Assembly: GCA_030612665.1 (NCBI GenBank)
Contig: JAUWNL010000002.1
Coordinates: 1 to 58,461, forward strand
Source of the DNA: an archaeon
GTDB taxonomy: Archaea; Nanobdellota; Nanobdellia; Pacearchaeales; UBA284
Reading direction: 5' to 3'
DNA length: 58,461 nucleotides
The notes under the pieces were generated by a model. It saw only the letters and a program-made list of their open reading frames with translations, was not told the DNA's origin and searched no databases. Each line of letters begins with the position of its first letter. Position 1 is the first letter of the stretch. A program made the translations under genes and the position numbers. Shown here one piece after another: positions 1 through 58,461 of the stretch.

Positions 1-1
1 T

Positions 2-289
2 AGTATTTTTCATTTTCATAAAACAACCTTCAGAAAAAGATTAAGAAAGGAATTTCAATATGCTGAAGGTTATGGAACCTTATTTAGAATTTATAAAAAA
101 AATATGCCAGGATGGTGGATTGCAATGTTAAAAGCCTTGCCTTTTTTTGGTTCATTGATTATTTTAGGATCTATAGATAAAAAAGTAAGAAATCATATAC
201 TCTTGTGGATATTTTTAAGTATTTTTATAAATTTAATCTACTGTTATGGATTTTGGAGAGGATTTATAAGAAAAAAACAGACAATATGA
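2..289 (+). CDS. C-terminal fragment of a membrane-anchored protein (gene starts upstream of window; possibly a glycosyltransferase tail)
   Basis: Reading frame 2 is open from the window edge to the stop at 287-289. Hydrophobic C-terminal segments WWIAMLKALPFFGSLIILGS and LLWIFLSIFINLIYCYGFW. Confidence 0.35.
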   Translation, partial: SIFHFHKTTFRKRLRKEFQYAEGYGTLFRIYKKNMPGWWIAMLKALPFFGSLIILGSIDKKVRNHILLWIFLSIFINLIYCYGFWRGFIRKKQTI

Positions 290-298
290 AAAATATAA

Positions 299-1048
299 AT
301 GAAAATAATGAAAAATAAAATGTTAAAAGTTTGTGTTGTTATTGATGTTGAAGGATTTATTTCGCTTAGACAAGGAAATCCTAGATGGAACAGATGGCAG
401 AGATTCAAAGGAAAAATAAATAATCTTATCAAGAATTTTAGGTATGATGAGAAAGGATTTGATAAAATTTATAATTTAATTATCAGGGAAAAATTCCCTG
501 TAAGTTTCATGCTTGTTGGTTCTTTATTCAGTCCAAGGAAAAAAACAGAATTTATTGATTATGGTTATCATACTTTGAATCATTTACCCTTGACGTTAAT
601 CAATGATAAAAAGCTTGAAAGAGAAGTAAAAAATATTAGTAGGGCTATAAGTTTTTCTGCTCCTTTATGGATGATTGAAGATGTAAAAAATCCTGATAGG
701 GTTTTCAATGTTTTAAAAAAAGAAAAATACAGGGTTGTTGTTTATAGGGGTATTGATGATGGCATAAAATATTGCCATTATGATGCAATAAAACCTTTAA
801 TTGAGAGAAATGGGATTTTTTGTTTGTATAAAAGTAATGATTTTCAAGGTAATTCTTCAAAAAAGAAAATGACTTCTATCTTTAGAGATATAGAAAAAAA
901 TAAAGATAAAAAAGCAGTTTATTGCATTACAACTCATGACTTTGTTCATAAAAATTTAAATAACTTTGTGTGGCTTATTAGAGTATTAAAGGAGATGCAA
1001 GAAAAGAAAATGATAAAAATAGTTAATATGAAACAATTAATAAAATGA
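299..1048 (+). CDS. polysaccharide deacetylase-like protein (NodB/CE4-like, tentative)
   Basis: 249-aa ORF with VVIDVEGF and GYHTLNH segments resembling the deacetylase fold. ATGA overlap couples it to the next gene. Confidence 0.4.
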   Translation: MKIMKNKMLKVCVVIDVEGFISLRQGNPRWNRWQRFKGKINNLIKNFRYDEKGFDKIYNLIIREKFPVSFMLVGSLFSPRKKTEFIDYGYHTLNHLPLTLINDKKLEREVKNISRAISFSAPLWMIEDVKNPDRVFNVLKKEKYRVVVYRGIDDGIKYCHYDAIKPLIERNGIFCLYKSNDFQGNSSKKKMTSIFRDIEKNKDKKAVYCITTHDFVHKNLNNFVWLIRVLKEMQEKKMIKIVNMKQLIK

Positions 1049-1662
1049 GATTTAAAGATATTCAAGCTACAATCCATATTAATCTAACAAAATCAATAGA
1101 AGAACTTTGGGGTAATCTCAACAAAAAGGCACGTTGGGGGGTAAATAAAGCAAAAAAAGAGGGATTAATTGTAAAAAAAACAAATGATGATGAATCATGG
1201 AAAGAATTCTATGAAATTTATAAAAATACGTGCAAACATGGCGGAATTCTTCCACTATCATTTGAAAAAATAAAAGAATCAGAACTGTTCATTTGCGAAA
1301 AAGATAATAAAATCATCAGTGGAACTGTAACAAAAAAGAAAGATAATAAGATAGAATTATTCCTTAATGCATCAGTCCCAGAATATTTAGAATTTCAACC
1401 TAATAATCTTCTTTATTGGACAATTATAGAACAAGGAAAAAATGATAATTTCAAAATTTTAGATTTAGGGGGATACCAGCTCAAGGCTCCAAAAGGAAGT
1501 AAACTTTACGAGATAAATAGATTTAAAGAAAGATGGGGGGGACAGATAATAAAATACTATGTCTACAGTAATAATCCGTTATATATCTTAGGAAGAAAAA
1601 TAATAAGAAATTTTCCTGTAGCAAAAAAAATAAGGGATAAGCTTAGGATTGTTTTTGGATAG
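1045..1662 (+). CDS. FemAB / Acetyltransf_6 (CelD-like) GNAT-fold transferase
   Basis: NLNKKARWGVNKAKKEGLIV segment typical of the FemAB-related family. Start overlaps the upstream stop (ATGA). Confidence 0.45.
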   Translation: MRFKDIQATIHINLTKSIEELWGNLNKKARWGVNKAKKEGLIVKKTNDDESWKEFYEIYKNTCKHGGILPLSFEKIKESELFICEKDNKIISGTVTKKKDNKIELFLNASVPEYLEFQPNNLLYWTIIEQGKNDNFKILDLGGYQLKAPKGSKLYEINRFKERWGGQIIKYYVYSNNPLYILGRKIIRNFPVAKKIRDKLRIVFG

Positions 1663-2788
1663 TTTCCTCAATAGCCTTATTGATTTCTATCTGCATTCTC
1701 TTAAGAGAGAATTTTTTTGCTCTTTCTCTTGCATTTTTTGACATTTTTTTTCTTAATTTTTCATTTTTAATTAATAATTTTAATTTCTGTATTGCCTCTT
1801 CTTTAGAATTAAATAAAAAACCATTTTTTTCGTGTTCAATAGTTTCTTTGTATCCTGCTTTATTTATTACAATAGGGATACAACCATTAGCCATTGCTTC
1901 TACTGGAGCCATTCCAAAGTTCTCTAATAATGTGGGGTATTTATTTTCATCAACATTCATTCCTTTTGCCATTAAAAATAATTTAGATTTTTCATATAAT
2001 CTATTTAGTTCTTTATTTGTCAAATCTGTCTTTATTTCTATAGGATAATTCCCTATCCTTTTTTTTAGTTCTTGATAATAATGCATGCTTTCCTTATTTG
2101 TCGCTGCCCCAATAATGCACTTATAGTTTTTTATTCCTTCATCATAAATTTTTTTGAAACAATCTATCACAAACTCATAATTTTTATCTGGATTCAGTCT
2201 GCCTGTGCTTATGATAAGATTTTTTTTATTCTTTTTTTCTTTTTTCGGTATCTCAACAAAGGGATTTATCACTTGCGCATCTACTTTCCACAATTTTTTT
2301 AGCCATTCTTTAGTAAATTCTGAATTACAATAAATAGTATCATATCTCTTAGAATAATTCTTTAAAGTTATTCTAAACAAGTATAATGCTTTCATCTTTA
2401 TATAATCTAAAAAACCATGCGTAGGTCTGTATTTTAGGGGTTTAAAAAAATGGCAGTACATTAAATTGTGTTTTGCAGTTGGTTTTACAGTTTCATGCGC
2501 ATCTGCATTTATGAATAAATCATATTTTTTAGCTATTTTTGAGACTTTTTTAAAACAAATCAAAAAAAGCAGAGAAGGATTTATTTTTTTATTTTTATAC
2601 ATAGGAATTATCCTTCCTATTCGAGAAAAATCAATAGAATATATTTTTTCTAATTCTTTTTTTGCTATTGGAAATAAGGTTAAGATGTCTACATTATGTT
2701 TTTTTGATAAATGTTCTGCTATTCTACAGTTTACTTTTTGCCCCCCTCCAATAATATGTAGGCACCAGTCGTAAAGCAAGATTTTCAT
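1643..2788 (-). CDS. GT4-family (GT-B) glycosyltransferase
   Basis: 381 aa. C-terminal ENFGMAPVEAMANGCIPIV (E-x7-E region), typical of retaining GT4 enzymes. Confidence 0.8.
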   Translation of the reverse strand: MKILLYDWCLHIIGGGQKVNCRIAEHLSKKHNVDILTLFPIAKKELEKIYSIDFSRIGRIIPMYKNKKINPSLLFLICFKKVSKIAKKYDLFINADAHETVKPTAKHNLMYCHFFKPLKYRPTHGFLDYIKMKALYLFRITLKNYSKRYDTIYCNSEFTKEWLKKLWKVDAQVINPFVEIPKKEKKNKKNLIISTGRLNPDKNYEFVIDCFKKIYDEGIKNYKCIIGAATNKESMHYYQELKKRIGNYPIEIKTDLTNKELNRLYEKSKLFLMAKGMNVDENKYPTLLENFGMAPVEAMANGCIPIVINKAGYKETIEHEKNGFLFNSKEEAIQKLKLLIKNEKLRKKMSKNARERAKKFSLKRMQIEINKAIEETIQKQS

Positions 2789-2948
2789 AAGATAAAAAGG
2801 GAGAAGGGAGTATTAAAATTTTATGATATAATTAATTAAAAGAAAATCTCTCAAATTTTTCTTTTTCTTGTAACTTTTCAGCACTAACTATCATTGTTCC
2901 GCAAAGGCTAGCCTTTCTAAACCGACCGTAACCTTTAAAGTGTATATT

Positions 2949-3509
2949 TCAAAAGCCATAAAACTCAAGTAACTTTTTAAGATAAGCTGGATAAAAATGC
3001 CTTATGTGCCAGTCATCTTGAAATAAAAAATCAGCATTGCCAAATAAAAATTTAAGTCTATGTTTAAACCAACTTACGCAAGGAAGCTGAAGAATTAGCA
3101 TGCCCTGCACACCAATACTTTTATTCAGGTTATATAATGCTTTTTTATAATCAAATAAATGTTCCATTACTCCTAGAAGAAGAATATTATCAAATTTTTT
3201 CTTTGTAGAATTCTTTGTTATGTCAAGAACAAAGAATCTATAATTTGAATAGGATTTTTTAGCTTGACTAATTGCAGTTTTTGAAATATCTGAGCCTTCA
3301 ACCTTGTAACCATGGGAGGAAATTAGGTTTACAGTGTACCCCAAACCACAACCTAAATCGAGAATGCTCCCTTTTTTTATTTTTGGGATTACACTTTCTT
3401 CAATAATGGAAAATTTTTCTTTTAGCCGTGAAGATTTTTCTTTAACCTCCTTTAATACCCCTCTTTTTGCATATTTATGATATCTTTCGTAGATTTTATT
3501 AGGTTCCAT
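2949..3509 (-). CDS. class I SAM-dependent methyltransferase
   Basis: SAM motif I ILDLGCGLGY. The ATG at 3509 is preferred, because the TTG at 3569 would overlap the divergent gene. Confidence 0.75.
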   Translation of the reverse strand: MEPNKIYERYHKYAKRGVLKEVKEKSSRLKEKFSIIEESVIPKIKKGSILDLGCGLGYTVNLISSHGYKVEGSDISKTAISQAKKSYSNYRFFVLDITKNSTKKKFDNILLLGVMEHLFDYKKALYNLNKSIGVQGMLILQLPCVSWFKHRLKFLFGNADFLFQDDWHIRHFYPAYLKKLLEFYGF

Positions 3510-3559
3510 AATAAAATTATAAACACAATCTTTATAAATTGTATGATTTTCTTTCAAAA

Positions 3560-5047
3560 ATGAGGTCAAAAGAACTAAGGAACATAAAACTGAATAAGAA
3601 AAAAGTTAAGAGAGTCCTTTTCATAAATCTAAGAAAAACTAGTGCCGGAGTTAATACCCCCCACATGGGGCTTGCTATATTAGCAACAATTTTGAAAAAA
3701 AGAGGTCATGATATTCTTGTAATAGACCAACAATTAATCCATAATCTGCCTCCAATTAATTCTTTTATTGATAAATTTAAACCAGATGTAATTGGAGTAA
3801 GCATCTATACTGCAAACGTTCCTGAAGTAGATCATCTTATTGGAATAATTGAAAAAGAATATCCCTCCATTCCTCTAATTGTTGGAGGACCTCATGGAAC
3901 TTTATATTATGATAATATGCACTTGAAAAATGAAAAGTTTATTGATTACATTTTAATAGGAGAAGCAGAGTTAACAATCATATCTACTATAGAAAAAGCA
4001 AAAAAAGAAAAAAGATTCAAGTTGATAAAAACAAAAGAAATTGTGGATATCAATGATTTGCCTTTTCCAGATTACAAGGTTTTTTATGGATGGAAAAATA
4101 TCAGGGCATATCCGATAATGACTTCTAGGGGATGCCCTTATAGATGTAGTTTTTGTCCTGTAGCTTCTCTTTCTACAAGAAAATGGAGATCAAGAGATCC
4201 AGAAAAATGTATAGAAGAATTAGAATTAGCTAAAAAAGAATTGTCCCCACACTTACGTGTTCTTGTACAGGATGATAATCCTTTAGTAGACAAAAAAAGA
4301 TTTTATCACTTTCTTAAGATGTATATTAACAAGAAAATAAACATGAGAATAGATGTTTTGAATATCAGAGCAGATAGTATTAATGAAAAATTAATCTCCT
4401 TTTTTAAAAAAATTGGATGTGATTCTATAGGGGTCGGAGTAGAGCATGCCCACCCAAAAGTATTTGAAAAAATAAACAAGGGAGAAACACTGGAACAGAT
4501 AGAAAAAGCTGCAGCATTATTAAAGAAACATAAGATGCTTGGAAGTTTTTCATTTATTATAGGATTGCCTGGAGATAATCTTGAAAGAATAAAAGAAAAC
4601 ATAAAACTTGTTAAAAAATTCAAACCAGATTCTGTTTATTGGAACATGTTGGTTCCTTATGAAAAAACACAGGTAAGAAAATGGTTTTTAGAACATGGAA
4701 AAGTTTACAATGAAATTGGGCATACTTCATTAGTTGATACAGATTTTATTTGTGATGAACCTTGTGTGGAAAGTCCGGATTTCACAAAAGAAGAAAGAAA
4801 AAAGGCTCATTATCTCTATCTTTTTGGAACAATAGATGACAGACTTAAAATAATAAAGATTTTTAGAATTCTAAAAATAGTAAAAAAATATAATCTTTAT
4901 AGAGAATTCATATATTGGTTTCCAAGAGGATTAATCAAATCTCTTAAAAGAAAGATAGAATTGATAAAAAAAGCTCATTCATATTCTCATAGGGAGGGAT
5001 TGATAAAAACTATTAAAAGAGCTCTTTTTTTAGTTAGAGGAAAATAA
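3560..5047 (+). CDS. B12-binding-domain radical SAM enzyme (class B rSAM), paralog 1
   Basis: N-terminal Rossmann-like region (GLAILATILKKRGHDILVID, IVGGPHGT) followed by CxxxCxxC in SRGCPYRCSFC. ATG at 3560; the longer ORF starts at a TTG at 3539. Confidence 0.85.
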   Translation: MRSKELRNIKLNKKKVKRVLFINLRKTSAGVNTPHMGLAILATILKKRGHDILVIDQQLIHNLPPINSFIDKFKPDVIGVSIYTANVPEVDHLIGIIEKEYPSIPLIVGGPHGTLYYDNMHLKNEKFIDYILIGEAELTIISTIEKAKKEKRFKLIKTKEIVDINDLPFPDYKVFYGWKNIRAYPIMTSRGCPYRCSFCPVASLSTRKWRSRDPEKCIEELELAKKELSPHLRVLVQDDNPLVDKKRFYHFLKMYINKKINMRIDVLNIRADSINEKLISFFKKIGCDSIGVGVEHAHPKVFEKINKGETLEQIEKAAALLKKHKMLGSFSFIIGLPGDNLERIKENIKLVKKFKPDSVYWNMLVPYEKTQVRKWFLEHGKVYNEIGHTSLVDTDFICDEPCVESPDFTKEERKKAHYLYLFGTIDDRLKIIKIFRILKIVKKYNLYREFIYWFPRGLIKSLKRKIELIKKAHSYSHREGLIKTIKRALFLVRGK

Positions 5048-5061
5048 GAAGTTATTTTATA

Positions 5062-5409
5062 TTATTTAACTACTAAGAAAACTCCTGCCAATATTAAAGC
5101 TATTCCTAACCATTTAATTGCTGGAAATGGTTCCCCAAGAAACAATTTTGCGAAAATTGCAGTCCATATGTAGCTTGTTGCTATAATTGGATAAATAACT
5201 GAAACGTTTCCATATTTAAGAGACCATATAAATAAGACTCCTGCAACAAGATAAATTGCTGCTGCTACAATTAGCCATTTATTTGTAAACCAAGTTAAGG
5301 GATTAAAAGAGAAGGTTGGAGCACTTAGTTTATAAAAAATCTGGCCTGCAGCAGTAAGTAAGGCGCAAAAAAGGATAATTGCTATGATTATTATAGGGGT
5401 TGAAGTCAT
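5062..5409 (-). CDS. small EamA/SMR-like membrane transporter (ArnE/ArnF-sized)
   Basis: 115 aa, four hydrophobic helices, EamA-like C-terminal half (GEPFPAIKWLGIALILAGVFLV). Confidence 0.6.
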   Translation of the reverse strand: MTSTPIIIIAIILFCALLTAAGQIFYKLSAPTFSFNPLTWFTNKWLIVAAAIYLVAGVLFIWSLKYGNVSVIYPIIATSYIWTAIFAKLFLGEPFPAIKWLGIALILAGVFLVVK

Positions 5410-5458
5410 TATTCACTAAGTATTTAAATATTTAAAAATATTTGCTTTGAGACATAAA

Positions 5459-6160
5459 ATGATAAATATTTTAATTCCAGTCTATAATGAAGAGAAAATT
5501 CTAAAGAATAATGTCTTAAGGTTAAGAAATTTCCTTGACAATAATTTAAAAAATGATTACAAACTTTTTATTGTCGATGGAAAAAGTGAGGATAATACAG
5601 AAACAATTGGAAGACAGTTGGATAAAAAACATAAAAATATCACTTACTTAAAAACCAATATAAAAGGAAAAGGAGCACAATTAAAAAAAGCCTCTCTTTT
5701 GATAGAAGGAGATTATTTTGCTTTTGTGGATGTTGACTTTCCAATTAAATTTGAAGAAATTCTCCAAATACTCGATTCTCTAATAAAAAATAAAGCAGAT
5801 TTTATTATTGGAAGTAGAAATATAGGAAACAAAAAGATTGATAGACCTGCAATAAGAAAAATAACTTCTAAGGCATATAATAAAGTAGCAAGGTTCATGC
5901 TTAATATATCTCTAAGTGATACACAATGTGGCATCAAAGCATGGAATTCAAAAATTAACAAGATTTGGATGCAAGTAAAAGATGAAAAATGGTTTTTTGA
6001 TACCGAATTATTATATCATTCTATAAAAAAGGGACATAAAATCCTAGAGATTCCAGTAAGTTATTCTGACAGGAGAAAAGAATCAAAAGTTTTTCCAATT
6101 AAAGATAGTATCTATTTTATAAAAAGTCTTCTTAGATTGAAATTTAAATCCTATCAATAA
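5459..6160 (+). CDS. GT2 polyprenyl-phosphate glycosyltransferase (Dpm1/ArnC-like)
   Basis: ILIPVYNEE, DGKSEDNT and FVDVDF (DxD) motifs. ATG at 5459; the ORF track starts at a TTG at 5447. Confidence 0.8.
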   Translation: MINILIPVYNEEKILKNNVLRLRNFLDNNLKNDYKLFIVDGKSEDNTETIGRQLDKKHKNITYLKTNIKGKGAQLKKASLLIEGDYFAFVDVDFPIKFEEILQILDSLIKNKADFIIGSRNIGNKKIDRPAIRKITSKAYNKVARFMLNISLSDTQCGIKAWNSKINKIWMQVKDEKWFFDTELLYHSIKKGHKILEIPVSYSDRRKESKVFPIKDSIYFIKSLLRLKFKSYQ

Positions 6161-6216
6161 AACAATTATAAAAAAACATATAAAACTTAATAAGATAGAT
6201 TTTATGTTCTAAAAGA

Positions 6217-7734
6217 ATGAAGATCTTATTAATAAACCCGCCAGAAACTTCTTTAAAAAATAATCTAACTTTTATTGGATTACCTCTTGGATTATTATAT
6301 ATTGCTGCGATTTTAGAAAAAGAAGGAAAACAAGTTAAGATATTTGACTCTTTTATTTATAATGAAAAATTGATTGAGAAAAATATTGGGGATGGAATGA
6401 AACATGTGGGGGCATCATGGAAAAGAATCAAAAAAGTAATAGAAATGAATAATCCAGATATTGTTGGTATTTCAAATCATTTTAGTTCACAAATAGAGAA
6501 TAGTTTAAAGGTTGCACAAATTGCTAAGAAAATTAATAAGAAAATAAAAGTAATCCTTGGAGGGGCACATGGATCCTCAAATCCGCAGGATTTTTTTAAA
6601 GAAAAGTATGTAGACTTTGTTATAATGGGCGAAGGCGAATTTTCTTTTTCTAAATTGATTTATGAATTAGAAAGAGAAAAACTAGGCAAAAAAGCAAGAT
6701 TAAACAAGATAAATAATCTAGCTTATATAAAAAATAAAAAGATTAAGGTAAATCCCTTAAAGCATATTTCAAATTTAGATGAATTGCCTCTCCCTGCATA
6801 TCATCTCATCAATATGGAAAATTATCTTAAATTAATTAGGGGTGGTAGAGGAAGGATAACTTTAGAGACAAAGAATGATGAAAGAATTAGCATGATTACA
6901 TCAAGAGGGTGTCCTTTTAATTGTATTTTTTGTTCAATTCATGGCCATATGGGTAGAAAATGGAGAGCTCATTCAAGCGAATATGTAATGAAACATATTT
7001 TATACTTAGTTAAAAATTATAAAATAAATCATATTAGTTTTGAAGATGATAATCTAACTCTAGATATTGCACGTTTTGAAAGAATTTTAAATGGAATAAT
7101 AAAGAATAAGATAAAAATAAGCTGGGACACTCCAAATGGAATTAGAGCAGATACACTTAATTTTAGGTTATTGCAAAAAATGAAAGAAACAGGATGTAGT
7201 TCATTAAAAATTGGAATTGAATCTGGAGATCAGGAGGTTATAAATAAAATTGTTGGAAAAGCTCTTGATTTAAAGAAAGTTGTTAGAACAGCGTCGATGT
7301 GTCATAAATTAGATATTCCTTTAACTGGTTTTTTTGTTATTGGGATGCCTGGAGAAACTAAAAAGAATATAATGAAAACAATAAATTTTGCTATCATGTT
7401 AAAGAAAAAATATGATATGGATTCTGTAGTGCATATTGCTATGCCATTAATTGGGACAAGAATGTATGAGATAAGTAAAAAAAAGAATTATTTAGTTCAT
7501 GATTCTAATCCTTCTGATTTTTCTGGAATTCAAAATTTGATGATAAAGACTGAAGAATTTGATCCAGAATTTTTAAGAAAAGCCAGAAAAAAATATTATG
7601 ATATCTATTTAAAATTACAATTTGGTTGGTTATTTAAAAATCCAAAAAAACTTTTAAGATACATCATGCAAATAAAAAATCCTCAAAAATTCTTTAAAAT
7701 ATTTGGTTTTGTAATTAAATATATAAAGAAATAA
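6217..7734 (+). CDS. B12-binding-domain radical SAM enzyme, paralog 2
   Basis: MKILLINPP N-terminus, LGGAHGS, and TSRGCPFNCIFC (CxxxCxxC). Confidence 0.85.
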   Translation: MKILLINPPETSLKNNLTFIGLPLGLLYIAAILEKEGKQVKIFDSFIYNEKLIEKNIGDGMKHVGASWKRIKKVIEMNNPDIVGISNHFSSQIENSLKVAQIAKKINKKIKVILGGAHGSSNPQDFFKEKYVDFVIMGEGEFSFSKLIYELEREKLGKKARLNKINNLAYIKNKKIKVNPLKHISNLDELPLPAYHLINMENYLKLIRGGRGRITLETKNDERISMITSRGCPFNCIFCSIHGHMGRKWRAHSSEYVMKHILYLVKNYKINHISFEDDNLTLDIARFERILNGIIKNKIKISWDTPNGIRADTLNFRLLQKMKETGCSSLKIGIESGDQEVINKIVGKALDLKKVVRTASMCHKLDIPLTGFFVIGMPGETKKNIMKTINFAIMLKKKYDMDSVVHIAMPLIGTRMYEISKKKNYLVHDSNPSDFSGIQNLMIKTEEFDPEFLRKARKKYYDIYLKLQFGWLFKNPKKLLRYIMQIKNPQKFFKIFGFVIKYIKK

Positions 7735-8364
7735 TTATTTTCTAAAAACTTGAACTGCTTCTAAAGAAAAAATAAATGGAAAAAAGGCAATTGGTAATTT
7801 TATCCTTTTTATTTCAAGAAGATTAAATTCCTTTTTCATCTGTTTAGGATTAAATGAGTTAATATGGTCTTTTATTTTTGGGGGTCTTATTCCTAAAAGA
7901 AATCTTGAAATTGTTAAATTTTTTTCATTTGGATAACTAATAATAATAATCCCCTCTTTTTTTAAAAGATTACTCAAATTTAAAATAACTTTCTTATAAT
8001 CCTGAATGTGTTCAAGAACATCTTGACAAATGATAATATCAAAATATTCTTTTGAAATATTTAATTTAGTAAGATCTTGTAATGAAAATTTTGCTTTAGG
8101 AACTCTTTTTTTTGCAGATTCAAGTGCTACTTTTGTTATATCAAAACCAAAAAGAAGATGTTTTGGATTGAGATTGTAGATCTTTTCTAAGAGATGGCCC
8201 TCTCCACAACCTGCATCTAAAATTTTTAATTCTCCTTCTTTTGGAATAAAATTGATTATATCATTAAGCCTTTGATTATGAAAAAATCTGACAAAAGGAT
8301 TTTTTGATCTATAGAGTTTATTCATATGATTCCTTTCCATTATTAAATAAGATGATTTTTGCAT
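7735..8364 (-). CDS. class I SAM-dependent methyltransferase
   Basis: Motif I ILDAGCGEGH and motif II-like DIIICQDVLEHI. Confidence 0.75.
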   Translation of the reverse strand: MQKSSYLIMERNHMNKLYRSKNPFVRFFHNQRLNDIINFIPKEGELKILDAGCGEGHLLEKIYNLNPKHLLFGFDITKVALESAKKRVPKAKFSLQDLTKLNISKEYFDIIICQDVLEHIQDYKKVILNLSNLLKKEGIIIISYPNEKNLTISRFLLGIRPPKIKDHINSFNPKQMKKEFNLLEIKRIKLPIAFFPFIFSLEAVQVFRK

Positions 8365-8438
8365 GAATTAAAGGATATCTTTTTATATATAAATTTTTAG
8401 TTCGAAATATTAATAAATGGCCCCATTTATGTTAAGAG

Positions 8439-9914
8439 ATGGCTGATATAATTCTAATTCAACCAAAGGCTGGGGAGTATGAGGCTGCAGGAATAAGGCC
8501 TCCTGATTCTTTATTAGCTGCGGCAGCATTACCTCACGAAAAAGGGTATAATATTAAGATTATTGATCAAAGAACTGATAAAAATTGGAAAATGCTTCTG
8601 AAAAATCACCTAAAAAATGCTTTATGTATGGGGACTACAGCAATGACAGGACAACAGATAAAATATGCTCTCGAAATATCAAAATTTGTTAAAGAAAACT
8701 CTGACGTGCCTGTTATCTGGGGCGGAGTGCATCCATCATTACTTCCAGAACAAACTCTCAAAAATAAGTATATAGATATTGTTGTTAAGGGAGAAGGGGA
8801 TTACACATTTTATGAGCTCATAATAGCAATTGAAAAACAGAGGAAAAATCCAAATAAAGACTACCTGAAAAATGTGAGGGGGATTTATTACAAAAAAAAT
8901 GGAAAAATAATAAGAACAGAACTTAGGCCATTTTTACAAGACCTAGACAAATTACCAAATTTACCTTATGATTTAGTAAATATGAATGATTATTTTGGTT
9001 TTACAATTAAAGAAGGTAAATCAATAACCCTAATGACCTCTAGAGGTTGTCCTTTTAGATGTGCATTTTGTTATAATACTGTTTATTATAAAAATAAATG
9101 GAGGGGAATGTCTGCAGAGAAAACTATTGAAAGAATAAAATATGTTAAAGATAAATTTGGTGTAAAAAATATCTATTTTCAAGATGATAATTTTTGCGCA
9201 AATGTACCCAGATTCAAAAAAATAATTGATCTTATTCTCAAGGAAAAAATAGATATAACCTGGGGATTGCTTGGCTCAAGAATTAATTCTTTAAAATATA
9301 TGGATGAGAAATTTTTGGCTAGAGTTGTCAAGGCGGGATGTATAAATATTGATGTTGGAATAGAATCTGGAAGTCAAAGAATATTAAATTTAATCTGTAA
9401 AGATATTGACTTAAAAGAGGTCATAGAAGTAAATAAGAAGATTTCTAAATTTTTTACAAAGACAAAATATACTTTTATTATGGGAATACCTTCAGAGACA
9501 GAAAAAGAATTACTGCAATCCATTAGATTTGCTTTAAAATTATGTAAAGATAACTCCCATGTATTACCTATTTTTAATATTCTTTTTGTTAATCCAGGAA
9601 CCGCAATGCATAATCTTGCATTGAAATATGGATATAATGAACCAAAAAATTTGGAAAAATGGGCAAATTCTGGCAGAGAAGGAGAATATAAAGAATATCC
9701 TTGGCTCTCTAAAAAAATGATAAAAATGATGGAAAATTTTGAATTCACTTCTTTTTTTGCAACAAAGAATATAGATTATAAAATAAGTAAAAAGTATCTA
9801 AAACTGCTGGCAAAGGTCTATCAACCAATTGCTAAATACAGATTTAAGAATAATTTTCCACATTTTCTCATTGAAAAGAGGCTGGCTAGTGTGTTATCTA
9901 GAAGTGTAAAATGA
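8439..9914 (+). CDS. B12-binding-domain radical SAM enzyme, paralog 3
   Basis: WGGVHPS and TSRGCPFRCAFC motifs, with the same architecture as paralogs 1 and 2. Confidence 0.85.
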   Translation: MADIILIQPKAGEYEAAGIRPPDSLLAAAALPHEKGYNIKIIDQRTDKNWKMLLKNHLKNALCMGTTAMTGQQIKYALEISKFVKENSDVPVIWGGVHPSLLPEQTLKNKYIDIVVKGEGDYTFYELIIAIEKQRKNPNKDYLKNVRGIYYKKNGKIIRTELRPFLQDLDKLPNLPYDLVNMNDYFGFTIKEGKSITLMTSRGCPFRCAFCYNTVYYKNKWRGMSAEKTIERIKYVKDKFGVKNIYFQDDNFCANVPRFKKIIDLILKEKIDITWGLLGSRINSLKYMDEKFLARVVKAGCINIDVGIESGSQRILNLICKDIDLKEVIEVNKKISKFFTKTKYTFIMGIPSETEKELLQSIRFALKLCKDNSHVLPIFNILFVNPGTAMHNLALKYGYNEPKNLEKWANSGREGEYKEYPWLSKKMIKMMENFEFTSFFATKNIDYKISKKYLKLLAKVYQPIAKYRFKNNFPHFLIEKRLASVLSRSVK

Positions 9915-11323
9915 AATTAAAATCTGAATATAGAACAACTATAATAATTATTCTAGCTTTAGCAATTATTTTCAGAATTATTTTGATTTTTATAAATCCT
10001 ATTTCAATGTTTGCAGACGCTATAATGAGATATATCCCCCAATCACAACAGATTCTTAATCTAGATTTTAATTTTCATGATCTTCCGTTATTCGTATTAA
10101 TATTGGGCTTTTGGCGATTAATTTTTTCTGGACAAATGTTGCATTTAGCATGGAAATCTGTATCTTTTGTTTTCTTTTTGGGAATTTTATTTTTGTTGCC
10201 TAGATTATTCAAAAGATTTGAATTAAATAATCTTGAAAGAATTATTGTAATGGCCTTATTTTTCTTTTCAACATGGTCTTTATTGTTAAGTACCACAATA
10301 ATGCAAGATATGATTTTAACTTTTTTTACAATTTCTTTATTCCTTTTAATAGAAAAATATACTAAAAAACCAAGAAAGAAAATTTTCTTTTTGTTGATTT
10401 TATTTAGCCTTTTAATATGTCTAACAAAGGTCACAGCATATTTAATTCTTTTTAGTTTTGCTCTTTTTATAATATTAAAAAAAGAAAATATAAACAAAAA
10501 GATAAAGACAGTAAGACCAATAATTATTGGAGGGGTATTAAGCTTATTTTGGCCAATTAAAAATTATATTATCTCTGGAAGACCTTTTGTAGCAGTAGAG
10601 TTAAATCCAATAATAATACACTCAATAGCAGAATATTGGAGTTTTTTTGTGAAAACATATCATTATTTTTGGGAATTTCCTTTAGCTGAAAAAGTCAATT
10701 TTGTGGGAAATCTTGCCACAATGTTTAATATTTATTATATTGGAACAATAATAATTACTGCAATTTTTTCTATATTATTAGTAATTTCATTAATTAGTTA
10801 TTGTAAGAAACATAAAGAATTCATTGGATTACTTTTGCCTTTATTTTTATTTGCTTTAATTTATTGGCCATTTATAATTTTGTGGAGTGATAGTGATTCT
10901 GGGAGATATAGTTTTCCATTGTGGATATTTTTATTTATTTTTGTAGCAAAATATATTTCCCATATAAATAAGAAAAACATCCGTAGATTCTTCCATATTA
11001 TAATAGTTTTATTTTGTATTTTATCAGTTGTTTCTGCATTTGGAATATCCTTACATATGAATAAGATTGATGGACAGGTTATAGAAATAAGTGAAAAATT
11101 AAAAGAAGGGAGTCTTGAAAATGCAACTATTATTTCAAATACTGAATTTGCTGCTGCTTCCTTAAATTATCATCTTAAAGATTATTTGAAAAATCCAATC
11201 CAATTTAACATGAAAAAGAATGTAATTGATCCTAATATCAGATGTGGAGGAAATAAAATATTTGAATCAAAAGATTTTGATGTTTTCAAAGAAGATAATG
11301 AATATAGGATTTGTAGAAAATAG
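9911..11323 (+). CDS. polytopic GT-C type glycosyltransferase (ArnT/PMT-like)
   Basis: 470 aa, roughly 11-12 hydrophobic helices followed by a soluble C-terminal domain. ATGA overlap with the upstream rSAM gene. Confidence 0.5.
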   Translation: MKLKSEYRTTIIIILALAIIFRIILIFINPISMFADAIMRYIPQSQQILNLDFNFHDLPLFVLILGFWRLIFSGQMLHLAWKSVSFVFFLGILFLLPRLFKRFELNNLERIIVMALFFFSTWSLLLSTTIMQDMILTFFTISLFLLIEKYTKKPRKKIFFLLILFSLLICLTKVTAYLILFSFALFIILKKENINKKIKTVRPIIIGGVLSLFWPIKNYIISGRPFVAVELNPIIIHSIAEYWSFFVKTYHYFWEFPLAEKVNFVGNLATMFNIYYIGTIIITAIFSILLVISLISYCKKHKEFIGLLLPLFLFALIYWPFIILWSDSDSGRYSFPLWIFLFIFVAKYISHINKKNIRRFFHIIIVLFCILSVVSAFGISLHMNKIDGQVIEISEKLKEGSLENATIISNTEFAAASLNYHLKDYLKNPIQFNMKKNVIDPNIRCGGNKIFESKDFDVFKEDNEYRICRK

Positions 11324-11460
11324 GGTTCATAAGTTTTAAAAATAAAATAAAATGCATATTAAAATGGGAGAAAATAAAGAAAAATTAAAGAAAGAAGAAG
11401 TAAAAAAAGAAGAGAGGGAATGAGAAAATTAATTAAAAGAATAAAATTCTTATCAAAAAA

Positions 11461-13344
11461 ATGAAAGAAAAAATATTAATATTAAAGCAAGAGTTGTTTA
11501 TTTCTCCTATTGGAGTTCTTAAAAATCTTAATTCTTTTTATGAAAAATCAGTTAGAAAGCATATTTTAAACATTTTAAAGAAAAATCTAAAAATTAGAAT
11601 AATTGCTGATAGTGCATTTTATTCTTTTCTTGAAAAAAATAAGTTAAAATATCTAAGAATAAGTGATTATATCCCAAAAAAGTATGAAAATACCTATAGT
11701 GAAGCTCTGAATCTTTTTGAAAGATGGTTTTCTACTTCCCCCCTTAAAAAGATAAAATATATGGGATATTCTTTTAAGGAAATAATAGAACAAGAATTCG
11801 CTTATACCATTACAGATTACATAAATTCTTTTAATGTTATAAGATACATACTTGATAAAGAAAAACCAAAAAAAGTTTTTATTGTTAATGATAAGACATT
11901 GTTTGGCAAAACTTGTAGAGAATTATGTAACCAAAAAAGGATTTTTTTAAAGTCTTTAATTTCTCCTGTCCTCTCAAGATCATTAGAACTAATAAATCTC
12001 GTTTCAAAAAAATATGGTTTAAATGTGAGATTTGTAAAGATTCCTTTCATAAAGCGGCGAGAATTCGTACCTATTCATAAAAAAAAGATTTCTAATGAAA
12101 AATTTATTTTATTTAATGTTTTTGATGATTACTATTATAATAGGTTGGTTCCAGTAATAAAAGAAGCAAGATCTAGGAAAATAAAAACAAAATGCATAAT
12201 TAATAATATTGATACACAAAAAAGAGCAAGAATAAACAAAGAAGATTTTTTCTCTTTAGGAGATTTTTTCAAAAAAAGTAGAGAATCGGTTAAATTTAAA
12301 AAAGAATTGAAAAAAATTAAAAAGGAATTCATTAAAACTTCAAAAATAAATAAAAAACTTTTTGAATATAAGGGATTAAATATTTTTCCAATCATAAAAG
12401 ATTATTTTGAATATCTATTTGATATAAGATTCTTGTGGTGTGCGTACTATATTGAGGCTTATGAAGCATTATTTAATAAAAATAAAGTAGAAGCAGTTAT
12501 GGTAATGGATGACTTAATACCTCTAAATCGTTCATTGGTCTTAGTTTCAAGGAAATATGATGTTCCTTCTTTAGTTGCTCCCCACGGGGTTTCTATAGAC
12601 AGTGCCGGAAGAGGATTTTATCCTGTAACTGCTGATAAGATGGCAGCTTGGGGAAAGATAATGAAAGAACAGCTTATTAAAAAAGGGGTAGACAAGGATA
12701 AATTAGAAATAACTGGGGCCTATGTATATGATAAAACCATTAAAAAACAAAGATTTAGAGGAGATCTATATAAAAAATTTGGTATAAAAAAGAATGACTT
12801 TGTAATCCTATTAGCAACCCAAAAATTTGATGATATTTTTTCTGATAAGGAACTTGAAATGATTCTTGAAGCTACTATAAAATCTCTTAAAAAAATAAAA
12901 AATGCAAAGTTAATTATAACCATCCATCCGCGATTAGAACCTTATATTCACCAAGCAATATTAAAAAAATATGGGTTATTAGGAAAGATTCTCATTGATA
13001 AAAAAAGTGATATTGATGAATTGATTTCTATCTCAGATGTACTAATTTCTTTATATTCAACAATAATTTTTAATGCAGTTTTACATGAAAAACCGGTAAT
13101 TTCTTTAAATTTAATGGAAAGACCCGAAATATTTCCAATAGTAAGTTCAAAAACAGCAATAGGAGTTAATCAAGGAAAAGATCTTGTAAATGCGCTCCAA
13201 AAAACAAGAAATAGGAAATATCAAAAATTAAGTGGAAAATATGGAAAAAAATTTATGAAAGACTATTGTTATAAAATGGATGGAAGATCTTCTAAAAGGG
13301 TTGTAGATTTAATTGAAAAGCTGATGAAAATAAAAAATTCATAA
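11461..13344 (+). CDS. GT-B fold transferase, TagF/KpsS (capsule synthesis)-like C-terminal half
   Basis: 627 aa. LVAPHGV and IITIHPR segments and a DVLISLYSTIIFNAVLHEKPVISL tail resemble CDP-glycerol glycerophosphotransferase and capsule transferases. The N-terminal half is unassigned. Confidence 0.4.
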   Translation: MKEKILILKQELFISPIGVLKNLNSFYEKSVRKHILNILKKNLKIRIIADSAFYSFLEKNKLKYLRISDYIPKKYENTYSEALNLFERWFSTSPLKKIKYMGYSFKEIIEQEFAYTITDYINSFNVIRYILDKEKPKKVFIVNDKTLFGKTCRELCNQKRIFLKSLISPVLSRSLELINLVSKKYGLNVRFVKIPFIKRREFVPIHKKKISNEKFILFNVFDDYYYNRLVPVIKEARSRKIKTKCIINNIDTQKRARINKEDFFSLGDFFKKSRESVKFKKELKKIKKEFIKTSKINKKLFEYKGLNIFPIIKDYFEYLFDIRFLWCAYYIEAYEALFNKNKVEAVMVMDDLIPLNRSLVLVSRKYDVPSLVAPHGVSIDSAGRGFYPVTADKMAAWGKIMKEQLIKKGVDKDKLEITGAYVYDKTIKKQRFRGDLYKKFGIKKNDFVILLATQKFDDIFSDKELEMILEATIKSLKKIKNAKLIITIHPRLEPYIHQAILKKYGLLGKILIDKKSDIDELISISDVLISLYSTIIFNAVLHEKPVISLNLMERPEIFPIVSSKTAIGVNQGKDLVNALQKTRNRKYQKLSGKYGKKFMKDYCYKMDGRSSKRVVDLIEKLMKIKNS

Positions 13345-13375
13345 AACTTAAAAATAAAGGAAATTAAACAGGTAC

Positions 13376-14095
13376 ATGATTAAAGAAAAATTAGTTTTGG
13401 CAATAATCCCTTCTAGAGGAGGGTCAATTGGTCTGCCTAAAAAAGGTATTAAATTATTAAATGGAAAGCCTCTAATTGCTTATACTATTGAAAAAGCTAA
13501 AAAATCTAGATATATTGATCGGATAATTGTTCTTACAGATTGTAATGAAATAGCTGAAGTAGCAAAAGAGTATGGTGCAGAGGTTCTTATGGAACCTCAA
13601 AAAGCTCCAAATAATAGACCAGATATACAATTTTTTAGATATGCTATCAAAAAACTTGGGGATGATGAAAATTTTAAACCGGATATCATCATTAACTTAA
13701 GGCCGGATACTCCTTTAAAAACAAAAGAGTATATAGATGCCTCAATAGAAAAATTAATTGAAACAAATGCCGATTGTGTAAAAACAATATGTAAAGCACC
13801 GATACACCCACATAAAATGTGGAAGATGGAGGGAGACAAATTAATTCCCTTTCAAAAAACCAAACTTTGGATTAAAGAAGGTCCAGATGTTGCAAGACAG
13901 AGATTACCTAAAATTTATTGGCAAAATGCTGCGGTTGATGTTTTTAGAAGAGAAAACTTATTTAAATATGACTATATTTTTGGCGATGGATTAGATATTC
14001 GAGGAATAGTCATGACAAGAGAAGAATCTATTGACATAGACACCCCTCTAGACTTCTATATGGCAGAGATTATTTTAAATAAAAAGGAAAAATAA
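13376..14095 (+). CDS. neuA: acylneuraminate (nonulosonate) cytidylyltransferase, CTP_transf_3 family
   Basis: N-terminal AIIPSRGGSIGLPKKGIKLLNGKPLIAYTI is typical of CMP-NeuAc/CMP-NulO synthetases. Confidence 0.8.
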   Translation: MIKEKLVLAIIPSRGGSIGLPKKGIKLLNGKPLIAYTIEKAKKSRYIDRIIVLTDCNEIAEVAKEYGAEVLMEPQKAPNNRPDIQFFRYAIKKLGDDENFKPDIIINLRPDTPLKTKEYIDASIEKLIETNADCVKTICKAPIHPHKMWKMEGDKLIPFQKTKLWIKEGPDVARQRLPKIYWQNAAVDVFRRENLFKYDYIFGDGLDIRGIVMTREESIDIDTPLDFYMAEIILNKKEK

Positions 14096-14104
14096 TTCAT
14101 AAAA

Positions 14105-14809
14105 ATGATAAAAGCCATAATATTCGACGTTGATGGAGTAATTTTTGATACAAATAAGATTAAGGAAAAAGTTTATGAAGAAAAAATATTCAGGGAATAT
14201 TCAACGCATGATAAAGTAAAATTAAATAGATTAATAGATGCAGCTAAAAAAATAGAGAATCCAAATAGATATAGCATCATTAATTTCATTGTTAACAAAT
14301 TAGTAGAAATAAATTGGTATAGTGAAAATAAAAACAAATTAATAAATGAAAAATTAAAAAAATATGAATTTGAAACTGATTTAGCCTATGAAACAGCTTC
14401 TTTTATCCCCGGAGCAGAAGAATGTATAAAAGAATTCAGTAAAAAATATTTTTTATGTATAAATACAACCATCCCTCAAAAGAAAGTAAAAGAAATATTA
14501 AAATTAAGGAGGATAGATAAATATTTCAGAATAATTTTAGGGATTACAATCTCTTCAAAAAAAAATAAAAGAGATAATATTGGGATAATGCTAGACAAAT
14601 TAAAATTAACTCCGAATCAAATTATTTTCGTTGGAGATGGTGAAAGAGATAGAGAATGTATAGAAAAATTCCGCGGGATGCATTTTATTGCTGTCAGAAA
14701 TGAATTTAATGACTTTAAGACAGAAAAGGGAATAAGTTATAGTTTAGATGATGGAACTCTTTACAAACTTCCTGAAATAATCAAAAAAATAGAAAATAAT
14801 TTACCATAA
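14105..14809 (+). CDS. HAD-superfamily hydrolase/phosphatase
   Basis: DxDG motif IIFDVDGVI and motif IV VGDGERD. Its 3' end overlaps the convergent neuB-like gene by 9 nt. Confidence 0.65.
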   Translation: MIKAIIFDVDGVIFDTNKIKEKVYEEKIFREYSTHDKVKLNRLIDAAKKIENPNRYSIINFIVNKLVEINWYSENKNKLINEKLKKYEFETDLAYETASFIPGAEECIKEFSKKYFLCINTTIPQKKVKEILKLRRIDKYFRIILGITISSKKNKRDNIGIMLDKLKLTPNQIIFVGDGERDRECIEKFRGMHFIAVRNEFNDFKTEKGISYSLDDGTLYKLPEIIKKIENNLP

Positions 14810-16327
14810 ATTAAACTTTGTTTTTCTTAAACTTAAATCCTTAGGAACCTTTTCATCAAGATAATAAGAATCTCCTTTTATATGTGTCGTAGATATCTCT
14901 TCAAAAATTACTCCATTCTTTGTTGTAAAACTATGCGGAGCATTTCTAGGGATAATCACTTGGTCTCCAGGACCAAGAACTTTCTGTTTTCCACAAAAAT
15001 TAATTATAAGATCCCCATGAAGTACTTGAAAAGACTCTTCCTTTTGTTTGTGAAAATGATTTGGATGAACCTGGCCTGGGACCTGAATAATTAATTTTTT
15101 GCAGTAATCCCTATTTATGCAGTCTATAATTGTAGCTCCTATTTTTTCGAAATTATTAATTCCATAATGGTGAGAAAGTTCTACTTCAAAATTATTTCCA
15201 ATAGGTGTGCCAGATTCATTTAATAGCCCTTTAATCTGATGCATCACTTCAAATACAGAAGAATCCAGGCTCTTATCTCCACAATAATCAATTTGTTCCT
15301 TAGCTTTATAATCTCTATTAGCAACAGTCCCCTTCTTTAAAGTCCCATCATAACCAAGCATTCCTTCTTCAAAAAGGTCTACAGGCATTTGCCCATCTTG
15401 CAATGGAATTGCAAAGAAAACATTGTCTTTATTAAAAATTTCTCCTTGTTTAATATCTTTTTTTGCAAATACCCCCCTTTTGAATAAATTTAAAGCTTCT
15501 TCCTCTTTTTTAGGGATTTCCTTTTTAAGTTTACATGAATTTAAAGCAATCTCTGCAGCAGATAGCCAGGCATCTAATTGAGATGGATTCAAAGAGTAAG
15601 CATTCAATTTTATTTCCTCTGTTTCTAATCCAAGATGTTTTTCAAATATTTTTGCTCCTTTAGAAATAGCCATTTTAATAGCATCTAGATTATTTGGTTC
15701 TTCATGAGAAGAAAATCCTATTTTTAAGAAAGGATATCTCTTGTGCAACACATCTATTCTATTAAGGTTCAAGTCTTCTGGTTTAGTAGGATAAATAGCT
15801 ACACAATGCAACAATGCAAATTGCGTATTTCTATGGGTGAAAAAACTTACTACTTTATCTAATTCTTTTATAGTCAGGCCCCCCGTAGAACATATAAGGG
15901 GTTTGTTTACAGTAGTAATTTTTTTTAATAATGGCCAATCTTGAGCTGAACAACTTCCAATTTTTATTATATCTACCCCATGTTTAACAATTAAATCTAC
16001 AGATTCTTCGTCAAAAGGAGTGCATATAGAAATCAATCCCTGAGCTTTAATCTCATTTACGATTTTTTTAAATTCTTCCGGACTAAGGCTAGTACTTAAA
16101 AATCTTTTTATGCTTTTAGCATATTTTTCATCAGTTGTATCCTTAAAATCTGGATGAATGAAAGTATCATAGTGACGATACTGTAATTTAATAGCAACTT
16201 TAAGATTATGTTTTTTGATTACTTTTGCTGCTTCTTTAATAATATTTATTCCGTGTTCTACGCTTCCCTGGTGATTATTAGCCATGTCTAATATAAACAA
16301 ATTTTCAAAAATATCCTGATTACCCAT
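14801..16327 (-). CDS. neuB: N-acetylneuraminate (nonulosonate) synthase NeuB domain + SAF-like segment + C-terminal cupin
   Basis: FILDMANNHQGSVEHGINIIKEAAK and KIGSCSAQDWPLL are NeuB motifs. The C-terminus has an exact cupin motif 1, G-x5-HxH-x4-E-x6-G (GQVHPNHFHKQKEESFQVLHG), and a motif 2-like GDQVIIPRNAPH. Confidence 0.8.
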   Translation of the reverse strand: MGNQDIFENLFILDMANNHQGSVEHGINIIKEAAKVIKKHNLKVAIKLQYRHYDTFIHPDFKDTTDEKYAKSIKRFLSTSLSPEEFKKIVNEIKAQGLISICTPFDEESVDLIVKHGVDIIKIGSCSAQDWPLLKKITTVNKPLICSTGGLTIKELDKVVSFFTHRNTQFALLHCVAIYPTKPEDLNLNRIDVLHKRYPFLKIGFSSHEEPNNLDAIKMAISKGAKIFEKHLGLETEEIKLNAYSLNPSQLDAWLSAAEIALNSCKLKKEIPKKEEEALNLFKRGVFAKKDIKQGEIFNKDNVFFAIPLQDGQMPVDLFEEGMLGYDGTLKKGTVANRDYKAKEQIDYCGDKSLDSSVFEVMHQIKGLLNESGTPIGNNFEVELSHHYGINNFEKIGATIIDCINRDYCKKLIIQVPGQVHPNHFHKQKEESFQVLHGDLIINFCGKQKVLGPGDQVIIPRNAPHSFTTKNGVIFEEISTTHIKGDSYYLDEKVPKDLSLRKTKFNLW

Positions 16328-16439
16328 TTTAACATATTTCTTAGATAAAATTGATATATAAAGATTATGAAAAATAGGTTATAGAGAATAAGAAGGAGCA
16401 TTAATAAGTTTTATAAAGGGAAAAGTAAATATTAAAATA

Positions 16440-17525
16440 ATGACAAAAAAAATACTCGCAGTTAGTCAACATGCTGGCGGTTCTAATGCAATTTCTCCTG
16501 TAATAAAAAAGCTTAGTGAGAATGGAGAAGATGTTTTGACTTTGGACTATGGTGCTAGCCTCTTCAAAGAATATGAAATCCCAACCCATAACCTGGATGA
16601 ATTTGGAGTTAAAAAACTTACTAAAGAAAACTTAGAAAAAATTATTAAAGAAACGATGCGGGAATTTGTACTAACTGGAACTTGTGTTAAAGAAAATTAC
16701 TCAATTGATCAATTAGCTATCCTGGCTTCAAGAAAGATATGTCCTTCTTTATCTGTATTAGACACAGGCCAGGAATATTTAGAAAGATTTAAAACAAAAA
16801 CCGGAGAATGGATCTTGCCTGATAAAATAGCAGTAATCAATGAACAGATTAAAAAAAGCATGGTAAAATTAGGTTTCTCTGAAAATATCTTGGAAGCAAC
16901 TGGAAACCCTTATTTTGATTCGTTATTGGGATTTGGAAAAAAGAATAAAGAAGAATTGAGAAAGAAGAATGGAATATTAAATAAAAAATTTATTATTTCT
17001 TTTTTATCCCAGCCTATTCAAAAACGCTATGGGAACCAGTTTGGATTTAATGAAAAAGATTGTTTTGAAATTCTTTTATCTGCTATAAATCATCTTCAAG
17101 AAAGAGAAAAGATTTTAGCTCTATACGTCAAGCATCGTTCAGAAGATGAAGGAAGTTTTGATGATATTATTAGTAGATACAAAGATGTGGGGGTAAATAT
17201 TGAAAAAAATAGTAGTCACCCAAGAGAGGCTATTCTTATTTCAGATGTCACCTGTACCTTTTTTTCTACTTCAGCATATGAATCTGTTGCAATGGGTATT
17301 CCAGCAATATCTATTCAACCAAAAAAAACTTCTGGCTTTTTCATACATGAATTAAGCGAATATATTCCAATTTTTAGAAATAATGAAGAAGTAAGTAAGG
17401 AAGTATATCAATTTATGATGGATGAAAACTATCGAAAAGAGAGGGTTGAAAAATTAAAAGAGGTAAAAGTGGATGGCAAGGCAACTGAAAGAGTGGTTAA
17501 TTTAGTTTATAGAGTATTAAATTAA
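16440..17525 (+). CDS. hypothetical protein, possibly GT-B/epimerase-like
   Basis: Clean 361-aa ORF in the glycan island. No confident motif; the C-terminal ISDVTCTFFSTSAYESVAMGIPAISI resembles the tail of GT-B enzymes. Confidence 0.3.
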   Translation: MTKKILAVSQHAGGSNAISPVIKKLSENGEDVLTLDYGASLFKEYEIPTHNLDEFGVKKLTKENLEKIIKETMREFVLTGTCVKENYSIDQLAILASRKICPSLSVLDTGQEYLERFKTKTGEWILPDKIAVINEQIKKSMVKLGFSENILEATGNPYFDSLLGFGKKNKEELRKKNGILNKKFIISFLSQPIQKRYGNQFGFNEKDCFEILLSAINHLQEREKILALYVKHRSEDEGSFDDIISRYKDVGVNIEKNSSHPREAILISDVTCTFFSTSAYESVAMGIPAISIQPKKTSGFFIHELSEYIPIFRNNEEVSKEVYQFMMDENYRKERVEKLKEVKVDGKATERVVNLVYRVLN

Positions 17526-17526
17526 A

Positions 17527-18984
17527 ATGAAAATTCTTTTAATAAATCCCCCAATAAGAGAAAACGAAAAACCGTCTGTATTTCCTTCAGGAATAGGATA
17601 CCTTGCTGCTTACTTAATTAAAGAGGGTTATGATGTTGGAGTTTTAGATATTAATGGTTATCGTTATAATCGGGGGAGCGTAGTTAATATATTAAAAAAA
17701 CATCTTTTAGAAAATAAGATGGAGGTGGTTGGAATAGGAGGTTTGATAACATGTTATGATTATATTAAATGGTTAATCCAGATAATTAAAAAAATTAAAC
17801 CAAAAACAAAAGTTATTGTTGGTGGAGGAATAGGCAGTTCTATTCCAGAAAGGTGTATTAACAATTTAAAAGCAGATATTGTAGTCACCGGAGAAGGGGA
17901 GATTACAATTGTTAATTTATTAAAGAAACTTGAAAATAATAAAAGGTTATCGGAAGTAAGGGGGATATTATTCAAAAAAGGAGATAAAATCATAAGAACG
18001 CCTCCCCAAGAGCGTATAAAGAATTTAGATGAATTGCCCTTTCCAAGCTGGCATCTATTTCCAATGCAAATTTATCTTAAAAACCAATTTGAAGTTGAGG
18101 CTATAAATACTGGAAGGAAAAGTATTAGCATTATAGGGGGCAGGGGCTGCCCATATCATTGCACTTTTTGTTATGAAATTTTTAATCATGTAGCAATAAA
18201 AAGATCTATAAAAAATATTATAGAAGAAGTTAAAACATTGCAGAGGAGGTATAATATAAAAATAATTTATTTTATAGAAGATTTATTTGCAATTAATAAA
18301 GATTGGATAACAAACTTTTGTGATGAACTTATAAGACAAAAAATTAAATTGAAATGGTTATGTACTGCTAGAGTGAATATTGCAGATGAAGAAATGCTAA
18401 AAAAAATGAAGGATGCTGGATGCATTCTTGTTAACTTTGGGATTGAATCTGGAAGCCAAAAAATGTTGAATATTATGAAAAAGGGTATAACTCTTGAACA
18501 AGCTAGTAAAGCAATAAATATTACAAGAAAAATTGGGCTTAAATTAAATTTGAGTTTTATGATAGGTTTCCCAGAAGAAACTAAAGAAACTTTAGAAGAA
18601 ACAATTAAATTTTGTATAGAGAATGATATTCATCTAACCAGCATATTCTTTGTTACACCTTATCCTGGAACAGCATTATATGAACAAGTTAAAAAAATAG
18701 GTTTAATAAAAAATGAAGAAGAATTTATAAGCAAGTTAGGAGATGCCACTGAATTAACAATAAATTTAACTAGATGGAGTGATGAAGAGTTATTCAAATT
18801 AAGAAACCATGTCATAAAAAAAATAAGGAAAGCTTATTTTAAAAAGCACAAAACAGAACAATTAAGATGGTATTTTAAAAAAATTAAATGGTTTTCACAA
18901 TCATTAAGAAAAAGAGGGATAAAAGAGATGACCAAAAAAATTTTAATAAAAATAAAAAATAAATTGGGGGATAAAAAATGGTAA
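17527..18984 (+). CDS. B12-binding-domain radical SAM enzyme, paralog 4
   Basis: MKILLINPP N-terminus, VGGGIGSS, and GGRGCPYHCTFC (CxxxCxxC). Confidence 0.85.
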   Translation: MKILLINPPIRENEKPSVFPSGIGYLAAYLIKEGYDVGVLDINGYRYNRGSVVNILKKHLLENKMEVVGIGGLITCYDYIKWLIQIIKKIKPKTKVIVGGGIGSSIPERCINNLKADIVVTGEGEITIVNLLKKLENNKRLSEVRGILFKKGDKIIRTPPQERIKNLDELPFPSWHLFPMQIYLKNQFEVEAINTGRKSISIIGGRGCPYHCTFCYEIFNHVAIKRSIKNIIEEVKTLQRRYNIKIIYFIEDLFAINKDWITNFCDELIRQKIKLKWLCTARVNIADEEMLKKMKDAGCILVNFGIESGSQKMLNIMKKGITLEQASKAINITRKIGLKLNLSFMIGFPEETKETLEETIKFCIENDIHLTSIFFVTPYPGTALYEQVKKIGLIKNEEEFISKLGDATELTINLTRWSDEELFKLRNHVIKKIRKAYFKKHKTEQLRWYFKKIKWFSQSLRKRGIKEMTKKILIKIKNKLGDKKW

Positions 18985-19193
18985 GCGAAATTGTGTTAAT
19001 AATTGGGGTAATTGTCGCATTGATAATAGGATTGATTATTGGAATTTATCTAGGATTCATGACTTACAGAAATGACACTGGAAAAATAAGAAGATTTTAC
19101 AATGAAAGAGAGAATGGAGAAAAAGAAATAGCAGAATTAAAAAGAAGATGCAGGGAATTAGAAGATAAAATTAAGATTTATGGAATAAAGTAA
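18978..19193 (+). CDS. small single-pass membrane protein with coiled-coil tail (hypothetical)
   Basis: 71 aa. The TM helix IVLIIGVIVALIIGLIIGIYLGF is followed by a charged helical tail. The start overlaps the upstream stop by 7 nt. Confidence 0.3.
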   Translation: MVSEIVLIIGVIVALIIGLIIGIYLGFMTYRNDTGKIRRFYNERENGEKEIAELKRRCRELEDKIKIYGIK

Positions 19194-19201
19194 AGGAAAT
19201 A

Positions 19202-20632
19202 TTATGACTTTACATTAACTCCAAATTTATGACGAGTATCTTTACGCCATTGTTCAATTTCTTTCATACTAATCCCTTGTATTCTTGCAATAGCTTTTTT
19301 TCTTTCTTCTGACTTAAAATTTATCCTGTCCCATTCAAAAGCGCGCAATATCTGTAGTTCTTTGGATGAAAATTCTTTAGTAGATATAACCCCACGGGTA
19401 TAACCAATTAGAATATTTTTATTAGCATCTTTTGGTAAATGCCCTTCTTTAATACATATCTCCATTAATTCTGTGTTTGGAAGGGGGGTTGCTATATGAA
19501 AATTAACTAAATCAACATTAATCTTTTCAGCAAAAGAGAAAGTGTCTCTTATTTGTTCCCAGGTTTCATGAGGGAATCCTATTACAAAATTAGCAATTAT
19601 TTCAAAGCCCTTCTTTTTTGCCATATTTAGAATACTTGGTACTTTCTCAAGTTTAATTGGTTTTTTAATTATATTATTAAGTACCTGCTGGTTCCCTGAT
19701 TCTATTGAGACAGTAATCTGATAGCAACCACTTTTTTTCATAAGGTCGAGTATTTCTTCGTCAAGGAGGAATATTGTTAAATTAACACATTTCCAGAGTA
19801 GGTTGTATTTACGTTTGATTAGGCCTTTCATAATATGTATTGCCCGTTTACGACTGAATAAGAAATGATCATCTAAAAAAATAATTTCTTTTATGCCTTT
19901 TTTATACAAATCATCAATTTCCTTAAGAACATTCTCGGCGCTTCTCATACGCACTCTTCTACCACTAATTTTTGGGCCTGAACAGAAAATACACTTATAG
20001 GGGCAACCTCTAGAGGTTATTGTAACTGCATATGGATATCTCCTTGCACACAATCCTTGCGAGTATTTAAGTTTTTGATTAGCATAATCCATTAAATTAA
20101 GGTTTCCATAATCAGCAAAAGGTATAGAATCTAAATTCTCAATATAATTATCTAGGGGGTTTATCCTTGCTTTGTTATTTTCATAATAAGCTATTCCTTT
20201 AATCTGAGATAAGTCAGGTTTCTGTTTATCCATTTCTTTTAATAAACTAGGAAAAACTGTTTCACCTTCCCCAATTATCCAATAATTTACATTTTTATCT
20301 TTCATTGCAATATCAATTAATAGTGTTGGTAATATGCCCCCTTCTATTATTATTGTGTGGGGTAGCGCGCGCCTTATCAATGCGGTCGTATGTTGAACAT
20401 TTTTTATATATTCTGTTGAATTTGTGCTTATGCCTACAACCTCAGGCTGAGCTTTTTTAAGTGATTCTACAATTTCCTCGTCACTTAGATTCTTAAAGTT
20501 AGGGTCAAAAATCTCTGTCTTGAAACTTTTCTTAATACATGCGTTTAGGATGCCTAAAGAGTATGGATACATCTTCCATGTTCTTTTGCCAAACATCGAA
20601 TAATTTGGTTGCATTAAAACGACTTTTTTCAT
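19202..20632 (-). CDS. B12-binding-domain radical SAM enzyme, paralog 5
   Basis: TSRGCPYKCIFC. The start at 20632 (MKKVVLMQPN) matches the N-termini of the paralogs; the longer ORF to 20686 overlaps the upstream gene. Confidence 0.85.
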   Translation of the reverse strand: MKKVVLMQPNYSMFGKRTWKMYPYSLGILNACIKKSFKTEIFDPNFKNLSDEEIVESLKKAQPEVVGISTNSTEYIKNVQHTTALIRRALPHTIIIEGGILPTLLIDIAMKDKNVNYWIIGEGETVFPSLLKEMDKQKPDLSQIKGIAYYENNKARINPLDNYIENLDSIPFADYGNLNLMDYANQKLKYSQGLCARRYPYAVTITSRGCPYKCIFCSGPKISGRRVRMRSAENVLKEIDDLYKKGIKEIIFLDDHFLFSRKRAIHIMKGLIKRKYNLLWKCVNLTIFLLDEEILDLMKKSGCYQITVSIESGNQQVLNNIIKKPIKLEKVPSILNMAKKKGFEIIANFVIGFPHETWEQIRDTFSFAEKINVDLVNFHIATPLPNTELMEICIKEGHLPKDANKNILIGYTRGVISTKEFSSKELQILRAFEWDRINFKSEERKKAIARIQGISMKEIEQWRKDTRHKFGVNVKS

Positions 20633-20658
20633 CTTTCTTTTTATGTGGTTGAAATGGT

Positions 20659-21768
20659 TTATATTTTCTTCGAATTCTCCATCCATTTAGTTTTATTAAT
20701 TTTGGAAAAAAGATTTGTAAATTCTTTCATTATTCTTTTTTCTGTTTCTGCTCCCCAATTTAATATCTGATTTTCTGTAGCAAAGGAAAAATGTTTCGCA
20801 TTAAGGGGCACAACTGTATTTCCAGGTGTAAAATTAAAAATAATATAGGGCTTTTTACTAAATAAAATCGCTGCAGTGGGACCTGAGGCTGTCCCCATAA
20901 CCATTAAGGAGGTAGCCACTAAAATTAAATCTTGTTCAGCTGTAGTTCCATAATCTTTTGCAATCAACACATTGGATAAACGCCTAATTCTATCATCAAT
21001 CTCTTCTTTTGCCCCAACTAATATAAATTTTACATTCTTAAATTTATTTTTAGCTTTTTTAAAAAATTTAATCCATTCATCTAATTTTGCATTTCTTTTG
21101 ATTGCATAGTTGGGATTATTCCTCAGATGAACTACAATCGGAAATTTTGGAAAAATATTTTTCTTATAAAAAGAATGAGCCCAATTTAATGAATTTTGTC
21201 TATAGTCTAAAGAAGGGATAAATCCATTGTTGATATAAAATTTTTGAATAAAATCAAAAATTTTTAGATGTGCACGATGTTTCCCAATATACTCTTTAAA
21301 ATCTGGCCAGATATAATATCTTGCTGAATTTTTAGAAATAAAATCTTCAAATTCATCATTTGAATCAAAAATAAAAAAATTTCCTATATGCGGATTTAGA
21401 TAGATAGTGGAAATAAGAGTTGGAAGGTAAGTATAAAAATTATCTGGAGTTATTCTTTTAATCTCATATGAAGGATGTTTTGGATTACAAATAAAACAAA
21501 TATCTACTTTATCTATTTTTTGAGTTAAACGTAAGATTTGTGCTGCTTGATGAAGGAAAATTAAATCTCCAACAGAATAGGGGGCTGCCTGAAGATCCCA
21601 TATAAGAAGAATTCTCTTCTCTCTTTTTGTATTCTTTGAGAGGAAATTTAAAGTGGGGAATATCCATCTAACTTTGCCTTTCATTAAATGCATAAAACGG
21701 CTTGATCTTGAATGATATTTTCCTAAAAGTCTGCGATGAATTTTGCCCAATAATTCTTTTGTTCCCAT
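20659..21768 (-). CDS. hypothetical protein, weakly GT9 (heptosyltransferase)-like
   Basis: 369 aa. The C-terminal MVMGTASGPTAAILFSKKPYIIFN resembles the GT9 nucleotide-sugar-binding tail. It lies next to the heptose-nucleotide genes. Confidence 0.3.
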   Translation of the reverse strand: MGTKELLGKIHRRLLGKYHSRSSRFMHLMKGKVRWIFPTLNFLSKNTKREKRILLIWDLQAAPYSVGDLIFLHQAAQILRLTQKIDKVDICFICNPKHPSYEIKRITPDNFYTYLPTLISTIYLNPHIGNFFIFDSNDEFEDFISKNSARYYIWPDFKEYIGKHRAHLKIFDFIQKFYINNGFIPSLDYRQNSLNWAHSFYKKNIFPKFPIVVHLRNNPNYAIKRNAKLDEWIKFFKKAKNKFKNVKFILVGAKEEIDDRIRRLSNVLIAKDYGTTAEQDLILVATSLMVMGTASGPTAAILFSKKPYIIFNFTPGNTVVPLNAKHFSFATENQILNWGAETEKRIMKEFTNLFSKINKTKWMENSKKI

Positions 21769-21951
21769 TTTTATGCATATCTATAAAAAATTTAGTTTAA
21801 AAAATTTATCCATTTATAATAGGGTAGTGACCCCATAGATAGTTAAATAAGCTTCTAACTAAGGTTAATAAGAAAATTAAAATAAAAAACATAAGTTCAA
21901 AAGATTTTTAAACAAAATTTATTTTTAAAATTAGGTTGAGAGATAAGAAAT

Positions 21952-22467
21952 ATGTTAAAAATAGATTCGATTGATTCATATCATTCAGATAGAATTTTGT
22001 CTTTTAATAGAGCAATTGATTTAGTCAGCAAACTTAAATCCCAAGGAAAAACAATTGGATTATGTCATGGGGGTTTTGATCTCTTACATCCTGGGCATGT
22101 TAAACATTTTGAATCAGCTAAAAAATTGTGTGATATTCTTTTAGTATCTGTTACATCAGATAAATTTGTGAAATCTAGAAAAGGTTCAGGCAGACCCATA
22201 TACCCAGATAAATTAAGAGCATATATGATTGCAAATATTCAACATGTAAATTATGTAATTATTTCTAATTTTGAAAGAGGGACAGAAGTTATTAATTTAT
22301 TAAAACCTTCTTTTTATATAAAAGGTCCGGATTATATTAAAAAAACAAGTCCAGGGATAATTGCTGAGAGAAAAGTTATTGAAAGAGTTGGGGGGATAAT
22401 CAAGTATACCCAGGACCCTACGTTTAGTACTACAGAAATTATAAAGTATATAAAAAATGAATTGTGA
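21952..22467 (+). CDS. cytidylyltransferase-fold nucleotidyltransferase (RfaE domain II / heptose-1-phosphate adenylyltransferase-like)
   Basis: HxGH motif in GLCHGGFDLLHPGHVKHFESAKK; 171 aa. Confidence 0.7.
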   Translation: MLKIDSIDSYHSDRILSFNRAIDLVSKLKSQGKTIGLCHGGFDLLHPGHVKHFESAKKLCDILLVSVTSDKFVKSRKGSGRPIYPDKLRAYMIANIQHVNYVIISNFERGTEVINLLKPSFYIKGPDYIKKTSPGIIAERKVIERVGGIIKYTQDPTFSTTEIIKYIKNEL

Positions 22468-23017
22468 AAAAATTTTAATTGGGATAGATAGAGATGGCAC
22501 AATTATTGAAAATAATGATTTTTTTGGTAAAAATAAGGAATGGATTGAAGAAATAAAATTTAATAAAGAGATAATTGAGTTTCTCTTATATTTACAAACA
22601 AAATATAAAACAACGAAGTTAATAATAACAAATCAGGCCGGTGTTGCAAGACGTTTTTTTGATTGTAAGAGGGTAGAGGAGATTAATAGATATATTGACT
22701 TAAAACTATCAGTAAGGGGGATTAAAATAGATGATTGGCAATATTGCCCATATGTTGATTCTGGATATGCATCACAACATCCTGGGTTTAATATAGCCCC
22801 CAAGTATATACAAAATAAAACTAAAAGAAAACCTAATCCTCAGATGTTATTTGATGCATTAAAAAAATTAAATAAAAAACTTGAAGATTTTGACAGGATA
22901 TTAATTCTTGGAGATAGACAAGAAGACAAGGGGCTATCAGATAAATTAAATGCACAATTTATTGATGTGAGTAATAAAAAATTTGATGAATTAGTAAAAG
23001 AAGTGAGAAGGATTTAA
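22457..23017 (+). CDS. gmhB: HAD-IIIA phosphatase, D,D-heptose 1,7-bisphosphate phosphatase-like
   Basis: Motifs IGIDRDGTI, TNQAGVARRFF, RKPNPQM and GDRQEDK. Confidence 0.7.
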   Translation: MNCEKILIGIDRDGTIIENNDFFGKNKEWIEEIKFNKEIIEFLLYLQTKYKTTKLIITNQAGVARRFFDCKRVEEINRYIDLKLSVRGIKIDDWQYCPYVDSGYASQHPGFNIAPKYIQNKTKRKPNPQMLFDALKKLNKKLEDFDRILILGDRQEDKGLSDKLNAQFIDVSNKKFDELVKEVRRI

Positions 23018-23046
23018 TTTTTATTTTGTTTTTTATTTTTTTATTT

Positions 23047-23619
23047 TTATTGCTTATCCTGCCCTCTATCCTGTTCTCGTAGATAAGTTGCTAGAAAATG
23101 CCCAAACATTGTATGGATATCTTCACAGAGTTCATATGAGTCACAATCAAGATAAGCAGTATAATCTGAAAGCTCTTTTAATTGTCCTCCTTTAAAACCA
23201 GATATTCCAATTGTGATTAAATCGTGTTTTTTTGCATATTTTAATGCTTCAATAATGTTTGGACTATTTCCTGAACTGGATATTAATATCAATATATCAT
23301 TTGGAGAAGCCAAATTAATTAATTGTTGCTTGAATATTTCATTATAATAAGCATCATTTGCAATTGCAGTTATATAACTTATGTTACTTGACAAACAAAT
23401 AGGCCTATATCTTTTAAAATTGTCTGACCAATTTTTAGTTGCTCCTTTAGAAAAATCGCAAACATAATGCATTGCTATTGCAGCAGATCCGCCATTCCCC
23501 CCAACAAAAATCTTTTGATTATTTTTAATAGAATCTTTTAAAATTGTCAGTATCTCTCCGTCAAATTTAAACTTATCTAATGATTTAATTAATCTTTTTT
23601 TATAATTTTTCCAGTTCAT
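23047..23619 (-). CDS. gmhA: SIS-domain phosphoheptose isomerase
   Basis: Motifs GNGGSAAIAMHYVCDF and ISSSGNSPNI. Confidence 0.8.
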   Translation of the reverse strand: MNWKNYKKRLIKSLDKFKFDGEILTILKDSIKNNQKIFVGGNGGSAAIAMHYVCDFSKGATKNWSDNFKRYRPICLSSNISYITAIANDAYYNEIFKQQLINLASPNDILILISSSGNSPNIIEALKYAKKHDLITIGISGFKGGQLKELSDYTAYLDCDSYELCEDIHTMFGHFLATYLREQDRGQDKQ

Positions 23620-24653
23620 TTTAAAATATTTCCTATAAATTTCCTTAGTTTATTTTTAGTAATATTCTCTTTATTTCCCACAATATTTGCTGCAAGACCC
23701 CCAGCACAGTTCGCAATAAATGGGATTAATTTAGGATCTTTTTTTGAATATACAAATAACGAAGCTAGTGCAAATAAGGCATCTCCTGCCCCGACAGTAT
23801 CTTTTACGGTGCTAACAAGAACAGGCGCTCTAAAAATTTTGCCCTTATTCACAAAAATAGACCCTCTTTTTCCTAAACTAACTAAAAAGTTTTCATATTT
23901 AAAAAGATGGTATGTTTCTTTTACGATTTCCTCGATTTCTTCAAATCTTTTGCATAATGGAAGTCTTATTTCTTGTTCATTCATTGAAATAAAATTAGGA
24001 TTTTTATATAAATTAAAATAATTATACCCTAAATTAGCGCTATTTGTTTGAACATTTAATGCTAGGAATCTTGATTTTTCTTCTAATTTTTTTCTAATAT
24101 CTTTATTAATAAACCCATGTCCAAAATCTCCAACAACCACCAGGTCATATTTAGGTAATTCTTCATTTAAATAATTAACAATTTTATCTGTTAAATTTTT
24201 AGAGATTGGACTATCATTCATATACTCTACCTTAAATAATTTATTATTCCTATAAAAATCAATATATCTTTTTTTAACTATTGTTGGAGAATTTTTTTTA
24301 ATAAATGTTTTTAATTCAATCGCTTTGTTGATTATATTTTCTAATTCGAAATATTGGTCATTTACTTTTTCATCGCCGATGAGAGTGACTACTTTAATTT
24401 TTTTTACAAAATCACTTATATGCCTAGCGATTGCAAGAATGCCTCCAGCATAACTCTCTCCGTGTTCGTATTGTGCTGAAATAATCGGATCTTTGACAGC
24501 TCTTCCCTTAGGAGATACAAAAATATATTGATCAATAATTGTATCGCCTATGGTTAGAACATTTAATTTTTTTAAATTTTTAATCTGGTTATCTACATAT
24601 TTAAAACTGAATTCCTTCTTTATTTTATCAATATATTTTTCAGTTTCTTCCAT
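23616..24653 (-). CDS. PfkB-family sugar kinase (RfaE domain I / heptose-7-phosphate kinase-like)
   Basis: C-terminal VKDTVGAGDALFA PfkB signature. ATGA overlap with gmhA. Confidence 0.7.
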   Translation of the reverse strand: MEETEKYIDKIKKEFSFKYVDNQIKNLKKLNVLTIGDTIIDQYIFVSPKGRAVKDPIISAQYEHGESYAGGILAIARHISDFVKKIKVVTLIGDEKVNDQYFELENIINKAIELKTFIKKNSPTIVKKRYIDFYRNNKLFKVEYMNDSPISKNLTDKIVNYLNEELPKYDLVVVGDFGHGFINKDIRKKLEEKSRFLALNVQTNSANLGYNYFNLYKNPNFISMNEQEIRLPLCKRFEEIEEIVKETYHLFKYENFLVSLGKRGSIFVNKGKIFRAPVLVSTVKDTVGAGDALFALASLFVYSKKDPKLIPFIANCAGGLAANIVGNKENITKNKLRKFIGNILK

Positions 24654-24661
24654 TTTATTTT

Positions 24662-25651
24662 TTATTTTAAATATTTAAACCACAATTTCGTAGCATTTTT
24701 AATTTTGTTAGGGGTCCACAGGGGGGCATCTTTCCAATAGTCAATATTTTCTAACATAATTTTAATTCCTTCTTCAAAAGGAACTTTTGGATCCCATTTT
24801 AACAATTTTTTTGCTTTTGTTATATCTGCATGGGTTGAATCTGGCTCGCCAGGTCTTTTTGGAATATGCACTATTCCTTCCGAGCTATCAAGTAACTCAA
24901 CAAGCTTATTAACAGTTTGTGGCTTGCCAGAGCCTATGTTTATAATTTCATTTTTGACATTAGATTTTGCTGCTAAAACAAACGCATTAACAACATCACT
25001 AACAAAGGTAAAGTCCCTTGTCTGATTTCCATCACCTACTATAGTAAAAGGCTTCCCTGCAAGTTTCTGTGCAAGAAAAACCCCAAAGACAGCGCCGTAT
25101 GTACCTGATGTCCTTGATCGCAAACCATAAACATTAAATAATCTTAACGAAACACTAGGCAATTTATATATATTATTCCAGTGCTGCATTATTTGTTCTC
25201 CTAAAAATTTTGTAAGCGCATATGGATATTGTGGCCTGATTTCTGCTGTTTCAGGAGTAGGACACAAGTCTGGGATTCCATAGCATGAAGAAGATGCAGC
25301 ATAGACAAAACGTTCCACATTATTTTGCCTTGAAGCCTCAAGAACAGAAGCAGTTCCAGTTACATTCGAATGATAGTATTTCAGGGGCTCATTTATTGAA
25401 GGAACAATATCAGCAAGCGCTGCCAGATGAAAAACCCAATTAATATCTTTAAAGTATTTTTCAATTTTTTTGAAATCAGCAACATCTGCTTTTACAATTT
25501 TTAAATCTTTATTGTATTTATGCTGCTCCAAGTTCTGCTCATGCCCATTTGAAAAATTATCAATTACGACGGCAGAATGACTCTCTGAAAGTAGCCTATC
25601 AACAAGATGGCTCCCAATAAACCCTGCTCCACCTGTAACAATCGATTTCAT
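24662..25651 (-). CDS. NAD-dependent nucleotide-sugar epimerase/dehydratase (extended SDR)
   Basis: VTGGAGFIGSHL (GxxGxxG) and YALTK (YxxxK). Confidence 0.85.
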   Translation of the reverse strand: MKSIVTGGAGFIGSHLVDRLLSESHSAVVIDNFSNGHEQNLEQHKYNKDLKIVKADVADFKKIEKYFKDINWVFHLAALADIVPSINEPLKYYHSNVTGTASVLEASRQNNVERFVYAASSSCYGIPDLCPTPETAEIRPQYPYALTKFLGEQIMQHWNNIYKLPSVSLRLFNVYGLRSRTSGTYGAVFGVFLAQKLAGKPFTIVGDGNQTRDFTFVSDVVNAFVLAAKSNVKNEIINIGSGKPQTVNKLVELLDSSEGIVHIPKRPGEPDSTHADITKAKKLLKWDPKVPFEEGIKIMLENIDYWKDAPLWTPNKIKNATKLWFKYLK

Positions 25652-26190
25652 TTTTTATTATATTTATCCTCCTTTTCATATAATTCCCTTTTTTCTATTA
25701 ACATAATTGGAGTTTTAACTGATTTTGCATGTTTATAATATTTTATAATTTCTTTCGAGTCATTAAGTTCATATACTGGGAAGGAAAAAAAATTTTTGAA
25801 AAATTTAGTAAAATCTTGAATATGTTGTGGACCAGGATGCAGGGGTTTTTTTGAACCAACTATAGCACGAATTATAACTGGTGTGGTAAATTGTCCATCA
25901 GACATTCTTTCAATCTTATCTAAATGATTTAATATTGAATCTAAAGAATTTAAGATAAAATCATGTCTTTCAAAAATTAGTACTGGTTTGTATCCTTCTA
26001 TAGCCAGGCCCATACATAATCCTGTCATCAAGTTTTCTGCTACAGGCATTTCTAATTTTTTTGATTTTGGAACATTTGTTAAGGTTCCATACATCTGCGA
26101 ACCATAATTAATATTATAGCCTACAAAAATAACATTTTCTTCTTTAGCCAGCATTTCCATGGATTTTTTTATTGCATCTTTATATTTCAT
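25648..26190 (-). CDS. TPP-dependent E1 beta / transketolase C-terminal-like subunit
   Basis: The segment ENVIFVGYNINYGS...PVAENLMTGLCMGLAIEGYKPVLIF resembles the pyrimidine-binding half. ATG at 26190 avoids a 62-nt overlap with the alpha-like gene. Confidence 0.6.
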   Translation of the reverse strand: MKYKDAIKKSMEMLAKEENVIFVGYNINYGSQMYGTLTNVPKSKKLEMPVAENLMTGLCMGLAIEGYKPVLIFERHDFILNSLDSILNHLDKIERMSDGQFTTPVIIRAIVGSKKPLHPGPQHIQDFTKFFKNFFSFPVYELNDSKEIIKYYKHAKSVKTPIMLIEKRELYEKEDKYNKK

Positions 26191-26200
26191 TTTTAAAAAC

Positions 26201-26830
26201 TTAAAAACTTGGACCTCCAACTTTAACTCCAGAAAAATCAACCCATTTGCCAGTTCCAACATGTGGATATGTTCTTTTGTAATAATATCTCCTTACGCAT
26301 TTAGGCCATTTTATTTCTGATTTTCCATAACGCGCTTCTTTTGGAGTTTCAACAGATAAATTATTATCTTCTATAATAAAAGTACATGGTAAATCCCACC
26401 CGTCAACATATTTTACTGCTTCATAAAAATGTCCTTCATCTTCTGCCCCATCTCCAACGAAACACCAAACTTTCTTTTTACTTTTTTTCTTTTTTAGTGC
26501 ATAAGCCACGCCAGCGGCAATACTAGGACATCCAGATACAATAGAAGATGTAAAAAAATTAAGTTTTTTATCAAAAACATGCATGCTTTTGCCATCTAAA
26601 ATCTTTTTTTCTAAGTCGTTTGGAGAACCGCCAGCTAGAAGATAATGATAATGAGAACGATGCGTTGAAAATATATAATCTCCTCGCTTTATTTCCTTAA
26701 ATATTTCGATGAGTTGATTTTCATTTCCTCCAGAAAAGTGAACTGGATAAGGGATTTTTGCTTTTTCGAATAGTTTTAAAATCTTTTTTTCAAAATTTAT
26801 TAATTCTCGCTTTGTTATTTTTATTTTCAT
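26201..26830 (-). CDS. TPP-dependent E1 alpha-like subunit (short)
   Basis: TPP-binding motif GDG-x26-NN in GDGAEDEGHFYEAVKYVDGWDLPCTFIIEDNN. Confidence 0.6.
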   Translation of the reverse strand: MKIKITKRELINFEKKILKLFEKAKIPYPVHFSGGNENQLIEIFKEIKRGDYIFSTHRSHYHYLLAGGSPNDLEKKILDGKSMHVFDKKLNFFTSSIVSGCPSIAAGVAYALKKKKSKKKVWCFVGDGAEDEGHFYEAVKYVDGWDLPCTFIIEDNNLSVETPKEARYGKSEIKWPKCVRRYYYKRTYPHVGTGKWVDFSGVKVGGPSF

Positions 26831-26833
26831 TTT

Positions 26834-27883
26834 TTAAATAAAATTATCATGAGATTCAGGATTTTTTAACCTATATAGATATTTATTATTTGCATCTAAT
26901 CTACATCCTTTCCTGCATTCTTTTACTCCTTTTTGGTTTAATTTTTTTAATATTTCTTTTCTTTTTTCTCCTCGCCATATTTCGCTGAAGCTTTGTTTAT
27001 ATAAGTTTCCATAACTAAATTCCGGATAATCATAAAAAAGAAGGCATGGCTGCACGTCCCCTTTTTCATTTATTACTGTAAAAAAAGGCAAACCATAACA
27101 GTAATCATACGTTGCTCCTTCCTTTATTCTTTGCAGGGTATCTTTTCTGAAAAAAACCTTGAATTTATCTGAATTAAATTTTTCCAGTTCTTCTTTAAGG
27201 TGTAGATATTGTGAATAATTAACACTGAAATCATTAGAACTGAGTGGATGATGGGAATAAGGTTTTATCTGTAAATTATCTGCTCCAATATCTTTGTATA
27301 GCTGTACTGATTTTAGTAACTCATGTGCATTTTCTTTTAATAATATAAACTGAACTCCTAGAGTGGCATTATATCTATTTATTTTTTTCAGCTCAGTTGC
27401 TTTATGAAGATTATTTAATATTGATGAAAAATCCTTTTCTGAACATCTATGGATTTTTGAGTGAGTTTCAGGGCTGGCAGCGTCGATGCTGAATCTGATC
27501 CACGAAGCATAAGGAAGAGTCTCCTTAGCTTTTGTTTCGTCAAATAAAACCCCGTTAGTTGAAAAGGAAACATCTATTCCACTTTCTTTTGTTTTTTTAA
27601 CAAATAAAGAAAAATCTTTATGTAAAAGTGGCTCTCCTGCACCAGAATAACAAATTGATTTAATTTTATGTCTTGCTAAATCTGCCAAAGTTTTTAAGAG
27701 AAGTTTTGTTTCTAATGTTTCTTTGCCTCTTGCCCAGTCTAACCCGCAAAAAATACATTTATGATTGCATAAATTTGTAAGACCAATTTCTACATAGATT
27801 GGATAACAATCTTTTTCTTTTAGCCATTCAGCGACTCTTTCTGGGTGATACATTAATTTATGGTTGTCTATATCTAGTTCCAT
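26834..27883 (-). CDS. radical SAM enzyme with C-terminal Cys-rich (SPASM/twitch-like) region
   Basis: CNHKCIFC (CxxxCxxC) near the N-terminus and C-terminal cysteines (QPCLLF, ECRKGCRLD). Paralog of 31362..32429. Confidence 0.8.
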   Translation of the reverse strand: MELDIDNHKLMYHPERVAEWLKEKDCYPIYVEIGLTNLCNHKCIFCGLDWARGKETLETKLLLKTLADLARHKIKSICYSGAGEPLLHKDFSLFVKKTKESGIDVSFSTNGVLFDETKAKETLPYASWIRFSIDAASPETHSKIHRCSEKDFSSILNNLHKATELKKINRYNATLGVQFILLKENAHELLKSVQLYKDIGADNLQIKPYSHHPLSSNDFSVNYSQYLHLKEELEKFNSDKFKVFFRKDTLQRIKEGATYDYCYGLPFFTVINEKGDVQPCLLFYDYPEFSYGNLYKQSFSEIWRGEKRKEILKKLNQKGVKECRKGCRLDANNKYLYRLKNPESHDNFI

Positions 27884-27892
27884 TTTTTAAGT

Positions 27893-29680
27893 TTATTCTT
27901 TTTTTAAAGATATGTTCAGAGGAGGGATAATCATATTTTGCGTGAATTCTTTTCTATCAAGCAATGGAGAAATATCTTCAATAGGCCTTCCAAACTTTGT
28001 GATAAGGAAATTCGGTTTAGGTTCTATTTCAAGATTACATAAAAAAGCTCCTTTGAAATTTAAAACTTTTTTTAATCTTTTTTCTATTTTATCATTATTT
28101 TTTATTGTTTGGGCCTTTATTCCATAGGCTTTCGCAACTTTAACAAAATCAGGAGAGGCAAAACCTTTTTCTTCTGAGGAAGCATGGTAATTTGAATTTA
28201 ACCATTGATTTTGTGTCTGTTTAATCATGTTATATCCATGATTATTAAAGAGAAATATTTTAATAGGCAGTTTATGTTTTGCTATGGTTGCTAATTCTTG
28301 TAGATTAATTTGCATTCCCCCGTCTCCAGTAATACAAATAACTCTTTTGCGCTTGTTTGCGAAACATGCTCCAATGCTTGCTGCCAAAGCATATCCCATT
28401 GGAGTGTTATTAAATGCAGTAAATAATTTCTGACCTTTTTTTATCTCTAAAGCATTCATTGTTTGCGCCATGCTTTCTCCAGTATCGGTTATAATTATTT
28501 CTCCTTCTTTTAATTCCTTCGACAGTTTCTTAATAAAAACATAAGGATTTACTTTATTTTTTTGTTTATAATATTTTGGAAGACATATTGGATATTTCAT
28601 TTTCCAATAATTAATCCTTTTAAACCATTCAGAAATATCTTGAATTTGTATTCCTCTTATTTTTTCACAAATGATTTTTAAAAAATATTTGACATCGGCT
28701 TTAATAGGAATATCAATATTCATTCCCCATTTTTTAAATTTATATAACTCTTCTTGTTGGAGGTCTACAACTATTTTCTTAGCAGCTCTTCCAAAACTAT
28801 TAACTGGTGTTCCTGTTGCATGTGTATCAAGCCTTGAACCTATTGATAAGATTAAGTCAGAATTTTGAATAGTAAAGTTACCAAATCTTGAACCGTTTAA
28901 GCCAAACCCCCCAACAAGTAAAGGATGATCAGAAGGAAATAGATCCGTGACTGCCCAAGTTAATAAAACTGGGAATTTTAATAATTCAACAAATTCTCTT
29001 GCTTTGTCTCTTGATTTGCTTAAAGTGACTCCTGCTCCCAGGACAATTACAGGTCTCTTTGCTGTCTTAATTAATTTTATTACATCATCGATCTTTGCTT
29101 CTAATCTCCTTGCTTCAAAATTCTCATTCCTTGGGATAAAAGAAGGAATTTCTCCTGGATTAATTTCCTCTCTTTGAAGATTGTCGGGTATATCAATAAG
29201 AACTGGTCCTGGTCTTCCAGATTTAGCTATATAAACTGCTTTTTCTAGTTCATATTTAATCATTTTTGGATCTTTTAATAAAGAAGCATATTTAGTGATG
29301 GGCTTAACAATTTCCACAGTATCTGCCTCCTGAAAACCAAGCTGTCTTACCTTCAAATCACGTCTTAGTCTAAAAGTAGCAACTTGTCCAGTGATAAATA
29401 AAGTTGGTATTGAATCAAAATATGAACAGCAAATACCAGTTATTAGATTTGTTGCTCCAGGACCACTTGTAGCAATAGCTGCACCAAGATTTTCAGAAAC
29501 TCTTGAATAACCATCTGCAGCCATGGCTGCAGCTTGTTCATGTTGGGTGCAAATATATCCCACATTAGAATTTTTTCCTATTGAATCAACTAAATGGGCT
29601 GCAGCTCCACCAGTTATTAAAAATATATGTTTTATTCCCTGTTCTTCTATAAATTTAATTACATAATCTGACAATTTCAT
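27893..29680 (-). CDS. acetolactate-synthase-like TPP enzyme (large-subunit family, YerE-like context)
   Basis: 595 aa. GPGATNLITG, and a TPP motif in GDGGMQINLQELATIAKHKLPIKIFLFNNHGY. Confidence 0.85.
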   Translation of the reverse strand: MKLSDYVIKFIEEQGIKHIFLITGGAAAHLVDSIGKNSNVGYICTQHEQAAAMAADGYSRVSENLGAAIATSGPGATNLITGICCSYFDSIPTLFITGQVATFRLRRDLKVRQLGFQEADTVEIVKPITKYASLLKDPKMIKYELEKAVYIAKSGRPGPVLIDIPDNLQREEINPGEIPSFIPRNENFEARRLEAKIDDVIKLIKTAKRPVIVLGAGVTLSKSRDKAREFVELLKFPVLLTWAVTDLFPSDHPLLVGGFGLNGSRFGNFTIQNSDLILSIGSRLDTHATGTPVNSFGRAAKKIVVDLQQEELYKFKKWGMNIDIPIKADVKYFLKIICEKIRGIQIQDISEWFKRINYWKMKYPICLPKYYKQKNKVNPYVFIKKLSKELKEGEIIITDTGESMAQTMNALEIKKGQKLFTAFNNTPMGYALAASIGACFANKRKRVICITGDGGMQINLQELATIAKHKLPIKIFLFNNHGYNMIKQTQNQWLNSNYHASSEEKGFASPDFVKVAKAYGIKAQTIKNNDKIEKRLKKVLNFKGAFLCNLEIEPKPNFLITKFGRPIEDISPLLDRKEFTQNMIIPPLNISLKKE

Positions 29681-29693
29681 TTTAATAGTCTGT

Positions 29694-30401
29694 CTAAATT
29701 TCCTTAACCCTTCCTTCTTTTAATCCTATTCCTATTCCAAATAAATAATGGGCCATTGATTTAAATCCGGTATGCACCACCTCATCATTCATTGAAAATA
29801 CAATTACATTTTCAAAATATTTTTTCATAAGTCCTTTTAAAGTTTTGTAACTCTTTAAATTAATATGTTGGACTGTGCTCCTAGGGGTTGCATATTTTTT
29901 TGCGGCTATATTGGGAGTTCCAATAATATAAATACCCTTTTTTTTAAGACAAGCGCAAGAGTTTTTCATAAAATATTCTTCTAATCTCTGATCTAAATGT
30001 TCAATAACATCAATTGAAAAAACCCCGTCAAATTTTTCTTTTGGAATCTCTTTGCATATATCCATCTTCCTAAATTTAATATTCTTTATTTTTTCTAATC
30101 TTTTTTTATTGTCTTCTATTAAGCGGTTATCTACATCAATCCCTAAAACATATTTTTTATCTTGTGCAACAAGAGGAATTCCAAAACCATCTCCACAGCC
30201 GATTTCTAAAATAGAATCTTTCTCTTCAAACATTTTTGCACAAAATTTATACCTTGATAAAACAAAACACAGATGTTTTGGATCATTTAATAAACTAAAT
30301 GAGGTCCAGGGTCCTAAAAGAATGGATTCAGTATCAAATTGATAGTCTGTTCCTTTTTTATATGCTTCTTTTTGTGTTATTTTTTTGTTCTTTTTACCCA
30401 T
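29694..30401 (-). CDS. class I SAM-dependent methyltransferase
   Basis: Motif I ILEIGCGDGFG and motif II-like FDGVFSIDVIEHL. Confidence 0.7.
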   Translation of the reverse strand: MGKKNKKITQKEAYKKGTDYQFDTESILLGPWTSFSLLNDPKHLCFVLSRYKFCAKMFEEKDSILEIGCGDGFGIPLVAQDKKYVLGIDVDNRLIEDNKKRLEKIKNIKFRKMDICKEIPKEKFDGVFSIDVIEHLDQRLEEYFMKNSCACLKKKGIYIIGTPNIAAKKYATPRSTVQHINLKSYKTLKGLMKKYFENVIVFSMNDEVVHTGFKSMAHYLFGIGIGLKEGRVKEI

Positions 30402-31237
30402 TTTAAAAAATCATTTTTATGCCTTCTTAACTTATACATCTCTTTATCTGAAATCAGCTCTCTTATTAATCTCCCATTTAAAAATTTTCTGCATTTATCA
30501 TTAATTATTGAAAAATTTCTTCCACTAACAATCCTTTTCTCTTGTCTGCTTATTAAATTGATACAATCATAAATGTCATCCATATTTGTTCCCTTATTTA
30601 ATTTGAGAAAATTAATAGTCTTATCATAACTCAACCCAGCTTTTTTTCCTGCTTTAATTGTTTCATTATGTATCTTAGTCTTCACCCAACCAGGACCTAT
30701 AATAAATATATTTAGATCTTTATTTTCTGTATCCAATAATTCACACATTTTAATTAATATGATTTTTGAAATTGTATATGCAGAAAAATTTTTCGGTGCT
30801 GAATTTGTACCCCCCCCAGCAAAAAAAACAACCCGATTAATTAAATTTTTATTTCTATAAGGATATAATCTTTGTAAAATTCTTAACTGCTCTATAGCAT
30901 TTATATGTATAGATTTATCCCATTCATTAAAATCACAATCAAAGAAATTTCCAATGGGGTTTAATGTAGCAGGACAAGAAATAAAAATATCCCATTCAAG
31001 ATCCAATTTTTTATAATCTTTAATAAATTTTAATATGCTTTCCTTATTGGTTAGATCGCAAAAAAAAAGATGACAGTTAGCAATTTTTTTTAATTCTTTT
31101 AATTTATCTGTAGATTTGTATGTTCCAATAATAATATTTCCTTCATTAGAATATCTTTTCGCTAATGCTGTCCCAATATCGCTTGTTATAGAAATTAAAA
31201 TAATTACTTTTTTATTAATTTTTGTGAATTCCATCAT
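30377..31237 (-). CDS. short-chain dehydrogenase/reductase (SDR)-like protein
   Basis: N-terminal VIILISITSDIGTALAKRY (degenerate TGxxxGxG) and YTISK (YxxxK). Confidence 0.55.
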   Translation of the reverse strand: MMEFTKINKKVIILISITSDIGTALAKRYSNEGNIIIGTYKSTDKLKELKKIANCHLFFCDLTNKESILKFIKDYKKLDLEWDIFISCPATLNPIGNFFDCDFNEWDKSIHINAIEQLRILQRLYPYRNKNLINRVVFFAGGGTNSAPKNFSAYTISKIILIKMCELLDTENKDLNIFIIGPGWVKTKIHNETIKAGKKAGLSYDKTINFLKLNKGTNMDDIYDCINLISRQEKRIVSGRNFSIINDKCRKFLNGRLIRELISDKEMYKLRRHKNDFLKWVKRTKK

Positions 31238-31361
31238 ATATTTTCCTTTTTTAATTTTCTAATCAGGGGATTAAGGATTTCTGGTTTATAAAGATTTATA
31301 TAAAAATAATATAAAAAAAGATAATAATATTTATATAGATAAGATTAACTTTAAAAACATA

Positions 31362-32429
31362 ATGGACGCAGATTATAGTTCTTTAAAAATAGTATGGCAT
31401 CAGGAAAAAATAGGAGCTTTGTTAAAGGGAAAAGTTACAGCCCCAATATATGTAAGAGTTAAGCCAACTAATAAGTGTAATCACAGGTGTTTTTATTGTG
31501 GTTATCGAGAAGATACTGAACAAATTCTTTCTGAAACAATCAATAAAAAAGATGAAATCCCTTTTGAAAAAATGATGGAGATTTTACAAGATTTTAAAGA
31601 TATGGGTGTAAAAGCAGTTACATATACTGGTGGAGGAGAACCATTGATATACCCCCGCATTAAAGAAACTTTGGAAACCACTCTTAAAAATAATATTTCC
31701 CTTTCTATAATCACAAATGGACAAAAACTTAGTGGTAATAGAGCAAGAATATTAACAAACGCGGATTGGGTTAGAATATCTATAGACGCCTGCGATCCTA
31801 AAACTTTTAAAAAAATTAGGAGAGTTTCTGAAAGGAAATTTTATGAAATTAGTGAAAATATCTTTAAATTTGCAAAAATAAAAAATAGAAATTGTGAATT
31901 GGGGATAAATTTTGTGGTAAATCATCTTAATGCAAAAAGTGTATATAATGCCACAAGATATTTTAAAAATCTTAAAGTTAATCATATAAAATTTACCCCA
32001 CGCTGGTTACAAGAAAATTTTTGTGAATATCATGAACCATTTAAACAACTTGTAATAGAACAGATTGAAAAAGCGAGAGAATTAACAGATGAAAATTTCA
32101 GAGTATATGATACTTATGAAAATGATTTTAAATTAAGTGGAATTAAAAAAAGAACATACATAAAATGTTTTATCCAGGAGATTGTTCCTGTTATCGGAGC
32201 GGATTGTAATATTTATGATTGCCATGATAGAGCATATACAATAGATGGAAAAATTGATTCTATTAAAGATAAATCTTTCAAGAAAGCATGGTTTAGTAAA
32301 AAAACCGCTGAAAGATTTAAAACATTCAATGCAATCAAAAGATGTAAGCATCATTGTACGTATGATGCAAGAAATAAATTGATTCATAATATCTTAAAAT
32401 GTGGGGAGAAAACCAAAAATTTTATTTAA
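31362..32429 (+). CDS. radical SAM enzyme with C-terminal Cys-rich region (paralog of 26834..27883)
   Basis: CNHRCFYC, and C-terminal CNIYDCHD and RCKHHCTYD. The N-terminus aligns with the paralog (KIVWHQEKI vs KLMYHPERV). Confidence 0.8.
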   Translation: MDADYSSLKIVWHQEKIGALLKGKVTAPIYVRVKPTNKCNHRCFYCGYREDTEQILSETINKKDEIPFEKMMEILQDFKDMGVKAVTYTGGGEPLIYPRIKETLETTLKNNISLSIITNGQKLSGNRARILTNADWVRISIDACDPKTFKKIRRVSERKFYEISENIFKFAKIKNRNCELGINFVVNHLNAKSVYNATRYFKNLKVNHIKFTPRWLQENFCEYHEPFKQLVIEQIEKARELTDENFRVYDTYENDFKLSGIKKRTYIKCFIQEIVPVIGADCNIYDCHDRAYTIDGKIDSIKDKSFKKAWFSKKTAERFKTFNAIKRCKHHCTYDARNKLIHNILKCGEKTKNFI

Positions 32430-32430
32430 A

Positions 32431-33084
32431 ATGAAAGAGATAGATTTATTAAAAAGACCCGAGATTAAAAGAAATCTTGATCCAAATTGGAGAAAAAAAG
32501 AAAACAAAGAAATAGCAAAAAAATTTGATAGGGAATTCTTTGATGGAGATAGGATTAATGGATATGGGGGGTATAAATATGATGGGAGATGGATAGATGT
32601 TGCAAAAAGATTGCAAAAAAGATATAAATTAAATAAAAAAAGTTCTGTTTTGGATGTAGGATGTGCAAAGGGGTTTCTTCTGTATGATTTAAAAAAAGTA
32701 ATTCCAGAGATAACTTCCTTTGGGGTTGATATTTCAAAATATGCAATTGAAAATGGAATAGAAGATGTAAAACCCGATATGACTGTAGCAAGCGCAGATC
32801 ATCTTCCCTTTGCAGATGATTCATTTGATTTTGTTTTTTCTTCAGATACCCTCCATAATTTACCAATAAAAAGATGTAAAAAAGCGCTTCAAGAAATAAT
32901 GAGGGTCTGTAAACATAATGGGAATATGTTTACCCAAGTTGATGCATATAGAACTGAAGAAGAAAAAAGAAAATTAGAGATATGGAATCTAACAGCTCAG
33001 ACTTATATGCATGTTAAAGATTGGTTAAAATTATTCAAAGATGTAGGATATAAAGGAGATTATTTCTGGACAATAACGGAATAG
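32431..33084 (+). CDS. class I SAM-dependent methyltransferase
   Basis: Motif I VLDVGCAKGF. The ATG at 32431 immediately follows the upstream stop; the ORF-track start at 32401 is a GTG inside the previous gene. Confidence 0.7.
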   Translation: MKEIDLLKRPEIKRNLDPNWRKKENKEIAKKFDREFFDGDRINGYGGYKYDGRWIDVAKRLQKRYKLNKKSSVLDVGCAKGFLLYDLKKVIPEITSFGVDISKYAIENGIEDVKPDMTVASADHLPFADDSFDFVFSSDTLHNLPIKRCKKALQEIMRVCKHNGNMFTQVDAYRTEEEKRKLEIWNLTAQTYMHVKDWLKLFKDVGYKGDYFWTITE

Positions 33085-33119
33085 GCCTATTCTTTTGTCC
33101 ATTTTTTATCTTGAAAAAA

Positions 33120-34688
33120 CTATTTCTTCTGTTTCAGAAGTTTAATAATTTTAAGCTTGAAAATATTTAAGATATATTTATCTTCTTTGTCTAGTATTTT
33201 AAAAAATAAAATTAAACTGAAATAGAAAGCAATAAAGATTACTGACATGATAACAAATGGGATTGTTGATAATGTTGGAAAAAACATGTTTCCAAGACCG
33301 AATATTACCAGGGCGCTTAAAAGTCCAATGAGTAACATAAAAAAGAAAGATTTGGTAAAGGGGATAGTTCTTGCATATTTATAAGAGAGAATCATATAAA
33401 GAATACCTGCTATTAAAAAAGAGCTTGAAGTCGCTATAGCCGCTCCATTAATCCCATAAGGAGGAATTAAAATTAAATTTAATAAGATATTAAGTATTGC
33501 AAAAGTGAGGGTAATATAAAATAAAGTCTTAGTCTTTTTTTTCAAAATAAAAAATGTTGCACTTGGGTAAGTCATTGTATAAATAAAATAACCCACACAT
33601 AAAATTGAAAGAGGAATACTAGATGGAATAAATTGGGTTCCAAAAATTATTTCTAAAAATTTCTCTGAAAATAAAAACAAAATTAAAAATGCTGGAAGGT
33701 TTAGGATAAACATCCATTTACACATTCTTTTATAAATGTTTTTTATTTCTAAATTCTTTCTTTTTGCAAAAAGTCCAATTAACACTGGAGAAAATAATGA
33801 ACTCAATGCAAAAGGTAGAATTATTATTAATTGAGCAGTGCCTAAGGCAATATTATAAATTCCTGTTTCTAGGGCGGTTTTAAAAAAACCTATCATAAGC
33901 ACATCTGCCCAAGCAATTATTGAGACTAACATAACAGACAGCAAAAGAGGAAAGGAATAATCCATTATTTCCCGATTATAATAAATTGGTTTTATTTTAA
34001 TTATATCTAGGGGTTTTATAAAATATTTATTAAGAAGAAACAAACCTATGAAAAAAACAGCAATAGCTGCCACTAAATAAGAAAATGTTGCTCCCATCAC
34101 TCCAAATCCTAAGAAAAAAAGTGGAATAAAAATTACTAATCTAATTAATTTTTCTGCTATTTCTTTTAATCCAGTTTCAAATTCTATTCTTTTAATTGCT
34201 CTAAATATTGGAAAAAATATATTGGAAATTGTTAAAAATGGAATCATAAGAGCGAGAATCATTAAAAGATTTGTTAACTCTGGTTTATGAAAAATATTAA
34301 TTGAAATTTGTTTAGCAAAAATAAGTAATAAAATTGTTAAGACAATGCTTAGAATCAAACTAAATTTTATAGAAAACACCAATCCTCCTTTAATTCTTTT
34401 TTTATCTTTTTTTTCTAAATAATATGAGATATATCTTAAGACTCCTTCCCCTAATCCAAATGTAGAAAAAGCTGCAATAAAAGTCACGATTACAAGCGCT
34501 AAACTTAACAAACCATAATCCGCAGGACCAAATTTTGAAACTAATATGGTGTATAAATATCCTATTATTTTTCCAAAAAAGAGGCCTATTAAAGCAATCA
34601 TCCCTCCCCTTGCAATAATCTTGAGATTGTAATTTTCATCTCTTTTTTCTTCTGCTTCTTTTATCACTGTCTTTTTTAATTTCTTCAT
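33120..34688 (-). CDS. Wzx-type (MOP superfamily) oligosaccharide flippase
   Basis: 522 aa with about 14 hydrophobic helices and the typical polysaccharide-biosynthesis-protein layout. It closes the glycan island. Confidence 0.75.
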   Translation of the reverse strand: MKKLKKTVIKEAEEKRDENYNLKIIARGGMIALIGLFFGKIIGYLYTILVSKFGPADYGLLSLALVIVTFIAAFSTFGLGEGVLRYISYYLEKKDKKRIKGGLVFSIKFSLILSIVLTILLLIFAKQISINIFHKPELTNLLMILALMIPFLTISNIFFPIFRAIKRIEFETGLKEIAEKLIRLVIFIPLFFLGFGVMGATFSYLVAAIAVFFIGLFLLNKYFIKPLDIIKIKPIYYNREIMDYSFPLLLSVMLVSIIAWADVLMIGFFKTALETGIYNIALGTAQLIIILPFALSSLFSPVLIGLFAKRKNLEIKNIYKRMCKWMFILNLPAFLILFLFSEKFLEIIFGTQFIPSSIPLSILCVGYFIYTMTYPSATFFILKKKTKTLFYITLTFAILNILLNLILIPPYGINGAAIATSSSFLIAGILYMILSYKYARTIPFTKSFFFMLLIGLLSALVIFGLGNMFFPTLSTIPFVIMSVIFIAFYFSLILFFKILDKEDKYILNIFKLKIIKLLKQKK

Positions 34689-34745
34689 TTTTATAATAGA
34701 AAAAGATTAATTAAAAAGCTTATGCATTATCTCTTCTTTACTTCT

Positions 34746-36272
34746 TTAATCTTTGATAATTTGTTTAATCATGTCTCCAAATGCAGGTCGTGTGATGAAA
34801 ACTCCAATTGTTATTCCAATTAAGGTTGTAAAGGCAAAACCTCGAAGTAAGCCTGCTCCTGCCCACCACAAAGGCAACAATGCCACTGCCGAAGTAATAT
34901 AAGCACCAAGAATTATTTTAAATGCTCTTTTGATTCTTTCTTTCATACTATATTCCCTCGAGCCTCGGCTTTCATCAACCATAAGAATTTGATCATCTAC
35001 TCCTGTTCCTATTGCTGCAATAATTCCAGCAATACTTGCAAGATCAAGATTCCATTTAATGAGTGCAGCAATTCCAAGAACAATTATAATTTCACTTAGA
35101 ACAGTTATTATTACTGGAACTACAATCATTGCTTTTTTATATCTCAAAAAGATAATTAATCCAACTGCAAGGGCAGCAGCCAGGGCCGCAATAAAAATAT
35201 TTTTTGTGAATTCTCTTCCAAGAAGGGGAGATATAGAATCTAGTTTTACAATCTCGAGTTTGAATGGAAGAGAACCTGTAATAAGCACTGTTTGTAATTT
35301 TTTCATGTTTAATTCAGAATCTTGATAAGCTTCTGCTTGGCTCGCCCCATAACCTGGACCTGAAATAGAAATTTTTGTTGTTTCTTTTCCTTTAAGATCT
35401 GAAGCAATCAAGAGAGAATCAACAAGATTCTCATCAAGATAAAAATCAATTGTCTCACTTAGATATCTTCCTCCTTGTTCAGTCACATTTTCTGGAATAT
35501 TGAGAGTCACATTAGCAAAGCGTGAGGCTGCAGCATCTGAAAGATGTACAGTAAATTCAAATTTACAATAATAACCTCCCTCAATGGGATCACATTCTCT
35601 TATTGATGCACAGCTCGCATCATTTCTACAAACAAAAGTAACATCTTTTTCTCCCCCAATAAAAACAGTTTCATTTCCTATTTTTGCTTCGAATTTGCCT
35701 TGTTTTCCAATAAGCTCGCTAAGTTCTGAGGTTGTTGCGCCAGCCATTTCAATAAGAACATATTTATTCCCACTTAAGTCTCCAGCTTCACGGATTGTTA
35801 CATCTGTTATACCATAAACATTGAGTCTATAACGAATAGTTTCAAGAAGGTCCTGCATTTCCATTGTAGTTAATTTTCTTTCTGGTTTTACAAGTGCGCG
35901 AGCTCCTCCTTGGAGATCTAAACCTGCTTTCAAGGCAGTAGTCGGAACATCTGAGACAGTAATTCCAAGATCGCGAGTTGTGAGAAAAGTATAATCTCCT
36001 TTATTAGTAATAATATCTATCTTCCGAGTTTCATTTCCTGTAAGAAAATCAAGATCTGAAATAGCATTATAAAAATCATCAAGAATCTTTATTTCTTGTC
36101 CATCAACAGACTTTAAGATTTCTCCTTTAGTAATTCCAGCAATATCTGCAGTTGAATTAACTGCTATATCCTTTACTTGAACTCCTTTCATAAAATAACC
36201 ACTTGGATTTATTGCAAGGATTGCTAAGGCAAGCACTATAACCATAATCCAGATTTTTATTGTTATTTTCAT
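34746..36272 (-). CDS. secD: protein-export membrane protein SecD
   Basis: N-terminal TM helix, large periplasmic-type domain with LKAGLDLQGG, and a C-terminal 6-TM bundle. Adjacent to secF. Confidence 0.8.
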   Translation of the reverse strand: MKITIKIWIMVIVLALAILAINPSGYFMKGVQVKDIAVNSTADIAGITKGEILKSVDGQEIKILDDFYNAISDLDFLTGNETRKIDIITNKGDYTFLTTRDLGITVSDVPTTALKAGLDLQGGARALVKPERKLTTMEMQDLLETIRYRLNVYGITDVTIREAGDLSGNKYVLIEMAGATTSELSELIGKQGKFEAKIGNETVFIGGEKDVTFVCRNDASCASIRECDPIEGGYYCKFEFTVHLSDAAASRFANVTLNIPENVTEQGGRYLSETIDFYLDENLVDSLLIASDLKGKETTKISISGPGYGASQAEAYQDSELNMKKLQTVLITGSLPFKLEIVKLDSISPLLGREFTKNIFIAALAAALAVGLIIFLRYKKAMIVVPVIITVLSEIIIVLGIAALIKWNLDLASIAGIIAAIGTGVDDQILMVDESRGSREYSMKERIKRAFKIILGAYITSAVALLPLWWAGAGLLRGFAFTTLIGITIGVFITRPAFGDMIKQIIKD

Positions 36273-36312
36273 TTTGCTTTTTCCTTTTTGCTTTTTATTT
36301 TCTTTTTTATCT

Positions 36313-37389
36313 TTATCTTACTTTTTCAGCATGCCATTTTAATATTGAAGCATTTCCAAGCCATGTTGAAATTAAATCACCAATTAAACCAAATGAGATA
36401 ACGAGGAACATTTGTTTGAGTAAACCTGCTTGGACAAAACTATAAGCAACCATCATCGCAACTAAAGAAGTTATAGTCATGATTATTCCTGTTTTGAATG
36501 CACCTTTAATTCTTGCATTAATTGTTTTTTCTCTTCTCTTAAGAACTTTTGTTGTTAACATAATATCTGTATCTACACTATAACCAATTAACATTAACAG
36601 AGCGGCAATGCCTGCAGTAGACATTCTTATTCCAAAAAGATTACTCAACACAAGAGCGAAAGCAATATCAAAGATTGCTGCTTGAATTACAGCAATAGTA
36701 GGAACTATTTTTCTGAATATGATAAAGACAACTATGGACATAAAAAGGAAAGCAAGAGCAATGGCAGTAATAAGTTCATTATAGAAACTTTCGCTTAAGG
36801 CTGTTCCAGTCATCTCAATGCTTGAATTTTCTTCGTTTAATTCAATGTTCATAATTTTTTCTGCTGCTTCTTGGATTGTTTCAATTTCTGCTTTAGTCTC
36901 AATTGTTATTGCAACTTGTTTATTTGAATAAGGCTCTTGGATCCTGCGAATAATAACAGAAGTTCCAAGTTCAGAAGCAAATTCAGCTTCAAGTTGTTCA
37001 AGATCAAAAGAATCAGACGTGAAAACAGTAAGTAAAGTTCCTCCTGTAAGAGTTATATCTTTATTCATAATATCCCCTGTCTGAATAGAAAAAACAACAA
37101 GATAAACTATGCAAGCAGCAAGAATTGCTAAGAATATGAAGAAAAGTAATTTATGATTTTTATCATACCACTTCCAAAAACTAATTTTTTTCCTTATCTT
37201 TGGCTCTTTTTGTTTTTCTGGTTTAGATTGTTTTGCTGATTTTTGTTCTTTTTTTTCCTTTTCTTCTTTCTTTTCCTTTTCTTTTTCCCTTTTTTCTTCT
37301 TTCTTTTCTTCTTTTTCTTCTTTTTTTTCTTCCTTCTTTTCCTCATCTCTTATCTTTTCCTTTGGTTTTTCTTGATTTTCCTCAGCCAT
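36313..37389 (-). CDS. secF: protein-export membrane protein SecF with ~65-aa Lys/Glu-rich N-terminal extension
   Basis: C-terminal SecF-like core (LMLIGYSVDTDIMLTTKVLKR). N-terminus EEKKEEKKEEKEEKKEEKREKEKEKKEEKEKKEQK. Confidence 0.8.
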   Translation of the reverse strand: MAEENQEKPKEKIRDEEKKEEKKEEKEEKKEEKREKEKEKKEEKEKKEQKSAKQSKPEKQKEPKIRKKISFWKWYDKNHKLLFFIFLAILAACIVYLVVFSIQTGDIMNKDITLTGGTLLTVFTSDSFDLEQLEAEFASELGTSVIIRRIQEPYSNKQVAITIETKAEIETIQEAAEKIMNIELNEENSSIEMTGTALSESFYNELITAIALAFLFMSIVVFIIFRKIVPTIAVIQAAIFDIAFALVLSNLFGIRMSTAGIAALLMLIGYSVDTDIMLTTKVLKRREKTINARIKGAFKTGIIMTITSLVAMMVAYSFVQAGLLKQMFLVISFGLIGDLISTWLGNASILKWHAEKVR

Positions 37390-37468
37390 ATTAATTTTTA
37401 GCGAAGGTTATTTAAATACTTTTTTACCTATCAAATTATATTATATTAGATTATATCCTATCAATCAT

Positions 37469-37539
37469 GCGCCAGTAGTCTAATGGCAGGACTTCAGTCT
37501 TCCAAACTGATGATGGGGGTTCGAATCCCCCTTGACGCA
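37469..37539 (+). tRNA. tRNA-Gly (anticodon TCC)
   Basis: Hand-folded cloverleaf. Acceptor GCGCCAG/TTGACGC has one C:A mismatch; anticodon stem TCAGT/ACTGA; loop CTTCCAA; T arm GGGGG-TTCGAAT-CCCCC. No encoded CCA. Confidence 0.8.
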
Positions 37540-37583
37540 TATTTTCTAAAAAAATCTGGAAGAAAAAGATAAAAAAAGGTAAA

Positions 37584-37657
37584 CGCTCCTGACAGGATTT
37601 GAACCTGCAACTTCCATCTTAGGAGGATGGCACTCTATCCAATTGAGCTACAGGAGC
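37584..37657 (-). tRNA. tRNA-Arg (anticodon CCT)
   Basis: The reverse complement folds as follows: acceptor GCTCCTG/CAGGAGC, anticodon stem CCATC/GATGG, loop CTCCTAA, T loop TTCAAAT. Confidence 0.9.
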
Positions 37658-37693
37658 ATAAAATAAAAAGAATCAGGAGACTTTTAAGTCTTT

Positions 37694-38242
37694 TTAATTT
37701 TCACAGACAAAAACTGCTGCTGCAATAACACTTGTCCATAAACCTGTTTTGTCACCTATTGCTGATTGTGCAACTGCTCTTGTTGTAACGATTTTATCAG
37801 AAATTTTCCAAATTTCTTTTTTTTCGTCATAACTTGAATCAGAATTAAATTCAACGCCAAGTGTTGAAGCAAGCATTGTAGCAGCGAGGTCTTCAGCATA
37901 ATCTTCAGCTTTTTCAGTTGTCATACCAAAATCATGATGCTCACTAAGATAGCCATAATTATTTCTATCTGCAGGAACAGCACATCCAATGGCAGCACTT
38001 ATGAGTCTGTTTGGTTCTTTAGTCTCATTCTTAGCCATAACACAAAAAATTACTTCTCCAGGTTTTAATAATTGAAGACCTTTTTCTCTAGAAATTATTT
38101 TACAATTAGGAGGCAAGATACTTGAAACATTAACAAGATTAAATTTCTCAATACCTGCGTTTCTTAAAGCTAATTCAAAAGACTTTAATTTCTCTTTATC
38201 TCTTCCGACTCCTTTAATAAAAAAAACTTTTTTTGGTACCAT
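37694..38242 (-). CDS. pdaD: pyruvoyl-dependent arginine decarboxylase
   Basis: 182 aa. [14 protein letters not shown]-terminus and the self-processing region NVSSILPP are typical of PdaD. Confidence 0.85.
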
Positions 38243-38309
38243 TTCAAAAAGGATAAAATGATAAATAACAAACAGAAAAGTGATTTATAAAACTTTTCAT
38301 AAAGCATAA

Positions 38310-38393
38310 TGCGGGAGACAGGACTCGAACCTGCGTAGGCACTAAGCCACATGGTTTTGAGCCATGCCCGTTTGACCACTCCGGCACTCCCGC
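38310..38393 (-). tRNA. tRNA-Leu (anticodon CAA), class II with long variable arm
   Basis: Reverse complement GCGGGAG...CATGG-CTCAAAA-CCATG...GGTTCGAGTCC...CTCCCGC-A. Confidence 0.9.
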
Positions 38394-38410
38394 ATAAAAA
38401 AACAATATCA

Positions 38411-38423
38411 AGAAGGCTTTTAA
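38411..38423 (-). promoter_or_regulatory. archaeal TATA/BRE-like promoter of tRNA-Leu(CAA)
   Basis: The minus-strand motif TTAAAAGCCTTCT has its TATA-like TTAAAA 25 nt upstream of the tRNA 5' end. The identical motif at identical spacing lies upstream of the second tRNA-Leu (44647..44659). Confidence 0.55.
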
Positions 38424-38432
38424 GGTTTTTGC

Positions 38433-38523
38433 AAGGACAAAAAGGATCTAGGTGGCCTCCCGAAGAAGACCGTCAGCAAGCACCGAGGTGCTAAACTGTA
38501 AATCCCAGATTATCCTTGTCCTT
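38433..38523 (-). ncRNA. unassigned GC-rich structured RNA candidate (~90 nt); strand inferred
   Basis: A GC-rich island in AT-rich DNA, closed by AAGGACA (38433-38439) pairing with TGTCCTT (38517-38523). On the minus strand there is a 7-bp hairpin with a UUCG tetraloop (38454-38471) and a 5-bp hairpin AGCAC-CUCG-GUGCU (38479-38492). Confidence 0.35.
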
Positions 38524-38584
38524 ACATTTCCACAAGAACAAAGAACTATATAAAATTTTCTCTAAAAATAAGCTCTGGCAAAGA

Positions 38585-38592
38585 TTTAAAAA
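38585..38592 (+). promoter_or_regulatory. TATA-like box upstream of 5S rRNA
   Basis: TTTAAAAA ends about 21 nt upstream of the inferred 5S 5' end. Confidence 0.3.
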
Positions 38593-38612
38593 TCTATAAT
38601 ATTCCTTATTCT

Positions 38613-38726
<114 letters not shown>

Positions 38727-38748
38727 CTTATCTTATTATATTCTAAAA

Positions 38749-39027
38749 ATGAGGAATAAAGTTAATAAACAGGTTCTAGAAAAAATTAGTTTTCTTTTTC
38801 AAAAAGCAAAGAAAACAAAGAACAACCAGCTCTCGAAAAGATATGTTACATTAGCAAGACAAATAGCTAAAAGAACAAATACAAAATTGCCAAAAAACCT
38901 AAGACGCATGTTTTGTCATAAATGTAATACTATTTTCTCTGGAAAAACATCTCAAAGAAGAATAAAGCATAAAAAAGTCTCGATAAAATGCCTTGTTTGT
39001 GGCAATTATACAAGATACAAGATTTAA
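38749..39027 (+). CDS. rnp4: RNase P protein component 4 (Rpr2/Rpp21 family)
   Basis: LSKRYVTLARQIAKR followed by a zinc ribbon, CHKC-x24-CLVC. The ATG at 38749 was chosen because the longer ORF overlaps the 5S rRNA. Confidence 0.75.
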   Translation: MRNKVNKQVLEKISFLFQKAKKTKNNQLSKRYVTLARQIAKRTNTKLPKNLRRMFCHKCNTIFSGKTSQRRIKHKKVSIKCLVCGNYTRYKI

Positions 39028-39054
39028 AATAAATGTGAAAGGAGGAAAATAAAA

Positions 39055-39225
39055 ATGAGTGTTGGATTTTTAAATTTGGGAATAGCAAGCTCTGGAAATA
39101 TTATTCTGGGAATTTTGGCGATATTGGTTGGAATCCTTGTTCTGGCTTTTCCAAAATTGCTTAGGATTTTCTTAGGAGCTTATTTTATAATAGCTGGAAT
39201 TATAGCTATAATATCAATGGCTTAG
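39055..39225 (+). CDS. small two-helix membrane protein (DUF3096-like); below the ORF-track size cut-off
   Basis: Hand translation gives MSVGFLNLGIASSGNIILGILAILVGILVLAFPKLLRIFLGAYFIIAGIIAIISMA. GGAGG lies 9 nt upstream of the ATG. Confidence 0.4.
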   Translation: MSVGFLNLGIASSGNIILGILAILVGILVLAFPKLLRIFLGAYFIIAGIIAIISMA

Positions 39226-39240
39226 AAAGAATAAATAAAA

Positions 39241-39438
39241 TTAGAATTTTTTGAATTTGCTTATTAATTCAAGAAGATCTTCATGTCCAAGAAAAACTGC
39301 CCTACAACAATAACGCTCAAGACCAAGGTCATCTAGAACTTTCTTTGGATTTTCTCCTGCTTTTACTCTAGATTTAAATTTTTCCCAGAGGTGGCCAATG
39401 GGCTTACCACACGAAAAACAGGAAATTGGAATTATCAT
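39241..39438 (-). CDS. rpoN: DNA-directed RNA polymerase subunit N (Rpo10)
   Basis: 65 aa. MIIPISCFSCGKPIG ... RYCCR zinc-binding signature. Confidence 0.9.
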   Translation of the reverse strand: MIIPISCFSCGKPIGHLWEKFKSRVKAGENPKKVLDDLGLERYCCRAVFLGHEDLLELISKFKKF

Positions 39439-39505
39439 TTTTAATAATTATAATAATTTATAAATCATAATTGTATTTAAAAGTCTTTCTATTCTATATT
39501 CTTTT

Positions 39506-39545
39506 TATTTACTTTCTATTTGTTTCTATTTACTTTCTATTTGTT
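39506..39545. repeat. 19-bp direct repeat x2 (period 21 bp) containing phased TTCTATTT motifs
   Basis: TATTTACTTTCTATTTGTT occurs at 39506-39524 and 39527-39545, in the divergent rpoN/ABC intergenic region. Confidence 0.6.
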
Positions 39546-39591
39546 GTTCTTTTTTCAAAAGGTTTTTTAAATACATTATGTTGATAGATAT

Positions 39592-40296
39592 ATGGAGAAA
39601 GGGAAAAGAGGCAGAAAAAGTATAATAAAGATTAATGATGTTTGGAAAATATATGATCTTGGCGAGGTAAAAATTCCAGTCCTGAGAGGTTTAAATTTAG
39701 ATATCAAAAAAGGGGAATTTCTTGCTATAATGGGTCCATCTGGAAGTGGAAAAAGTACTGCCATGAACCTTATTGGATGTCTTGATTTGCCTACCAAAGG
39801 AACTGTATTTTTAGATGGGAAAGATATTTCTAAGCTTCATGAGTCTGCTCTTGCACAAATCCGCGGCCGTAAGATTGGATTTGTTTTTCAGCAATTTAAT
39901 TTAATTAATTCGCTCACTGCTCTTGGCAATGTAATGTTGCCTATGATTTTCCAGGAAATTCCTGGGGAAAAAAGAAAAGAAAGGGCGTTAAATTTATTAA
40001 CACAAGTTGGTTTGTCCAACCGAGTAAATCATTTGCCTACTCAACTTAGTGGTGGAGAGCAACAACGGGTGGCTCTCGCAAGGGCTCTAGCAAATAACCC
40101 TGAAATTGTTTTGGCTGATGAACCTACAGGAAACCTTGATAGCAAAACAGGAAAAGAGATAATAAAATTCCTCAAAGAACTTCATTCAAAAGAAAATAAA
40201 ACTGTGATTGTGATAACTCATGATAAAAATATTGCAAAACATGCAAAAAGAATTACACATTTGATGGATGGCAAGGTTGTAAAAGATGGGAGATAA
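39592..40296 (+). CDS. ABC transporter ATP-binding protein (MacB/LolD-like)
   Basis: Walker [10 protein letters not shown], signature LSGGEQQR, Walker [12 protein letters not shown]. Confidence 0.9.
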
Positions 40297-40317
40297 AAAG
40301 GGCATATAAATATAAAA

Positions 40318-41247
40318 ATGACAGATAAAAAAAGTAAAAAAATAATTTGTTTAGGGATGATTTTGATATTCTTTCTTCTTTTAGTTTCACAGGCAAATGC
40401 TGCAGACATTAGATATTATATACAAGAGAAATTAGCACATGGCCATGTTTTATATATAAAAGATGTGAGCACTGATCCTTATCCTATTGCTGCTGGTTCT
40501 CCAGCTAAATTAAAATTCAAAATAGAAAATACTGGTGTAAGTACTATCAAAGATATTAGGCTTACTCTTTCTTTGCCAGCACAATTTACTACCTTCAATG
40601 ACATCTCTAAAATAAAGTTAGCACAATTAGGGACAGGAGAATCAATAAATGTGGAGTTTAATATAATGGCTCTACCTGATGCAGAAGAAGGTGTATATCT
40701 TTCGTCGATATATTCTGAGTATATTAACCCAGTTGGGACAGATATTTCTGAAAATGTAACAATTGGTTTATCTCTTGGAGGTGTTCCACAAATCTTTTTA
40801 GAAATGGGCAGTTCTGAGGTTTATAAGGGAAATAATATAGGAGAAATAACTATAAAATTTGTTAATAATGACATCTCAAATATAAAATTTCTGACTGTTG
40901 AGCTTGAGGAAAGTGAAGATTTTGAAATATTAAGTGCTAGTAAGGAATATATTGGTGATCTTGATTCAGATGATTTTGAAACTGCTGATTTTAGAATAAA
41001 AGTAACAGCAAGAAAAGATCAAATAGAATTACCCTTATCTATAACTTATAAAGATTCTCTTAATAGAGAATATAATAAAAAATTAAATGTTTTCTTGCCT
41101 ATGAGGACTGCAGCAGAATTAGGGATAGGAAGTGACAATACTCTTTTAATTTTTATAATTATTGCAATAGTAATTGTCGTAGCATACATTATATTCAAGA
41201 GATATAAGAGAATGAAGAAAAAGAAAAATGCTAAGCGACTACATTAA
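40318..41247 (+). CDS. secreted, C-terminally anchored beta-rich protein (CARDB / S-layer-domain-like)
   Basis: N-terminal signal/TM (IICLGMILIFFLLLVSQANA), repeated beta-rich modules, and a C-terminal TM helix plus a KRYKRMKKKK tail. Sits between the ABC ATPase and the permease. Confidence 0.4.
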   Translation: MTDKKSKKIICLGMILIFFLLLVSQANAADIRYYIQEKLAHGHVLYIKDVSTDPYPIAAGSPAKLKFKIENTGVSTIKDIRLTLSLPAQFTTFNDISKIKLAQLGTGESINVEFNIMALPDAEEGVYLSSIYSEYINPVGTDISENVTIGLSLGGVPQIFLEMGSSEVYKGNNIGEITIKFVNNDISNIKFLTVELEESEDFEILSASKEYIGDLDSDDFETADFRIKVTARKDQIELPLSITYKDSLNREYNKKLNVFLPMRTAAELGIGSDNTLLIFIIIAIVIVVAYIIFKRYKRMKKKKNAKRLH

Positions 41248-42436
41248 GTTTTCTTTTGATAGTTTAAGGCATCGTAAGCTTAGGTCTTGGCTTACTATGA
41301 TTGGTATTTTTATTGGAATAGCTGCTGTTGTAGCTCTAATTTCTATTAGCCAGGGTATGCAAACAACAATAACAGAACAATTTGAGATGATGGGCACTAA
41401 CAAAATAATGGTTATGCCTGGCGGAGGGGCAATGTTTGGGATGTTTGGAGGTGGAGAGCTTAATGCAGATGATTTAGATGCAGTAGGAAAAGCAGATGGT
41501 GTTGATATTTCTGCGGAAATGTATTATGAATCTGGGAATATAAAATTCAGTGATGAAACAAAAAACACTTTTATTATTGGTCTACCTACAGATGAAACTC
41601 TTGAAATTATTGAAAATATGCAAGGATTTGATATAGAAAAAGGTAGAGATCTTAAATCAGGTGATAGATATAAGATTACAATAGGATGGCTTCTTTGGGA
41701 AGGGGATTTTTTTGAGAAGAGTGTGGATTTAAGAGACAAAGTTGAAATTGAAGGCCAAGAATTTAGTGTGGTTGGTTTAGTATCGAGAATAGGAAATAAT
41801 GCAGATGATTCACAAGTTTATATTCCTCTTGAGACTGCAAGAGAAATACTTGATGAGCCAAAGGAAATTTCTACAATTTTTGTGGAAATAAAAGAGAGTT
41901 ATGAAGTTGATGATGTGGCAGAAAATATCAAAGAAGAGTTAAGAGACAGCAGAGATGAAGATGAAGGAGAAGAAACATTTAGTGTACAAACCTTTGAACA
42001 ATTACTTGAACAATTTAATGATATTTTGGGAATAGTAAGTATTGTTTTGATTGGAATTGCAGCAATCTCCATAGTTGTTGGAGGTGTTGGGATAATGAAT
42101 ACAATGTACACAAGTGTATTAGAAAGAACAAAAGAAATTGGAATTATGAAAGCTGTTGGTGCTAAAAATTCAAATGTAATGACTTTATTCTTAATAGAAT
42201 CTGGAATGATTGGTCTGGCTGGAGGGATAATTGGAATAGGAATTGGTATTGGATTATCTAAAATTGTTGAAATTATTGCTGCACAAGCAGGTTTGCTTCC
42301 TATTAAAGCTTATCTTGGTGCTCCTCTTTTGTTAGGAGCATTAGCATTTTCTTTTATAATTGGAGCAGCTTCAGGAACACTTCCAGCAATGCAAGCTTCA
42401 AAAATGAAGCCAGTAGATGCACTAAGATACGAATAG
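41228..42436 (+). CDS. ABC transporter permease, FtsX/MacB family
   Basis: N-terminal TM helix, large extracytoplasmic domain, then a C-terminal FtsX-like 3-TM bundle (ERTKEIGIMKAVGAK). Confidence 0.85.
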   Translation: MLSDYIKFSFDSLRHRKLRSWLTMIGIFIGIAAVVALISISQGMQTTITEQFEMMGTNKIMVMPGGGAMFGMFGGGELNADDLDAVGKADGVDISAEMYYESGNIKFSDETKNTFIIGLPTDETLEIIENMQGFDIEKGRDLKSGDRYKITIGWLLWEGDFFEKSVDLRDKVEIEGQEFSVVGLVSRIGNNADDSQVYIPLETAREILDEPKEISTIFVEIKESYEVDDVAENIKEELRDSRDEDEGEETFSVQTFEQLLEQFNDILGIVSIVLIGIAAISIVVGGVGIMNTMYTSVLERTKEIGIMKAVGAKNSNVMTLFLIESGMIGLAGGIIGIGIGIGLSKIVEIIAAQAGLLPIKAYLGAPLLLGALAFSFIIGAASGTLPAMQASKMKPVDALRYE

Positions 42437-42442
42437 TATCTG

Positions 42443-42472
42443 GTGCCCCAAAAACTTTGTTTTTAAGGGCAC
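42443..42472. terminator. extended hairpin between convergent genes (possible bidirectional terminator)
   Basis: GTGCCC (42443-48) pairs with GGGCAC (42467-72). The inner stem is AAAAAC-TTT-GTTTTT. Confidence 0.3.
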
Positions 42473-43026
42473 TAAGATATGAATAATCCTTTCACTTGCA
42501 ACCATGCTTTAGTTTGCAACCATGAATTCCAGAAAAATTGATCAACCCCTAAAGAATGGAAAAGTATTTCTAAAATAATTTTAGGAACTGAGACAATAAG
42601 AAGAACAGTGACAAGATTTTTTTTGGTTAATTCAAATTTTTTCCAAAATATTTTTGTAAAAGTAATAAACACAAAGAAAAATTCAAATATGTTTGGGAAA
42701 ATTACAAGAAATATATGGTTATTAGTTATTTCAAATAAAATAATTCCTACTGCTCTGATTGAAAATAAAACAAGGCAAGTATATTTTTCTAATTTTTTAA
42801 AACGTAGAGAAACTATTGCGGCGATTGCAAGCATATAGAAATCTAGCCATTTATCAAAAAAATGATAATTTGCCCCAAATCCTCCTCCAAGAAGATCAAC
42901 TAATGTACAATCTGCATATGCATCAGCTAACATTGCTGCAACATATCCAAAAAAAGGAGATATAAAAGTAAATAATGGAACAATCAAACGAATTAACAAT
43001 GAAAGGATTATTGGGTCAATCATCAT
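42472..43026 (-). CDS. hypothetical polytopic membrane protein
   Basis: 184 aa with 5-6 hydrophobic helices; no recognisable motif. Confidence 0.4.
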   Translation of the reverse strand: MMIDPIILSLLIRLIVPLFTFISPFFGYVAAMLADAYADCTLVDLLGGGFGANYHFFDKWLDFYMLAIAAIVSLRFKKLEKYTCLVLFSIRAVGIILFEITNNHIFLVIFPNIFEFFFVFITFTKIFWKKFELTKKNLVTVLLIVSVPKIILEILFHSLGVDQFFWNSWLQTKAWLQVKGLFIS

Positions 43027-43062
43027 AATTTATAATTAAAAAGGATAATTAATGATTAATGA

Positions 43063-43530
43063 CTAACGATAGGATTTTTGTCTTCTTGATCTTGCTTTAC
43101 TATCATTAGGCTTGCATTGTTCCTTGCGTCTAATGTCAGCTACAAGGAGAGATCTGTCATATCTCAAAAAAGCATTTCTTAACTCATTACTTTTTGAAAA
43201 ATTAAATAAGGCTCTTGCCATTGCAAGTCGCGCTGCATCAATTTGACTTTCTGTACCAGAACCTTTGACATTTATCTTTATATCAATCTGATTTAATTTA
43301 TCGCCAAGAATAGGTTTTGCTATTTCAATTGGTTCTGAGAGAGTTAATTTATGAAATCTTGAAAAAGTTTCGAGGGGTCTTTTGTTTATTATTATTTTAC
43401 CAGTTCCAGGAACAATTCTTGCTTTAGCAACAGCCCTCTTTCTCTTGCCTGTAATGATTATCTTTTCTTCCTTCTTTGCTTTTGCTTTGGCTTTCTCTTT
43501 TTTTGTTTTTGTTGTTCTTTTTTTTATCAT
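43063..43530 (-). CDS. rps9: 30S ribosomal protein uS9
   Basis: GTGKIIINKRPLE and the C-terminal ARSRRQKSYR. Lys-rich N-terminal extension. Confidence 0.9.
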   Translation of the reverse strand: MIKKRTTKTKKEKAKAKAKKEEKIIITGKRKRAVAKARIVPGTGKIIINKRPLETFSRFHKLTLSEPIEIAKPILGDKLNQIDIKINVKGSGTESQIDAARLAMARALFNFSKSNELRNAFLRYDRSLLVADIRRKEQCKPNDSKARSRRQKSYR

Positions 43531-43601
43531 TTTATTTTTATCTTGCTTTTATTTTTGTGTCTTTGTTTTTTATTTTTTTATTTTTATTCTTTGTTTTATT
43601 C

Positions 43602-44054
43602 TTATTCTTTGTTTTGTTTTCCAATTAAGATACAAATATCTTTTAATTTTAAAAAGTTGATTGCATCTGCTTTTGCGACTATAATCTTCTCGCTTGTTTT
43701 ATATTTTTCTGGAATATCCTTAAAGCATAAGATCCTTCTAAGAGCTTCTCTGCCTTTAGTTTTTTTCCTAGGTAACATCCCCCTAATAATTCTTCTCATA
43801 ATCCTGTCTGAAACACGGGAAAAATGAGGTCCTTTCTGCCCAGCATGACCAAGAATAAATCTATTTCTATATCTTAAAAGAATGTCTTTTTTCTTTCCAA
43901 TAATGACAATATCATTGCAATTAAGAATAATTATCTTGCTGCCTTGAAGGGCTTTTTTAGCTACAAATGAAGCTATGCGGCCTGCTACGCAGGCCTTACC
44001 ATCAATAATAATCTCTTTTGTTTGTTCTGCTTTTTTTGTTTGTTCTTGGGTCAT
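43602..44054 (-). CDS. rpl13: 50S ribosomal protein uL13
   Basis: IIDGKACVAGRIASFVAKKALQG, and the conserved position between L18e and S9. Confidence 0.85.
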   Translation of the reverse strand: MTQEQTKKAEQTKEIIIDGKACVAGRIASFVAKKALQGSKIIILNCNDIVIIGKKKDILLRYRNRFILGHAGQKGPHFSRVSDRIMRRIIRGMLPRKKTKGREALRRILCFKDIPEKYKTSEKIIVAKADAINFLKLKDICILIGKQNKE

Positions 44055-44100
44055 TTTATTTTTTTATATTATTACTTTAAATTATGATTTATATTATGAT

Positions 44101-44493
44101 TTATATTATGATTTTAAACTTAACTTCTTTATCTCCAGATGCAAGTTCTTTTATTGTTTTTATTTCACACTTACATTGTTTTAATTTTTTTAATGCTATA
44201 TCTGAGAATGAAAAGGCAGCAATTGTTATTTTATGATTTATTTCACCCTGACTAAGTACTTTTCCCGGGATAATAATAATGTCTTTTTCTTTACTAAATT
44301 TGTTTATTTTGAATATATTTACAGAAGCTTGTTTTCTTTTTGGTTTTGCAAGTAAATAAGCAAGATAAATCCAATCCCCTTGTTTTTTCTTTAATAAAAG
44401 GATAAGTTCTCTAAGAGAACTGTCTGTCTTACGCTGCATTGCTTTCTCTATCTTTGTTTTACTTATCTTCTTTTTCTTTGATTTTAATGCCAT
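44101..44493 (-). CDS. rpl18e: 50S ribosomal protein L18e
   Basis: 130 aa and basic, in the conserved archaeal position between rpoD and rpl13. The ending VLSQGEINHKITIAAFSFS is typical of L18e/L15 folds. Confidence 0.7.
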   Translation of the reverse strand: MALKSKKKKISKTKIEKAMQRKTDSSLRELILLLKKKQGDWIYLAYLLAKPKRKQASVNIFKINKFSKEKDIIIIPGKVLSQGEINHKITIAAFSFSDIALKKLKQCKCEIKTIKELASGDKEVKFKIII

Positions 44494-44545
44494 CTTTAAT
44501 TATATTAGCTTTTTTTTGGAGATATTTAAAGCTATCGAATGAAAA

Positions 44546-44629
44546 TGCGGAAGACAGGACTCGAACCTGCGTAGACACTAAGTCACATGGTCCTTAGCCA
44601 TGCCCGTTTGACCACTCCGGCACTCCCGC
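44546..44629 (-). tRNA. tRNA-Leu with anticodon AAG (A34), class II
   Basis: Reverse complement GCGGGAG...CATGG-CTAAGGA-CCATG...GGTTCGAGTCC...CTTCCGC-A. It is a near copy of tRNA-Leu(CAA) at 38310..38393. Confidence 0.8.
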
Positions 44630-44646
44630 ATACAAGAACTATAATG

Positions 44647-44659
44647 AGAAGGCTTTTAA
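44647..44659 (-). promoter_or_regulatory. archaeal TATA/BRE-like promoter of tRNA-Leu(AAG)
   Basis: Minus-strand TTAAAAGCCTTCT with its TATA-like TTAAAA 25 nt upstream of the tRNA 5' end, identical to 38411..38423. Confidence 0.55.
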
Positions 44660-44686
44660 AACTTTTTTAAATTCTATTAAATCTTG

Positions 44687-45478
44687 TTAAATCTTATTGA
44701 TTTGTTTAGAAAGATTATTAAGATTTTTATCGAGAGTCTTGACACTATCAATCAAAATTTCTTTAGGACTTAGTTGTCCCCAAGATTCTACTGTAAAAAT
44801 AAAATCTGTTTCACTTGGGCTGATTTTTAAAGTATATTTTGCTTTTGTTTTTTCTTTATTTCTGTATTCTTCAACACAAGCTTCACATAAATCACATTTA
44901 AGTGGATCTATCTTTACTTTGCCTTTTTCTTCTTTAATTGCTTTGAGAGGACAAATTTTTATTAATTCTTTTGGTAATTCTCCTTTTGACTCTATTATTG
45001 GATAAGAATTATAAAAAACAAGGCCTGGGGAAAATTTAGCATGTTCTTTTCCTTTTCCAAGGATTGCTTGGGCAGCTAATTCAAGCTGTTGGTCTTTTGC
45101 GAGAATTACGAGTGGCATTTCTTTGTAAATAATTTCTGCGCCACGTACTTTAAAGTCTTTAGCATATACAGTACACGGACCTATTGCTTTGAGTTTTAAA
45201 GCAACACTACATTTGATACATCCTTTGCCCTTACAACTACATTTATCTTTCTCGCCAAAGCTTTTGTCTGTTTTTAATGGAACAAGACCTAAACGGTGGG
45301 CTAGAATTTCGTCAGATAAAGCTGAATCATTTTTATAAAATTCTACTGTATCTATGGCAAGGATTAGAATTTCCTGAGCAGTCCTTCGAAGTGCGTTAGC
45401 CAGACTATAATTTATTTCTTTGACTAGGAATTTGATTTTATTTTCTTGTTTGGATATTTTTTGAATTGATATTGTCAT
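44687..45478 (-). CDS. rpoD: DNA-directed RNA polymerase subunit D (Rpo3) with ferredoxin-like Cys cluster
   Basis: ANALRR region (LANALRRTAQEI), a Cys cluster CPLKAI...CDLCEACVEE, and the conserved position after S11. Confidence 0.85.
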   Translation of the reverse strand: MTISIQKISKQENKIKFLVKEINYSLANALRRTAQEILILAIDTVEFYKNDSALSDEILAHRLGLVPLKTDKSFGEKDKCSCKGKGCIKCSVALKLKAIGPCTVYAKDFKVRGAEIIYKEMPLVILAKDQQLELAAQAILGKGKEHAKFSPGLVFYNSYPIIESKGELPKELIKICPLKAIKEEKGKVKIDPLKCDLCEACVEEYRNKEKTKAKYTLKISPSETDFIFTVESWGQLSPKEILIDSVKTLDKNLNNLSKQINKI

Positions 45479-45518
45479 TTTTCTTGTTCTTTTATGTTTA
45501 TTTTTGTTTATTATTTAT

Positions 45519-45914
45519 TTAAACCCTTCTTCCTCTTCTTCCTCCTTTAGGTTTTGGGCCTCCTCTTGGTATTGGAGTAGTATCTGTGATATTTAAAATT
45601 TTCAATTTTTCCCTTGCTAGACTTTTAATAGCTGCATTAGCTCCAGGTCCGGGATTTGGAGCTAATTTTCCCCCTCTTCCTGAAACATAAATAAAAATAC
45701 TTTTAATTCCAAAATCTTTTGCTTGTGCAGCAGCTTTTTTAGCTACAAACATTGCAACAGTTGGATTAGCTTTTAATCTGCTGTGTTTAGTTACTTGGCC
45801 TCCTGAAACTCTGGAAACTGTGTTGCCAGCCATATCAGTAATATGAACAATTGTATTATTATAAGTTGCATAGATATATACAATTCCAGATCCTTCTAAT
45901 TTTCTTTCAGTCAT
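45519..45914 (-). CDS. rps11: 30S ribosomal protein uS11
   Basis: GIVYIYATYNNTIVHITD and the C-terminal ITDTTPIPRGGPKPKGGRRGRRV. Confidence 0.9.
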   Translation of the reverse strand: MTERKLEGSGIVYIYATYNNTIVHITDMAGNTVSRVSGGQVTKHSRLKANPTVAMFVAKKAAAQAKDFGIKSIFIYVSGRGGKLAPNPGPGANAAIKSLAREKLKILNITDTTPIPRGGPKPKGGRRGRRV

Positions 45915-45966
45915 TTTATTTTTTCTCTTCTTTCTTTTCTTCCTTTTTTTCTTCTTGTTTAGGTTT

Positions 45967-46506
45967 TTATTCTGCTGATGTTGATGGAGTTTGAGCTTGA
46001 GCTTCTGGGTGTGTTAAATCAATCTTTGATTGTTTTTGTTTTTTTTGTTTTTTAATCAATTGTACAATCTTTTCTTCATCAGATTTAACTATATAAGATG
46101 GAGCATCTATAACTTTTGCCCCTATTTTAATTTTTCTGTGAACTATGAGTTGTCTTGCTCCTTTAGGGCTTTTTGCGATGTTTTTTTTAGATACGATTGT
46201 TTGCAATCTTCTGTCGAGTAATGCTTCTTTTGTCAAAGCAAGAACATCATCAATGTTTGCTTCTTTCTTTATTAAACCTAATTTAACAAGACGATGGAAG
46301 AATTTTTCTTGTTCTTCTTGACTTGCTACAATCAATTGTTTTGCAAGATTTCTGATTCTTTTGATTTCTGATTCTGCTTTCCAAATTTCCTTCTTGTTTT
46401 TGAGACCATATTTTTTTGTGAGTTTTCTTTCTTCATTTATTCTTGCACTATCAAATAGTTTCTTTGGTCTTGAATATTTTTTATGTTTTTTCTTTGGGTC
46501 TCCCAT
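45967..46506 (-). CDS. rps4: 30S ribosomal protein uS4
   Basis: MGDPKKKHKKYSRPKK N-terminus and an S4 RNA-binding domain (RRLQTIV...ARQLIVHRKIKIG). Confidence 0.9.
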   Translation of the reverse strand: MGDPKKKHKKYSRPKKLFDSARINEERKLTKKYGLKNKKEIWKAESEIKRIRNLAKQLIVASQEEQEKFFHRLVKLGLIKKEANIDDVLALTKEALLDRRLQTIVSKKNIAKSPKGARQLIVHRKIKIGAKVIDAPSYIVKSDEEKIVQLIKKQKKQKQSKIDLTHPEAQAQTPSTSAE

Positions 46507-46537
46507 TTTTCATTATTATTTTTATTTTGTTTTAGGT

Positions 46538-47086
46538 TTATTTCTTTTTTGTTACTTTAGCTCTCTGAACTCCTATGGCTCTACCACTTCTAAAATGTCC
46601 CCGGGTTCTCTGGCCCCTGACAGGCTGGCCCAGAGTATGTCTTACTCCCTTGTAAGACCTCATCTTTTTCATTGCTCTGATATCAAATGCTTTTTGAAGA
46701 TCTAATTCAGTAGTAGCGAGATGTTTATCTTCTCCAGTCTCTTGGTCTTTTCTTCTATTGAGAAGCCAGGAAGGTAATGAAGGGTCTGGATTTTTTATAA
46801 ATTCAGTTATCTTTTTAATTTCATCTTCAGACAAGTCTGATATTTTTTTATTTTTGTCGAGTTTTAACATGTGACATAAAGCATTTGAAAAAGCCCAGGA
46901 AACTCCTTTTATTCTTGTTAACCCAGGATATAATTTTGTCTTAACGGGAATATCTGTAGCAAGAATCCTGATTAAATCTTCTTCAATAATTTCTTTTCCC
47001 CGTCCCTTTCCTTTGTGTTTCTTTTTTGGTTCTTCTTTTTTTTCTGCTTTCTTTTCTTCTTGTTTAGGTTTTTGTTCTTGTGCCAT
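46538..47086 (-). CDS. rps13: 30S ribosomal protein uS13
   Basis: IRILATDIP and GVRHTLGQPVRGQRTRGHFR. Lys/Glu-rich N-terminal extension. Confidence 0.9.
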   Translation of the reverse strand: MAQEQKPKQEEKKAEKKEEPKKKHKGKGRGKEIIEEDLIRILATDIPVKTKLYPGLTRIKGVSWAFSNALCHMLKLDKNKKISDLSEDEIKKITEFIKNPDPSLPSWLLNRRKDQETGEDKHLATTELDLQKAFDIRAMKKMRSYKGVRHTLGQPVRGQRTRGHFRSGRAIGVQRAKVTKKK

Positions 47087-47125
47087 TTTATTTTTGTTTT
47101 TGTGTCTTGCTTTTTTTGCTTTTTT

Positions 47126-47665
47126 TTAACCTGCAAATAGTCTATATCTTATTTCTTGTGTTAATTCTTCAATTAATCTTTTTTCAACAGTTTTTCTTGG
47201 ATCTGGTAAATTCTTTAATCTTTTTTTCATATCTTCAAATGATTCAAAAGGTTTTTTATCTCGTTCATCAAGAATCGTTCTCATATATTTCTTGCCAAAT
47301 CCGGGTAAAAGCTCGAGCTGATGAATTCTAGTGTTTATTGCTACAGCAGTATTAAAAAAATTAACAAATTTTTTTTCTTGTTCTTGGACTATTTTTTCAA
47401 CAAAATCCTGTATTTGGAGTTTTGCTGTTTCAGTAAGCTTGTCTTTGTATAACTTTCCTCTAATAAAATAAATCTTGTCCCGTTTTTCAGGCCCAATGTA
47501 AACTATTTCCTTAAGTTCAAGTTTTATTCCTTTTCTAGGAACAAGTTCTAGAAGTGTAAAATGTGAAAGGCCTATGGCTTGTGCTATGGGCATTCTCCTC
47601 CCCTCGAGAGGATATCCATTTGATAAAAAATCTAATATTATAGCTTTTTCTTCTTTGGCTTCCAT
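47126..47665 (-). CDS. DUF655-family protein with helix-hairpin-helix motif
   Basis: Conserved archaeal L21e-rpoF-DUF655 gene order; HhH-like LELLPGFGKKYMRTIL. Confidence 0.6.
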   Translation of the reverse strand: MEAKEEKAIILDFLSNGYPLEGRRMPIAQAIGLSHFTLLELVPRKGIKLELKEIVYIGPEKRDKIYFIRGKLYKDKLTETAKLQIQDFVEKIVQEQEKKFVNFFNTAVAINTRIHQLELLPGFGKKYMRTILDERDKKPFESFEDMKKRLKNLPDPRKTVEKRLIEELTQEIRYRLFAG

Positions 47666-47670
47666 TTTCC

Positions 47671-48012
47671 TTATATGAATTTTTTAGCTTTTTCAAGTAT
47701 TGAATTAATTTCATTTTCACCTAAATTTATTCCTTGTCCAAAAAATATCTTCCTTACATCTTCTGCGTCTTCTGGCAAGAAATTAATGATATTAACAATA
47801 TCTTTTTCTTTTAATTTTATGATGTTTAATGCAAGGAGTTCTTGTTTAAGTTTCTTGGCTTCCTCTGGTTTTAATTTAACAATTTTTTTCAATAAATCAT
47901 GAACATTTCTTAATCTGGAATTTTCTTCATTTTCTTCTTTAACTTCTTTAGACTTAGCAGTAACTATTTCTTTTACTTCTGTCAATGTAAGTGGTTTTTT
48001 TTCTACTATCAT
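47671..48012 (-). CDS. rpoF: DNA-directed RNA polymerase subunit F (Rpo4, Rpb4-like)
   Basis: 113-aa acidic helical protein in the conserved position downstream of rpl21e. Confidence 0.6.
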   Translation of the reverse strand: MIVEKKPLTLTEVKEIVTAKSKEVKEENEENSRLRNVHDLLKKIVKLKPEEAKKLKQELLALNIIKLKEKDIVNIINFLPEDAEDVRKIFFGQGINLGENEINSILEKAKKFI

Positions 48013-48075
48013 TTTGATATTTATTACTATATTTATTATTAATTATTATTTTTTTTATTATTGATTTATTTTAAT

Positions 48076-48327
48076 CTATTTTAATCTCTTTAAATGCATG
48101 GGGTTTACTGTAAATTTTTTGTATGTTTTACCATTTAATAATCTTACTATATAGCACCTTCCTTGTTTTCCTGTAACAACGCCAGTCTTGCCCTGCATTC
48201 TCTTTGGAAATGACTCTTTGAATGATAAGTCTCTTACTAGAGCTACTTTATCTCCCTTGTTTAGCTCTTGGAAGTACTGACTAAGTTTAGTTCTTCGTTT
48301 TTCTCTAATTTTCTTTCTCTTTAACAT
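48076..48327 (-). CDS. rpl21e: 50S ribosomal protein L21e
   Basis: GDKVALVRD ... GKTGVVTGKQGRCYIV; SH3-like L21e core. Confidence 0.85.
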   Translation of the reverse strand: MLKRKKIREKRRTKLSQYFQELNKGDKVALVRDLSFKESFPKRMQGKTGVVTGKQGRCYIVRLLNGKTYKKFTVNPMHLKRLK

Positions 48328-48379
48328 TTTCTCATCCTTAAAATTCTCTTTAACTTTCCCTTTAACCTTCTTCCTGTAT

Positions 48380-48757
48380 TTAAAGCCTTCTTGTTATTTT
48401 CCGGATTGGGTGTTGAGGTAATTTTTTCTTAATTCTATGTTCAACACCTGAAAGCAACTTTTTCATAATAAGATTAAGGCCATTATAAAGGTTTTTATAT
48501 TGTAACGATGCACTAATGACGCGGCCTGGTCTTACTATAAGATCTGCCCTTAATTCATGACTGAACATCTTTCCTTTTTGATGTTGCCTGAGTTTTATTT
48601 TTAAGAGATTATATGCAACTTCATTCTCAAGTTTGCTAAGATATTTTTGTAATATCTTCTTAACAACTGTTATCTCTGCTTTCTCAAGTTTCTCAAAACC
48701 TATGAGCTGAATGTTTCTACCCAAAACTATGTTAATCTCTTTAATATTCTTAGGCAT
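48380..48757 (-). CDS. hypothetical protein with HPF/RaiA (S30AE)-like sequence pattern
   Basis: The pattern LIGFEKLEKAE..KYLSKLE, then ELRADLIVRPGRVISASLQYKNLYNGLNLIMKKLLSGVEHRIKKK, parallels the bacterial HPF layout by eye. ATG at 48757; the ORF-track start is a TTG. Confidence 0.3.
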   Translation of the reverse strand: MPKNIKEINIVLGRNIQLIGFEKLEKAEITVVKKILQKYLSKLENEVAYNLLKIKLRQHQKGKMFSHELRADLIVRPGRVISASLQYKNLYNGLNLIMKKLLSGVEHRIKKKLPQHPIRKITRRL

Positions 48758-48910
48758 GAAAAAATAAGCCAAAGTAGTTTTAAAAAGCTTTTCTTAGTTA
48801 TTTTTTGATTATTTTATTATATTTCATTATTGTTCTCGTATAAATAAAAGCTTATATATTAGAAAGGGTTTTATTTTTTAGGCTTAGGTAAGGAAGGAAT
48901 ATAATATAAA

Positions 48911-49522
48911 ATGGCAAGGAAAGTTGATGCTGTAATCTTGGCGGGGGGAGTACTTGGAAAAAATAATTTTCCTAAAGCACTTATTGAAGCAAGCCCCCAT
49001 AAGACTGTTCTTGAAAGGCAGATTGAATGGCTCAGTCCTGTAGTTGACAGGATTATTATTGCTTGTAGAGATTATGAGGCTGAGCAAATTAAAAAATATC
49101 TCCAACTTAGAGGCAATTTTGTATTCTCAATTGAACATGAGCTACTCGGGACAGCAGGAGCCCTCAAAAAGGCTCTGAAATATGCAAAAAGAAGCGATGT
49201 TATTGTTTGTAATGTTGATGATGTAACTAATATTGATATTCATACTTTACTTAATTTTGGGGAGAATAGTATTTGTGTAGCTAATCCTAGACTGCCTTTT
49301 GGAGTTATTGAAATGGAAAATTTGAATATTATTAGTTTCAGGGAAAAACCCCTGCTCAAGGAAATATGGGTGAGCTGTGGAGTTTATTTAATTAATAAGA
49401 AAATACAAAAAGAGTTGCCTGAAAAAGGCTCTCTTGAGAGAGATGTATTTCCTTTTATGAAACTTAAGGCTTACAAACACTATGGGATTTGGAAAACATT
49501 CAGTCTCCAGAAGATCTATTAA
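48911..49522 (+). CDS. sugar-phosphate nucleotidyltransferase (NTP_transferase family)
   Basis: AVILAGGVLGK and ELLGTAGAL motifs. Confidence 0.7.
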   Translation: MARKVDAVILAGGVLGKNNFPKALIEASPHKTVLERQIEWLSPVVDRIIIACRDYEAEQIKKYLQLRGNFVFSIEHELLGTAGALKKALKYAKRSDVIVCNVDDVTNIDIHTLLNFGENSICVANPRLPFGVIEMENLNIISFREKPLLKEIWVSCGVYLINKKIQKELPEKGSLERDVFPFMKLKAYKHYGIWKTFSLQKIY

Positions 49523-49667
49523 TAGTAGCTACAATAATTATAGTAAATACAATAATTCTCTGGACAATCTTGTTTCTAACTTATCTATTTCAGAATGACT
49601 ATAAAAATCATAGAAATATCAATATGAGAACATAAAACCTTTTATAGTTTTATAACTTAAACCTCTA

Positions 49668-50360
49668 ATGACATTCCTAGATGTGTTTAAAAAGAAGAGA
49701 GAAATAGAACCAATCCAGCCTTTTGAATTAGTTAATAAAAAAGATAATGAAAGGTTCATGGATTTTTATGAAAAAATCATAAAGTACTCGTTAATTATGC
49801 TTATAACAGGCAAGCGAGGTTCTGGCAAGACTAGTTTAGGGATGACATTTCTCAGTATCTATCATTCCCTTAACAAAAAATGTTTTGCTATAGGTTTTGA
49901 TAAAGCTAAATTTCCAAGATGGCTTAAAAAAGCCAGGCAAATAGAAGACATCCCAAATAATAGTACAGTATTAGTAGATGAAGGAGCCATAGTTTATTCT
50001 TCAAGAGACTCAATGAAAGATTCGAATAAGATGTTGGGAAAACTCATGGCAATAGCAAGACACAAGAGCCTTAATTTAATTCTAATCAGTCAGAGTACAG
50101 CAATGCTAGATGTAAATGTTTTAAGGCTGGCAGATGTTCTTCTGCTCAAGCAACCCTCGCTACTTCAATCAGAATTTGAGAGGAAAGCCCTGCAAAAAAT
50201 CTATAAGAAAATTCATCCATTGTTTAAGAAAATTCCAAAAACAGAAAAAAAAGAAAAACATTTTTATGTATGGAGTGATGAATTTCAAGGCATGCTCAAT
50301 TACGAGTTACCAGAATTTTGGAATCAAAGTATAAGTAAATCTTTCCAAGGTTTTAAATAA
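49668..50360 (+). CDS. Zot-like P-loop NTPase
   Basis: Walker A ITGKRGSGKTS, Walker B VLVDEG, and IARHKSLNLILISQ resembling the HRHxGxDIxxxTQ motif of the Zot/pI family. Confidence 0.55.
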   Translation: MTFLDVFKKKREIEPIQPFELVNKKDNERFMDFYEKIIKYSLIMLITGKRGSGKTSLGMTFLSIYHSLNKKCFAIGFDKAKFPRWLKKARQIEDIPNNSTVLVDEGAIVYSSRDSMKDSNKMLGKLMAIARHKSLNLILISQSTAMLDVNVLRLADVLLLKQPSLLQSEFERKALQKIYKKIHPLFKKIPKTEKKEKHFYVWSDEFQGMLNYELPEFWNQSISKSFQGFK

Positions 50361-50409
50361 AACAAAGAAAATAATAAAAAAAAGAAAGTAAAAAGAGAAA
50401 AAAGGAAAA

Positions 50410-51150
50410 ATGTTAAAAAGTACAATCTCAGAATTAAAAGATATACTTCATGAAATACAGAGAAGAAATATTGATCTTAATGAAAAAATCCATAATCCTT
50501 TTGACTTTAAAAAAAGAGAGCAATCTTATTATTCTAGACTTTTAGGAAGTCAGATAAGAAAAGTCAAGGTAAGTTTAGCTGAGGGCTTGCTTTATGGAAA
50601 AGCAAAACATAGAGAGAGTCTTGATGAAATAAAACAAAATATTGAGATGATTGAACAAAAGATAAAATTAAATGATCTTCTAGAGGCAACTTCACTTGTG
50701 TCAAACATAAAAGATATTCCTAATATCAAAGTTGAAAAGCCTTTGTTTGAGACTAAATCTTTCTTTTTGCCTCATGTTCCAAGAGAAGTTTATTATGAAA
50801 TTAAAAGTAATTTTGATGAAATTACAATCTGTTTTGAAAATAGATGTTATCGGGCTGCCACTATTCTTTGCGGCAAGATTCTTGAAATAGCTCTCCATAG
50901 AAAGTATTTTGAGGTTACTGGAAAAGACATGCTTGAAAAAGCTCCAAGCATTGGCTTAGGAAATATGTTAGTAAGACTCAAGGAATCAGGAGTAATAATA
51001 GAACCAGGGCTTTCAAACCAGATACATATAATCAATCAACTCCGTATTTCAAGTGTTCATAAGAAAACAACTCATTTTGTTCCCAGCAGAGCCCAATGCC
51101 AGGCTTCAATTCTCTATACTCTTGATGCATTAAAGAAATTATTCAGATAA
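50410..51150 (+). CDS. coiled-coil protein with C-terminal HEPN-like (DUF4145-like) domain carrying Rx4H
   Basis: The N-terminal ~100 aa have heptad-like charge periodicity. The C-terminus contains RAATILCGKILEIALHRKY and QLRISSVHKK (R212-x4-H217, nt 51043-51060). Confidence 0.5.
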   Translation: MLKSTISELKDILHEIQRRNIDLNEKIHNPFDFKKREQSYYSRLLGSQIRKVKVSLAEGLLYGKAKHRESLDEIKQNIEMIEQKIKLNDLLEATSLVSNIKDIPNIKVEKPLFETKSFFLPHVPREVYYEIKSNFDEITICFENRCYRAATILCGKILEIALHRKYFEVTGKDMLEKAPSIGLGNMLVRLKESGVIIEPGLSNQIHIINQLRISSVHKKTTHFVPSRAQCQASILYTLDALKKLFR

Positions 51151-51200
51151 TATAATCTCTAAAATACAAATATTGAATAATTAATTGAATAATCTTAATC

Positions 51201-51479
51201 TCAAGCTATAAGACTGAAAATTCCTTTTTGCCCAACTAAGGCTGCTGCAATAAAAAGTAAAAACACTGGAAGTGAAAAGAACATTGTCATAAACAAGCAG
51301 CAAGCAGCAAACAAGTCAAAAGCAGAAGCAAGATTAAATGAAAAGATAAATATCAAAACTTTCAATAACAAGTAAGCGCCAGCAATAAACACAAGAATCC
51401 AAGGAACATTAACTCTAAGGGCAAGTAAAACTAGTAATAATGCACATAAAATATCAATAGCTCCAAGGATTTTTATCAT
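51201..51479 (-). CDS. small 3-TM membrane protein (hypothetical)
   Basis: 92 aa from the ATG at 51479; the ORF-track start at 51533 is a TTG. Strongly hydrophobic. Confidence 0.4.
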   Translation of the reverse strand: MIKILGAIDILCALLLVLLALRVNVPWILVFIAGAYLLLKVLIFIFSFNLASAFDLFAACCLFMTMFFSLPVFLLFIAAALVGQKGIFSLIA

Positions 51480-51534
51480 TAAAAATCCAGCAAACAAAGA
51501 TTTATAAATCTTTAATATATCAAAATTCCACAAA

Positions 51535-51765
51535 ATGGAATGTATCTTAGCTCATATTGCATATCAAGCAATTAATAATAATGGGGACAAAGAAAGAATT
51601 AGGGAATTGCTCAAGCCAGTGTTAAGATCATGTTTAGAGAAAAAGGCTCAATTTAAAAATAAAGAAGGCAAATGCAGAATTATACAAAAAATTCCCTATT
51701 ATGATGTTGTTAAATGTGAATATTTAAAAGAAAATAATTGCACTTATAAAAAAAATGGAAAGTAG
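51535..51765 (+). CDS. hypothetical small Cys-containing protein
   Basis: 76-aa ORF with an ATG start, overlapping the next ORF by 11 nt. No known motif. Confidence 0.3.
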   Translation: MECILAHIAYQAINNNGDKERIRELLKPVLRSCLEKKAQFKNKEGKCRIIQKIPYYDVVKCEYLKENNCTYKKNGK

Positions 51766-52033
51766 AGATGAAAATAAGGAATACAAGGAAGATAAGGAAG
51801 ATAATGGAAAAATAATAGAAGGAAGGCAAGGAGGATATAAATATCCCGAGGAAAAGCTCATTCCAGAAGATGCAAAATTATTCTTTTCAACTAGTTCTTA
51901 TGAGTTTTATCATCATAAAGATAAAAAAGGAAAAATTATAATTTATATTAAAATAGCTAATTATCATGCTGGACAATTAAAAATTCCTTTAAGCAAACTT
52001 GAAGAAATGATAAGTTATATCAAAGAAGAATAA
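51755..52033 (+). CDS. hypothetical small acidic/basic protein
   Basis: 92-aa ORF coupled to the upstream ORF. No known motif. Confidence 0.3.
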   Translation: MESRDENKEYKEDKEDNGKIIEGRQGGYKYPEEKLIPEDAKLFFSTSSYEFYHHKDKKGKIIIYIKIANYHAGQLKIPLSKLEEMISYIKEE

Positions 52034-52071
52034 TCTTGCTGCCTCATTAGGAGAAAAAGATTAATTATATA

Positions 52072-52476
52072 TTAATTATATTTTTCTTGATATTTCATAA
52101 TCAATTCTATATCTACTTTGTCTTTTTCTCTTCCAACTTTCTTTTTCCATTCTAAGATATAATCTAATTTAACATATTTTATACCATCAATAACATCAGC
52201 ATTGTCTATCAAAAGATTAGTATCATAATCTAAAGGGTTCCATTTATCTGATATTTCTAAATTTCCTATCCTAAGGATCCCATCGCTACTAACTTTATAT
52301 TCTCTTTCCTTCAAATTTTCAAAAACCTCTTTTCTAATTATTATGTCTAAATCTCCTGGTCCTCTAATTCCACGAACAGCCATAGGACCAGAACCACAGA
52401 TAGCAAAATCATTATAATTTATATTTTCTTTTTCAGCAATAACCTTTAATAATGCTAATAAATCTTCAAATTCCAT
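52072..52476 (-). CDS. minimal nucleotidyltransferase-fold protein (MNT-like)
   Basis: GS-x13-DxD signature in ICGSGPMAVRGIRGPGDLDIII; 134 aa. Confidence 0.55.
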   Translation of the reverse strand: MEFEDLLALLKVIAEKENINYNDFAICGSGPMAVRGIRGPGDLDIIIRKEVFENLKEREYKVSSDGILRIGNLEISDKWNPLDYDTNLLIDNADVIDGIKYVKLDYILEWKKKVGREKDKVDIELIMKYQEKYN

Positions 52477-52498
52477 TTTAGATTATAATATTATAAAT

Positions 52499-53311
52499 TC
52501 ATAATTCATCAAGAGGATTCTTCACTTTTTTAAGTTCTTCTGTGCTTACATGAGTATAGATTTGTGTTGTGCTAAGATTTTCATGTCCTAGTAAGACCTG
52601 TATCTTGCGTATATCTGTTCCTGCTTCAAGTAGATGTGTTGCAAAACTATGTCTAAGGGTATGGGGAGTTACTTTTTTCTGAATCTCGGCTTTAGCAGCC
52701 AATTTTTTCACAATCTTTTGAATATTTCGTGGAGTCAGAGGCTTTTCCTTAGAAAAAACATACACATGATCTTGATGATCAGAAAGATATCCAGCAAGTT
52801 CTGGAATAATTTTCTCAGATAAGACAAAAACCCTGTCTTTTCTGCCTTTACCTTTGCGTACCCATCCTATCTTCTCATTAAAATTAATATCATTGACTTT
52901 AAGATTAACTAACTCACTAACCCGAACTCCCGAAGAATAAAGCAGTTTAATTATCAACTTAGATTTGTGAGTATCAGCAAGTTCTATTATCTTTTTAACT
53001 TCATCTCGAGAAAGAACTTCAGGTAATGTTTTTTCTTTTTTAGGAAGATTGATACTTTTTATTGGCTTGTCAAATAAAGAGAAAAAGTATTTTAGACTAG
53101 AAGCAGCAAGACTAACTGTACTTCGACTTTTAGAATCAATCATATTTGCAAGAAAAGTTTTGACATCTTCTTCTCCAAGCTCATCAATAGTTTTATTCGT
53201 CTGAGCAAGAAACTTTTCAACAAACCAAAGATAGTTTCTAATAGTCAATTCACTTGAACCTTTTAACTTCAACTCAATCTTCAACTTTTCAATTGCCTCT
53301 TTTCTTTCCAT
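52499..53311 (-). CDS. xerA: tyrosine recombinase (XerA/XerC-like integrase)
   Basis: N-terminal SAM-like domain, catalytic region HTLRHSFATHLLEAG ... LLGHENLSTTQIYTHV (R-H-R-Y set). Confidence 0.85.
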   Translation of the reverse strand: MERKEAIEKLKIELKLKGSSELTIRNYLWFVEKFLAQTNKTIDELGEEDVKTFLANMIDSKSRSTVSLAASSLKYFFSLFDKPIKSINLPKKEKTLPEVLSRDEVKKIIELADTHKSKLIIKLLYSSGVRVSELVNLKVNDINFNEKIGWVRKGKGRKDRVFVLSEKIIPELAGYLSDHQDHVYVFSKEKPLTPRNIQKIVKKLAAKAEIQKKVTPHTLRHSFATHLLEAGTDIRKIQVLLGHENLSTTQIYTHVSTEELKKVKNPLDEL

Positions 53312-53434
53312 GAAAGAATTAAAGCGAACCTCGTATATAAATTTTTACAATAATTTCATCAAATAAGAAATCATATAATAAACCAAATAATTAATCAAAT
53401 AAATCATAATAACAATTATAAACAGCTCTTTCTT

Positions 53435-53761
53435 ATGAAAATAATGGATAAAAAACAAGCAAAAACTTTCAAATTATCACCAAGTGCATTAACATTAATG
53501 GAAGACTGTCCAAGATGTTTCTGGCTCCATCTAACCCAAAATCCAAATCAAAGACATAGCAAGTTTTATAAATCCATAATATTGCATCTTATCAGAATGC
53601 TCCCTAGTAATCCTACGGGGTCGCTAGATGACTTTGAATTACAACAAAAAGCTTATAAATCAAAGGAGATTAGATATAATATTCAAGTCCCCGGTATGGC
53701 TCTTCGGGGTAATGCCGGGCTTCCTATTCATTCTTTAAATATTATTGGAGGTAAAATATGA
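53435..53761 (+). CDS. small protein sharing only the N-terminal Cys motif of the Cas4-like nuclease (truncated paralog or pseudogene remnant)
   Basis: Residues FKLSPSALTLMEDCPRCFWLH match the N-terminus of 54419..55108, including a perfect 37-nt identity. The rest is unrelated. A 108-codon open frame is unusual for AT-rich DNA. ATGA overlap with the NYN gene. Confidence 0.4.
   Translation: MKIMDKKQAKTFKLSPSALTLMEDCPRCFWLHLTQNPNQRHSKFYKSIILHLIRMLPSNPTGSLDDFELQQKAYKSKEIRYNIQVPGMALRGNAGLPIHSLNIIGGKI
53495..53531 (+). repeat. 37-bp perfect direct repeat, copy 1 (copy 2 at 54455..54491)
   Basis: TTAATGGAAGACTGTCCAAGATGTTTCTGGCTCCATC is identical at both sites, exactly 960 bp apart. The flanks are only about 65% similar. 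Confidence 0.9.
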
Positions 53762-54432
53762 AAGATGCAATAGTATTTGTTGATGCTAATAACTGGTATC
53801 ATAATGTAAAAAAGATTTTTAGACCCAGCAAGATATCTATAAAAAAAATCTCTGAACTTATATGTCATAATTTGAAATTTAATCTTAAAGAGGTAAGATG
53901 GTATGCATCTATTCCGGATATTGCTGATGGAGAAGAAGTTTATTATGACCATATGCGTTTTCTTTCTAGCTTGGAAAAAGAAGGAATAAAAGTGATAACA
54001 AGAAAGTTACAAAGATTATCCGCTAAAGAGATATTAAAAAAGAAAAAAGACACAATTGAATCTCTTGATTTATGTAAAAATTGTAAGCCACTAATTGAAG
54101 CAAGTTTCTTAGACCTCGCAGATATCAATAGAAAAGAAAAAGGTATTGATGTATGGTTGGCTATTGACATGATAAAAAAATCAATTATTGATAAAGAATG
54201 TGATGTTTGTATCTTAATCTCAGGGGATACTGATTTTGTTCCAGCAGTTAAACTAATACAAAAAGCAAAAAAAGAAGTTTTAAGTGCTTTTGTTCCTTAT
54301 GGATATTCAAATGAGCTAAGAAATAGCACGAGTTATTTTATTATTAGAAAAGAAACCTTAATTAAATGTTTTAGAGATTATGAAAGTAAAAAGGAAAAGA
54401 AGAAGCCTAAAAACAAAAATGAAAGCCTTTAA
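53758..54432 (+). CDS. NYN/LabA-like (PIN-like RNase fold) protein
   Basis: IVFVDANNWYH, GIDVWLAIDM and ILISGDTDFVPAV, the conserved acidic motifs of the NYN/DUF88 family. Confidence 0.75.
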   Translation: MKDAIVFVDANNWYHNVKKIFRPSKISIKKISELICHNLKFNLKEVRWYASIPDIADGEEVYYDHMRFLSSLEKEGIKVITRKLQRLSAKEILKKKKDTIESLDLCKNCKPLIEASFLDLADINRKEKGIDVWLAIDMIKKSIIDKECDVCILISGDTDFVPAVKLIQKAKKEVLSAFVPYGYSNELRNSTSYFIIRKETLIKCFRDYESKKEKKKPKNKNESL

Positions 54433-55108
54433 ACTATCCCCCTCAAGCCTCAGTTTAATGGAAGACTGTCCAAGATGTTTCTGGCTCCATCACAACCAAA
54501 GAATAAAAAGACCAGATACCATATTCCCATCCCTTCCCTCAGGAATGGATAGAATTCTAAAGACCCATTTTGATAAATTCATGAGAAAAGGAGAACTTCC
54601 GCCTGAACTCAAGGAAAACAAAGAATGTAAAGACATAAAACTTTTTGAAGATGAAGAAACCTTGCAAGTATGGAGAAATAATAGGAAAGGAATTACATGG
54701 ACAGACAAGGAAGGGAACTTACTGCGTGGAGCTGTTGATAATATTCTTGTAAACAAGAAAAACAACAATCTCGTTGTTCTTGACTATAAAACAAGAGGAT
54801 ATCCTGTCAAGGAAGATACTCCCAAATATTATCAAAAACAACTAGACATTTACAATTTCCTCCTTAGAAAAAATGGTTACAACACAGAAGATTATGGTTT
54901 CTTATTATTCTATATTCCCAGAGAAGTTACAGAAACAGGAGAAGTGATCTTTGACACAACTCTAGTAAAAATGAAAATAAACATAGCTAATGCTGAAAAT
55001 ATCTGGAAAAAAGCTCTCAAGCTTTTGAATGGACCTTGCCCAGCAATGAAAAAAGATGATGAAGAGTGTGTCTGGTGTAGAATGATCCAGAGCCAAGATG
55101 GGACATAG
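54419..55108 (+). CDS. Cas4-like PD-(D/E)XK nuclease with Cys cluster (stand-alone, no cas neighbours)
   Basis: N-terminal CPRC, core GAVDNIL ... VVLDYKT (D ... DxK), and C-terminal GPCP ... ECVWC. ATG at 54419 overlaps the NYN stop by 14 nt. Confidence 0.6.
   Translation: MKAFKLSPSSLSLMEDCPRCFWLHHNQRIKRPDTIFPSLPSGMDRILKTHFDKFMRKGELPPELKENKECKDIKLFEDEETLQVWRNNRKGITWTDKEGNLLRGAVDNILVNKKNNNLVVLDYKTRGYPVKEDTPKYYQKQLDIYNFLLRKNGYNTEDYGFLLFYIPREVTETGEVIFDTTLVKMKINIANAENIWKKALKLLNGPCPAMKKDDEECVWCRMIQSQDGT
54455..54491 (+). repeat. 37-bp perfect direct repeat, copy 2
   Basis: Identical to 53495..53531. Confidence 0.9.
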
Positions 55109-55162
55109 GACATAAAAAAGTAAAAGTCAAAAAAGTAAAGAAAAGAAAGAGGAAAAAATAAA

Positions 55163-56833
55163 ATGAATGCTTTAATCTTGCTCTTAGTTGTTCTGGCATG
55201 GCTCATTGGCGGCTATTTTATTTATGCAAAATTTTTAGATAAAAAATTAATAAATCCTGATGACAAGAAAAAAACCCCTGCCAATGTAATTAAAAATAAT
55301 ATAGATTATAAACCAAGTAAAAAATTCTTTCTTTTTGGACATCATTTTGCTTCAATAGCAGGAGCTGGTCCCATAATTGGGCCAATACTTGCTGTTTCTT
55401 ATTTTGGTTGGTTATTTGTGATTTTGTGGATAGCCATTGGAAGTGTTTTCATTGGAGGTGTTCATGACTACATCACTTTAATGCTTTCAGTAAGACATAA
55501 AGGCCAGGGAATAGCAAAAATTTCAGAGAAAAGAATTGGTAAAAAAACTTTTTACATTTTTTCAATATTGCTCTGGGCTACTCTAATGTTAATAATTTCA
55601 GTTTTTTCTGTGAGTTCTGCCCAGTCTCTCGTTGAAATTCCTGAGCTGGTTATTCCTTTTTTTGGAATAACTCTCACAGCTATCTTTCTTGGCTTGGCAG
55701 TTTACAAGTTTAATCAAAACAAGATAATCTCAAGCATCATTGCAGTCATCACAGTAATATTTTTCATTTGGCTTGGGATTAAAGTTCCAATTTCATTGCC
55801 TTTTACACAAGCAATCTCTCAAACAGTCTGGGTCAGTGTCTTATTTATCTATGCTTTAATAGTCTCTCTAGTTCCTGTCTGGTTAATTTTACAACCAAGA
55901 GATTATGTTTCTTCAATAAGTTTATTCGCTTTCTTATTTATAGGTATAGCAGCAATAATAATATCAAGACCAGAGATAAATGCTCCTGCCACTATTCCTT
56001 TTTCTTTATCCCAAGTTCCATTATGGCCTATCTTGTTCATAACTGTTGCTTGTGGTGCTGTTTCAGGGTTCCATGCCATGATCTCTTCAGGAACAACTTC
56101 AAAACAACTTGCTAAGGAATCTCATGGAAAATTCATAGGTTATGGAGCTATGATTGCTGAGGGAATTGTTGCCCTGCTTGTTGTAATTTTTGTTATAGCT
56201 GGATTAAAATGGAATCCAGGTTTTGCTTTAACAGGAAATCTTGATTTTTTTGCTGATGCTCTGGCAAGTGGATGGATTGTAGCTTTTGGAAGAGGATTTG
56301 CAAATATTGTAGGTTCAGCATTTCCATTTATTCCTTTTGTATTACTCATAATTCTTGGTTCATTAGTAGTTAATACTTTTATTCTCACATCTCTTGACAC
56401 TAGCACAAGAATTGGAAGAATGATTGCTTCTGAGGCAATTCCAAGAAAATCAAAAATAAATAAAAAGTTCCTGCTTACTTTAGTAACTCTCATTCCAGCT
56501 TTCTTGCTAGCTATAACTAACTCATACTCTAGTTTATGGAGAATGTTTGGCGCTTCAAATCAATTAATAGCTGGAATAGTACTTATAGCAATCACTGCAT
56601 ATCTTGTAGAACATAAAAAACCATCTCTCTATACTCTAATCCCCTCAATATTCATGATAATAACAACTCTGGCAGCCTTGTTCTATGGGCTTTACAATTA
56701 TTTCTTTAAAGAAATGAACATGAGCCTTGCAATAATCTCATTGATCTTAATTATTTTTGCTGTCTTTGTCACAATTGAAACCCTCGCCAAGATAATAAGC
56801 CTTAAGCGAGCCTCAAGCCAGCGAGCCCATTAG
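55163..56833 (+). CDS. cstA: carbon starvation protein A family transporter
   Basis: 556 aa with about 15 TM helices. GHHFASIAGAGPIIGPILA is the typical CstA N-terminal motif. Confidence 0.8.
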   Translation: MNALILLLVVLAWLIGGYFIYAKFLDKKLINPDDKKKTPANVIKNNIDYKPSKKFFLFGHHFASIAGAGPIIGPILAVSYFGWLFVILWIAIGSVFIGGVHDYITLMLSVRHKGQGIAKISEKRIGKKTFYIFSILLWATLMLIISVFSVSSAQSLVEIPELVIPFFGITLTAIFLGLAVYKFNQNKIISSIIAVITVIFFIWLGIKVPISLPFTQAISQTVWVSVLFIYALIVSLVPVWLILQPRDYVSSISLFAFLFIGIAAIIISRPEINAPATIPFSLSQVPLWPILFITVACGAVSGFHAMISSGTTSKQLAKESHGKFIGYGAMIAEGIVALLVVIFVIAGLKWNPGFALTGNLDFFADALASGWIVAFGRGFANIVGSAFPFIPFVLLIILGSLVVNTFILTSLDTSTRIGRMIASEAIPRKSKINKKFLLTLVTLIPAFLLAITNSYSSLWRMFGASNQLIAGIVLIAITAYLVEHKKPSLYTLIPSIFMIITTLAALFYGLYNYFFKEMNMSLAIISLILIIFAVFVTIETLAKIISLKRASSQRAH

Positions 56834-56868
56834 GGCGAGCGATACTTAATCACAATAATTCTTATAAA
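56820..56868 (+). repeat. 49-bp GC-rich-plus-TATA intergenic repeat, copy A
   Basis: AGCGAGCCCATTAGGGCGAGCGATACTTAATCACAATAATTCTTATAAA is identical at 57820..57868. An extra GCGAGC lies at 56805. Copy A overlaps the cstA stop. Confidence 0.9.
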
Positions 56869-56889
56869 ATCTAACAATAGAATATTCAC

Positions 56890-57819
56890 ATGGTTAAATC
56901 AATAAAAGATTCTGAGCTTCCTATTTTAAAAGACAAGATATATCATTTAAGATTAAAACCTGAACAATTAGCAAGAAATATTTTTGTAGTTGGTGACCCC
57001 GCAAGAGCAGATAAGGTGGCAACTTATTTTGATAATATTGAATATAAAATAAAGAATAGAGAATTTACTACAAGAACAGGAAAATATAGAGGAATGCCTG
57101 TTAGTGTAATTGGAACAGGAATAGGAACAGATAATAATGAAATTGCTTTAGTTGAAGCTTTTGGATTAAATGAATTTGACCTTGAATCAAGAGTAAGAAA
57201 AGAAAAAATACAACCATTAACAATTATTAGGTTAGGTACATCTGGAGGTCTCCAAAAAGATATTGAAGTTGGTACTTTAGCGATTTCAAGTTATGGTCTG
57301 GGATTAGACAATACTGGTTTGTTTTATGATCAAGAAGCTCCGGATGAAATAAGTCTTAGAATAGAAAAAGAGGCATATAAGATTATTACAAATGCGGCTC
57401 CAAAAGAAAGTAGATTTAAAGGCAAAATATATCCTTATGTTTCAAAAGCATCGCCAGAAATTGTAAAATCTTTAGCAAAAAATGCAAAAGAAAATTATGT
57501 TATAGGAATAACTGCCTCTGCTTCAGGATTTTTTGCTCCACAAGGAAGAGAAATAGATGGTTTAAAGATAACCATACCAAGATTACAAGAGCATTTAGCA
57601 GATCTAGAAGTAGATGGCCAAAAAGTTGTTAATTTTGAGATGGAATCTAGTCTCTTATTTCATTTAGCAAGACAGATGAATTATAAAGCTGGTACCATAT
57701 GCCCAATTCTTGCAAATCGTCCAAAAGGAACTTTCTTAAAGGATTACGAAGCTGTAGTTGAAAAATGTATTAAAGTAGGACTCAAAGCCATGCTTGAACT
57801 TTACAAAAAGATAAAATAA
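56890..57819 (+). CDS. nucleoside phosphorylase (PNP_UDP_1 family, uridine/purine type)
   Basis: VVGDPARA, GTGIGTDN, RLGTSGG and NFEMESS motifs. Confidence 0.7.
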   Translation: MVKSIKDSELPILKDKIYHLRLKPEQLARNIFVVGDPARADKVATYFDNIEYKIKNREFTTRTGKYRGMPVSVIGTGIGTDNNEIALVEAFGLNEFDLESRVRKEKIQPLTIIRLGTSGGLQKDIEVGTLAISSYGLGLDNTGLFYDQEAPDEISLRIEKEAYKIITNAAPKESRFKGKIYPYVSKASPEIVKSLAKNAKENYVIGITASASGFFAPQGREIDGLKITIPRLQEHLADLEVDGQKVVNFEMESSLLFHLARQMNYKAGTICPILANRPKGTFLKDYEAVVEKCIKVGLKAMLELYKKIK

Positions 57820-57868
57820 AGCGAGCCCATTAGGGCGAGCGATACTTAATCACAATAATTCTTATAAA
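57820..57868 (+). repeat. 49-bp GC-rich-plus-TATA intergenic repeat, copy B
   Basis: Identical to copy A, exactly 1000 bp downstream. CTTATAAA ends 22 nt before the next ATG. Confidence 0.9.
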
Positions 57869-57890
57869 CCTGTAATGAAAACAAATTATT

Positions 57891-58079
57891 ATGGAAAAAC
57901 ATTATTCTAAAATCAAAATTCTTGTAGACAAAGTCCGTTCGACTCTTATAAGACTAACTGTTCTAGAATATCATTCAAAAATAGAATTAGAATGTAGCAA
58001 TGTAAGTCCTAATAATAAATTAGTAAATTCATATTTCTATCCAAAAATCCTTAAAAATCTTAATTCTAAATTAGAATAA
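57891..58079 (+). CDS. hypothetical small protein
   Basis: 62-aa ORF preceded by the repeat-borne TATA-like box. No motif. Confidence 0.25.
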   Translation: MEKHYSKIKILVDKVRSTLIRLTVLEYHSKIELECSNVSPNNKLVNSYFYPKILKNLNSKLE

Positions 58080-58103
58080 GCGAGCCCGATAGGGCGAGCG
58101 ATA
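58078..58103 (+). repeat. GCGAGC-type repeat, degenerate copy C
   Basis: AAGCGAGCCCGATAGGGCGAGCGATA. A further related GGGCGCGAGCATAG lies at 58444-58457, near the window end. Confidence 0.7.
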
Positions 58104-58160
58104 GAGTGATAAAACAAAAGATTTAAAAGAAAGGAGATTTTTCTCATTTATTATACTAAA

Positions 58161-58373
58161 ATGGCAGAAGGAACAGTTAAGTTTTTCAACAGAACTAGGA
58201 ACTATGGATTCATTAATGGTGATGATGGAAAAACCTATTTTGTCCATGGAAGTGGATTAAAAGAAGGAGTTTCAATAGATGAAGGAGACAAGGTTTCTTT
58301 CAAAGCTACAGAGGGAGACAAAGGTCCAAAAGCTGAAGAAGTTGAAAAGCAAAAAGGAAAGAAAAAAGAATAA
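58161..58373 (+). CDS. csp: cold-shock domain protein (CspA family)
   Basis: GTVKFFNRTRNYGFI (RNP1-like) and TYFVHGS (RNP2-like). GGAG lies upstream. Lys/Glu-rich tail. Confidence 0.85.
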   Translation: MAEGTVKFFNRTRNYGFINGDDGKTYFVHGSGLKEGVSIDEGDKVSFKATEGDKGPKAEEVEKQKGKKKE

Positions 58374-58461
58374 AAACATTTAACATCTAGCAAATTAATT
58401 CTTGATTAGTTTTGTGTTTTTTTCCTAATTGGAAATCTGTTCGGGCGCGAGCATAGAAAGG

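What the first reader, a model, noticed from the sequence alone, without database searches (positions are those of the whole stretch)
3560..20632. Five paralogous B12-binding (class B) radical SAM enzymes embedded in one glycan locus
Seen: five 477-505-aa ORFs share an N-terminal Rossmann-like domain and a (S/G)RGCP-x2-C-x-FC cluster. They are at 3560-5047, 6217-7734, 8439-9914, 17527-18984 and 19202-20632. They are interleaved with class I methyltransferases, GT2/GT4/GT-C transferases and nucleotide-sugar genes. Established: characterised class B rSAM enzymes (GenK, GenD1, Fom3, HpnP) methylate unactivated carbons, including carbons on sugars. Related archaeal members (GrsA/B) modify lipids. 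Inference: five copies in one island suggest serial C-methylation or other radical tailoring of a surface glycan or a lipid-linked intermediate. That density has no characterised precedent I know of in archaeal glycosylation loci.
Basis: partly seen in the sequence, partly recalled or inferred. Interest (0 to 1): 0.7.

Follow-up and report, generated by a model that had tools for sequence, protein, structure and literature searches.

The report
Five radical-SAM sugar-tailoring enzymes, one island
An uncultured archaeon carries five different cobalamin-type radical SAM enzymes inside one 34-kb surface-sugar gene island; relatives of each enzyme sit in sugar-biosynthesis operons across bacteria and archaea, which points to an unstudied kind of radical sugar tailoring.

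Summary
Five ORFs (3560-5047, 6217-7734, 8439-9914, 17527-18984 on +; 19202-20632 on the minus strand) each carry a PF02310 B12-binding domain, a PF04055 radical SAM core and an intact CX3CX2C motif. They are only 24-27% identical to each other. They are therefore five old, separate subfamilies, not recent duplicates, and none reaches the cut-off of any curated NCBIfam family.

Comparative genomics supports sugar tailoring and argues against lipid work:
- Relatives of copy 4 lie between a CMP-sugar synthetase and a NeuB-type synthase (sialic-acid-like sugar operons) in many phyla.
- Relatives of copy 5 lie in a conserved heptose/thiamine-enzyme/methyltransferase cassette in all six loci examined.
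- Relatives of copies 1-3 lie among GT2/GT4 glycosyltransferases, flippases and methyltransferases, including in a cultured Methanobacterium.

Related archaeal contigs carry five or more such genes. Arrays of 3-8 are frequent in metagenomic loci and, where annotated, include glycosyltransferase genes, so the density is not unique, only uncharacterised.

The chemistry is not shown. C-methylation is the best guess. Dehydration or ring contraction (as in AprD4 and HpnJ) remain open, and so does real cobalamin use. "Serial action on one substrate" is not supported: at least two copies belong to different sugar pathways.

The parts
3560..5047 (+). rSAM_1: B12-binding domain plus radical SAM. A largely archaeal subfamily (DPANN lineages and Methanobacterium).
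   Evidence: Pfam. Homologues of 42-74% identity are named Woesearchaeota, Pacearchaeota, Nanoarchaeia and Methanobacterium. Orthologue contexts L166 and L167 are glycan loci.
6217..7734 (+). rSAM_2: B12-binding domain plus radical SAM. Best NCBIfam hit is the Sden_1168 family (225 bits, cut-off 575).
   Evidence: Orthologues in L001 (602 bits) and L002 (427 bits), and in L097 and L101, where it lies next to (L101) or one GT4 gene away from (L097) an rSAM_3 orthologue in polysaccharide loci.
8439..9914 (+). rSAM_3: B12-binding domain plus radical SAM. Its stop overlaps the start of the 470-aa membrane protein by 4 nt.
   Evidence: Orthologues in L097, L101, L128, L137 and L082.
17527..18984 (+). 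rSAM_4: B12-binding domain plus radical SAM. This subfamily is linked to nonulosonic-acid (NeuB / CMP-synthetase) operons. It starts 1 nt after the upstream GT-B gene.
   Evidence: AF2 model with pLDDT 90.9 shows the class-B architecture.
19202..20632 (-). rSAM_5: B12-binding domain plus radical SAM. A highly conserved subfamily (57-77% identity across domains) embedded in a heptose/thiamine-enzyme/methyltransferase cassette.
299..1662 (+). Unknown 249-aa protein plus a FemAB-like protein. The pair is conserved at the left edge of the island in L166.
1643..2788 (-). GT4 glycosyltransferase.
2949..3569 (-). Class I SAM methyltransferase (MT_a), divergent from rSAM_1.
5062..5409 (-). Small (115 aa) EamA-family membrane protein; candidate flippase subunit for a lipid-linked sugar.
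   Evidence: A similar small EamA gene lies in the dense B12-rSAM array of L030.
5447..6160 (+). GT2, of the polyprenyl-phosphate sugar synthase type.
   Evidence: Pfam. Best PDB hits are Pyrococcus Dol-P-Man synthase 5mlz and ArnC.
7735..8364 (-). Class I SAM methyltransferase (MT_b). Its orthologue in L001 holds a similar position in the module.
9911..11323 (+). Multi-pass membrane protein of 470 aa; possible GT-C-like transferase or polymerase (unconfirmed).
   Evidence: Orthologues in L001 and L166.
11461..13344 (+). GT-B protein with weak similarity to the BFO_1060 / TIGR04396 families (candidate nonulosonic-acid transferase).
   Evidence: The L001 orthologue also hits PF07388, the polysialyltransferase family.
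13376..14095 (+). CMP-ulosonic-acid cytidylyltransferase (CTP_transf_3; PseF/KdsB-like).
14105..14809 (+). HAD-family phosphatase.
14801..16327 (-). NeuB-family synthase fused to a C-terminal cupin domain.
   Evidence: The same fusion lies next to an rSAM_4 relative in Hungatella MAG locus L021.
16440..17525 (+). Second GT-B protein with weak BFO_1060/TIGR04396 similarity, directly upstream of rSAM_4.
20659..21768 (-). Unknown 369-aa protein immediately upstream of rSAM_5 on the minus strand, probably co-transcribed with it.
21952..24653 (.). Heptose-nucleotide genes: HldE adenylyltransferase domain (21952-22467 +), GmhB-like phosphatase (22457-23017 +), GmhA (23047-23619 -), HldE kinase domain (23616-24653 -).
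24662..25651 (-). NAD-dependent sugar epimerase/dehydratase.
25648..26830 (-). E1 beta-like and E1 alpha-like thiamine-enzyme pair. Both are shorter than their counterparts in related loci.
   Evidence: compared.
26834..27883 (-). Radical SAM/SPASM protein without a B12 domain.
27893..29680 (-). Acetolactate-synthase-like thiamine enzyme (595 aa). A 595-aa counterpart is present in L168 and L169.
29694..31237 (-). Class I methyltransferase (MT_c) and a short-chain dehydrogenase. Both are parts of the conserved rSAM_5 cassette.
31362..33084 (+). Radical SAM protein without a B12 domain (355 aa), plus class I methyltransferase MT_d.
33120..34688 (-). Wzx-type polysaccharide flippase; marks the right edge of the island.

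Best explanation
The five genes encode five distinct subfamilies of class-B-type (Rossmann B12-like domain plus radical SAM core) enzymes. They act as sugar-tailoring enzymes in a modular surface-glycan island of about 34 kb (roughly 300-34700) in a low-GC archaeon, probably of DPANN type. At least three modules can be told apart. (a) Genes 1643-11323 form a membrane-proximal module: GT4, a Dol-P-sugar-synthase/ArnC-like GT2, a small EamA protein, a large membrane protein and two class I methyltransferases, with rSAM_1, rSAM_2 and rSAM_3 interleaved. I infer that these three enzymes modify a lipid-linked or nascent sugar. (b) Genes 11461-18984 form a nonulosonic-acid module: two candidate transferases, a CMP-synthetase, a HAD phosphatase and a NeuB-cupin synthase, ending in rSAM_4. 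I infer that rSAM_4 tailors the 2-keto-3-deoxy acid sugar or its precursor. (c) Genes 19202-31237 form a heptose-derived module: HldE, GmhA, GmhB, a dehydratase/epimerase, thiamine-dependent carbon-carbon ligases, a dehydrogenase, a methyltransferase, an SPASM radical SAM protein and rSAM_5. I infer that rSAM_5 acts on the nucleotide-activated sugar. The most likely chemistry is 5'-deoxyadenosyl-radical hydrogen abstraction from an unactivated sugar carbon followed by methyl transfer from methylcobalamin, as in GenK. What is shown: domain content, intact cluster motifs, distinct orthologous groups, and conserved sugar-gene neighbourhoods. What is inferred: the substrates, cobalamin use, and methylation as the outcome.
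For: Domains and motifs are intact. The AF2 model of rSAM_4 (pLDDT 90.9) matches QCMT/MgmA, TsrM, OxsB, CysS and TokK with TM-scores of 0.62-0.68. The N-terminal domain aligns at sequence level with true cobalamin binders: OxsB and TsrM from profile position 3, CysS from 40, TokK from 60, QCMT from 93, including the GEGE motif. AprD4 aligns only from position 159. rSAM_4 linkage to nonulosonic-acid genes: among loci from one-per-species genomes, 5 of 7 closest relatives (340 bits or more) have CTP_transf_3 and/or NeuB within 10 kb. The fraction falls to 7/21, 4/33 and 0/19 with decreasing similarity. With the metagenome set as control, Fisher p is about 2e-5. The genes are co-oriented and tightly packed: gaps of 3 nt on both sides in Hungatella locus L021, which has the same NeuB-cupin fusion, and 28 and 53 nt in L004. 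L005 is a PseB-PseC-...-rSAM-PseF-...-NeuB-Wzx operon. rSAM_5 cassette: HldE, GmhA, epimerases, E1 alpha/beta, a dehydrogenase and a methyltransferase, with or without the 595-aa thiamine enzyme, occur in the window, L084, L085, L168 and L169, and partly in L083. One homologue is fused to a class I methyltransferase (P0130). rSAM_1-3: syntenic archaeal loci L001 and L166; a Methanobacterium sp. SMA-27 locus with GT4, Wzx, PMT_2 and GT2; and L097 and L101 with GT4, Wzx and a carbamoyltransferase. The GT2 resembles Dol-P-Man synthase and ArnC. No lipid-synthesis gene and no RiPP precursor turned up in any annotated neighbourhood.
Against: No biochemical data exist for any of the five subfamilies. 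None reaches a curated family cut-off. The radical SAM core is most similar in sequence to AprD4, a non-methylating, cobalamin-free sugar dehydratase. HpnJ and BchE, which are not methylases, are among the top NCBIfam hits. The fold search cannot separate cobalamin binders from AprD4, which scores TM 0.70. The subfamilies are common in CPR bacteria, DPANN archaea and Omnitrophota. By general knowledge these lineages usually cannot make cobalamin, so either they scavenge it or the domain is used differently. The closest rSAM_2 relatives in some metagenome loci (L088, L094) showed no recognisable sugar genes with these probes.
Confidence: 0.6

Rival explanations
1. The substrates are the same (sugars in glycan pathways) but the chemistry is not methylation. 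Some or all of the five would catalyse radical dehydration or deoxygenation (as AprD4 does), epimerisation, ring contraction to a carbocycle (as proposed for HpnJ and Cds), or carbon-carbon coupling. Cobalamin would be absent or would serve as a radical or electron relay.
For: AprD4 is the best PDB sequence hit for four of the five copies and for the rSAM_4 family profile. HpnJ is the best or second-best NCBIfam hit for copies 2-5, and BchE is best for copy 1. HpnJ and Cds are radical SAM enzymes proposed to contract a sugar already attached to a lipid, and GrsA/B are B12-domain radical SAM enzymes that are not methylases (PMC13459092). AprD4 and ArsL carry Rossmann-like domains without binding cobalamin (PMC12931638). 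The island already has four class I methyltransferases for ordinary methylation.
Against: The N-terminal domains align with true cobalamin-binding domains and not with the N-terminal domain of AprD4. Most characterised class-B enzymes are methylases (general knowledge). One rSAM_5 homologue is fused to a methyltransferase, which fits a methylation-rich pathway but does not decide the question. All scores to HpnJ, BchE and AprD4 models are far below their cut-offs.
Confidence: 0.3
2. They modify membrane lipids (as GrsA/B, Gmm or the hopanoid methylases do), and their position in a glycan island is incidental.
For: B12-domain radical SAM enzymes are prominent in archaeal lipid tailoring (PMC13459092). 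The C-terminal tails of copies 1-4 are basic and amphipathic. There are weak hits to the ladderane-lipid family TIGR04072 (98-128 bits, cut-off 360).
Against: All five subfamilies recur inside sugar operons in unrelated lineages, often translationally coupled to sugar genes. No lipid-biosynthesis gene was seen in any neighbourhood. Relatives occur in bacteria that have no archaeal lipids.
Confidence: 0.05
3. They are peptide or protein maturases (RiPP or protein C-methyltransferases such as ApyD, PoyC-type enzymes or QCMT).
For: QCMT/MgmA is the top structural match. ApyD and RiPP C-methyltransferase models give moderate hits. More distant loci combine B12-rSAM arrays with SPASM proteins (L054, L108, L159).
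Against: All scores are far below the family cut-offs. No precursor-peptide, protease or transporter set typical of RiPP clusters is present here. The neighbours are sugar enzymes.
Confidence: 0.04

Closest known systems
GenK / GenD1 (gentamicin) class-B radical SAM sugar C-methyltransferases
   Same: Same enzyme class (B12 domain plus radical SAM core).
   Different: They belong to antibiotic (aminoglycoside) pathways of actinomycetes, with one or two per cluster. Here the enzymes sit in cell-surface glycan, nonulosonic-acid and heptose pathways, with five per island. No direct sequence comparison was possible.
AprD4 (PDB 6fd2), radical SAM 1,2-diol dehydratase of apramycin biosynthesis
   Same: Best PDB sequence match to the radical SAM core (55-101 bits for four single copies; 132 bits for the rSAM_4 family profile). 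TM-score 0.70. Its substrate is a sugar.
   Different: AprD4 binds no cobalamin and does not methylate (PMC12931638). Its N-terminal domain does not align with those of the five proteins. Scores against the NCBIfam AprD4 model are 40-113 bits, cut-off 500.
HpnJ (hopanoid cyclitol-ether formation) and Cds (calditol synthase)
   Same: Radical SAM enzymes proposed to remodel a sugar that is already attached to a lipid. HpnJ works next to the glycosyltransferase HpnI. HpnJ is the top or second NCBIfam hit for copies 2-5.
   Different: Scores of 84-192 bits fall far below the cut-off of 577.6. There are no hopanoid or calditol genes here. The HpnJ reaction is a ring contraction, not a methylation.
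QCMT / MgmA (PDB 9ccb), archaeal methyl-coenzyme M reductase glutamine C-methyltransferase
   Same: Top Foldseek hit for the rSAM_4 model and a true cobalamin-dependent radical SAM methylase of similar size.
   Different: Its substrate is a protein. TIGR04014 scores are 73-159 bits, cut-off 360. There are no methanogenesis genes here.
Sden_1168 / PhpK families (B12 radical SAM P-methyltransferases)
   Same: Best NCBIfam hit for copies 2 and 5 (225 and 191 bits), aligned over nearly the full length.
   Different: The cut-off is 575. No PEP mutase or other phosphonate gene is present in the island.
GrsA/GrsB and Gmm (archaeal GDGT ring synthases and methylase)
   Same: Archaeal radical SAM enzymes with a B12 domain and a C-terminal helix.
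   Different: Their substrates are lipids and their genomic context is unrelated to sugar genes. Not compared by sequence here.

Membership tests
Radical SAM superfamily | CX3CX2C motif binding the [4Fe-4S] cluster within a partial TIM-barrel core (PF04055) | tested here: met
   All five have the motif and PF04055 hits of 84-94 bits. The motif is kept in 322 of 322 family homologues checked.
Class B (cobalamin-dependent) radical SAM enzymes | N-terminal Rossmann-type B12-binding domain (PF02310) preceding the radical SAM core | tested here: met
   PF02310 scores are 46-73 bits, threshold 32.1. The rSAM_4 family profile aligns through this domain with OxsB, TsrM, CysS, TokK and QCMT but not with AprD4. 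The AF2 model shows Rossmann, barrel and C-terminal helices.
Class B (cobalamin-dependent) radical SAM enzymes | Actual binding and catalytic use of cobalamin | not testable with these tools
   No universal sequence signature exists. AprD4 and ArsL show that a Rossmann-like domain can be cobalamin-free (PMC12931638). This needs UV-vis or cofactor analysis of purified protein.
Class B radical SAM methyltransferases (GenK, Fom3, TokK, HpnP type) | Methyl transfer to the substrate, with S-adenosylhomocysteine and 5'-deoxyadenosine as co-products | not testable with these tools
   This is a biochemical feature.
HpnJ (TIGR03471) | Score at or above the curated equivalog cut-off (577.6 bits) | tested here: not met
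   84-192 bits.
BchE (TIGR02026) | Score at or above the curated equivalog cut-off (481 bits) | tested here: not met
   116-179 bits. There are no bacteriochlorophyll genes.
AprD4 family (NF033070) | Score at or above the cut-off (500 bits) and full-length alignment | tested here: not met
   40-113 bits, aligned to the core only.
Sden_1168 / PhpK P-methyltransferases (NF038361, TIGR04479) | Score at or above the cut-offs (575 and 600 bits) and a phosphonate gene context | tested here: not met
   At most 225 and 168 bits. No PEP mutase in the island.
QCMT / MgmA (TIGR04014) | Score at or above the cut-off (360 bits) | tested here: not met
   73-159 bits.
GrsA/GrsB GDGT ring synthases | Placement in the Grs clade and occurrence independent of sugar genes | not tested
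Indirect evidence is against membership: sugar-gene context is conserved for all five subfamilies, and relatives are present in bacteria.
Nonulosonic-acid biosynthesis operon (for the rSAM_4 module) | NeuB-family synthase plus a CMP-sugar cytidylyltransferase in one operon | tested here: met
   The window has CTP_transf_3 (13376-14095) and NeuB-cupin (14801-16327) within 4 kb of rSAM_4. The same pairing flanks relatives in L004, L005, L006, L013 and L021 (both genes) and is partly present in L008 and L150, where only the CMP-synthetase was detected. The NeuB and PseF equivalog cut-offs are not reached (155 vs 400 bits; 107 vs 206 bits), so the exact sugar is unknown.

The most novel reading that the evidence does not exclude
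The rSAM_4 subfamily would define a previously unrecognised, cross-domain step in the biosynthesis of sialic-acid-like (nonulosonic) sugars: radical C-alkylation, or another radical remodelling, of the nine-carbon acid or its precursor. Together with the rSAM_5 heptose cassette and the GT2/EamA-linked copies, this would mean that many uncultivated archaea and bacteria (DPANN, CPR, Omnitrophota, Elusimicrobiota, some gut Firmicutes) decorate their surfaces with a class of radical-SAM-tailored, C-methylated or carbon-extended sugars that has not yet been seen chemically and that depends on scavenged cobalamin.
Probability: 0.35. Interest if true: 0.8.

Novelty: new variant of a known kind. Interest (0 to 1): 0.6.

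Why it matters
Class-B radical SAM enzymes form one of the largest pools of enzymes with unknown function. The few sugar-directed members that have been characterised all come from antibiotic pathways. This analysis places five uncharacterised subfamilies in primary cell-surface glycan pathways. For two of them it names a concrete and testable pathway context: a CMP-synthetase / radical SAM / NeuB triad, and a heptose-thiamine-enzyme cassette. Sialic-acid-like sugars shape host recognition, phage attachment and immune evasion, so an unrecognised radical tailoring step, present also in gut Firmicutes such as Hungatella, would widen the known chemistry of these sugars. For DPANN archaea and CPR bacteria it would tie surface-glycan diversity to a cofactor, cobalamin, that these organisms must obtain from their partners. 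A cultured Methanobacterium carries an rSAM_1 relative, which makes one branch experimentally accessible.

Tried and rejected
- An exact look-up of the window's rSAM_4 in public assemblies found nothing, so the source organism is inferred only from homologue names.
- Literature searches for radical SAM together with nonulosonic, pseudaminic or legionaminic acids returned nothing relevant. The one exception is an uncharacterised radical SAM ORF (ORF 13-c) in some Legionella pneumophila LPS loci. One of these searches was too loosely worded and gave only noise.
- The fold search of the rSAM_4 model could not tell cobalamin binders from AprD4, because all score TM 0.62-0.70. The profile-to-PDB sequence alignment was used instead.
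- The GT-C assignment of the 470-aa membrane protein could not be settled. The single-sequence model had pLDDT 52, so no fold search was run. There was no PDB sequence hit.
- Single-sequence probes found no sugar genes around some close rSAM_2 relatives (L088, L094). I treat this as inconclusive rather than negative.
- A phosphonate reading, prompted by the Sden_1168/PhpK hits, was rejected because the island has no PEP mutase.
- Recent tandem duplication was rejected, given 24-27% identity and separate orthologous groups.
- A phylogeny against GenK, GenD1, Fom3, HpnP, GrsA/B and Tes was not possible, because those sequences could not be obtained.

Full report
**1. What is there**

The window has about 29% G+C. 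It is archaeal: subunit D of RNA polymerase passes the archaeal NCBIfam equivalog cut-off (240 vs 153 bits), and a pyruvoyl-dependent arginine decarboxylase and archaeal-type ribosomal genes are present.

- Each has a PF02310 B12-binding domain (46-73 bits; gathering threshold 32.1).
- Each has a PF04055 radical SAM core (84-94 bits).
- Each has an intact CX3CX2C motif and a GEGE-like motif at the end of the N-terminal domain.

The fifth gene is on the minus strand.

**2. The five are not recent paralogs**

Pairwise identity is 24-27%. Each copy has its own orthologous family.
- Homologues of copy 4 score a median of 423 bits to copy 4 and 94-160 bits to the other copies.
- For copy 5 the figures are 682 bits against 97-161.
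- For copy 1 they are 516 bits against 85-100.

None of the five reaches the curated cut-off of any NCBIfam model. The best hits are BchE, HpnJ, Sden_1168, ApyD and PhpK, at about a fifth to two-fifths of their cut-offs.

**3. The island**

Pfam and NCBIfam annotation shows a continuous glycan island from about 300 to 34700. In order it contains:
- an unknown protein and a FemAB-like protein;
- a GT4, methyltransferase MT_a, then rSAM_1;
- a small EamA protein, a GT2, then rSAM_2;
- methyltransferase MT_b, then rSAM_3;
- a 470-aa membrane protein;
- a 627-aa GT-B protein, a CTP_transf_3 cytidylyltransferase, a HAD phosphatase, a NeuB-cupin fusion, a 361-aa GT-B protein, then rSAM_4;
- rSAM_5 and an unknown 369-aa protein;
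- split HldE, GmhB and GmhA;
- an epimerase/dehydratase and a short E1 alpha/beta pair;
- a radical SAM/SPASM protein;
- a 595-aa acetolactate-synthase-like thiamine enzyme;
- a methyltransferase and a dehydrogenase;
- another radical SAM protein and a methyltransferase;
- a Wzx flippase.

The island therefore holds seven radical SAM genes in all.

The GT2 is most similar to Pyrococcus dolichol-phosphate mannose synthase and to ArnC. The two GT-B proteins weakly match the BFO_1060 family. BFO_1060 is the strain FDC 92A2 homologue of Tanf_01245, the Tannerella forsythia pseudaminic-acid-derivative transferase, whose role was shown genetically (PMC5420450).

**4. Copy 4 and nonulosonic-acid operons**

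Homologues at 60-66% identity occur in archaeal MAGs. Homologues at about 45% identity occur in Omnitrophota, Margulisbacteria, CPR bacteria and Planctomycetota.

I fetched 80 loci from one-genome-per-species contigs and probed their ORFs with the window's proteins. The share of loci with a CTP_transf_3 and/or NeuB gene within 10 kb falls as similarity to copy 4 falls:

| Similarity of the focal gene to copy 4 | Loci with CTP_transf_3 and/or NeuB within 10 kb |
|---|---|
| 340 bits or more | 5 of 7 |
| 240-340 bits | 7 of 21 |
| 200-240 bits | 4 of 33 |
| below 200 bits | 0 of 19 |

I used the 80 metagenome loci seeded with copy 2 as a control. There, only a copy-4 orthologue locus (L150) and one weak NeuB hit showed such genes. 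The contrast is 6 of 8 against 12 of 152, Fisher p about 2e-5. This is a rough figure, because the loci are not independent.

The arrangement is tight and co-oriented.
- L004 has gaps of 28 and 53 nt.
- L021 (a Hungatella MAG) has 3-nt gaps on both sides. It carries the same NeuB-cupin fusion as the window (486 bits) and sits in a capsule-like locus.
- L005 (Elusimicrobiota) reads PseB-like, PseC-like, unknown, radical SAM, PseF-like, unknown, methyltransferase, phosphoesterase, ATP-grasp, NeuB, Wzx.

In the window, copy 4 starts 1 nt after the second candidate transferase, within 4 kb of the cytidylyltransferase, the phosphatase and the NeuB-cupin gene.

**5. Copy 5 and a heptose-derived cassette**

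This is the most conserved of the five families, at 57-77% identity between archaea (including a Naiadarchaeum record) and Ratteibacteria, Dehalococcoidia, Omnitrophica and Elusimicrobia.

In L084, L085, L168 and L169, and partly in L083, the gene is flanked by HldE, GmhA, one or two epimerase/dehydratases, an E1 alpha/beta pair, a short-chain dehydrogenase and one or two class I methyltransferases. A 595-aa thiamine enzyme is often present as well. The window has the same parts list between 19202 and 31237. One homologue (P0130) is fused to a class I methyltransferase.

I infer that the cassette makes a branched or carbon-extended deoxy-heptose. This rests on the known roles of HldE, GmhA and GmhB, of NDP-sugar 4,6-dehydratases, and of thiamine-dependent two-carbon transfer in branched-sugar pathways such as yersiniose.

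**6. Copies 1-3**

Copy 1 belongs to a largely archaeal family: Woesearchaeota, Pacearchaeota, Nanoarchaeia and Methanobacterium.

The closest relative (74% identity) lies on a 206-kb metagenome contig, locus L166. Its order is unknown, FemAB-like, GT4, radical SAM, GT2, 466-aa membrane protein, 647-aa GT-B, CTP_transf_3, NeuB. This is the window's left half without copies 2 and 3, so the radical SAM genes behave as exchangeable modules.

In the cultured Methanobacterium sp. SMA-27, the relative lies among GT4, Wzx, PMT_2, GT2 and epimerase genes.

Copies 2 and 3 have orthologues in the archaeal MAG locus L001. That locus carries five B12-domain radical SAM genes in 21 kb, and a sixth (P0247) lies on the same contig. 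Orthologues of copies 2 and 3 are also adjacent in L101 and separated by one GT4 gene in L097; both are polysaccharide loci with GT4, Wzx, a carbamoyltransferase and a methyltransferase-transketolase fusion.

**7. Density is not unique**

Of the 165 loci fetched, 38 have three or more B12-domain radical SAM ORFs and 11 have five or more. The densest ones also contain glycan-type genes.
- L030 has eight such ORFs, plus GT2 genes, a small EamA protein and a plain radical SAM gene.
- L157 has six, plus a GT2 gene, class I methyltransferases and a thiamine enzyme.

This is the same vocabulary as the window's left module. The GT2 resembles Dol-P-Man synthase and ArnC, and it sits with a small EamA protein and a large membrane protein. 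Together these suggest an Arn/Gtr-like route: lipid-phosphate sugar, then flipping, then transfer. Copies 1-3 and the class I methyltransferases would act on the lipid-linked sugar. This is inference only.

**8. Cobalamin and chemistry**

The AF2 model of copy 4 (pLDDT 90.9) has the Rossmann, partial barrel and C-terminal helical layout. Its Foldseek matches are QCMT/MgmA, TsrM, AprD4, OxsB, CysS and TokK, all at TM 0.62-0.70, so fold alone does not decide whether cobalamin is bound.

At sequence level, the family profile aligns through the N-terminal domain with true cobalamin binders: OxsB and TsrM from position 3, CysS from 40, TokK from 60, QCMT from 93. AprD4 matches only from position 159. 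AprD4 lacks cobalamin (PMC12931638). This favours a functional cobalamin domain.

The reaction type remains open.
- Methylation is the commonest outcome in this class.
- AprD4 (sugar diol dehydration), HpnJ and Cds (ring contraction of lipid-linked sugars) and GrsA/B (cyclisation) show the alternatives.
- These subfamilies are abundant in lineages that generally cannot make cobalamin, which is a caveat.

**9. Literature**

No paper in the searchable library combines 'radical SAM' with 'nonulosonic'. The only related mention is an uncharacterised radical SAM ORF in some Legionella pneumophila LPS (polylegionaminic acid) loci (PMC3766260). Within what could be searched, the linkage described here is not characterised.

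**10. Verdict**

The sugar-tailoring reading is supported by conserved context for all five subfamilies.
- 'serial methylation by paralogs' needs correcting, since at least two copies serve different pathways;
- 'C-methylation' is unproven;
- 'unprecedented density' needs correcting, since it is unprecedented only among characterised systems.

The most useful outcome is two concrete, testable pathway assignments: the CMP-synthetase / radical SAM / NeuB triad, and the heptose-thiamine cassette.

Noticed in passing
window 26834-27883 (-) and 31362-32429 (+): Two further radical SAM genes without a B12 domain (one with a SPASM domain) lie in the same island, making seven radical SAM genes in about 34 kb. 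Similar SPASM proteins sit beside NeuB and dehydratase genes in L002 (four copies) and L166 (two copies).
   Followed up: partly
window 14801-16327 (-); L021:11401-12918: The NeuB-family synthase is fused to a C-terminal cupin domain, where L166's NeuB carries a SAF domain. The same fusion (486 bits) lies next to a copy-4 relative in a Hungatella MAG. With the adjacent HAD phosphatase this suggests a Kdn-like route from a sugar phosphate. No aminotransferase is present in the window's island.
   Followed up: partly
window 25648-26830 (-): The E1 alpha-like (209 aa) and E1 beta-like (204 aa) genes overlap by 62 nt and are about 60% of the length of their counterparts in L084, L085, L168 and L169 (321-356 aa). 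No Transketolase_C domain is present. The pair may be truncated or degenerate.
   Followed up: no
P0130 (homologue of window 19202-20632): A 718-aa homologue with 72% identity to copy 5 is fused to a class I SAM methyltransferase domain.
   Followed up: no
L030, L137, L157, L159 (metagenome and MAG loci): Arrays of six to eight different B12-domain radical SAM genes within 12-17 kb. In the two that were annotated by Pfam (L030, L157) they are interleaved with GT2 genes, class I methyltransferases, a small EamA protein and a thiamine enzyme. This is a recurrent, uncharacterised locus type.
   Followed up: partly
window 5062-6160 and 9911-11323: A small EamA protein, a GT2 resembling Dol-P-Man synthase and ArnC, and a 470-aa multi-pass membrane protein resemble an Arn/Gtr-type lipid-phosphate-sugar route. 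The fold of the membrane protein could not be established (AF2 pLDDT 52).
   Followed up: partly
window 21952-24653: The heptose activation enzyme HldE is split into separate kinase (23616-24653, -) and adenylyltransferase (21952-22467, +) genes on opposite strands. It is a single fused gene in L084, L085, L168 and L169.
   Followed up: no
window 38614-38726 (+); 37468-38394; 44545-44630: A stand-alone 5S rRNA gene and four tRNA genes (Gly-TCC, Arg-CCT, Leu-CAA, Leu-AAG) lie just outside the island. The ORF at 38677-39027 overlaps the 5S gene and is probably spurious.
   Followed up: no
window 1-34700 vs 34700-58461: The glycan island has slightly lower G+C (0.24-0.31) than the housekeeping part (0.30-0.33). 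Its gene content differs from the closest syntenic contig (L166 lacks copies 2 and 3). Both points fit a variable, exchangeable surface-glycan region.
   Followed up: partly
C-termini of window 3560-5047, 6217-7734, 8439-9914, 17527-18984: The last 60 residues of copies 1-4 carry a net charge of +9 to +20 and are amphipathic; copy 5 has +6. Bacterial relatives of copy 4 are about 30 residues shorter. This could reflect peripheral membrane association, or merely the lysine-rich proteome of a low-GC organism.
   Followed up: no
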